Shown: one piece after another, positions 1-18,125 of the stretch
Numbering within the stretch: the stretch's first letter is position 1
How the letters are laid out: each line of letters begins with the position of its first letter
IMG/VR virus record: IMGVR_UViG_3300047493_000037
Span: 158,713 to 176,837 of that record
Length of the DNA stretch: 18,125 nt
DNA from: a virus
Taxonomy: Duplodnaviria; Heunggongvirae; Uroviricota; Caudoviricetes
Reading direction: 5' to 3' (one strand)
Made by a program: the position numbers and the translations under genes
The notes under the pieces: generated by a model
What the model was told of the DNA's origin: nothing
Seen by the model: the letters and a program-made list of their open reading frames with translations, nothing else
Databases searched by the model: none

Positions 1-151
1 CGCTGTCATTATCATTTTTCATTCTGTCCCAATATTGGTTCCAGTGTCCTGCGGCTCTAAGATCTACTTTAATGAAAACCTTCAATAAGCGGTATAGTGC
101 AGCCATCGTAAAATAGTAAGTTTGAGATGCTTCGCGCTCTTCAAGCCTCAC
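1..151 (-). CDS. Partial small protein running off the window start; carries the Leu-helix motif (LYRLLKVF)
   Basis: GTG at 151 overlaps the TGA of the SWIM ORF (GTGA). Open for 50 codons to position 1 by manual translation. Confidence 0.55.
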   Translation of the reverse strand, partial: MRLEEREASQTYYFTMAALYRLLKVFIKVDLRAAGHWNQYWDRMKNDNDS

Positions 152-369
152 GCGGAGATCTCCCTAACAGGCATTCCTTCTTTAATCCAAGCTCTAACCA
201 TATCTGCATGACGACAATACTTGTTGTACATGCCGGATGGACAGTTGCACTTGAGTGCATCGTTCTTGCCCATCTCAACTCTATAAACTTGAATAGGTGC
301 AGTACCCATATCCCACTTGGACACGGTGAACTGCACCTCTGAATCTTGACGAATGAGATAAGTTATCAT
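148..369 (-). CDS. SWIM-type zinc finger protein
   Basis: KCNCPSGMYNKYCRH matches the SWIM CxC-xn-CxH pattern. Start moved to ATG 369 (MITYLIRQ) because the longer ORF overlaps the tRNA-like element. Confidence 0.75.
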   Translation of the reverse strand: MITYLIRQDSEVQFTVSKWDMGTAPIQVYRVEMGKNDALKCNCPSGMYNKYCRHADMVRAWIKEGMPVREISA

Positions 370-420
370 AAATTGTGCCCCGATTTTCGTGGACTCGGGA
401 CCACATCCTAACCTTATTCG

Positions 421-491
421 CATATGGTGCTGGACTCGAACCAACATTACCGTAGTATAAGTACGGACTCTTACCATTAGATGAACCGCAA
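421..491 (-). tRNA. trnI: tRNA-Ile(UAU)-like element, possibly a pseudo-tRNA
   Basis: Perfect anticodon stem CCGTA/TACGG with loop CT-TAT-AC, T-arm GTTGG-TTCGAGT-CCAGC, and D-arm TCT-AATGGTA-AGA. The acceptor stem has only 5/7 pairs (TTGCGGT/ACCATAT) and no CCA at the normal position. Confidence 0.6.
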
Positions 492-547
492 ACCGTCACA
501 GTGGACGTTAGGTTACCTGAAGCTCCGTCGAGTTCAGGACTGCAGAC

Positions 548-769
548 TTATTTAACCACAGTGGGTTGAAAACTGTTTGCCATTGCACTCTGATAGAACT
601 CTTTGCAAACAAGCGCTTCGCGAACGATTTCGCTCCCTTGACCGATCACTTCATCTTGACCAGTCTTTGGGTTGTGACGATAGTAGGTGCGTTGACGAAT
701 ATGGGTGACCAGGCGATGAGCGGGTTCATTGGCTTGAGTTTGAGCACCAGTGACTTGACATTTGAACAT
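548..769 (-). CDS. Hypothetical phage protein (73 aa)
   Basis: GAGGA RBS upstream of ATG 769. Co-oriented with the operon. Confidence 0.75.
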   Translation of the reverse strand: MFKCQVTGAQTQANEPAHRLVTHIRQRTYYRHNPKTGQDEVIGQGSEIVREALVCKEFYQSAMANSFQPTVVK

Positions 770-787
770 ATAATTTTCCTCTGAAGT

Positions 788-803
788 GATATTGATTCGG
801 AAT
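788..803 (-). promoter_or_regulatory. ATYCCGA-class motif (weaker copy)
   Basis: ATTCCGA-ATC-AATATC in the intergenic gap upstream of ATG 769. It lacks the TA of the -10-like hexamer. Confidence 0.4.
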
Positions 804-808
804 TAGGT

Positions 809-1141
809 TCAATCAAACTCTGACGTTGGGCGCATGCGCACATTCACAGTCCCAAGGTTTACATACTCGTCGTCGAAGGTGAGATCCGGCTTAGAACCAT
901 CCTTCATCTTGCATTCGACATTAGCAACTAGATCCGACATCCCGTCAAGGAGGTTATAGTGTCTGACCACCTGTTGCCAGACGCTTTGAGCATAACTCTT
1001 TCCGCCACCAGACCACACGATGACATCTGCTTGATTAGAGGCAATGAAGCCAATCAGCAACTTACACATGTCGTCGCGTAAGGCATTATTATAGTCACGC
1101 AAAGTTCCATCACAGTCAAAAGCAACTCTAAGTCTTGCCAT
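809..1141 (-). CDS. HAD-superfamily hydrolase (small, capless type)
   Basis: Motif I AFDCDGTL, motif II VWSGGG, a Lys, and motif IV TFDD. GGAG RBS. Confidence 0.85.
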   Translation of the reverse strand: MARLRVAFDCDGTLRDYNNALRDDMCKLLIGFIASNQADVIVWSGGGKSYAQSVWQQVVRHYNLLDGMSDLVANVECKMKDGSKPDLTFDDEYVNLGTVNVRMRPTSEFD

Positions 1142-1143
1142 AT

Positions 1144-1743
1144 TTACTCCTTATCAGAATAGTTGTACGTGTTGAAGAACCAGTCCCAGAGTGGAGATGT
1201 AACACCAAACTTACTCTGCTCATCTTTAAAGTGATGAAGCATATGCTGCTTCTTAAGGTACTTAAATATAAAGAACCTGGGATTAGTGAGGTGAGAAATG
1301 TAATGAACATATTCATACACCAAGAATCCCTCTAAGATCCCAGAACCAAAAGATAAAGTGTTGATAGCATTACCTAAAAACAAATAAAACACACCCATAG
1401 TGATCAAGTAAACAGGTAATGCTAGGATAACAGGAGCTGTAACGTACTTCTTATTTGAAGGTTGATCGTGATGAATTAGATGCAATCCAGAGTTGAATGG
1501 TTTCATTAAGTAATGCTCACTTTTAGAGTGAAACGAGAACCTATGAAGCATATACTCCATCAGCGTCCAGAAGAATATCCCTGCGCTAGACAAACCTAGT
1601 TGACAAAGCATAGAGGTTTGATGCGCATAGCCAATGTATCCGAGCTGTGCTACTAGAAGTGGCCCAAACAGCCAATAATGGACATTTGGACTGACATGTC
1701 CAAAATCTGGCGGAATCTTAGCAACAAGTCGACTCAACCTCAT
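1144..1743 (-). CDS. Fatty acid hydroxylase / sterol desaturase superfamily membrane di-metal enzyme (FA2H/Scs7-like)
   Basis: Four His boxes EYMLHRFSFH, HLIHH, YEYVHYISH and HMLHH, a C-terminal FGVTSPLWD motif, and hydrophobic segments. Confidence 0.93.
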   Translation of the reverse strand: MRLSRLVAKIPPDFGHVSPNVHYWLFGPLLVAQLGYIGYAHQTSMLCQLGLSSAGIFFWTLMEYMLHRFSFHSKSEHYLMKPFNSGLHLIHHDQPSNKKYVTAPVILALPVYLITMGVFYLFLGNAINTLSFGSGILEGFLVYEYVHYISHLTNPRFFIFKYLKKQHMLHHFKDEQSKFGVTSPLWDWFFNTYNYSDKE

Positions 1744-2042
1744 TCACTATCCTTGTCTAGGCCAATTGCTCGCTCAAGCATTAAGGTATTAAGAGCTTCC
1801 CTGAACACGATCACGTTAAACAGATGTCCATCTGCGGCCCTATATTGGGAGATGAAAGTAAGGTTACTTTTTGATAACCTTGAAAGTACTGTATACCAGT
1901 AAGATAGTGGACCAGAAATATCAGTAGATAGGCTATTATGAAGTCTCTCATTGAACTCAATCTCTCTGATCTTGTAGACGAGTTTGAGCATCTTTTGTCC
2001 AGCTTTAACTCGTCGTGCACTCTTCTTATTGCGTTTCTGCAT
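1740..2042 (-). CDS. Hypothetical protein with basic N-terminus (100 aa)
   Basis: AAGGA RBS. ATGA overlap with the hydroxylase start. Confidence 0.75.
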   Translation of the reverse strand: MQKRNKKSARRVKAGQKMLKLVYKIREIEFNERLHNSLSTDISGPLSYWYTVLSRLSKSNLTFISQYRAADGHLFNVIVFREALNTLMLERAIGLDKDSE

Positions 2043-2058
2043 ATAACTTCCTTATATG

Positions 2059-2074
2059 ATTCTAGTATCGGATT
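2059..2074 (-). promoter_or_regulatory. ATYCCGA-class promoter-like motif
   Basis: AATCCGA-TAC-TAGAAT upstream of ATG 2042. Confidence 0.6.
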
Positions 2075-2076
2075 AA

Positions 2077-2085
2077 TGATACAAT
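2077..2085 (+). promoter_or_regulatory. Extended -10 promoter, probably leaderless
   Basis: TGa-TACAAT followed by 6 nt and ATG 2092. No SD sequence. Confidence 0.55.
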
Positions 2086-2091
2086 ATAGCT

Positions 2092-2403
2092 ATGAGTTAT
2101 GAGGTTCTTAAGATACACGCTAATGGTCAATGGACTCTAATAAAGAGTGCTAAAGCTCCATATACTTCACCTGAAGGTGGCATCTCAACCCCAAGAGAAC
2201 AGGGTGAACCAGATAATGACTATAAGAGCTATAGAAGCACAACTGGTCAACTACGCGAAGACCATGGAACTAAAGGCTCTATTCATGGCGCACCTGGTAA
2301 TAAGCGCGCGCCTAAGCAGGGTCAAGCTCGTCGTAACTGGGCTAAAGTACCCACAATGCTTCCTTCTGCTGCTGAAGACTCTGAGCCTGGTTTAGTTACT
2401 TAA
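2092..2403 (+). CDS. Hypothetical basic, Gly/Pro-rich protein (103 aa)
   Basis: Clean ORF divergent from the minus operon, with a promoter directly upstream. Confidence 0.7.
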   Translation: MSYEVLKIHANGQWTLIKSAKAPYTSPEGGISTPREQGEPDNDYKSYRSTTGQLREDHGTKGSIHGAPGNKRAPKQGQARRNWAKVPTMLPSAAEDSEPGLVT

Positions 2404-2527
2404 TGCGTCTTCTTACGTAAGAATCTATCTTGTTAATGTTGATATGAGCGATTGGCATATCGGGGCATAAAGTTTTTAACACGCTAATAAGTTTTACTGT
2501 GCTCAAACCAGGCGAACTCTTTATCAT
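2396..2527 (-). CDS. Leu-helix microprotein (43 aa; LISVLKTL)
   Basis: Manual translation. ATGA overlap with the upstream ORF. Confidence 0.55.
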   Translation of the reverse strand: MIKSSPGLSTVKLISVLKTLCPDMPIAHININKIDSYVRRRIK

Positions 2528-2691
2528 TCTTCTAATCTTTTCAAGTAACTCCATAAATAAGCTCTAAATCTAGCCTCTGTAGCAGAATTAATTACTTCTA
2601 AATCTCCTAACAAAATCACGAATGAGCGAGCTGCCCTAAACTTCCACTCTCTTCGCATCTTTCTAGCTTTACGTTTGTGGTTTCCACTCAT
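2524..2691 (-). CDS. Leu-helix microprotein (55 aa; FVILLGDLEV)
   Basis: Manual translation. ATGA overlaps at both ends. Confidence 0.65.
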   Translation of the reverse strand: MSGNHKRKARKMRREWKFRAARSFVILLGDLEVINSATEARFRAYLWSYLKRLEE

Positions 2692-2858
2692 ACTACTGAT
2701 ACATGCCGATGTACGTACTCTATCTCGTACGATGGTACACTATTTGGAAACGCTTCTTCCATGTAGTCAACGCTTGCTGTCTTCACGTTAAGCTTTTCTA
2801 AAAGATCTAACACTCCGTGAACAGCATATACCGCGACATTTAATTTAACATTTGGCAT
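2688..2858 (-). CDS. Leu-helix microprotein (56 aa; VLDLLEKLNV)
   Basis: Manual translation. Overlaps both neighbours. Confidence 0.65.
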   Translation of the reverse strand: MPNVKLNVAVYAVHGVLDLLEKLNVKTASVDYMEEAFPNSVPSYEIEYVHRHVSVV

Positions 2859-3072
2859 TAGGTTCTATATTTAGTTTATATAGCAATATAACCAACCTAG
2901 TATGCCTTATAACAAAAGTTTCTTTACAGGCTTCATGCTTGCATGGTTCTTTGTTGTCTAACGCAATGACCATACAAACCCAATCTCTATACCAACTTGT
3001 GACACCTTCAGCTTCAGTCCATTCACCTCCATATTCTATTTCTTTGCCGCAGTCTTCACAGATTATTCCCAT
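2845..3072 (-). CDS. Leu-helix microprotein with CxxC (75 aa; LVILLYKLNIEP)
   Basis: ORF track 2845..3078, with ATG at 3072. C-terminus resembles LAKLLYLLGIEP of 13176..13349. Confidence 0.7.
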   Translation of the reverse strand: MGIICEDCGKEIEYGGEWTEAEGVTSWYRDWVCMVIALDNKEPCKHEACKETFVIRHTRLVILLYKLNIEPNAKC

Positions 3073-3215
3073 TGCCACTTGCTTTTACCTATCTTTTTCA
3101 TGATTCTTTCTGCGTATTGATAAGCGCTAAAGCTATCCTTGTCGGCGCCTTTTACATTCAAGCGTATAAGAACCCTTATAAGGCAGCTTACTGAACTTAT
3201 TCTGCTTACAATCAT
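3063..3215 (-). CDS. Leu-helix microprotein (50 aa; LIRVLIRLNV)
   Basis: Manual translation. TAATG overlap with the upstream ORF. Confidence 0.6.
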   Translation of the reverse strand: MIVSRISSVSCLIRVLIRLNVKGADKDSFSAYQYAERIMKKIGKSKWQWE

Positions 3216-3385
3216 TAGTATAGATCATCTCTGCGCTTATATGAAGCTGAACAAGTGCCTAACAGGGCAGACAAAAGATAGCACAAACCTCTAAAAGATG
3301 GATCACGCGAATCGCTATACTTCTGTATCGGACCTTTAAAATACAAGCTATGAATAAGCACATCTACTTCTTCACGCAACCTCAT
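3215..3385 (-). CDS. Leu-helix microprotein, subfamily A (56 aa; LCYLLSALLGT)
   Basis: Manual translation MRLREEVDVLIHSLYF...GLCYLLSALLGTC. First gene after the composite element. Confidence 0.75.
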   Translation of the reverse strand: MRLREEVDVLIHSLYFKGPIQKYSDSRDPSFRGLCYLLSALLGTCSASYKRRDDLY

Positions 3386-3390
3386 ACAAA

Positions 3391-3442
3391 TATCTAGTAT
3401 CGGAATAAGGGTTGTAAGGGTACAGTCGGCGTAGCAGTATCG
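3391..3442 (-). promoter_or_regulatory. Composite element, copy 1 (diverged box plus ATYCCGA motif)
   Basis: Plus strand GGCGTAGCAGTATC at 3428, 21-nt spacer, then ATTCCGA-TAC-TAGATA on minus, 5 nt, ATG 3385. Confidence 0.65.
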
Positions 3443-3468
3443 TGCGGGGCGCGATCAACGTAGGTCGA

Positions 3469-3477
3469 TGATATTAT
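3469..3477 (+). promoter_or_regulatory. Extended -10 promoter for the peptidase
   Basis: TGa-TATTAT about 30 nt upstream of ATG 3509. Confidence 0.45.
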
Positions 3478-3508
3478 TCTTGATGGCACGAAGATGCTAG
3501 GAGCTGAT

Positions 3509-4267
3509 ATGGTTAAGAAATTAGGTAAACTTCCAAGAACTCATGATCCAAGAGTAAAGCATATGAGTGCGATGCTACTTGGCAGACATCTACCTACTCC
3601 TCCAGAATCAGTTGACTGGACTAAAGGCATTAAAGACTTTGGCATGATGCTCAATGATGAGCTAGGTGATTGCACCTGTGCTGCGGTATTTCATGCTCGT
3701 CAGATTTGGACAGCAAACACGGAGACAGAAAGCACTGAGCCTGACGCCATGGTGCTTAAGCTGTATGAAGCGGCGTGCGGATACAACCCTGCAGACCCCA
3801 ACAGCGACACGGGTGGAATAGAGCAAAACGTACTTAACTACCTGTTTAACAAAGGTATTCCTTTAGCTGATGGCAGCGTGGATAAGATCTTAGGATACGC
3901 CGAGATTAACTTTAAGAACATTAACGAGGTCAAGGTTGCTATTAATGAGTTTGGATTGGCGTATATTGGAATTCAAGTTCCAGCTAGCATATATGACGCA
4001 AACGGTATTCCACTATCTATGTGGGATTATGTCCCAAACAGCGAACTTGAAGGCGGACATGCGATCATCGTCGTTGGATATGATAACAATGGGGTCACTG
4101 TGGTCTCATGGGGCGCATTATATAAGATGACATGGGCATTCTTTGATCACTACTGCGATGAAGCATATGCAATCATAGATAAAAACTGGATCGCCACAAG
4201 TGGTAAGACCCCATTAGGAGTCTCTTTGGAAGAGCTAGAAACACTTATGAAAGAGATAAGAGAGTAG
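3509..4267 (+). CDS. Papain-like (C1-like) cysteine peptidase
   Basis: MLNDELGDCTCAA (catalytic Cys), GGHAIIVVGYD (catalytic His), SWG, and an N-terminal P.SVDW. AGGAG RBS supports ATG 3509. Confidence 0.85.
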   Translation: MVKKLGKLPRTHDPRVKHMSAMLLGRHLPTPPESVDWTKGIKDFGMMLNDELGDCTCAAVFHARQIWTANTETESTEPDAMVLKLYEAACGYNPADPNSDTGGIEQNVLNYLFNKGIPLADGSVDKILGYAEINFKNINEVKVAINEFGLAYIGIQVPASIYDANGIPLSMWDYVPNSELEGGHAIIVVGYDNNGVTVVSWGALYKMTWAFFDHYCDEAYAIIDKNWIATSGKTPLGVSLEELETLMKEIRE

Positions 4268-4448
4268 TCAACGATCTCTCTTTAAGATAGAAGCTGCCCA
4301 CTCGTTCCACATGCCTCGACTATGTGATGAGTTTTCTTCGTCAGATCTTTTAATGTACTCTTTAGATACCCTCGTTCTCATCCATAAGTATCTGAGTAAT
4401 TGTCTTAAGTTAATCATGTTAAATGACTCTTCCATGAGTCTCGATTCA

Positions 4449-4724
4449 TTACCGAGACCACTCCTTTGCTAGATCATTGTATTCTTCCTGCATAAGAGTA
4501 GTTACCCGACCATTCCTGAGTATTCCGTAATGGCACTTAGTCATGCCCAACGACGATCCGTAAGTGGCACGAAATGCACTCAGACTGATTGTCTGACACT
4601 TAATGTGGTTACCATTGATGTCATGCACTTCAATCTTATAGACATGAGTGAGAGGAGCATCGCCACGATAGGTTGGTGAAGTGGATGCCTTGATAACCCG
4701 AATAAGCTCAAAACCTTTATTCAT
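4449..4724 (-). CDS. Hypothetical protein (91 aa)
   Basis: GGGAG RBS. ATYCCGA motif upstream. Confidence 0.7.
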   Translation of the reverse strand: MNKGFELIRVIKASTSPTYRGDAPLTHVYKIEVHDINGNHIKCQTISLSAFRATYGSSLGMTKCHYGILRNGRVTTLMQEEYNDLAKEWSR

Positions 4725-4763
4725 ACGTTTCTCCCTTAGCCTCTTGCTAAATGTTTATATGTT

Positions 4764-4779
4764 CATTTAGATTCGGAAT
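4764..4779 (-). promoter_or_regulatory. ATYCCGA-class promoter-like motif
   Basis: ATTCCGA-ATC-TAAATG upstream of ATG 4724. Confidence 0.55.
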
Positions 4780-4788
4780 AAGTTGACA

Positions 4789-4817
4789 TTGAAATTAACT
4801 GAGTTACATGGTATTAT
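4789..4817 (+). promoter_or_regulatory. Sigma70-type promoter
   Basis: TTGAAA (4789-4794), 17 nt, TATTAT (4812-4817) with an extended TG. An extra TTGACA lies at 4783. Confidence 0.7.
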
Positions 4818-4842
4818 TAAGTCATATTGTGAAGGAACGTGT

Positions 4843-7497
4843 ATGTCGATTAATACATTGAATTTTGGTAGTAAAGTAGTTTTTTTAAGTGGCTTGCCTC
4901 TCACCTTGCCAGTTATAGCATCTGATCCAGGCAGCGCAGGCGCCGGGGACATGTACTATAACTCAACATCTAACACAGTTAGATACTACAATGGTAGTGC
5001 TTGGCAAGACATTGGTGGTGGCGGAGGCGGCGGTGGAGCTAACACTGGTCTAAGCAACCTTACATCTACAGCTATTAATACATCTTTGATACCTGCAAGC
5101 GATGGCAGTATCGGACTTGGCTCACAAAGTTTAGGTTTTGCAGATGCATTTTCTGAGTCATGGAATGTAACAGATGGTGTTGGTAACATCAGTGCAGTGC
5201 TTCAAACTGGCCTGGCTGCTCCAGATGGTTCATCTACAGTTGCTCAACTTACTTCCAATTATGATCCTGCAAATACGAGCGCTGCGGGAGCTTTTGCCGT
5301 ATTCACTGGTAATGATGCTGTAAACAATACTGGTAACTTACTACTTGAAACTGGTAATGCAACTGGTGCAACTAATAACTCTGGCGATATTCATTTAACT
5401 ACAGGCACTACTGTCGGTGGTACAAAGGGTAACCTTGTAATCGCTGTAGGTCAAACTAACTTCTCTGACGGTTCACTTGTTGCTGTTCAAGAGATTATGT
5501 CTGGTGGCGGACTACAAATTCTTGACTCCGGCGGCAATACCTCTGTTAATATTGAAGGTCGTACGCTCATGTATAACACAGGAACTGAACTTTCCTGGGG
5601 TTCTGCTGGCGTAAACATCTTTAATACACTCACCATGAATGGTCAGTATATTAGCGGTTTACATGATCCTTTTGCTGCTCAAGATGCTGCTACTAAACAC
5701 TATGTAGACATGATTGGTACTCGTCCATTCGTCACCCTTAAGGATGATACGGCGGTAATTCTTCCTACTGGTTCTGCATATACAGCAGATGGACAACCGG
5801 TTGTTAACGGAAATAGAGTTTTATTCACAAATCTTGTTACTGGTAATAACGAAGTATATGTCGTAGGTGGCGTTGGCACATCTCTAACATGGACTCTTGC
5901 AACTGATGGTCAAAACGGTGATGGTACTCCAGCAGCTGGCGACATCTTGCTTGTTCTTGACGGTACAGCAAATGGTCAAAAACTATTTGATTACACTGGG
6001 GCAGCATGGAACAATATCAGTTCTTCTGGTGGTGGTTCAGGCGCTAACACCTCTCTATCTAATCTAACAACTACCTCTATCAACACCGACTTGCTTCCTA
6101 GTTCAGCAATCGGTGAAAGCATTGGTAGCTCAGCTCTTCCATGGTCTACCGTTTGGACTTCACTTATAAATCTCTCAGGTGGACCGGGAACAGTGGAAGC
6201 CCAAATTGAAGGTGGTGGATCAAGTCCATCCGGTGCTGCTTTACAACTTAGCATGTATGGCATCTATCAAAACTCTGCAGCACCTGGTAATGCTGGTCTT
6301 TGGGCTGGTGGTGATGGTACAGCAGACGCTAATCAAGGCGGGAGCTTATACCTAGAAACTGGCAATAAGATTAACGGAACAGGTAACGCTGGTGACATTA
6401 ATTTAAGAACTGGTACATCTATCGGCGGTAACTCTGGCAATATCAACCTGATGGTTGGTCCAGCTATCGGGCCAGGTGTTGGTAGTATTAATATTAATGC
6501 AAACATTCTACCAGTATCAGCATTCGGTAGTAGCATTGGCAGTCTTGCCCTTCCTATGGGCTTAATGGTATCTGATGCATTCCAAGTTTCTGGTGGCGCT
6601 TCTGATCCAGGGAACGCACAATTCTACGCAGGTGGTACTTCGGGGGCATCTGGTCAACAGATGGCTGCGTCTCTATCTGGTAGCTATGATTCAGTATATG
6701 CTTCAGCATTAGGTATAGGTTTTGGTTCTAACCCTGATAATGCAGCTGATGCCATCAACACTCTTGGTGTTTACATTGAATCTGGTAATCAGTCTAATGC
6801 TGGTGGAACAGGTAACTCTGGTCTCATTAACATTCAGACTGGTTCAACATCTGGAACAGGAAACACTGGTGGAATTAACATTCAGACTGGCGCACCACTT
6901 AACGGTGGGACTCGCGGTGCTATCACGATTGTTGGTAACGGTACTATAGTTGACAACAATGGCGACCTATCGATCGATTGGGGTATAAGAACGCTTAATG
7001 ATAGTGCTGGCGTACTTGCTATAGATTACGATGTAACTCGTGGTTTGTATAGCACAACAGGAGTTGCAGTGGCTGGTTGGGGCGATGTTGGACTTCTTCA
7101 ATTTAACATGCTCACTCACCCAATTGTGAACTTGGCTGATCCTACTAATCCTCAGGATGCTGCTACCAAGAATTATGTTGATAATTCTGCTGCAAGTTTC
7201 CCTGCAGTTACACTTACTGATGCCTCATCTACTAATGTCTACACAAATCAGGTAACAAAGAGTCGCATTATCGCTTACGAAGTTACAAGAAGCGGCGAAA
7301 CTCAGACTGGCATGATCATGATTGCTACCGATGGTGCAAGCGTTGTAAGTATCACTGATACTAATGTCAATACTGCAGCACTTGGAGTTACATTCACTGC
7401 AACTTCAACTGGTGGCACGACTACTCTTATTGCAACTACTACTGCGACTGGCACTGGTGCAGTTATGAGTTACAAGTACATGTTCGATAATGCTTAA
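4843..7497 (+). CDS. Gly/Thr/Ser-rich virion structural protein, tail-fibre-like (884 aa)
   Basis: GAAGGA RBS before ATG 4843. Motifs YYNSTSNTVRYYNGSAW, two DP...QDAATKxYVD, two GGG-ANTxLSNLTxTxINT and repeated LETGN/IQTG beta-type units. Confidence 0.75.
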   Translation: MSINTLNFGSKVVFLSGLPLTLPVIASDPGSAGAGDMYYNSTSNTVRYYNGSAWQDIGGGGGGGGANTGLSNLTSTAINTSLIPASDGSIGLGSQSLGFADAFSESWNVTDGVGNISAVLQTGLAAPDGSSTVAQLTSNYDPANTSAAGAFAVFTGNDAVNNTGNLLLETGNATGATNNSGDIHLTTGTTVGGTKGNLVIAVGQTNFSDGSLVAVQEIMSGGGLQILDSGGNTSVNIEGRTLMYNTGTELSWGSAGVNIFNTLTMNGQYISGLHDPFAAQDAATKHYVDMIGTRPFVTLKDDTAVILPTGSAYTADGQPVVNGNRVLFTNLVTGNNEVYVVGGVGTSLTWTLATDGQNGDGTPAAGDILLVLDGTANGQKLFDYTGAAWNNISSSGGGSGANTSLSNLTTTSINTDLLPSSAIGESIGSSALPWSTVWTSLINLSGGPGTVEAQIEGGGSSPSGAALQLSMYGIYQNSAAPGNAGLWAGGDGTADANQGGSLYLETGNKINGTGNAGDINLRTGTSIGGNSGNINLMVGPAIGPGVGSININANILPVSAFGSSIGSLALPMGLMVSDAFQVSGGASDPGNAQFYAGGTSGASGQQMAASLSGSYDSVYASALGIGFGSNPDNAADAINTLGVYIESGNQSNAGGTGNSGLINIQTGSTSGTGNTGGINIQTGAPLNGGTRGAITIVGNGTIVDNNGDLSIDWGIRTLNDSAGVLAIDYDVTRGLYSTTGVAVAGWGDVGLLQFNMLTHPIVNLADPTNPQDAATKNYVDNSAASFPAVTLTDASSTNVYTNQVTKSRIIAYEVTRSGETQTGMIMIATDGASVVSITDTNVNTAALGVTFTATSTGGTTTLIATTTATGTGAVMSYKYMFDNA

Positions 7498-7506
7498 TAA
7501 ATAAGT

Positions 7507-7665
7507 TCAGGAGGTAGACTCTGGATCGTCTCCAGGTCTATCTCCTTTTACTTTTAGTATATGCAATGCCCATTCTTGGCGAGATTCTGCTGGAAAAAAT
7601 CCGTGATTACCATCTATTTTCTTGCAAAGTTCTAAATACTTAATCAAATAGTATAAGTTAATCAC
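7507..7665 (-). CDS. Possible Leu-helix microprotein (LYYLIKYLEL)
   Basis: GTG 7665 overlaps the end of 7658..8125. The 3' end runs through the terminator hairpin, so this call is uncertain. Confidence 0.4.
   Translation of the reverse strand: MINLYYLIKYLELCKKIDGNHGFFPAESRQEWALHILKVKGDRPGDDPESTS
7510..7555 (+). terminator. Intrinsic terminator of the fibre gene
   Basis: GGAGGTAGAC/GTCTATCTCC outer stem, CTGGA/TCCAG inner stem, followed by TTTTACTTTT. Confidence 0.85.
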
Positions 7666-8125
7666 ATACCATCGCTTCTTCAAGAAGTTGCATGGCTCCA
7701 ATGCTTGCCACTTGATCTCTTCCTGAGAAGATACGCGTGAATCTGCTGCGATCCTCGTTGTAGTAACCTACTCCATTATAATAAGCACTGTGCCCATCAG
7801 TACAAACATACCAACCATTGCGCCTACAAATAGCGTTCATCTCCTTGCGATTAGCAAAAGTAAACTTTCCAATCTCAAGTTTTGCCAATTCATTAGCGAT
7901 GTGTGCTTCGCGAACAAGCATTTTAAGTTCACTAATGCTCTTTTTCATGAGCTTTTTAGAAGCCCTTATTGGACCATCTGGATCGTGGGTAATGTAACGC
8001 TTTTTCCAGTATAAATGATCTGCAAAACGAGCTTCACGCTTACGAGCAGTATGCCTCATTGCTTGCAACTCATTTTTCTTATACATTAAGGCACAAAGAC
8101 GAATTAAGTCATTGTTATGTTCCAT
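7658..8125 (-). CDS. Hypothetical basic protein (155 aa)
   Basis: GAGGGA RBS. ATYCCGA motif upstream. Confidence 0.8.
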   Translation of the reverse strand: MEHNNDLIRLCALMYKKNELQAMRHTARKREARFADHLYWKKRYITHDPDGPIRASKKLMKKSISELKMLVREAHIANELAKLEIGKFTFANRKEMNAICRRNGWYVCTDGHSAYYNGVGYYNEDRSRFTRIFSGRDQVASIGAMQLLEEAMVCD

Positions 8126-8139
8126 AATTCCCTCGTGTT

Positions 8140-8155
8140 TAGATAAGATCGGGAT
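8140..8155 (-). promoter_or_regulatory. ATYCCGA-class promoter-like motif
   Basis: ATCCCGA-TCT-TATCTA upstream of ATG 8125. Confidence 0.55.
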
Positions 8156-8159
8156 CGAG

Positions 8160-8522
8160 TTATTGATGCAGTTTTACTACACTCTTAACAACTTTCCAGT
8201 CAATTGGTCCACTGTTTCCCCAACTTTTGCACTTTTCCTGCAGTTGGCGCAATGAAACCCTCTTAACTTCGCAAGATTTCCTTATGCACAAACCATGAAT
8301 AGATCCGCGAGGATGCTCGGAGTCGTAGTGCTTACCACCAACAACAATCCAGCAGTGACAATCACAAGACATGATCTTTGATCTAGGATTCAGCTTATGC
8401 AAGATTACAGCAAATTGATAGCACCAACCAGAATTGATGCTGTATTCACCATAAAGTGGATAGTCAGCACGATTCTTATTCCACACATTAACAAAGTTTT
8501 CAATCAGCTTCTTTGTTATCAT
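8160..8522 (-). CDS. Small putative Cys-His-Asp (papain/transglutaminase-like) protein
   Basis: INSGWCYQFA...CHCW...GKHYDSE gives the Cys, His, Asp order typical of such folds. Family assignment is inferred by eye. Confidence 0.55.
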   Translation of the reverse strand: MITKKLIENFVNVWNKNRADYPLYGEYSINSGWCYQFAVILHKLNPRSKIMSCDCHCWIVVGGKHYDSEHPRGSIHGLCIRKSCEVKRVSLRQLQEKCKSWGNSGPIDWKVVKSVVKLHQ

Positions 8523-8588
8523 TAATGACCCCAAAAATGCTTAATAACCATTCCAACAGCGAGATAGAGACAAAATGTGCATGATAAG

Positions 8589-8768
8589 TCAATCAGTCTT
8601 ATTATCATATTCACTCCTCATTAAGGCTGCTATTTCTTGTCTCTCTATAAATGGGTCGATCTCTCGATCAGTAACCTTGTATTTGGTGGAACTTTTTATG
8701 TCGAGAGCAACGAGTAGATCTAATAGATAGCAACAACATAAAAATGGTCTATCTTCAACAACTCTCAT
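8589..8768 (-). CDS. Leu-helix microprotein (59 aa; YLLDLLVALDI)
   Basis: Manual translation. ATGA overlap. Confidence 0.65.
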   Translation of the reverse strand: MRVVEDRPFLCCCYLLDLLVALDIKSSTKYKVTDREIDPFIERQEIAALMRSEYDNKTD

Positions 8769-8944
8769 TGCTCACTTAATCTTATAGATAAATATATGTT
8801 CAGGAATGAGCGTCTGTGCCGCATTCTACGAGTAAAGTCACCTATGTCGCTATCATAGTGCTTATTACCACAACTATTTATTCCTAGGCAATACAAGACC
8901 CACGTTAGATCTATTGCGGACTGGTGATCAGGCTTTCTATCCAC
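8765..8944 (-). CDS. Leu-helix microprotein (59 aa; LTWVLYCLGI)
   Basis: Manual translation. GTG start overlaps the upstream stop. Confidence 0.55.
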   Translation of the reverse strand: MDRKPDHQSAIDLTWVLYCLGINSCGNKHYDSDIGDFTRRMRHRRSFLNIYLSIRLSEQ

Positions 8945-9116
8945 GACTCATTATCCTATCTACGAAGTCACCAATTGGTCTAGGATCGTGGTGGCGCTGC
9001 AAGACGTCGTCGGCAGATTGAATTCCTAAACTATTAAGAAGAGAAACTAATTTATCAGCAGATATAAGCATAACCCATTCACGTTCTCTAGAAAAGCAAG
9101 AATCATTATAATTCAT
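8937..9116 (-). CDS. Leu-helix microprotein (LVSLLNSLGI)
   Basis: ORF track gives 8937..9137 (GTG). ATG 9116 gives a smaller overlap. Confidence 0.65.
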   Translation of the reverse strand: MNYNDSCFSREREWVMLISADKLVSLLNSLGIQSADDVLQRHHDPRPIGDFVDRIMSRG

Positions 9117-9261
9117 ATTGATCCAGTATACTTTCACCTACAAGGGTTGATAGCATTCGCATAAGCTTACCATGAGATCTCCTCATCTCCTGAGTCCATG
9201 GAGTAGTAGGTGGAATTTCCATCCACTTTAACAAAAGTGTATCAAACTTTTCTCTAGTCAT
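9106..9261 (-). CDS. Leu-helix microprotein, subfamily A-like (51 aa; LMRMLSTLVG)
   Basis: Manual translation. ATGA overlap. Confidence 0.7.
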   Translation of the reverse strand: MTREKFDTLLLKWMEIPPTTPWTQEMRRSHGKLMRMLSTLVGESILDQYEL

Positions 9262-9431
9262 TTGATAGGTGATTCGAATTCAAAACCAACAAGTTTACCA
9301 ACTAGAACAACTAATAATAGTACATTAATTTTGCTCTTATTAGATAGCATTAACCATTGAGGATCATCGCCGTCGCGATTCCAGCGTTTAATTGCTTCAC
9401 GCAACTCCACATCTCTTCTCAACGCATCCAT
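9258..9431 (-). CDS. Leu-helix microprotein (57 aa; LVVLVGKLVG)
   Basis: Manual translation. First gene after composite element copy 2. Confidence 0.7.
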   Translation of the reverse strand: MDALRRDVELREAIKRWNRDGDDPQWLMLSNKSKINVLLLVVLVGKLVGFEFESPIK

Positions 9432-9436
9432 CAATT

Positions 9437-9493
9437 CTTATAAGATCGGGATTGGGGTAGTAGGTTGGCGTAGCAGTGTCAGTGCATGGTGCG
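9437..9493 (-). promoter_or_regulatory. Composite element, copy 2
   Basis: GGCGTAGCAGTGTCAG at 9467-9482 plus GCATGGTGCG at 9484. 14-nt spacer, ATCCCGA-TCT-TATAAG, 5 nt, ATG 9431. Confidence 0.75.
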
Positions 9494-9547
9494 GCCGATA
9501 AGCACAGCGAAATTAGTCTTATATTTCATATAGTTATAAATAATAAT

Positions 9548-9575
9548 GCAGACCCCAGGTTTCCCCAGGGTCTGC
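9548..9575 (-). terminator. Hairpin / probable terminator
   Basis: 12-bp stem GCAGACCCTGGG/CCTGGGGTCTGC with a GAAA loop, followed by ATTATTTATT. Confidence 0.7.
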
Positions 9576-9647
9576 GATGTTCTGCCACACACTCCGATTA
9601 AGAAATAAGTACGACAGCGATTCCCTACTATAAAAGTGGGATATTGT

Positions 9648-9794
9648 TTAAAAACCGTTAACGATATCGTAGACTACAAAGGCAACAATGGTGATGCAGA
9701 TATTTGCGGCTAAATTCTCGTAACCGTGAGTTTTCAAACCGTCACAGAAGATCCACATAACGGGGACAGTAACTGCCATTCTAACTAAAAACAT
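9648..9794 (-). CDS. Small membrane protein (48 aa, two hydrophobic segments)
   Basis: TAATG overlap with 9794..10003. MFLVRMAVTVPVMWIF...ICITIVAFVVYDIV. Confidence 0.6.
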   Translation of the reverse strand: MFLVRMAVTVPVMWIFCDGLKTHGYENLAANICITIVAFVVYDIVNGF

Positions 9795-10003
9795 TAGCGC
9801 ACCCGCTTTCCGTTCGTGAAAGTTCCAAACGCATCGGCGAGATGAAAAGCAGGAGTGAGCAAGTCTTGGCGCAAGAGTTTTTCTCTGCGAGCCTTCACCT
9901 GAGCGATATACCAATCGCTTGAGAAGTAAACCTTCGCTTCATCGTCAGTGAGAGTGGTCAGACCAACGCGCGCAGGAACCTTAACTTGAAATTTCTCTTC
10001 CAT
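9794..10003 (-). CDS. Hypothetical protein (69 aa)
   Basis: GGAG RBS and a clean ORF. Confidence 0.7.
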   Translation of the reverse strand: MEEKFQVKVPARVGLTTLTDDEAKVYFSSDWYIAQVKARREKLLRQDLLTPAFHLADAFGTFTNGKRVR

Positions 10004-10304
10004 ACAGACTCCATTTGGTTATAGACCCTATCTCCACATTCAGGTCCATACTTTGTCTTCTATGAGTTACCATCACACTTTGACAGCAGGTAACCGGTAG
10101 TGGAAAGACGCTTGCTTCTCATTTATTAGCAGCAAAATTAAGCTTAAGTGCAATATCACTCATGATATCACCTTAATTTTGCCCCACATACTTGAATCGC
10201 TTCGATTGGGTTAAAACTCTTATCGCCCTGCCGGGTTTTCGGAGTAAGCCAATGCCATGGACTTCGTTCGGTGGTTGCTAAACCTTTTAAATTTCTTATG
10301 TCTA

Positions 10305-10320
10305 AATCTAGATTCGGAAT
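10305..10320 (-). promoter_or_regulatory. ATYCCGA-class promoter-like motif
   Basis: ATTCCGA-ATC-TAGATT overlapping the stop of 10308..10454. Confidence 0.5.
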
Positions 10321-10454
10321 CGAGTTGGAGTTATCCTACTCTTAATGAGATTAAGTCCGTTGTATTCCCAAGTAGTCCCACTTAATCTTCCTACTTTATA
10401 CAATACTGCTTCGGATAGAAAATAAAGTAATTGCCGAAATTGATTATCAGTCAT
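10308..10454 (-). CDS. Possible Leu-helix microprotein (48 aa; RQLLYFLSE)
   Basis: ATG 10454 lies directly after the hairpin, within ORF-track entry 10308..10511. Confidence 0.5.
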   Translation of the reverse strand: MTDNQFRQLLYFLSEAVLYKVGRLSGTTWEYNGLNLIKSRITPTRFRI

Positions 10455-10463
10455 ATAAATAGG

Positions 10464-10510
10464 TGTGGGAAGAGCAACTACCTCGCATCCGGAGGATTGC
10501 TCTTCCCACA
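10464..10510 (-). terminator. Long hairpin downstream of GC-rich paralog 1
   Basis: 14-bp perfect inverted repeat TGTGGGAAGAGCAA/TTGCTCTTCCCACA with an inner CCTC/GAGG stem. Confidence 0.7.
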
Positions 10511-10536
10511 TATTGGTGGCTTATCGCAGTCGATCC

Positions 10537-11019
10537 TTACCCGACCAGGTGCTCGAGACCAGAAGCCTTGAGCAATGCGATCTGGTCCGCAGTGAGCTCT
10601 TTCTTCACAGCGGCAGGACGAAGTTCGGCAACGCGCTTGTCGATGAACGCCTGAATTTCAGCGCGCTCAGTCTTGTCCGTCTTCGTTGCGAGAAGAAGGC
10701 GCATCGCAGCGATCGACTCGTCCTTCGAGCCGGCGCGAGAGCCAGGGTTTTTAGCTTCGTACTTGACGTTGCCGTTCAAGCGTGGGTCTTTGCGCAGCCA
10801 GTTGGACTGCAAGCCGGAGACGTATGCCTTGAGCTTGGCATCGTCATATTGCTTGCTCGAATCGAGCTCGATCTTGCCTTCGCGAAAGCCTTCGAATAGG
10901 ATCTGGTTGACTGAAGCCCGCTGTTCCTTGGTAGGTTGGCAAGCTTCTTCGAAAGAGGTGACACCGAAAACACCGCAGAGAGCGGCAAAGACTGCATTCT
11001 TCTGATTCATTTGGCTCAT
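10537..11019 (-). CDS. GC-rich conserved hypothetical protein, paralog 1 (160 aa)
   Basis: GGAGG RBS before ATG 11019. Strong codon bias. 50/60 identical to 15470..15922 over the RKD..ELxP core. Confidence 0.9.
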   Translation of the reverse strand: MSQMNQKNAVFAALCGVFGVTSFEEACQPTKEQRASVNQILFEGFREGKIELDSSKQYDDAKLKAYVSGLQSNWLRKDPRLNGNVKYEAKNPGSRAGSKDESIAAMRLLLATKTDKTERAEIQAFIDKRVAELRPAAVKKELTADQIALLKASGLEHLVG

Positions 11020-11091
11020 GTATGTTCCTCCAAACATGATTTGTTACACACTTGATTAGTTTCAGAATTATTTCGTCACTAATCACTTACA

Positions 11092-11232
11092 CTACAATTG
11101 TAGGTTCGGAATATTCTTCCTTGAGAAGGTAACTATTTGGCGGGTAGAAAAGTCACAATTAAGTTTTAACTTAACAAGTAAGCATTCCAAGGCGATGACA
11201 GCTGTGACGTGACTTATTACACTATTGCTCAT
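11092..11232 (-). CDS. Leu-helix microprotein (46 aa; LECLLVKLKL)
   Basis: Manual translation. ATGA overlap. Confidence 0.65.
   Translation of the reverse strand: MSNSVISHVTAVIALECLLVKLKLNCDFSTRQIVTFSRKNIPNLQL
11097..11112 (-). promoter_or_regulatory. ATYCCGA-class promoter-like motif for paralog 1
   Basis: ATTCCGA-ACC-TACAAT, embedded in the 3' end of the last array gene. Confidence 0.6.
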
Positions 11233-11399
11233 CGTATGAAATTTCTTTTTCCTTGTCTTGTGGCAAACTCTGCAAAACTGTAATTATTTACTTCATCATA
11301 ATCCACTAAATCAAGATTATGAAGTAGTGCTAATAGCATAGATAAAGGTGGAACAGTAGTTTCCTTGCACAGGCTAAGATAGTTTGATTTATTTGGCAT
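11229..11399 (-). CDS. Leu-helix microprotein (56 aa; MLLALLHNLDL)
   Basis: Manual translation. Overlaps both neighbours. Confidence 0.65.
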   Translation of the reverse strand: MPNKSNYLSLCKETTVPPLSMLLALLHNLDLVDYDEVNNYSFAEFATRQGKRNFIR

Positions 11400-11529
11400 T
11401 GAATAGTGCCGCCTTCAAGTTTAGTCCTGTTAAAAGACTTAACAAATCAAATAATTTATATGCAGATTTTCTGACCTCTGGTGTAATTTCAGCATAGTTA
11501 GCAGAGTTACGATATTTTGACCACTTCAT
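11389..11529 (-). CDS. Leu-helix microprotein (46 aa; LFDLLSLLTG)
   Basis: Manual translation. Starts 2 nt after the upstream stop. Confidence 0.65.
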   Translation of the reverse strand: MKWSKYRNSANYAEITPEVRKSAYKLFDLLSLLTGLNLKAALFNAK

Positions 11530-11530
11530 G

Positions 11531-11674
11531 CTATTCCTTTAAAACCCTATCAGTATAGTCACAAACCCTTACAACAGTTGCACCATCTTTCCAAGGTTTC
11601 ATGAGCTTAAATGTCTTTAGAAGATGAACAAGTCTCATAACGCTAGCGTCAATAATGTGTCTATCTTTCACCAT
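11531..11674 (-). CDS. Leu-helix microprotein (47 aa; LVHLLKTFKL)
   Basis: Manual translation. Overlaps the upstream stop. Confidence 0.65.
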   Translation of the reverse strand: MVKDRHIIDASVMRLVHLLKTFKLMKPWKDGATVVRVCDYTDRVLKE

Positions 11675-11829
11675 AAGGCTCTATCCCTAAATCTGTTTCT
11701 TCTTCTACCTATATAGCTAATAGCAAGGAGAGCTGTATCGGCAATATTAGTAGACTTTGTTAAGCTTAAACTAATCAAAAGACGTAACAATGAATATATC
11801 GAGTTATCGTGACTACTGGAATACTTCAT
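11668..11829 (-). CDS. Leu-helix microprotein (53 aa; LLRLLISLSL)
   Basis: Manual translation. ATGA overlap. Confidence 0.65.
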   Translation of the reverse strand: MKYSSSHDNSIYSLLRLLISLSLTKSTNIADTALLAISYIGRRRNRFRDRALW

Positions 11830-12002
11830 TTCCACGACTTCCTATATCTTTTGTTATAAGCATGATGATTGCCAAGATCATTCATGTCTTCAAAATCCAT
11901 CACATGTAGGTTATTCAGCAGCACCAATAGGTATGCAATAGGTTTACAAACGAACCCATCTACATCATGCTTATGCAGTATTATGTATTTTCTTCTCACC
12001 AT
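11826..12002 (-). CDS. Leu-helix microprotein (58 aa; LLVLLNNLHV)
   Basis: Manual translation. Overlaps both neighbours. Confidence 0.65.
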   Translation of the reverse strand: MVRRKYIILHKHDVDGFVCKPIAYLLVLLNNLHVMDFEDMNDLGNHHAYNKRYRKSWK

Positions 12003-12199
12003 CCCGGATGATACATCTTTCTATGCTTCAAGAACTTAAAACTTCCCAAAAAGCAACGACACATGCCAATCTTCTCAGTGTACTTGATAAGCGTATACCA
12101 ATACGACGCTTCTCTTTGTCTTATCAAAGATATTGCTTTTATTTTGCCAAGAAACTCAATTAGATGCTTAGCATCACTAAAATCTGTGTTTTCCATCAC
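11996..12199 (-). CDS. Leu-helix microprotein (67 aa; LIEFLGKIKA)
   Basis: ORF track. GTGA overlap. Confidence 0.65.
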   Translation of the reverse strand: MMENTDFSDAKHLIEFLGKIKAISLIRQREASYWYTLIKYTEKIGMCRCFLGSFKFLKHRKMYHPGW

Positions 12200-12336
12200 T
12201 TTAGGTGCCTAATTATAAAATTGTTAACACGTATGACACCAGGAGGTGTTGTCTCCATTAAACCTAGGTTGCCCAAGATAACGAGGAGCGAAACGACGTC
12301 ATCATGAATCACACGATATAAACTATAATGCCTCAT
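12196..12336 (-). CDS. Leu-helix microprotein (46 aa; LLVILGNLGL)
   Basis: Manual translation. Confidence 0.6.
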   Translation of the reverse strand: MRHYSLYRVIHDDVVSLLVILGNLGLMETTPPGVIRVNNFIIRHLK

Positions 12337-12565
12337 AGCAGATAATACCAATAACTAAACCAATCACTGCACTAATGCCGACCCAATTGGGGAAGAAATG
12401 GAAATGTGGTCTAAACCATGCCAAGTATGAGCTATTACCAATATTAAACTGGCCAATAGGTGTTTGAATGACGAATGTAATAGCATTCACCTTAATCGCA
12501 CTCTCATTGTCATAAGTGCCAAAGGTTTGAGACCAAGTATATCGCAATTTACTTATATTTACCAA
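12323..12565 (-). CDS. Small protein with a C-terminal transmembrane segment (about 80 aa; start uncertain)
   Basis: WVGISAVIGLVIGIICY is hydrophobic. Fills the gap in the array. Confidence 0.6.
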   Translation of the reverse strand: MVNISKLRYTWSQTFGTYDNESAIKVNAITFVIQTPIGQFNIGNSSYLAWFRPHFHFFPNWVGISAVIGLVIGIICYEAL

Positions 12566-12689
12566 TCTTTAGTTTCCTCACAGTGAAATTCCACGCATCC
12601 ATTCTTACAATGAATGGGTAGATTTTAAGTCGACCTATTAACTCTAACAACAATATAACAGATAAATATTCCTTATGAAAATCCTTCAT
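12549..12689 (-). CDS. Leu-helix microprotein (46 aa; LLELIGRLKI)
   Basis: Manual translation. Confidence 0.6.
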   Translation of the reverse strand: MKDFHKEYLSVILLLELIGRLKIYPFIVRMDAWNFTVRKLKIGKYK

Positions 12690-12714
12690 GAGTGCCTTCT
12701 TTGCAGCAAAGATG

Positions 12715-12873
12715 TCATAAATCGTAAAACTCGCCTGTTCCCAGAAGTGCGGATAACAACTCGAGCAATGCGATCACGCTATTATCATGCGCTTCCTGGC
12801 CCATACCCTTGCAAGTGGGATACCACTCGGTGCATAGTTTATCTAACAGAAAATCTATCTCTGCGTTAGTCAT
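12715..12873 (-). CDS. Leu-helix microprotein, subfamily A (52 aa; LLELLSALLGTGEF)
   Basis: ORF-track entry 12715..12903, with the start refined to ATG 12873. Confidence 0.8.
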   Translation of the reverse strand: MTNAEIDFLLDKLCTEWYPTCKGMGQEAHDNSVIALLELLSALLGTGEFYDL

Positions 12874-13042
12874 TACTTTTATGCCTAACATATCTATCAA
12901 CAAGTCCAGATATGTTCTCGTAATCTAGCGCGTCAACAGGTATGACTATATTCAAGCGCATTAGAAATCGCACTAGCGTTAGTAATTCGTGCTTAAGAAG
13001 AAACCTATTAATGCGCTGCTTAGGAGTTAAGTTGGTTTTCAT
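12866..13042 (-). CDS. Leu-helix microprotein (58 aa; LVRFLMRLNI)
   Basis: Manual translation. ATGA overlap. Confidence 0.65.
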   Translation of the reverse strand: MKTNLTPKQRINRFLLKHELLTLVRFLMRLNIVIPVDALDYENISGLVDRYVRHKSND

Positions 13043-13179
13043 ATGTTATAAAACCTCTTAGTGCCGATAAGCGCCGATAACAGCTCGCATAATGCGGTTA
13101 CGGCATATCGCTTGTCATCGTCGTCCTCATAACCAGCTTTTACCCAGAAATCCTTAACAATGTCTTCCCTAGTTTTCAT
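13039..13179 (-). CDS. Leu-helix microprotein, subfamily A (46 aa; LCELLSALIGTKRF)
   Basis: Manual translation. ATGA overlaps at both ends. Confidence 0.8.
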   Translation of the reverse strand: MKTREDIVKDFWVKAGYEDDDDKRYAVTALCELLSALIGTKRFYNI

Positions 13180-13349
13180 CCCTTTGGCTCTATTCCTAAC
13201 AAATACAGCAACTTAGCCAAATTGAACGCACCACCTCGCGCATCCTCGCTCGAACCTGCCACCCAATGTGCGTTCAACTTAGATATGAATCCGTCTTTCA
13301 CGTCATACCAAGTCTCTGCACAGTTCCACTTGTCAAGTCTGTACGTCAT
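13176..13349 (-). CDS. Leu-helix microprotein (57 aa; LAKLLYLLGIEP)
   Basis: ORF track, with the start refined to the ATGA overlap at 13349. Confidence 0.75.
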   Translation of the reverse strand: MTYRLDKWNCAETWYDVKDGFISKLNAHWVAGSSEDARGGAFNLAKLLYLLGIEPKG

Positions 13350-13594
13350 GGATCCCAAAAGTCGTTTCTCTTCCACACATCCACACTCAACTTAATGAGG
13401 AGTACCCCTAGCACTCGGGTAGTGCGGATATCTACCCACCAGCACCCGTTGCATCCACCTCGAGCGTATGGGTAGACATCCCTCTCCTTAAGCCTATTAG
13501 CCCACCTATACCAATCATGCCAAGGGGTGAAGTATGCACTCTTTGGATGCTGACGGTGCCTGTTATCTTTACACATTTTACATTCGGATGACAT
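13346..13594 (-). CDS. Leu-helix microprotein with two CxxC (82 aa; LGVLLIKLSV)
   Basis: ORF track 13346..13651. ATG 13594 preferred. CKMC and CNGC present. Confidence 0.65.
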   Translation of the reverse strand: MSSECKMCKDNRHRQHPKSAYFTPWHDWYRWANRLKERDVYPYARGGCNGCWWVDIRTTRVLGVLLIKLSVDVWKRNDFWDP

Positions 13595-13671
13595 ATAACT
13601 CGCTGATATGGTTAGGGCAAGGGGAGACAAACCTATCGATGGGCCGCCCACTCACTATACACTCACCTAAA

Positions 13672-13812
13672 TTAGAACTCTGCCGTGCCTATCAACTTAG
13701 ATAATAGCCTACATAAGCTAAACAATGCACCTGCGCGGTCCTGTCTACCCCTTATGGGGAGACGACAGTAGAGATAAATCAAGGATTGTCCTATATCATC
13801 TCTAGATCTCAC
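13672..13812 (-). CDS. Leu-helix microprotein, subfamily A (46 aa; LCRLLSKLIGTAEF)
   Basis: GTGA overlap start at 13812. Confidence 0.8.
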   Translation of the reverse strand: MRSRDDIGQSLIYLYCRLPIRGRQDRAGALFSLCRLLSKLIGTAEF

Positions 13813-13952
13813 AAGTTTATATCTCCTGTCCCTAGGAGGGAGGATAACAATCTTGCGAGACACCTCTCGGAGCGGCTCGCATACGGTGGCAGGTCGCTTC
13901 TAAAGAACCAGTAGAAGAGGAACTTGTCTACCTGCAGGGGAGATGGTCTCAT
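13809..13952 (-). CDS. Leu-helix microprotein, subfamily A (47 aa; LARLLSSLLGTGDI)
   Basis: Manual translation. 4-nt overlaps at both ends. Confidence 0.8.
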   Translation of the reverse strand: MRPSPLQVDKFLFYWFFRSDLPPYASRSERCLARLLSSLLGTGDINL

Positions 13953-14083
13953 ATGAATCTCCCATTAGATATGAGGATGGACAGGAGTTTGCACAGGTTA
14001 TACTTCGGGAGATACTGCCGACTGCTAGCCAACGGCATCACCTGGTAGTACCACTTGTGCAGCTGCCAATCAAGGTCCTTCAC
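13949..14083 (-). CDS. Leu-helix microprotein, subfamily A (44 aa; LCKLLSILISNGRF)
   Basis: Manual translation. 4-nt overlaps at both ends. Confidence 0.8.
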   Translation of the reverse strand: MKDLDWQLHKWYYQVMPLASSRQYLPKYNLCKLLSILISNGRFI

Positions 14084-14226
14084 TGGAATGCTCCGTTGCC
14101 TATAAATAGCGATAACAGCTCGCAAAGCTTGTGCTGAGCGACGTTCTTGCTCTCCCTATAGTTGGGTGTGTTGTTGTAAAACCACACGTCGAGCACTTCA
14201 TCTACCCGACTACGTCTCCCTGTCAT
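14080..14226 (-). CDS. Leu-helix microprotein, subfamily A (48 aa; LCELLSLFIGNGAF)
   Basis: ATG 14226 is the first codon after composite element copy 3. Confidence 0.8.
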   Translation of the reverse strand: MTGRRSRVDEVLDVWFYNNTPNYRESKNVAQHKLCELLSLFIGNGAFQ

Positions 14227-14231
14227 GTTGA

Positions 14232-14297
14232 TGTATATGATCGGGATAGGCCGATGGCGCACTGGCGGGGAGCTGGAGTGCGGCGTAGCAGTGTCAG
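14232..14297 (-). promoter_or_regulatory. Composite element, copy 3
   Basis: GGCGTAGCAGTGTCAG at 14282-14297. 34-nt spacer containing a CGCACT/AGTGCG inverted repeat. ATCCCGA-TCA-TATACA, 5 nt, ATG 14226. Confidence 0.75.
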
Positions 14298-14334
14298 CTA
14301 TAGCTAGGGCCACGCTCAGCGGGGAATAGGAGTT

Positions 14335-14401
14335 GGGAGGGATGGCCTGAGCCTATCCCTCCCTCTATGCAGCGTTGGTAACAGCTGACGTAACACGCTG
14401 C
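14335..14401. other. Two tandem hairpins after the 15209-14401 operon
   Basis: GGGAGGGAT/ATCCCTCCC with inner GGC/GCC (14335-14363), and GCAGCGT/ACGCTGC (14369-14401). No U-tract. Confidence 0.65.
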
Positions 14402-14562
14402 TAGGACTGAGTTGACTGTAGCTCGCAGAAATAACAGCGGCAATCCGCGCTCGGATTCTCTTTAATAGCTACAACATGGGAATGCTCTGGCATGGGGATA
14501 GATGCACCTTCCACAATCTCTTCGAACTGCTGCATCAAGTCTTTATCTGAGTGATAGCTCAT
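14401..14562 (-). CDS. Small protein with C-terminal CxCxxC (53 aa)
   Basis: Manual translation MSYHSDKDL...DCRCYFCE. ATGA overlap. Confidence 0.6.
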   Translation of the reverse strand: MSYHSDKDLMQQFEEIVEGASIPMPEHSHVVAIKENPSADCRCYFCELQSTQS

Positions 14563-14684
14563 TTGCCCCTCCGAGTCCAGTCGTCAAACTCCTTGTTAGC
14601 AATCCTCATGGCGTAGTTGTATCCGCACATGAATGCCACGAAGAGTGAGAATAGAATAGCAATCATTCCATAGGCATATGTCAT
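14559..14684 (-). CDS. Small single-pass membrane protein (41 aa)
   Basis: MTYAYGMIAILFSLFVAFMCGY. ATGA overlaps at both ends. Confidence 0.6.
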   Translation of the reverse strand: MTYAYGMIAILFSLFVAFMCGYNYAMRIANKEFDDWTRRGK

Positions 14685-14836
14685 GCAACTCTCCTCTTGG
14701 CTACGAAGTCCACATAGACTACATTATCAGGTGCTGGACCACTCCACTCATCCACAATATCGCCGTCATGAGTATAGCTGCTTGAGTAGCAACTGCAGTC
14801 GTCAGCGGCTTCATCGCAACGGATACAGTAGTCCAT
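14681..14836 (-). CDS. Small acidic Cys-rich protein (51 aa; CxxC...CxC)
   Basis: GGAGG RBS. MDYCIRCDEAADDCSCY. Confidence 0.7.
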   Translation of the reverse strand: MDYCIRCDEAADDCSCYSSSYTHDGDIVDEWSGPAPDNVVYVDFVAKRRVA

Positions 14837-14846
14837 ACGTCCTCCT

Positions 14847-15209
14847 TCAGTCAGTTTGCTCGAAGTGATTGATGAGATCAGTCTTAGTGAGATGATCTGC
14901 CCAGCAATAGAGTTTGCCGTCTATCGCTCTGAGGAGCGAGATTTCCACGTCGTAGTGAGTGACTTGACCAGTTACTGAGTTAGTCCAACTCTTCCTAGCC
15001 GCAAAGTCAACCACATTGTCCCCAAACTTCTCATGAGCGCACGTGATCACTGTCATGTATGGCTCCTCGCTACCATACACGTTTTCCAGGACAGACTCAT
15101 GTTCAGTATCTCTCAATTCCTCATCAGTGTAGTCAGAGTCAGCAAGCACAATCAAGAATTTATGACCTCTCATAGATCCTCCATAGATTCGGATAAAGTT
15201 GGTGGTCAT
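14847..15209 (-). CDS. Hypothetical acidic protein (120 aa)
   Basis: ORF track. Heads a coupled mini-operon downstream of composite element copy 4. Confidence 0.75.
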   Translation of the reverse strand: MTTNFIRIYGGSMRGHKFLIVLADSDYTDEELRDTEHESVLENVYGSEEPYMTVITCAHEKFGDNVVDFAARKSWTNSVTGQVTHYDVEISLLRAIDGKLYCWADHLTKTDLINHFEQTD

Positions 15210-15300
15210 TTTAGGCGTACACCACCATCCGCCGGATGTCAGACATGTGCTGACCCATAATTAAGGTATATAACCTCGTATTACTCGTTGGTGATGTATG

Positions 15301-15363
15301 TATATAGTGTCGGGATGGGGCAGGGTAGGCGTAGCAGTGTCAGTAGCCCCAAGGCATGGTGCG
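15301..15363 (-). promoter_or_regulatory. Composite element, copy 4
   Basis: GGCGTAGCAGTGTCAG at 15328-15343 and GCATGGTGCG at 15354. 11-nt spacer. ATCCCGA-CAC-TATATA. Confidence 0.75.
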
Positions 15364-15429
15364 TGCAGACTTGATGCGCAATCTCTGCAGTAGATAGAAC
15401 AGGTTGTATAGTTCAGTTGAGACTGTATT

Positions 15430-15456
15430 GGGAGGGAGACGTTGCATCTCCCTCCC
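15430..15456. terminator. Hairpin downstream of GC-rich paralog 2
   Basis: 10-bp perfect stem GGGAGGGAGA/TCTCCCTCCC, 13 nt after the stop. No U-tract on minus. Confidence 0.55.
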
Positions 15457-15469
15457 TTATACTTATCGA

Positions 15470-15922
15470 TCAGATCAGGTGAGCAAGACCCATCGTGCGC
15501 AGCTGCTCGATCTGCTCAGCAGTGAGTTCCTTCTTGGCGGGCTTGAGCTCGGCAACCCGCTTGTCGATGAAGGCTTGGATCTCGGCCTTCTCGCTCGGAT
15601 CGCTCTTGGTCGCGAGCAGCAACCGCATCGCTTCCACGCTCGCATCCTTCGACCCAGCACGAGACCCAGGATTCTTCGCCTCGTACTTCACGCCACCGTT
15701 GAGTCGCTTGTCCTTGCGCATGTGGTTGTTGACCAGACCCGGGATGTACTTCTTGATCCACTCAGCATCGCGATCGCCGCTCAGCTCGATCTTCCCACCC
15801 TCGAATCCCGCCTGCAAGATGCCGTACACTCGGGCTTTCTGCTCCTTGTCCAGCACGCACGCGCCTTCGAACTCGCCGACCACGTTCACAACTGCCTGAT
15901 AAACCGCATCGCTTTGTTTCAT
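15470..15922 (-). CDS. GC-rich conserved hypothetical protein, paralog 2 (150 aa)
   Basis: AAGGAG RBS. Strong codon bias. Homologous to 10537..11019. Confidence 0.9.
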   Translation of the reverse strand: MKQSDAVYQAVVNVVGEFEGACVLDKEQKARVYGILQAGFEGGKIELSGDRDAEWIKKYIPGLVNNHMRKDKRLNGGVKYEAKNPGSRAGSKDASVEAMRLLLATKSDPSEKAEIQAFIDKRVAELKPAKKELTAEQIEQLRTMGLAHLI

Positions 15923-15990
15923 ATTGCTCCTTAGTTTCAGTGTGTATGTATATCGTGATGAGATGTTGTATGTTCAGAATCAACCAACAG

Positions 15991-16077
15991 TTAGACAGTA
16001 GAATCAGCAACCAACTCGAACTCGCGCATCAACTCAAGTAACTCAGCATCGATGATTTCGATATTGTTTTCATTCAT
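15991..16077 (-). CDS. Possible 28-aa acidic peptide
   Basis: MNENNIEIIDAELLELMREFELVADSTV by manual translation: 8 acidic residues, 1 basic. Confidence 0.35.
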   Translation of the reverse strand: MNENNIEIIDAELLELMREFELVADSTV

Positions 16078-16255
16078 GCATTGTTATAGAGTCAGGATTG
16101 TCCGATGCTATGAGCAAAACAGGGCCCGCTGGCCTTGCCTTACTGAGGCTCCCTTGAGTCGGGACCGGTACCCACGGCCAATGCTTTGTGTACATAGGCT
16201 TTTTCTAATAGGTCAACTCAGGTACTGGTACATTCCTAATAGGTATAAATATAAT

Positions 16256-16441
16256 ATGCAATTCCACACGCATGGCCTTTGCGAAAACTTCCACTTGCGC
16301 CCTTACCTCTCGTCATATGCCTGCATCAAGGGTTTATGCCACTGCTCTTGCCACACCAGCGGCGTTGAGGCTCTCTTTACACTTCTCAACAGCTTATCTA
16401 TTCATCACTCACGTGCTTCATACCCATTCTTAGGTGGCTAA
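16256..16441 (+). CDS. Leu-helix microprotein, Cys/His-rich (61 aa; LFTLLNSLSI)
   Basis: 3' part of ORF-track entry 16052..16441. ATG 16256 follows TATAAA/TATAAT. Start uncertain. Confidence 0.6.
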   Translation: MQFHTHGLCENFHLRPYLSSYACIKGLCHCSCHTSGVEALFTLLNSLSIHHSRASYPFLGG

Positions 16442-16442
16442 C

Positions 16443-16625
16443 ATGAAGCACCTCTATCCTGGCTACAATCAACCTTACGAACTCTTGCCACCCCACGTTG
16501 TGAGTGATGAGGGCGCAATACTACTTCACGAGAATGCCCACCCCACTTGCGCCCTCATCCTCTTCCTCAACAAGCTCTCCCTGATACATCGAACAGTTTG
16601 TCCTGTCGTGGAGGAAGATATATGA
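16443..16625 (+). CDS. Leu-helix microprotein (60 aa; LILFLNKLSL)
   Basis: ORF track. ATG 16443 lies 1 nt after the previous stop. Confidence 0.65.
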   Translation: MKHLYPGYNQPYELLPPHVVSDEGAILLHENAHPTCALILFLNKLSLIHRTVCPVVEEDI

Positions 16626-16771
16626 TGGTTCATTCAAGGGAATGTGCTCGACCTCACCCATGGAATGACTGCTATATTAAGTGCGCTTGTAGATGTCATC
16701 ATCTCTACTACCTCATGCATTTCTTAAGGGTACTCAGAGTTTTATCGCACGACTATAGACCCAACATATGA
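16622..16771 (+). CDS. Leu-helix microprotein, Cys/His-rich (49 aa; LMHFLRVL)
   Basis: ATGA overlaps at both ends. Confidence 0.65.
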   Translation: MMVHSRECARPHPWNDCYIKCACRCHHLYYLMHFLRVLRVLSHDYRPNI

Positions 16772-16959
16772 AATACATGGATAACATTGCTGCTTGTATC
16801 AGCCTGTGTCGCGGCCCCGCTGAGACCGACGCGGAATTGCTTAATCGCATCAAGTATGCTTATAGGTCGAGAGCTTATCCCAAAGAGCTCCCTCTGCTGC
16901 GCCTCCTCTCTAAGCTACAACTTAAGTCCACGCGTTGGCACTTCAGCGAGGTCCCATGA
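16768..16959 (+). CDS. Leu-helix microprotein (63 aa; LLRLLSKLQL)
   Basis: ORF track. ATGA overlaps at both ends. Confidence 0.7.
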   Translation: MKYMDNIAACISLCRGPAETDAELLNRIKYAYRSRAYPKELPLLRLLSKLQLKSTRWHFSEVP

Positions 16960-17111
16960 CTGGACTACTTATAAGACCCAATACCCCAGAGTTTCGCAAG
17001 TTGCTCATATTGCTTCTTAAGGTGCACGCAGTAACCCTACCGTACAACTTAGGCGCAGCTGTTTCCCTGCTTGCCGCTATAGGATATGAGGGCTCTGGTA
17101 TACAGCTATGA
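16956..17111 (+). CDS. Leu-helix microprotein (51 aa; LLILLLKV)
   Basis: Manual translation. ATGA overlaps at both ends. Confidence 0.65.
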   Translation: MTGLLIRPNTPEFRKLLILLLKVHAVTLPYNLGAAVSLLAAIGYEGSGIQL

Positions 17112-17254
17112 CAACATACACTCCAGAACAGTGGGACCACATCTTGCCAATGCTCTATTTGTTATGGACACTTAGAGTGAGGCGTAAGATGTTAAGCATT
17201 CATCGCTACACTGCGCTAGCAGGCAATCGAGTTGAGGTGCGTTGGGTTGGATAA
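17108..17254 (+). CDS. Leu-helix microprotein (48 aa; MLYLLWTLRV)
   Basis: Manual translation. ATGA overlap. Confidence 0.65.
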   Translation: MTTYTPEQWDHILPMLYLLWTLRVRRKMLSIHRYTALAGNRVEVRWVG

Positions 17255-17471
17255 GAATTACATCTACCTTAATAAGCTGTTTCACTCTGCTAATTATGAC
17301 GCCCTCGCTAGGTTGCTTAACTCTTACCCCATTCACGGGGATTACAAGTTGGGTGAGGCGCACATAGCCATCAACATGGCTTCTCACTCGTACGCGTTCA
17401 CGAGCGTTCATCACATTGAGCTGGGCATCTTCTTGCACAAGCTTGGACTAAGAGGTAAGGATGTCGATTAA
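17232..17471 (+). CDS. Leu-helix microprotein (79 aa; LARLLNS and LGIFLHKLGL)
   Basis: ORF track. TTG start is uncertain. Confidence 0.6.
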   Translation: MRCVGLDKNYIYLNKLFHSANYDALARLLNSYPIHGDYKLGEAHIAINMASHSYAFTSVHHIELGIFLHKLGLRGKDVD

Positions 17472-17637
17472 GGTAAGCTTTAATGGAGCTACAATATACA
17501 AGCCAAGTTGTAATAGCTTTAGGTTGTTACCCACTTGCTCTTGTCCATCTATATTTCTAAGTAGCACCGCGCCGCTGGCACACTTAGACCTGTTTCGCTT
17601 GCTTCATGCACTCTTGCATAAAGGTCCGTCCCTGTGA
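17461..17637 (+). CDS. Leu-helix microprotein (58 aa; LFRLLHALL)
   Basis: Manual translation. GAGG/AAGG RBS. GTGA overlap downstream. Confidence 0.65.
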   Translation: MSIKVSFNGATIYKPSCNSFRLLPTCSCPSIFLSSTAPLAHLDLFRLLHALLHKGPSL

Positions 17638-17795
17638 AGTACTTTCTCAAATATGCTAACCCTACCTTCCGCATGGAACATCGGTATAATGCCGTCATAT
17701 CTCTTCTGCATCTTGTGCAGAAGCTACGGGTTGGAGACGATGAGATATTCGGGCGCGTAGGTTCTCTTTTGGTACCAGCAAATTATGATGTTTGA
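17634..17795 (+). CDS. Leu-helix microprotein (53 aa; LLHLVQKLRV)
   Basis: Manual translation. GTG start in a GTGA overlap. Confidence 0.6.
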   Translation: MKYFLKYANPTFRMEHRYNAVISLLHLVQKLRVGDDEIFGRVGSLLVPANYDV

Positions 17796-18125
17796 CGACA
17801 GACGAATTCCGATGCTCATGCTGCTCACTAAGCTCAACGTTGTTGGGATAAGACGCGTTAGCTTCTCCATGATGCAGCTAGTTACATCTAACAAACCAAT
17901 CGAAGAACCACCGTTAAGTATTCCCATGGCAATAATAGGTTTGTCACGCGACTTTGCTCAATGGGTCCCAAAGAATCGTAAGTATGCAGGAGAAGATTGG
18001 GGTGACATGGTAAACGTGGACACAGATATCGACCTTCAAAAAATGAGGTGGAACGTGCTCATGCTTCTTGTGAAGCTAGATTTGTACCCTAGCATACCAT
18101 TGGGTGATGGCATATGGCCAGCTAG
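17785..18125 (+). CDS. Partial protein (>113 aa) with two Leu-helix motifs (MLMLLTKLNV, VLMLLVKLDL)
   Basis: Open frame from ATG 17785 to the window end. It is absent from the ORF track because no stop occurs in the window. Confidence 0.7.
   Translation, partial: MMFDDRRIPMLMLLTKLNVVGIRRVSFSMMQLVTSNKPIEEPPLSIPMAIIGLSRDFAQWVPKNRKYAGEDWGDMVNVDTDIDLQKMRWNVLMLLVKLDLYPSIPLGDGIWPA

Follow-up and report, generated by a model that had tools for sequence, protein, structure and literature searches.

What is encoded in long chains of very small ORFs that appear to have little in common apart from one Leu-rich helix? The question is raised by the stretch of DNA analysed here (the window, 18,125 nucleotides), which is the last 18 kb of a circularly assembled 177-kb contig from an uncultured myovirus. 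A preliminary description, made from the letters of this stretch, had reported four chains of small ORFs. These chains lie where they were noted. The fourth had been placed from position 16256 to the end; it is present, but its real start is at 16052 and it extends to genome position 795. In all, the window has 41 coupled ORFs, which are 35-129 aa in length and form four operon-like arrays. The features, in window positions, are as follows (tagged ORFs are those that carry the helix, see below).

2396 to 3385, minus strand: array 1, six coupled ORFs of 43-75 aa.
8589 to 9431, minus strand: array 2, five coupled ORFs of 51-59 aa, four of them tagged.
10537 to 11037, minus strand: gene of a 166-aa protein, a multi-copy viral family (context).
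11092 to 14226, minus strand: array 3, 19 coupled ORFs of 44-101 aa.
15340 to 15447, minus strand: lone tagged ORF of 35 aa, between genes of 150 aa and 120 aa.
15470 to 15922, minus strand: second copy of the 166-aa family (context).
16052 to 18125, plus strand: array 4, ten coupled ORFs of 48-129 aa, all tagged.

Given starts picked by coupling, exact 4-nt ATGA or GTGA overlaps occur at 20 of 36 junctions (about 18 had been claimed), and the remaining junctions either overlap by 1-14 nt or leave gaps of 1-25 nt. Array 4 crosses the circular junction into genome positions 1-795, where it continues on the plus strand with ORFs 149-331, 371-601 and 598-795; beyond 795, it runs co-directionally into the virion module. 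The 166-aa protein family is embedded in arrays in this phage and its relatives, and we treat it as context, not as a demonstrated component of the system.

The array ORFs have coding scores below those of ordinary genes, and 11 of 40 do not score best in their own frame. Nonetheless, the own frame is the best of six for the other 29, where about 7 would be expected. For 14 of the 41 window ORFs there is a detectable homologue in 42 related loci, with the match at the protein level. Turnover of the array ORFs is fast in comparison with the neighbouring 166-aa gene.

An expectation-maximization (EM) search of the 40 chain ORFs returned a Leu-rich motif with a log-likelihood ratio of 297, versus 189 ± 4 for residue-shuffled sequences. 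When the motif was derived from three arrays, it was enriched in the held-out fourth (p from 1e-2 to 1e-8), with other-frame ORFs, fragments of long proteins and shuffles as controls. A comparison with shuffled or antisense ORFs had been proposed as a check on the motif; neither other frames nor shuffles nor permuted matrices yield it. It can be written [SA]-x-x-[ND]-L-h-x-L-L-x-K-L-[GND]-[IV]-x-[ST]-A, and we refer to it as the tag. Its features are a Ser/Ala N-cap, Leu at i, i+3, i+4 and i+7, a Lys, a Gly/Asn/Asp C-cap and a hydrophobic staple; the shared element amounts to a helix of 14-20 residues.

Using a matrix trained only on sequences of relatives and a cut-off at the 99th percentile of control fragments, we find the tag in 37 of the 41 window ORFs. 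The earlier claim that almost every ORF carries such a segment thus largely stands, but ORFs 9258-9431 (array 2) and 12323-12547 (array 3) lack it. The latter, which has a hydrophobic C-terminus, is the membrane ORF of the preliminary description. In array 1, five ORFs score above the 99th control percentile and the sixth exceeds the 95th, while in array 3 the 99th percentile is exceeded by 17 ORFs and 12196-12336 is borderline. At least three ORFs of array 4 have two tag-like helices, and several tagged proteins bear two tags. Outside the chains that had been described, the lone ORF at 15340-15447 is also tagged, and it has the top tag score of the window (31.9 bits).

Each conserved Leu position uses all six Leu codons, in proportions similar to those of the genome as a whole. 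Because synonymous codons are scrambled at the conserved Leu residues, selection acts on the protein. The position of the tag is not fixed: its centre lies at 0.24-0.86 of protein length across the window ORFs, so that it is N-proximal, central or C-terminal to unrelated modules, and at least 11 of the 37 window tags have no more than about 7 residues between them and the C-terminus. Once the tag is masked, BLAST finds no similar pair among the 41 ORFs at E<0.01, which agrees with the earlier statement that the flanking sequences are unrelated. With the tag unmasked, the BLAST clusters are an eight-member group that we call subfamily A and two pairs, and nothing else. The run of subfamily A lies in array 3.

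12715 to 14226, minus strand: subfamily A run, with members 12715-12873, 13039-13179, 13672-13812, 13809-13952, 13949-14083 and 14080-14226.

Two non-members, 12866-13042 and 13176-13651, lie within this run, and ORF 3215-3385 of array 1 is a distant member. The members of the run are 44-52 aa long and, as aligned, have an N-terminal helix followed by a variable loop and then by the tag, which is C-terminal and ends in L-[IL]-G-[TN]-G-x-F. AlphaFold2 predicts a two-helix hairpin (pLDDT 84; helices at residues 4-15 and 21-38), in which the tag is helical and packs on the protein's own N-terminal helix. Given this packing, the tag could simply be the core of a small fold.

An additional finding concerns the modules that accompany the tag. 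Some tagged microproteins include sequences copied from conserved parts of the virion proteins of the phage itself. The window has one ORF with a detectable fragment of this kind.

17461 to 17637, plus strand: 58-aa microprotein with a copy of the tail-sheath N-terminus, and the tag near its C-terminus.

Residues 1-23 of this microprotein match the N-terminus of the tail sheath (gene at genome positions 6019-8232, phrog_279) with 61% amino-acid identity (E 3e-5). A 21-nt core (codons 9-15) is identical to the sheath gene at 20 of 21 nucleotides, and the DNA upstream is unrelated. The same N-terminal copy is found in eight phages, i.e., this one and seven relatives, and the copied segment is nearly invariant across six sheaths. 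Other copied parts in tagged ORFs are capsid residues 45-75 and 230-266, N-terminal segments of tube-like proteins, and pieces of virion proteins of 1192 aa and 2370 aa. Matches to virion fragments occur in 12 of 395 tagged small ORFs (about 3%), versus 6 of 5013 untagged ones (odds ratio 26, p 2e-10); the targets are virion proteins in every case, and a reversed-sequence control gave 1 match. Some proteins combine several modules: L011 7648-7917 has the sheath N-terminus, the tag and a tube fragment in one protein, and the database proteins P0001 and P0002 have a tag, a capsid-like block and a second tag. The copied sheath, capsid and tube-like segments fit the idea of variable recognition segments.

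Tagged genes are not confined to the window. About 25 further tagged small ORFs are found elsewhere in the genome, and some tagged genes lie inside the head module (genome positions 64989-65156, 67078-67374 and 74408-74563). A search of relatives in IMG/VR, as had been suggested, recovered 311 tagged small ORFs in the 42 related loci, versus 35 for permuted control matrices; a matrix trained on the window recovered 72, versus 1-9 for controls. The tag is thus a feature of a whole lineage of roughly 170-kb phages, with about 60 tagged genes per genome. A single tag is too poor in information to be traced outside this lineage. Pfam, PHROGs and PDB sequences yielded no family match for the tagged microproteins, and we found no paper on this gene design in the literature searched.

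A promoter-like box, ATYCCGA-N3-TA, precedes the three minus-strand arrays.

3395 to 3406, minus strand: box about 10 nt ahead of the first ATG of array 1.
9441 to 9452, minus strand: box ahead of array 2.
14236 to 14247, minus strand: box 10 nt ahead of the first ATG of array 3 (14226).

The window has 8 matches to this box, versus 0.24 expected, and the genome has 13, in both cases all on the minus strand. The box is common only to minus-strand genes of the 114-174 kb region and is not shared with the plus-strand virion module. On the basis of this motif, the arrays may be expressed early; array 4, instead, has the direction of the virion module into which it runs.

The ORFs encode modular microproteins, very probably translated, and we consider it about an even bet that the shared helix makes one common protein-protein contact and the variable module provides specificity. 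The tag stands before or after small modules that have nothing else in common, among them helices, Cys-rich knuckles and basic peptides and, in a minority, highly conserved stretches copied from the sheath, tube-like, capsid and large virion proteins of the phage. The common contact could be docking to a single partner or association of tag with tag, and each genome would thereby have a library of adaptor- or mimic-like peptides, about 60 in number. The preliminary description had likewise pictured a diversifying library with a constant helix and variable segments. Codon scrambling, unrelated flanks and virion copies bear out that architecture, but docking, oligomerisation or membrane binding by the helix, like its use as an interaction surface more generally, is something that we can only infer.

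It is possible, although we do not favour it, that the ORFs are an ordinary but extremely divergent paralogue family, i.e., one two-helix mini-fold duplicated in tandem many times, in which the Leu-rich helix is the surviving structural core and the members act alone on different host targets, in the manner of classical early genes for host takeover or anti-defence, with no shared partner. Subfamily A is a clear tandem paralogue run with just such a modelled hairpin, the arrays are tandem and coupled, and their turnover is fast relative to the 166-aa gene. However, the tag varies widely in position and precedes or follows clearly unrelated modules, including the sheath, capsid and tube copies, so simple divergence from one fold does not explain the pattern; several proteins have two tags, and similarity outside the tag is nil. 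The likelihood of a further explanation, that the helix is an address or turnover signal for the prohead (like the T4 capsid targeting sequence), the membrane or a protease, appears low. A short common tag on heterogeneous small proteins does follow the logic of the T4 sequence, tagged genes sit inside the head module, and array 4 runs into the virion module. On the other hand, the tag is not N-terminal, no conserved protease-site motif was noticed in passing beside it, and the box of arrays 1-3 sets them apart from the virion module. As a membrane span, the tag would be too short and, at positions 6, 7 and 9, too polar.

We regard it as very improbable that the motif is a remnant of a known helix-Gly-hydrophobic element, such as a degenerate, minimal DNA-binding domain of the helix-turn-helix or helix-extension-helix type or a decayed piece of a LAGLIDADG homing endonuclease. 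The string L-L-x-[KR]-L-G-I-x-S does resemble helix 2 and the turn of helix-turn-helix motifs, as well as a LAGLIDADG helix. The best PDB profile match, labelled V-type ATPase alpha chain, is local to 'LSYLLAKLGI' (E 0.25), which we take to be part of an intein endonuclease domain. Yet 51 members had no Pfam match to helix-turn-helix or LAGLIDADG even at E<=1, and the PDB look-alikes 7qsu and 7qss are local and non-significant (E 0.25-0.37). Moreover, at least 11 window tags lie so close to the C-terminus that a recognition helix would not fit after them. Finally, the ORFs might not be genes, and the motif might arise from base composition or from a DNA or RNA element present in repeated copies. 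Low coding scores speak for this reading, as does the fact that orphans make up most of the ORFs. It is nonetheless close to refuted, given the scrambled Leu codons, the failure of other frames, shuffles and permuted matrices to yield the motif, the excess of ORFs that score best in their own frame, the 14 with protein-level homologues in other phages, and the regular ATGA coupling.

Returning to the modular microproteins, a more specific version, which we consider rather doubtful, is that the phage encodes a library of baits with the tag as their common handle: each microprotein would show a different short bait, and the helix would couple the baits to one partner. Among the baits would be copies of those assembly-interface segments that are most conserved in sheath, tube and capsid. 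Such a library could tie up or inactivate host sensors, poison assembly in rival phages, or set the timing of assembly in the phage itself. Sheath, tube and capsid are core proteins of the kinds recognised by bacterial immune sensors (PMC13581612). An anti-defence role of the microproteins is, however, something about which one may only speculate.

Among known systems, the host-takeover module of Bacillus phage SPO1 (gp37-gp60, in the terminal redundancy) is similar in having many small genes in divergent operons at the genome end of a large myovirus, and the major capsid protein of the present phage is about 32% identical to SPO1-type capsid proteins. However, the SPO1 genes are more loosely coupled and none is known to copy virion proteins. 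The tag matrix reaches 8 bits or more in only 2 of 29 annotated products of the SPO1 terminal region, which have no common tag, and there is no PHROG in common with gp37-gp60. The T4 capsid targeting sequence (on IPI, IPII, IPIII and Alt) is likewise a short common peptide on otherwise unrelated small phage proteins, implying one receptor. That sequence is found strictly at the N-terminus, undergoes cleavage by the prohead protease and belongs to late expression, whereas the tag is internal or C-terminal, without a noticed cleavage motif, and is carried by about 60 genes instead of a handful. Multigene families (MGF) of ASFV and host-range families of poxviruses are also large, fast-evolving tandem expansions near genome ends, but their members are much larger and share a whole fold, not just a helix.

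Eukaryotic microProteins, or small interfering peptides, e.g., MIF1 acting on ZHD5 (PMC3020774), and laboratory-made inhibitory protein fragments (PMC10769210) are small proteins that reproduce one interaction segment of a larger one and are thereby able to compete for the contacts that the latter makes natively. The sheath, capsid and tube members match this description, and for a subset of the tagged ORFs the copied segment is that of a larger protein of the same genome, as in a microProtein. By this likeness, competition of the fragments for their parent's native contact is a candidate role. The known examples lack a common tag and are eukaryotic or artificial; the present ones are phage-encoded and share a helix, and most of them have no recognisable fragment.

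The tagged genes, of which the window has many, belong to a class mostly missed by annotation pipelines. Three traits make their design unusual: a single helix is under selection, the small bodies attached to it are interchangeable, and some of these bodies are copies of those parts of the phage's sheath, tube-like and capsid proteins that are most conserved. The design suggests that short peptides for interaction are assembled by phages into libraries, all mounted on a shared handle. Should there be a single partner for this handle, its discovery would give hundreds of orphan genes a mode of action at once, and the system would be a natural counterpart to laboratory screens of inhibitory fragments. 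The members with virion fragments raise the question of whether the phage's mimics of its own structure are directed against host sensors or rival phages, or serve assembly control. A bait library, if true, would amount to a naturally occurring, evolvable system of adaptors or decoys, of a kind undescribed for viruses of bacteria.

Translation of the apparently empty intervals gave 41 ORFs of 35-129 aa. They form four arrays plus one lone ORF that carries the tag, the short Leu-rich helix motif found in most small ORFs of the window. Positions called genome positions refer to the whole contig.

Small-ORF chains and promoter-like boxes in the window
2396-3385, minus strand, array 1, 6 ORFs
8589-9431, minus strand, array 2, 5 ORFs
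11092-14226, minus strand, array 3, 19 ORFs
15340-15447, minus strand, lone tagged ORF
16052-18125, continuing across the circular junction to genome 795, plus strand, array 4, 10 ORFs
3395-3406, minus strand, box
4768-4779, minus strand, box
8144-8155, minus strand, box
9441-9452, minus strand, box
10309-10320, minus strand, box
11101-11112, minus strand, box
14236-14247, minus strand, box
15305-15316, minus strand, box

The preliminary description had reported about 40 translationally coupled ORFs with a common Leu-rich motif, and the chains are confirmed: exact ATGA or GTGA overlaps occur at 20 of the 36 junctions, the remainder being mostly overlaps of 1-14 nt. In arrays 1, 2 and 3, the first ATG is preceded at 10-20 nt by a promoter-like box, ATYCCGA-N3-TA; boxes are often this close to an ATG, which suggests that leaders are very short. 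The window holds 8 copies (0.24 expected) and the genome 13, every one of them in the 114-174 kb interval and on the minus strand. Arrays 1-3 therefore resemble transcription units under a single class of promoter that is restricted to the minus-strand half of the genome. Array 4 runs in the opposite direction and leads into the virion module. G+C content within the arrays ranges from 0.35 to 0.51 (window 11000-12000 against 13500-16500), and the lowest coding scores fall in the G+C-rich part; this pattern may reflect a mosaic origin or very young genes.

The motif itself is no product of chance. Run without a starting pattern, an EM motif search recovered it with a log-likelihood ratio of 297, versus 189 +/- 4 for residue-shuffled sets. 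When each array was left out in turn, the motif from the other three was enriched in the fourth (p 1e-2 to 1e-8) relative to ORFs in other frames, 58-aa segments cut from long proteins, and shuffled sequences. With a matrix built from relatives only, 37 of 41 window ORFs outscored 99% of the control fragments. The refined consensus, x-x-[SA]-[VT]-x-[ND]-L-[LIV]-x-L-L-x-K-L-[GND]-[IV]-x-[ST]-A, would be expected to form an amphipathic helix that has Leu at i/i+3/i+4/i+7, an N-cap, a hydrophobic staple and Gly/Asn/Asp as C-cap. The six Leu codons are all used at every conserved Leu position, in proportions like those genome-wide, so selection acts on the protein; this scrambling also provides the best evidence available for translation of the ORFs. 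It also rules out the motif as a DNA-level element.

Outside the tag, there is little that these proteins share. Masking the tag left no BLAST similarity at E<0.01 between any two of the 41 ORFs. With it unmasked, the only clusters were two pairs and the eight members of subfamily A, a run of tandem paralogues that can be aligned across their entire 44-56 aa (12715-12873, 13039-13179, four ORFs in 13672-14226, and two distant members at 3215-3385 and 9106-9261). The tag is otherwise joined to Cys-rich knuckles, to a basic N-terminal peptide, or to sequence without relatives.

A further comparison set the small ORFs against long proteins of the same phage. The 58-aa ORF at 17461-17637 (plus strand) carries at its start a copy of tail-sheath residues 1-23 (genome 6019-8232, phrog_279), at 61% identity and E 3e-5. 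In a 21-nt core (codons 9-15), 20 of 21 nt are shared with the sheath gene, as are 62% across the first 69 nt, and the preceding 40 nt are unrelated. Microproteins that join the sheath N-terminus to the tag are also present in seven relatives, and the 16 copied residues are near-invariant in six sheath proteins that are elsewhere 55-75% identical. Since such a fragment is significant in only 1 of the 41 window ORFs, members with fragments are a minority here, and the theme shows more clearly in relatives.

Other virion-protein segments found in tagged microproteins
Capsid protein residues 45-75, in genome ORF 67078-67374 and four relatives
Capsid protein residues 230-266
N-terminal segments of tube-like proteins
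Pieces of 1192-aa and 2370-aa virion proteins
5473-7798 of L029 (a related IMG/VR locus), plus strand, row of five genes with one fragment each: capsid 45-70, tube, 2370-aa protein N-terminus, 1192-aa protein 124-146, capsid 233-264

L029 is a distant relative, and its row uses a variant tag, [FL]-L-x-K-T-G-N. The order of parts varies: one protein has sheath N-terminus, tag and tube fragment, and two database proteins have tag, capsid-like block and tag. Virion-protein matches at E<1e-3 were found for 12 of 395 tagged versus 6 of 5013 untagged small ORFs (odds ratio 26, p 2e-10), and four of the six "untagged" ORFs bear the variant tag. All targets were virion proteins, and reversed-sequence queries gave one match. 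The N-terminal arm of contractile sheath proteins contributes to the mesh between subunits, and for this reason the copied segments are plausibly assembly-interface peptides.

Databases offered few relatives of the tag. Searches of Pfam and PHROGs with 51 members gave no consistent family, and ten larger tagged proteins had no Pfam match. Among PDB sequences, a profile built from 81 tag segments had no match below E 0.25; the best, at that value, is a local resemblance within a chain annotated as V-type ATPase alpha chain, in a region that we take to be an intein endonuclease domain. Against 1.84 billion representative proteins, the same profile had only five matches, of which four are double-tag microproteins and the fifth an unrelated repeat protein; a single tag is too short to trace by this kind of search. 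One double-tag protein, P0002, was found only on an 855-nt contig, which offers no genomic context. The ESM Atlas, queried with one member, returned no usable match, and a word-indexed homologue search with the sheath-mimic ORF returned no candidate.

What the helix does can be weighed against these results. We consider it about an even chance (roughly 0.5) that it gives all the microproteins one common protein contact. The tag would supply this contact, through a shared partner or through association of tag with tag, and the body would supply the specificity of each microprotein. The main rival, which we regard as rather unlikely, is that the helix is the mere surviving core of one very divergent mini-fold. 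This reading is favoured by subfamily A, which AlphaFold2 models as a two-helix hairpin (pLDDT 84) with the tag as second helix, a model that also supports a helical state of the tag itself. It sits poorly with the foreign bodies, with a tag position that varies from 24% to 86% of protein length outside subfamily A, and with the presence of two tags in several proteins (the AlphaFold2 model of P0002, with pLDDT 47, is readable for helix propensity only).

It is less probable still that the helix is an address or turnover signal. We have largely excluded, as very improbable, degenerate helix-turn-helix or LAGLIDADG remnants. The least credible reading, a non-coding artefact, is also largely excluded: dicodon scores are low for real genes, and weakest at 13672-14125 and the start of array 4, yet the annotated frame is best in 29 of 40 ORFs versus about 7 expected.

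The window is the final 18,125 nt of a 176,837-nt contig whose ends share about 170 nt (window 18125 / genome 1-170), which indicates a circular assembly; beyond the junction, genome 43-213 completes the final ORF of the window (17788-18123). Megablast of the whole window against phage records gave no match, no close cultured relative of the contig was found, and its major capsid protein shares about 32% identity with capsid proteins of SPO1 type. The host-takeover proteins of SPO1 lack the tag. A few ordinary genes in the window encode a 904-aa tail-like protein, a 257-aa phrog_19005 protein and a fatty-acid hydroxylase. The window also has two copies of a 150-166 aa viral protein family.

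Copies of the 150-166 aa family
Window 10537-11037, minus strand
Window 15470-15922, minus strand
Genome 156806-157300, minus strand

This family has an invariant block, K-N-P-G-S-R-x-G, is widespread among viral contigs with 2-3 copies per related phage, and had no match in Pfam, PHROG or PDB. Here it sits inside the microprotein arrays and might work with them. Separately, the N-terminus of a 103-aa ORF (window 2092-2403, plus strand) is similar to a stretch (residues 120-139) of a 345-aa protein encoded at genome 144713-145750. The centre of this likeness, N-G-Q-W-[ST]-L, recurs in the ORF at genome 48205-48747, as well as in one small ORF of the related locus L005, and may be another peptide common to several proteins of the phage.

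Using the embedded 166-aa family as marker, we recovered 42 related IMG/VR loci, and the tag was found in them. The window-trained matrix had 72 matches of at least 13 bits (column-permuted 1-9, reversed 12), 66 of them in ORFs of at most 110 aa; a refined matrix identified 311 tagged small ORFs versus 35 for permuted controls. Nearer relatives have up to 24 tagged ORFs per 20-kb locus and the most distant have few; one distant relative carries the variant F-L-A-K-T-G-N. About 25 more tagged small ORFs lie beyond the window in this genome, three within the head module. A 195-aa protein (genome 43349-43936, plus strand) has a tag-like segment, L-V-D-L-L-A-K-L-G-L-K-Q-P-S, and its gene shares 4 nt with the beginning of the gene for a GroEL-like chaperonin (43933-45654). 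Across the 42 loci, homologues (30-55% identity) could be detected for just 14 of the 41 window ORFs, and the neighbouring 166-aa gene has 50 matches at up to 70% identity.

A full-text literature search found no account of such arrays; among small-gene arrays and tagged small proteins of phages, they represent an undescribed variant. The proposed architecture of a constant helix with variable segments is supported, and the virion-derived bodies extend it. The docking, early-expression and anti-defence roles suggested for the microproteins are putative. The tagged small ORFs are a feature of the lineage and turn over rapidly, and the facts point to modular microproteins in which one selected helix is combined with interchangeable small bodies, some of them mimicking conserved virion segments.

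Follow-up and report, generated by a model that had tools for sequence, protein, structure and literature searches.

At the middle promoters of phage T4, which have no working −35 element, the sigma factor is appropriated by MotA and AsiA. The MotA box, ~9 bp in length, has a set position near −30 (about 12 bp ahead of the −10 element), and extra copies of it lie in genes. In IncP-1 plasmids, the KorB sites are palindromes through which KorB represses. The Bacillus phage SPO1 uses host sigma-A consensus promoters, which are not known to share an upstream box. T4-type phages also carry promoter-early stem-loop (PeSL) cassettes (Arbiol et al. 2010, PMC2839356; Comeau et al. 2014, PMC4122927), whose promoters combine sigma-70 consensus −35 and −10 elements with AT-rich upstream sequence and have no extra invariant box (PMC2839356).

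We analysed an 18,125-nt stretch of phage DNA (hereafter, the window) in which a sequence-only reading had pointed out a repeated 16-nt box. Three exact copies of GGCGTAGCAGTGTCAG were found on the plus strand, at 9467, 14282 and 15328, and a copy with 3 mismatches lay at 3428. At ≤3 mismatches, these 4 matches compared with 0.08 expected, and none of 200 shuffles gave 4, confirming the positions, the shared orientation and the division into three exact copies and one diverged copy. Because the genes beside the box are on the minus strand, the box in gene orientation is CTGACACTGCTACGCC and lies upstream of an ATYCCGA motif. In this orientation, copy 4 (15328–15343, minus strand) matches CTGACACTGCTACGCC exactly, as do copy 3 (14282–14297, minus) and copy 2 (9467–9482, minus). 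Copy 1 (3428–3443, minus) is diverged at its 5′ end (ACGATACTGCTACGCC), with the 11-nt 3′ part intact. The box-to-ATYCCGA spacers were 14 nt (9467), 34 nt (14282), 11 nt (15328) and 21 nt (3428), exactly reproducing the earlier values. A second sequence beyond the box, GCATGGTGCG (CGCACCATGC in gene orientation), was indeed common to copies 2 and 4 and absent elsewhere in the 177-kb genome, but it was not a family-wide feature (4/125 contexts). When the scan was extended to the whole genome, as that reading had proposed, a fifth exact CTGACACTGCTACGCC copy was found at genome position 155449, 3.2 kb ahead of the window. All five full copies were intergenic, on the gene strand and within the last 22 kb, and each lay upstream of the promoter motif in the same orientation.

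The motif downstream of the box proved longer than first described. Its full form, aTYCCGA-N3-TATAnn, comprises a −10 hexamer and a proximal CCGA, with no −35 element. At ≥13 bits, the genome had 19 matches on the minus strand and 1 on the plus strand (2.95 expected per strand), and matches lay directly upstream of start codons. A gap of exactly 5 nt between hexamer and ATG was the commonest arrangement in genome and family alike, and it occurred in 3 of the 4 window copies, which indicates leaderless mRNAs. By contrast with this motif, E. coli-type −35/−10 promoters were not enriched in a consensus scan (37 found vs 39.3 expected), and no −35 element at 17-bp spacing was present at the four window copies. 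Judged from sequence features, aTYCCGA-N3-TATAnn constitutes a genuine class of promoters that lack a −35 element, and the A of the start codon would often be the first transcribed base.

Four of the five box-linked promoters were among the best-scoring in the genome. The highest score of all (20.4 bits) belonged to copy 4, whose ATCCCGA-N3-TATATA motif (15301–15316, minus) has its CCGA starting 14 nt after the box and is followed by a leader of ~90 nt to the operon at 15209–14401. The promoter of copy 3 (14232–14247, minus; 17.8 bits; CCGA starting 37 nt after the box) stands at the head of a microprotein array, with the ATG at 14226, 5 nt past the −10 hexamer. The same 5-nt gap was found at copy 2 (9437–9452, minus; 15.7 bits; CCGA 17 nt after the box; ATG at 9431) and copy 1 (3391–3406, minus; 12.8 bits; CCGA 24 nt after the box; ATG at 3385). 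Promoters of this class also occur without a box: one at 8140–8155 (minus; 16.2 bits) precedes the ORF at 8125–7658, and other box-less motif sites in the window start at 788, 4764, 8791, 11097 and 16083. With six such sites, the claim that the element heads each operon was too strong.

The strong hairpins that had been noticed ahead of copies 2–4 were real. Copy 2 is preceded by an intrinsic terminator (9548–9575, minus; −24.4 kcal/mol, z −5.9) with a 12-bp stem and a T-rich tail. Terminator-like hairpins precede copy 3 (14335–14363, minus; −24.0 kcal/mol, z −3.4) and copy 4 (15430–15456, minus; −25.3 kcal/mol, z −7.9), the latter closing an upstream unit that ends with the gene P0002. The copy outside the window (genome 155449) also had a hairpin before it. 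Family-wide, the 60 nt upstream of the box folded at a mean of −18.6 kcal/mol, compared with −10.8 in controls, and the hairpin, variable in sequence, usually ended 0–3 nt from the box. Since the box lies between the upstream terminator and the −10 hexamer, it should not be transcribed. The hairpin was rejected as part of the element itself, as dispersed core copies have none. Rfam and tRNA scans gave no match at the boxes.

In IMG/VR, 66 stretches contained the exact 16-mer, as did at least 120 from metagenomes. Its carriers form one clade, with capsid proteins 66–90% identical, whose early regions have almost no other DNA in common. Across 125 distinct contexts with unrelated flanks, box positions 3–7 and 9–15 were invariant, and between the window and five complete relatives no other non-coding DNA was shared. 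All eight relatives that were ≥90% complete carried the box motif, and a reversed-pattern control gave 0. The clade, with genomes of ~150–177 kb from soil, moss, freshwater and sediment metagenomes, has no cultured member: a search of 50,697 phage records for cultured relatives gave no nucleotide match, and the capsid protein was at most 33% identical to that of SPO1-like phages. Among 185,579 prokaryote genomes, the exact 16-mer had ~100 matches, which were single and chance-like or lay on phage contigs binned into MAGs. A host regulon was rejected, as the only contigs with several matches or with P0002 homologues were such phage contigs. A literature search with 12-mers of the box returned only unrelated primer matches.

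We then considered the geometry of box and promoter. In 89 of 125 contexts, the promoter motif followed the box within 60 nt on the same strand, compared with 0–1 of 125 in three control configurations, and this polarity was repeated in an independent metagenome set (68 vs 0–3). Box-to-promoter spacers peaked at about 5–6, 14–16 and 24–27 nt. Their periodicity had a Rayleigh maximum of R = 0.36 at 10.6 nt, exceeded by 0–2 of 5000 smoothed nulls, and in the independent set the maximum was R = 0.35 at 11.2 nt, with 6–7 of 3000 nulls above it; the cases in this analysis were drawn from related phages and are thus not fully independent. In both data sets, site-to-promoter distances differed by roughly whole helical turns. 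Measured from the inferred start, the box centre is near −32, −41 or −51, with −41 commonest, and the box end lies 12 to >40 nt upstream of TATA, again in phased classes. The box was rejected as a −35 element, as its CTGACA would need a 0-nt spacer and the observed spacers were never 0 and avoided 9–11 nt.

A near-invariant box at phased distances from −35-less promoters most likely serves a transcription regulator of early microprotein operons as its docking site. We consider it somewhat more probable than the contrary that a sequence-specific regulatory protein, most probably an activator, recognises the 16-mer as a cis-acting site ahead of some of the phage's own promoters. Protein binding of the box, activation rather than repression and early timing of the operons are what we infer from these patterns. 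In such a system, the terminator of the preceding unit, the box and the promoter, in that order, would form an insulated cassette at operon heads. These cassettes would sit in a hyperplastic early region made up of microprotein arrays and the P0002 family. Once bound, the factor would contact RNA polymerase from one side of the helix, and the resulting transcripts would often be leaderless. The earlier suggestion of a site for an activator or RNA polymerase factor thus agrees with the polarity, the phasing in two sets, the invariance and the position between terminator and promoter, but the binder was not found by Pfam. The 13 invariant positions, which exceed those of typical transcription-factor sites, also speak against an activator site.

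As for the binder, Pfam models for sigma regions 2 and 4, MotA, TnpB and tyrosine or serine recombinases had no match in the genome. The MotA domains PF09158 and PF09114 were likewise without a match there, and a divergent analogue is possible. P0002 (15470–15922, minus) is a conserved, ~150-aa early protein whose family is restricted to viruses and tightly linked to boxes; it has a paralog, P0001, at 10537–11037 (minus). Its fold model (pLDDT 85) gave no informative fold match, and the Atlas returned viral hypothetical proteins only. The P0002 family may serve as a lead to the box binder, its one tie to that role being this linkage.

Of the other explanations, the box could be an operator or roadblock, at which a later phage protein shuts off the early cassettes or stops polymerases that read through the terminator. 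The invariance, phasing and polarity that point to a protein site fit this proposal equally, as does the box abutting the terminator hairpin. Moreover, P0002-family genes often have boxes on both flanks, as expected of an autoregulated gene. However, repressors usually overlap the core promoter, whereas the box is set back from it, at phased upstream distances that reach 25–60 nt, and promoters without a −35 element are commonly activator-dependent. On balance, we regard an operator as unlikely.

The core of the box is not confined to promoters. About 11 further copies of its core, TGACACTGCTTCG, were found in genes of this genome, with no promoter or hairpin near, so that a pure promoter element does not account for them. 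Some of these intragenic copies were conserved at orthologous positions, where the core was invariant while adjacent wobble positions varied. Counting the intragenic ones, the core occurred 6–17 times per genome, irrespective of gene strand and of reading frame. Most relatives carried nearly all their copies on a single DNA strand (~55/59 by tally). In this genome and in the relative G026, the dispersed copies were split between both strands. The dispersed sites of this genome include genome positions 8518, 15991, 30180, 40138, 57355, 76032, 101130, 125146 and 136745.

It is conceivable, though decidedly unlikely, that the 13-nt core is the address of a genome-wide system in which one factor would mark 6–17 sites per genome and switch on the first operons wherever the helical face fits a −35-less promoter. 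This idea takes in the conserved intragenic sites and their strand bias in most relatives. Such a factor might be a nickase, a guided DNA binder or a protein delivered with the virion, for which the 521-aa head-operon protein, carrying a sigma region-2-like module, is one candidate.

The core may instead be a strand-specific DNA-processing site, such as a T5- or phiKMV-like nick site, perhaps also providing an enhancer-like point of entry close to early promoters. The number and intragenic placement of the cores irrespective of gene strand and frame, their concentration on one strand in most relatives and their invariance beside changing wobble positions would all suit a nick site. This possibility nevertheless seems very unlikely, as a nick site needs neither phased spacing nor strict promoter polarity, and copies occur on both strands in this genome and G026. 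In addition, no nickase gene was recognised: the protein annotated by PHROGs as an “HNH endonuclease” had Pfam matches only to metallopeptidase-like and VWA-like (DUF2201) domains.

That the box is retained chiefly as a module for homology or recombination, allowing PeSL-like swaps of early-gene cassettes during co-infection, is highly improbable in our estimation. PeSLs provide a precedent (PMC2839356, PMC4122927), and the cassette region has almost no nucleotide similarity between relatives except for the boxes and P0002-family genes. The extra 10-mer shared by copies 2 and 4 at different offsets also suggests cassette duplication. On the other hand, a stretch of 16 bases is very little for homologous recombination, searches of the genome for Phage_integrase and Resolvase domains (tyrosine and serine recombinases) gave no match, and contig ends near boxes were not enriched (20 observed vs 18.2 expected). 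The relatives compared for breakpoints were either identical or unalignable, with no pairs of intermediate divergence. Such a module would also leave the helical phasing and the intragenic copies unaccounted for.

It is likewise highly improbable that the box is an RNA-level site (for processing, nut-like antitermination or base-pairing) or that an unrecognised phage RNA polymerase uses it as its promoter. The 13–16 nt of invariance does recall single-subunit polymerase promoters or base-paired sites, and the hairpin of variable sequence directly before the box could be read in the same direction. TGACACT also occurs in the SP6 promoter. Against an RNA role, neither flanking transcript should contain a box that follows the terminator and precedes the −10 element; dispersed copies have no hairpin, and Rfam gave no match. 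As for a polymerase promoter, the box stands at no fixed distance from start codons, unlike the CCGA-TATA motif, and no polymerase gene was found in a search that had no positive control: the T7-type model PF00940 matched neither this genome nor the control genomes.

Two known types of element were rejected. A sigma-54 promoter has GG at −24 and GC at −12, exactly 10 nt apart, but on inspection the box has TGACAC rather than TGGCAC, with GC out of register. Integron attC or shufflon sfx sites were set aside as no cognate recombinase domain was found and the dispersed cores lack hairpins. The G-run-rich spacer reported earlier holds for the family insofar as the spacer is C-rich on the gene strand (33% C), with flanks that are C-rich rather than AT-rich, but no canonical G-quadruplex pattern occurred in the 125 contexts. 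The proposed G-quadruplex can be dismissed, as four C3 runs occurred in 0/125 contexts and the spacers are typically not long enough.

If the box is indeed a regulator site, it offers a 16-base bait for isolating the regulator and represents a conserved upstream switch. The hypervariable microprotein arrays under this putative switch probably act in host takeover or counter-defence. The analysis also provides a concrete class of −35-less promoters, often with leaderless mRNAs, and predicted transcription start sites in an uncultured clade; in the window, these would lie at or beside 14226, 9431 and 3385, and close to 15294. The invariance of the site amid changing surroundings, together with its conserved recurrence inside genes, suggests a recognition mechanism under tight constraint.

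Compared with PeSLs, the locus has similarly compact intergenic cassettes of terminator stem-loop and promoter, located in hyperplastic regions before small genes of unknown function. It differs in having no −35 element, C-rich flanks and a clade-invariant 16-mer phased to a CCGA-N3-TATA promoter. The PeSL analogy drawn by the sequence-only reading thus stands for the architecture and fails for the promoters, which do not follow the sigma-70 consensus, and for the invariant box, which PeSLs lack. T4 middle promoters are alike in combining −35-less promoters with an asymmetric upstream box; TGCT occurs in both boxes, and both have intragenic copies. Unlike the MotA box, however, the present box is 13–16 nt long and occupies three or more phased distances rather than one fixed position. 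CRP-type class I/II promoters also have sites at steps of one helical turn, and the main class here, near −41, is close to the −41.5 of class II, although CRP sites are palindromic and degenerate whereas this box is asymmetric, polar and almost invariant. The host-takeover module of SPO1, also a myovirus, resembles the locus in its cluster of short operons, which encode very small proteins and have a promoter and a terminator apiece; the capsid protein of the present phage is distantly related to that of SPO1 (about 32% identity). KorB operators offer a parallel of another kind, as a near-invariant site that recurs throughout a mobile genome close to promoters, at a distance from them and within genes.

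In gene orientation (the minus strand, in which all sequences are written here), the 16-nt box reads CTGACACTGCTACGCC. Re-scanning returned four matches in the window against 0.08 expected, exact at positions 9467, 14282 and 15328 and with three mismatches at 3428, and agreed with the positions and the spacers of 14, 34, 11 and 21 nt to the following ATYCCGA that a sequence-only reading had claimed. A fifth exact copy lies just outside the window (genome 155449); all five are intergenic and co-oriented. The strong hairpins noted before copies 2-4 were borne out, with energies, including that before the outside copy, of -20.6 to -25.3 kcal/mol (z-scores -3.4 to -7.9). The 10-mer common to copies 2 and 4 is present and has no further match in the genome; the family at large does not share it. 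Contrary to what had been proposed, the box does not head each operon, since six other promoters of the same class in the window lack it.

The window forms the final 18,125 bases of a 176,837-base IMG/VR virus record (G+C 42.8%) that encodes tail sheath, portal, terminase, major head protein, GroEL and DNA polymerase. Its head protein shares only ~32% identity with SPO1-like counterparts, and at the nucleotide level no cultured phage matched. The genes in the window are mostly minus-strand arrays of very small ORFs, broken by two plus-strand genes (3494-4267 and a tail-like 904-aa gene at 4783-7497); a minus-strand tRNA-Ile with anticodon TAT was found at 420-491 by both ARAGORN and Rfam. Overlapping small plus-strand ORFs run from 16052 (16052-18125), so the right end may be a divergently oriented microprotein array. 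A short patch there (16084-16258), adjoining a box-less promoter, has 80-83% identity to early regions of otherwise unalignable relatives (L023, L030, L035, L065).

The motif downstream of the box is read as a promoter and has the extended form aTYCCGA-N3-TATAnn. Using a family-derived weight matrix and a cut-off of 13 bits, we detected 19 sites on the minus strand of the whole genome vs 1 on the plus strand, with ~3 per strand in shuffled sequence. These sites span 97-175 kb, immediately 5' of start codons, and four of the five box-linked promoters are among the top-scoring matches. The hexamer-to-ATG gap is very often exactly 5 nt (window 14226, 9431 and 3385, and several box-less sites, e.g. 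genome 141383 and 104237), the commonest offset in the family, and sites with this gap lack a Shine-Dalgarno sequence. As judged from sequence, the geometry is that of a putative -10 hexamer on a leaderless mRNA. From the exact 5-nt gap and the missing Shine-Dalgarno sequence, leaderless translation is probable for many early genes and may hint at what the host is. No -35 element was found at 17-bp spacing at these promoters, and E. coli-type promoters were not enriched. The structural half of the genome carries another promoter-like motif, TG(G/T)TATAAT, of the extended -10 type, on the plus strand within 1-92 kb (e.g. upstream of 1666, 6019, 29149, 67399, 74637 and 82105). Two or more promoter classes thus seem to exist in this phage.

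Searching IMG/VR contigs for the exact 16-mer gave 66 stretches, and metagenomes yielded at least 120. Phage contigs with the box form one clade, with head proteins 66-90% identical to the one here. The motif is carried by each of the eight relatives with completeness of 90% or more; its copies there are usually clustered, in one orientation, within a single 10-20 kb region. A reversed-pattern control gave zero matches. Across 125 distinct contexts, box positions 3-7 and 9-15 are invariant and positions 1, 2, 8 and 16 slightly variable, while the flanks are unrelated save for a C-rich bias. Variant and canonical boxes co-occur inside single genomes, so specificity has shifted in no lineage. 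No other non-coding DNA is common to the window and five complete relatives. In cellular genomes the 16-mer occurs only as scattered single matches or on phage contigs binned into MAGs, and a full-text literature search for the box sequence returned nothing relevant.

Placement of the box is strictly polar. Of the 125 contexts, 89 have the promoter motif on the box strand no more than 60 nt downstream, against 0-1 in each of three control configurations; the metagenome set gave 68 vs 0-3. Box-to-CCGA distances form peaks at 5-6, 14-16 and 24-27 nt, separated by gaps, and those of the five copies here are 14, 24, 17, 37 and 14 nt. Periodicity was strongest at 10.6 nt (R=0.36), a value that 0-2 of 5000 smoothed nulls attained; an independent set of 152 new contexts showed the same peaks, with R=0.35 at 11.2 nt (6-7 of 3000 nulls). 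Assuming that transcripts begin at the leaderless ATG, the centre of the box would lie near -32, -41 or -51, with -41 the main class. Throughout the family, a stable hairpin stands upstream of the box, its 3' end usually 0-3 nt away. Because dispersed copies of the box core lack it, this hairpin is interpreted as the terminator of the preceding unit, separate from the box. Placed between a terminator and the -10 hexamer, the box itself is expected to be untranscribed.

A polar, invariant, untranscribed site, helically phased to a promoter without a -35 element, is best read as the putative binding site of a regulatory protein contacting RNA polymerase. The regulator would dock on the box and contact the polymerase at the -35-less promoter. 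Promoters without a -35 element commonly need an activator; for this reason we predict, by a modest preference, that the factor is an activator. The nearest alternative, that the box is a repressor site or roadblock, is improbable. A G-quadruplex role, raised by the sequence-only reading, was rejected. As to a possible recombination role, also raised there, the relatives compared were either identical or unalignable, contig ends were not enriched near boxes, and the Pfam searches found no recombinase.

As for the regulatory protein itself, Pfam searches of the genome found no sigma factor, MotA, T7-type polymerase, TnpB or recombinase. A 521-aa head-operon protein (genome 76175-77740, plus strand; L011:16175-17740) matched no Pfam family; its residues 381-473 weakly match region 2 of the sigma factor FliA (E=0.002). 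A sigma factor lacking region 4 would fit well with -35-less promoters, and this protein is a lead in that respect. Boxes usually flank genes of the P0002 family, virus-only proteins of ~150 aa with the motif SNWLRKDKRLNGG..Y.AKNPGSRAGS and, in some members, a VD.SALP..L tail. The genome has three minus-strand paralogs: P0001 (window 10537-11037), P0002 (window 15470-15922) and a third at genome 156815-157282. Among 70 homologues, a box lies within 400 nt past the stop codon in 41 and within 300 nt ahead of the start in 21. The family is the only early-region coding DNA kept at nucleotide level across clade relatives. Its structural model is confident, yet no known fold matched.

Core copies inside genes do not fit a reading of the box as purely a promoter element. 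The core, (T)GACACTGCTTCG, has ~11 extra copies in the genome (~0.02 expected for the exact 12-mer), almost all within ORFs, sense or antisense, in differing reading frames. Those in genes of L008-L014 lie on both strands, at genome 8518, 15991, 30180, 40138, 57355, 76032, 101130, 125146 and 136745; of all the extra copies, only the one at 136745 has the promoter motif downstream. Relatives also carry such copies, read as CTGACACTGCTACGG in more distant lineages. Several are found at the orthologous site in relatives, with 14 bases unchanged beside wobble positions that differ. In most relatives they lie on the same strand as the early cluster of boxes; here and in one other genome the strands are mixed. 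The dispersed copies may serve a global regulator as orphan sites, or they may be sites of strand-specific processing.

The box cassettes resemble the promoter-early stem-loop (PeSL) cassettes of T4-type phages in architecture, but differ from them in promoter type and in having an invariant box.

What the first reader, a model, noticed from the sequence alone, without database searches (positions are those of the whole stretch)
12715..14226. Subfamily A: constant two-helix scaffold with a hypervariable loop
Seen: 14080-14226, 13949-14083, 13809-13952, 13672-13812, 13039-13179, 12715-12873 and the distant 3215-3385 (more weakly 9106-9261) share a C-terminal L[CAL][EKRY]LLS[ALSIK][LF][LI]G[TN] helix. 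They also share an N-terminal D/E-x-x-L...W/F/Y helix-like segment. The roughly 12-20 aa between them is different in every copy (e.g. NNTPNYRESKNVAQ, RSDLPPYASRSE, KAGYEDDDDKRY). Four copies are in direct tandem. Inference: tandem duplication followed by loop diversification, resembling a natural binder scaffold under arms-race selection. No reverse transcriptase or template repeat is visible, so DGR-type mutagenesis is not supported here.
Basis: partly seen in the sequence, partly recalled or inferred. Interest (0 to 1): 0.75.

Follow-up and report, generated by a model that had tools for sequence, protein, structure and literature searches.

The report
Phage helical-hairpin microprotein paralog family
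Eight tiny genes of a large uncultured soil/moss phage encode related 44-56-residue two-helix proteins in which only the second helix is kept constant. They are real genes of a new, narrowly distributed family. Nothing shows that their variable middle is driven by an arms race.

Summary
Eight minus-strand ORFs of 44-56 aa share a C-terminal helix motif (L-C-x-L-L-S-x-L-I-G-[NT]-G-x-F). They score 26-32 bits against a motif model, and the next best of 3061 six-frame ORFs scores 6 bits. Four copies sit head-to-tail with ATGA/GTGA overlaps.

The motif is kept at the protein level. Codon position 2 is 71% identical and position 3 is 30%, so these are translated genes and old paralogs, not a recent DNA repeat.

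AlphaFold models of two copies both give a helical hairpin. The N-terminal helix is only weakly conserved in sequence.

The family is in no Pfam, PHROG, PADLOC or PDB entry. An exhaustive HMMER scan found only two outside homologues. One lies in a related phage fragment that has two copies at the apparently syntenic site, against four here. Three complete relatives lack the family.

The middle segment is diverged to saturation (pN 0.71, pS 0.76). That pattern fits neutral drift as well as it fits selection. It is unchanged between 99%-identical strains, and the genome has no reverse transcriptase.

Most likely these are promoter-proximal, translationally coupled accessory binder microproteins built on one shared packing or docking helix. 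Their function is inferred, not shown. This is a new but ordinary kind of phage ORFan family.

The parts
14080..14226 (-). Copy 1 (48 aa). First gene of the operon and first of the four tandem copies.
   Evidence: Translation. Motif model 31.1 bits. Leave-one-out E 1.4e-7. ATG lies 14 nt after a TATCCCGAT motif. Stop overlaps the next start as GTGA.
13949..14083 (-). Copy 2 (44 aa, GTG start).
   Evidence: 30.2 bits. Leave-one-out E 4.5e-3. The GTG start fits the family N-terminus. The source's gene call used an upstream TTG, giving 58 aa (P0002). A GGAG sequence inside the last codons of copy 1 lies 12 nt upstream.
13809..13952 (-). Copy 3 (47 aa).
   Evidence: 26.6 bits. Leave-one-out E 2.1e-3. 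AlphaFold model H5-18/H27-40, pLDDT 81.5, pTM 0.55. ATGA overlap with copy 2.
13672..13812 (-). Copy 4 (46 aa, GTG start). Last of the tandem block.
   Evidence: 27.5 bits. Leave-one-out E 4.2e-5. GTGA overlap with copy 3. An 80-nt gap separates it from the next gene.
13039..13179 (-). Copy 5 (46 aa).
   Evidence: 32.2 bits. Leave-one-out E 4.5e-7. AlphaFold model H4-15/H20-38, pLDDT 73. Called as a gene by the source (P0003). ATGA overlaps on both sides.
12715..12873 (-). Copy 6 (52 aa).
   Evidence: 27.6 bits. Leave-one-out E 6.6e-7. 8-nt overlap with the upstream gene.
3215..3385 (-). Copy 7 (56 aa). A dispersed copy and the first gene of another microprotein operon.
   Evidence: 26.3 bits. 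Best leave-one-out E, 3e-9. ATG lies 17 nt after TATTCCGAT, and the upstream box is shared with the 14226 operon.
9106..9261 (-). Copy 8 (51 aa). A divergent dispersed copy and the second gene of a third operon.
   Evidence: 27.5 bits when included in the model, but leave-one-out E is 0.26 and the outside-only model gives E 0.02. Called as a gene by the source (P0001).
14227..14400 (-). Intergenic leader of the tandem operon: a stem-loop, a shared 16-nt box and an ATYCCGA motif.
   Evidence: Inverted repeat 14335-14363, read in the sequence as a 9-bp stem. The box and the ATYCCGA motif align with the regions upstream of 3385, 9434 and 15209. No sigma-70-type site stands out.
13346..13591 (-). 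Four-Cys (zinc-ribbon-like) gene with a C-terminal Leu helix, directly downstream of the tandem block. It is the synteny anchor and not a family member.
   Evidence: Weak BLASTP match to L087 9551-9808 (29% identity over 83 aa, E 1e-3). It joins a 9-member CxxC...CxxC + Leu-helix alignment. In L087 the homologue also follows the two family members.
13176..13349 (-). 57-aa gene between copies 4 and 5 with a different C-terminal Leu helix. Not a family member.
   Evidence: ATGA overlaps on both sides. Not retrieved by any family model at E below 10.
12866..13042 (-). 58-aa gene between copies 5 and 6. Not a family member.
   Evidence: Translationally coupled on both sides. Not retrieved by the family models.

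Best explanation
Subfamily A is a real, translated, fast-evolving family of 42-56-residue helical-hairpin microproteins. It is restricted to a few related uncultured phages.

Shown:
- The eight copies are old paralogs. Selection holds only the second helix (L-C-x-L-L-S-x-L-I-G-[NT]-G-x-F) and, weakly, an amphipathic first helix that ends in an aromatic residue and a Pro.
- The linker and most surface positions have drifted to saturation.
- The genes sit near the head of operons of translationally coupled microprotein genes. They are first or second behind a phage-specific upstream box. The ribosome-binding site for the next gene is embedded in their last codons.
- They lie in an accessory region whose content differs between related phages.

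Inferred:
- Helix 2 is hydrophobic on more than half its circumference. It also carries a near-invariant Ser and a Gly four residues apart, a small-xxx-small pair.
- It is therefore likely to pack both against helix 1 and against a further helix. That further helix could belong to a second copy, giving a Rop-like four-helix bundle, or to a common host or phage partner.
- On this reading the proteins are small stoichiometric binders made during infection for host take-over or counter-defence. The constant helix is the shared core or docking element. The divergent remainder gives each paralog a different surface, or no special function at all.
For: Coding and selection:
- Motif codons are 48/71/30% identical at positions 1/2/3. 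Invariant Leu and Ser use many synonymous codons.
- pN/pS is 0.43 in helix 2, 0.77 in helix 1 and 0.93 in the middle.
- No DNA tandem repeat is present.

Family is real.

Fold: two independent copies model as hairpins.

Conservation outside this genome: P0005 and P0006 (E 2.6e-7 and 1.4e-4 against 1.84 billion proteins) and a second copy in L087 keep the same architecture.

Operon anatomy: ATGA/GTGA junctions and GGAG/GGGAG/AGGAG inside the Gly-x-Gly codons. The upstream box is shared by four operons.

Accessory character:
- The family is absent from three complete relatives and about 24 partial ones.
- There are two copies at the apparently syntenic site in L087 against four here.

Residue pattern: near-invariant Ser and Gly at i and i+4, with hydrophobic residues at four of seven heptad positions. 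This is read from alignment A3.
Against: - There are no expression data, and only 3 of the 8 copies were called as genes by the source.
- Models rest on 8-sequence alignments, with pTM 0.37-0.55.
- Fold searches give only generic hairpin matches (best Z 3.9), so they offer no functional analogue.
- Oligomerisation or partner binding is untested. Hydrophobic moments of helix 2 (0.24-0.65) are not clearly above those of shuffled sequence (mean 0.29, 95th percentile 0.56).
- Expression timing (early or late) is unknown.
- The synteny anchor between L087 and the window is weak (E 1e-3).
Confidence: 0.6

Rival explanations
1. A constant two-helix scaffold displays a loop that is actively diversified by positive selection, forming a natural binder library in an arms race with host defences. 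Tandem copy number expands and contracts like a gene accordion.
For: - The middle differs completely in all 11 known members while helix 2 is kept.
- Copy number at the apparently syntenic site is 2 in one phage and 4 in the other.
- Distribution among relatives is patchy.
- The middle is polar and rich in Asp, Tyr, Ser, Thr and Pro.
- The hairpin fold is consistent between the two modelled copies.
Against: - pN in the middle (0.705) does not exceed the saturated pS (0.76). The result is indistinguishable from neutral drift.
- Helix 1 is almost as variable, so the 'scaffold' is not constant in sequence.
- The paralogs are ancient, and tandem neighbours are not each other's closest kin.
- No change is seen in the N-part and loop between strains about 99% identical.
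- No orthologous pairs are close enough for a dN/dS test.
Confidence: 0.15
2. The constant helix is a portable docking module that Subfamily A shares with the roughly 40 other Leu-helix microproteins and with the zinc-ribbon proteins of the same operons. All would plug into one hub protein, and Subfamily A would be a truncated offshoot of the main family.
For: - The genes share operons, sizes and coupling with the other families.
- hhalign places helix 2 of Subfamily A on the Leu helix of the main family in the expected register, including the preceding Ser (P 0.0095; P 0.014 for P0005 alone).
- The zinc-ribbon family's C-terminal helix matches the main-family helix better (P 2e-4, probability 46%).
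Against: - hhalign probability is only 3-4% for Subfamily A against the main family. Against the zinc-ribbon family P is 0.2.
- A motif model built from the relative L001 does not score the eight copies (ranks 110-1414).
- The second conserved element of the main family is absent from Subfamily A.
- No hub protein has been identified.
Confidence: 0.15
3. The ORFs are not functional proteins. On this view the shared element is a nucleic-acid signal, such as a ribosome-binding site, an RNA structure or a repeated regulatory site. Or the ORFs are decaying duplicates.
For: - Shine-Dalgarno-like sequences for the next gene lie inside the conserved Gly-x-Gly codons.
- Five of the eight copies were not called as genes by the source.
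- A 28-nt DNA repeat family covers the motif.
Against: - Conservation peaks at codon position 2 and is near random at position 3. That is the signature of protein-level selection, not DNA or RNA selection.
- The DNA repeat is only 62-82% identical.
- The motif is always in frame, near the end of a 42-56-aa ORF on the operon strand.
- It is kept in other phages with different nucleotides.
- The ribosome-binding overlap explains at most the last two or three motif positions.
Confidence: 0.05
4. They are precursor peptides of a modified natural product (RiPP-like), with conserved recognition flanks around a hypervariable core.
For: They are short, have conserved ends and a variable middle, and occur as multiple tandem precursor-like genes.
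Against: - No radical-SAM enzyme is found in the genome.
- No Pfam or PHROG enzyme hit appears among the neighbours.
- The conserved parts are predicted helices that pack on each other.
- There is no export signal.
Confidence: 0.03

Closest known systems
GIL01 gp7 (a roughly 50-aa tectivirus protein that binds host LexA; PMC4551915; PDB 6n7o)
   Same: A phage-encoded helical microprotein of about the same size that acts purely by binding another protein. 6n7o appears among the structural matches to the model (Z 3.2, 36 residues aligned).
   Different: There is no sequence similarity (8% identity). The Z score is tied with hundreds of generic hairpins. gp7 is single-copy in a temperate phage and is not part of a paralog array. 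No LexA link is seen here.
SPO1 host-takeover module (a cluster of about 26 small early genes; PMC6873191)
   Same: A block of many small genes in short operons with their own promoters. Their products each bind and modulate a cellular target. It lies in an accessory part of a large phage genome.
   Different: The SPO1 genes are not paralogs of one another and are mostly larger. Early timing is established for SPO1 but unknown here. There is no sequence relation.
Rop/Rom of ColE1 (helical hairpin that dimerises into a four-helix bundle; cited from general knowledge)
   Same: A protein of about 60 residues consisting of two antiparallel helices and a short turn. It is stable only as a dimer through a Leu/Ala-rich core with small residues at the crossing.
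   Different: There is no sequence similarity, and Rop is not among the listed fold matches. Dimerisation of Subfamily A is only inferred. Rop binds RNA, and nothing suggests that here.
Diversity-generating retroelement target proteins
   Same: A constant framework with a localised variable patch, found in a phage.
   Different: There is no reverse transcriptase in the genome and no template/variable repeat pair. The variation is between ancient paralogs, not between alleles. The patch is unchanged between near-identical strains.
The co-resident Leu-helix microprotein family of this phage clade (alignment A4; at least 23 tandem genes in L087)
   Same: Same operons, same size range and same translational coupling. 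It has a Leu-rich helix of the same register, preceded by Ser.
   Different: In that family the helix lies in the N-terminal half and is followed by a second conserved element that Subfamily A lacks. Homology is not statistically established (hhalign probability 4%).

Membership tests
Diversity-generating retroelement (DGR) variable gene | A reverse transcriptase encoded nearby or in the same genome. | tested here: not met
   PF00078 was searched over the whole 176.8-kb record with no match. The control genomes did give matches.
Diversity-generating retroelement (DGR) variable gene | A template repeat nearly identical to the variable region. | tested here: not met
   The only direct repeats in 12600-14400 are 15-29 nt at 62-87% identity, and they cover the conserved motif rather than the variable part. 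Tandem Repeats Finder found none.
Main Leu-helix microprotein family of this phage clade (A4) | A Leu-rich helix of the L-L-x-L-L-x-x-L-G-I type. | tested here: inconclusive
   hhalign aligns the helices in register, but with P 0.0095 and probability 4%. A motif model from relative L001 does not score the copies.
Main Leu-helix microprotein family of this phage clade (A4) | A second conserved element (aromatic-x-x-R-M-G) about 15 residues after the helix. | tested here: not met
   Subfamily A proteins end 3-12 residues after the helix, with no such element.
Rop-like helical hairpin | Two antiparallel helices joined by a short turn. | tested here: met
   AlphaFold models of two copies: H4-15/H20-38 and H5-18/H27-40. 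This is a prediction only, with pTM 0.37-0.55.
Rop-like helical hairpin | Obligate dimer forming a four-helix bundle. | not testable with these tools
   No multimer prediction or experiment is available. It is inferred only from the broad hydrophobic face and the Ser/Gly i,i+4 pair in A3.
GIL01 gp7-like host-factor binders | Sequence or specific structural similarity to gp7. | tested here: inconclusive
   6n7o_A matches at Z 3.2, rmsd 2.1 over 36 residues and 8% identity. That is tied with many unrelated hairpins. No sequence hit was found in the PDB.
RiPP precursor peptides | A dedicated modifying enzyme encoded beside the precursors. | tested here: not met
   No radical-SAM match in the genome. 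Neighbouring genes have no enzyme-family hits. Other RiPP enzyme classes were not searched one by one.
Any curated protein family (Pfam, PHROGs, PADLOC, PDB sequences) | A significant profile match. | tested here: not met
   No family matched at E up to 0.1-1. The best PDB sequence hit has E 0.55.

The most novel reading that the evidence does not exclude
Subfamily A is one arm of a phage-encoded adaptor repertoire. Dozens of microproteins would all carry the same Leu helix: Subfamily A, the main Leu-helix family and the zinc-ribbon family. That helix would plug into a single hub protein of the host or phage. Their unrelated remainders would recruit or block different targets. Tandem copy number (2 in one phage, 4 here) would be tuned by selection. 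This would amount to a natural hub-and-adaptor or binder library in a virus of bacteria.
Probability: 0.1. Interest if true: 0.75.

Novelty: new member of a known kind. Interest (0 to 1): 0.35.

Why it matters
Large phages carry many unannotated microprotein genes, and gene callers miss most of them. Here 5 of the 8 copies were missed. This case shows that such ORFs can be proven to be coding from paralog codon patterns alone. It defines a new family with a 14-residue signature that can be searched for.

The family is a compact, tractable candidate for the small-binder class of phage host-modulating proteins. If the shared helix proves to be a common docking element, the arrays would be a natural adaptor set worth studying. 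If not, it is one more fast-evolving phage ORFan family.

Tried and rejected
- Megablast of the locus and tblastn of the 904-aa neighbour against GenBank phages found nothing.
- The search for related loci failed with alignment A1 because no stretch was conserved enough. It found nothing with the 904-aa tail-like protein or with copy 3215-3385.
- The metagenome scan with the 120-aa upstream neighbour gave one distant hit only.
- A degenerate DNA pattern for the motif found nothing in IMG/VR.
- The word-indexed protein search with A1 and A3 returned only own-contig proteins plus P0005 and P0006.
- The 2373-aa hit P0004 is an artefact. It is an unrelated repeat protein in which 17 near-identical 20-mers score about 3 bits each.
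- The ESM Atlas gave no usable lead.
- Foldseek against PDB and BFVD, and VIA-align wide, gave only generic hairpins.
- Iterative HMM search at E 1e-3 did not grow the family beyond the eight copies. ORF 11668-11835 and genome ORF 125-331 stay borderline (E 1e-3 to 5e-2).
- I tried to show that Subfamily A belongs to the wider Leu-helix superfamily. This was not established.
- Amber read-through was considered, because the genome has a tRNA with a CTA anticodon. It is irrelevant here: the eight copies end in TGA or TAA.
- The sigma-70 promoter and terminator scan was no better than shuffled sequence.
- Hydrophobic-moment analysis was uninformative.
Full report
SETTING

The window is the last 18.1 kb of a 176,837-bp IMG/VR virus record that CheckV rates as complete. 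The record has a terminase and a portal and 28 tRNA genes, one of which has a CTA (amber-reading) anticodon. More than 80 IMG/VR contigs carry a terminase 50-88% identical to this one. Three of the related records are complete genomes of about 175 kb (G001, G002, G014).

Yes.

- An 18-column model of the C-terminal motif scores the eight ORFs at 26.3-32.2 bits. The next best of all 3061 six-frame ORFs of the genome scores 6.2 bits.
- In leave-one-out tests, seven copies return as the best non-training ORF (E 3e-9 to 4.5e-3).
- A model built only from three homologues found outside this genome ranks seven window copies as the top seven ORFs of the genome (E 4e-8 to 0.02). Copy 13809 comes tenth.
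- The four copies at 13672-14226 abut with GTGA, ATGA and GTGA overlaps.

ARE THEY GENES?

The motif is conserved as protein, not as DNA. Across the 13 motif codons, pairwise identity is 48%, 71% and 30% at codon positions 1, 2 and 3. The invariant Leu and Ser positions use many synonymous codons.

Tandem Repeats Finder sees no repeat. The only DNA repeat is a 28-nt stretch over the motif at 62-82% identity. This is strong evidence of translation and purifying selection, although the source's gene caller reported only three of the eight.

HOW OLD ARE THE COPIES, AND HOW CONSTRAINED?

Nei-Gojobori proportions among the eight copies are as follows.

| Segment | pS | pN |
|---|---|---|
| N-terminal segment | 0.72 | 0.55 |
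| Middle | 0.76 | 0.705 |
| Helix 2 | 0.83 | 0.35 |

Synonymous sites are saturated, so these are old duplicates. Pairwise protein identity is 14-38%, and tandem neighbours are no closer to each other than to the dispersed copies.

The middle has reached the level expected for unconstrained sequence. It is 'different in every copy', but that is what neutral saturation produces, and no excess of replacement can be demonstrated.

The N-terminal helix is only weakly constrained. On its own it is not significant for any copy. The 11-sequence alignment does show a recurring pattern of an acidic-hydrophobic stretch, an aromatic residue and then Pro, with a Ser four residues before helix 2.

FOLD

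AlphaFold2 with the 8-sequence alignment gives a helical hairpin for both copies tested.

- Copy 13039-13179: H4-15 and H20-38, pLDDT 73, pTM 0.37.
- Copy 13809-13952: H5-18 and H27-40, pLDDT 81.5, pTM 0.55.

Part of the 'loop' is modelled as the start of helix 2 in one copy. Structure searches return only generic hairpins (best Z 3.9).

DISTRIBUTION

- Pfam, PHROGs, PADLOC and PDB sequences give nothing.
- An exhaustive HMMER scan of 1.84 billion representative proteins found two outside homologues. P0005 is 53 aa (E 2.6e-7). P0006 is 64 aa (E 1.4e-4). The scan also returned a repeat-protein artefact.
- P0005 lies on an 11.9-kb JGI contig (L087). That contig is a fragment of a related phage, whose copy of the 166-aa flanking protein is 53-62% identical to the window's.
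- L087 holds a second, uncalled family member at 9422-9550.
- The two L087 copies are separated by one gene of another family. They lie directly upstream of a four-Cys gene that weakly matches window gene 13346-13651 (E 1e-3), which directly follows the four tandem copies here. The site therefore looks syntenic, with two copies in L087 against four in the window.
- No window copy is more than 39% identical to an L087 copy over its full length.
- The family is absent from the three complete relatives and about 24 partial ones.
- No closer relative could be recovered, so the proposed orthologue dN/dS test cannot be done.
- Three further assemblies about 99% identical to L087 exist. In two of them the first 41 and 35 residues of the P0005 orthologue, which include the linker, are unchanged. 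About one change was expected, so this is weak evidence. It does argue against allele-level hypermutation.

ANATOMY

The tandem block heads a chain of about 20 coupled minus-strand genes running from 14226 down to 11092.

Upstream lie a stem-loop, a 16-nt box and an ATYCCGA motif. These align with the regions upstream of three other operons. Family members are the first gene in two of these operons (14226, 3385) and the second gene in a third (9261).

Where a coupled gene follows, GGAG, GGGAG, AGGAG or AAGAGG lies inside the codons just after the I-G-[NT] of the motif. The same holds in L087. The last two or three motif positions may therefore carry a double constraint, coding for the protein and serving as a ribosome-binding site.

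None of the copies ends in TAG, so the amber-reading tRNA does not alter them.

RELATION TO THE OTHER MICROPROTEINS

L087 and the window carry a larger family (alignment A4, 29 sequences) with a Leu helix in the N-terminal half and a second conserved element. They also carry a four-Cys family that ends in a similar helix (A5).

- A5 and A4 align helix to helix with P 2e-4.
- Subfamily A aligns to A4 in the expected register, but only at P 0.0095 and probability 4%.
- Subfamily A does not align to A5.
- A motif model from relative L001 does not score the eight copies.

Common origin is possible but unproven.

MECHANISM (INFERENCE)

In alignment A3, helix 2 is hydrophobic at four of seven heptad positions. 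It also has a near-invariant Ser and a Gly four residues apart. This pattern suits a helix that packs on two sides: against helix 1, and against another helix from a second copy or from a partner protein.

A 45-residue hairpin is unlikely to be stable alone. I therefore favour the following reading:

- The proteins are small stoichiometric binders made from promoter-proximal genes during infection.
- The constant helix serves as a shared core or docking element.
- The remainder is free to diverge.

Whether that divergence is adaptive is open.

COMPARISON AND VERDICT

The closest analogues are functional, not homologous. They are phage helical microproteins such as GIL01 gp7 (PMC4551915), blocks of small host-modulating genes such as the SPO1 host-takeover module (PMC6873191), and Rop-type hairpin dimers (cited from general knowledge).

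The family itself is new to the databases and narrowly distributed. Fast-evolving small-protein paralog families in accessory regions are, however, a familiar feature of large phages.

- Interest is moderate to low.

Earlier notes of this scan had already flagged the surrounding microprotein arrays and the upstream box on this same window.

Noticed in passing
L087:5997-11578 (+); window 8589-9137, 2524-3215 (-): A larger microprotein family (alignment A4). It comprises at least 23 head-to-tail genes of 37-76 aa in L087 and at least 6 in the window. Members have a Leu-rich helix followed about 15 residues later by a second conserved element. No Pfam or PHROG family matches. The best PDB sequence hit is the HTH region of an Rgg regulator, at E 0.45 only.
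   Followed up: partly
window 13346-13591, 2845-3078 (-); L087 8717-8995, 9551-10261, 10561-10809; L002 12065-12548: A CxxC...CxxC (zinc-ribbon-like) family of 73-97 aa whose C-terminus is a Leu helix. That helix aligns with the helix of the main microprotein family (hhalign P 2e-4, probability 46%).
   Followed up: partly
window 14215-14345, 3374-3500, 9423-9550, 15200-15400 (-): Four operon leaders share a 16-nt box, a variable spacer and an ATYCCGA..TA.A motif shortly before the first start codon. No sigma-70-like site stands out. This is possibly a phage-specific promoter.
   Followed up: partly
window 10537-11037 and 15470-15922 (-): Two paralogs of a 150-166-aa protein of unknown function bracket the array. 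Relatives carry two or three copies each (L001, L002, L087), 37-66% identical to the window's. No family match.
   Followed up: partly
L087:9422-9808 (+): The second Subfamily A gene of L087 is separated from the following four-Cys ORF by a single in-frame TGA. That ORF has no start codon of its own before its first CxxC. Possible explanations are read-through, a fusion ancestor, a sequencing error or a decaying gene.
   Followed up: no
window 13500-16000: This stretch is GC-rich, about 0.50 against 0.428 for the genome. The first three tandem copies have GC3 of 0.61-0.71, against a mean of 0.38 (sd 0.10) for 45 large genes. The dispersed copies match their own AT-richer surroundings.
   Followed up: no
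genome 41373-41448 (+); window 420-491 (-): ARAGORN finds a tRNA with a CTA (amber-reading) anticodon far upstream in the genome. It also finds a tRNA-Ile (TAT anticodon) inside the window.
   Followed up: no
window 11668-11835 (-); genome 125-331 (+): Two further small ORFs are borderline matches to the Subfamily A model (E 1e-3 to 5e-2). They may be very divergent members or may belong to the wider Leu-helix set.
   Followed up: partly
window 1144-1743 (-): A 199-aa ORF matches the fatty-acid hydroxylase family (PF04116, E 1e-16). This is an unusual enzyme for a phage accessory region.
   Followed up: no
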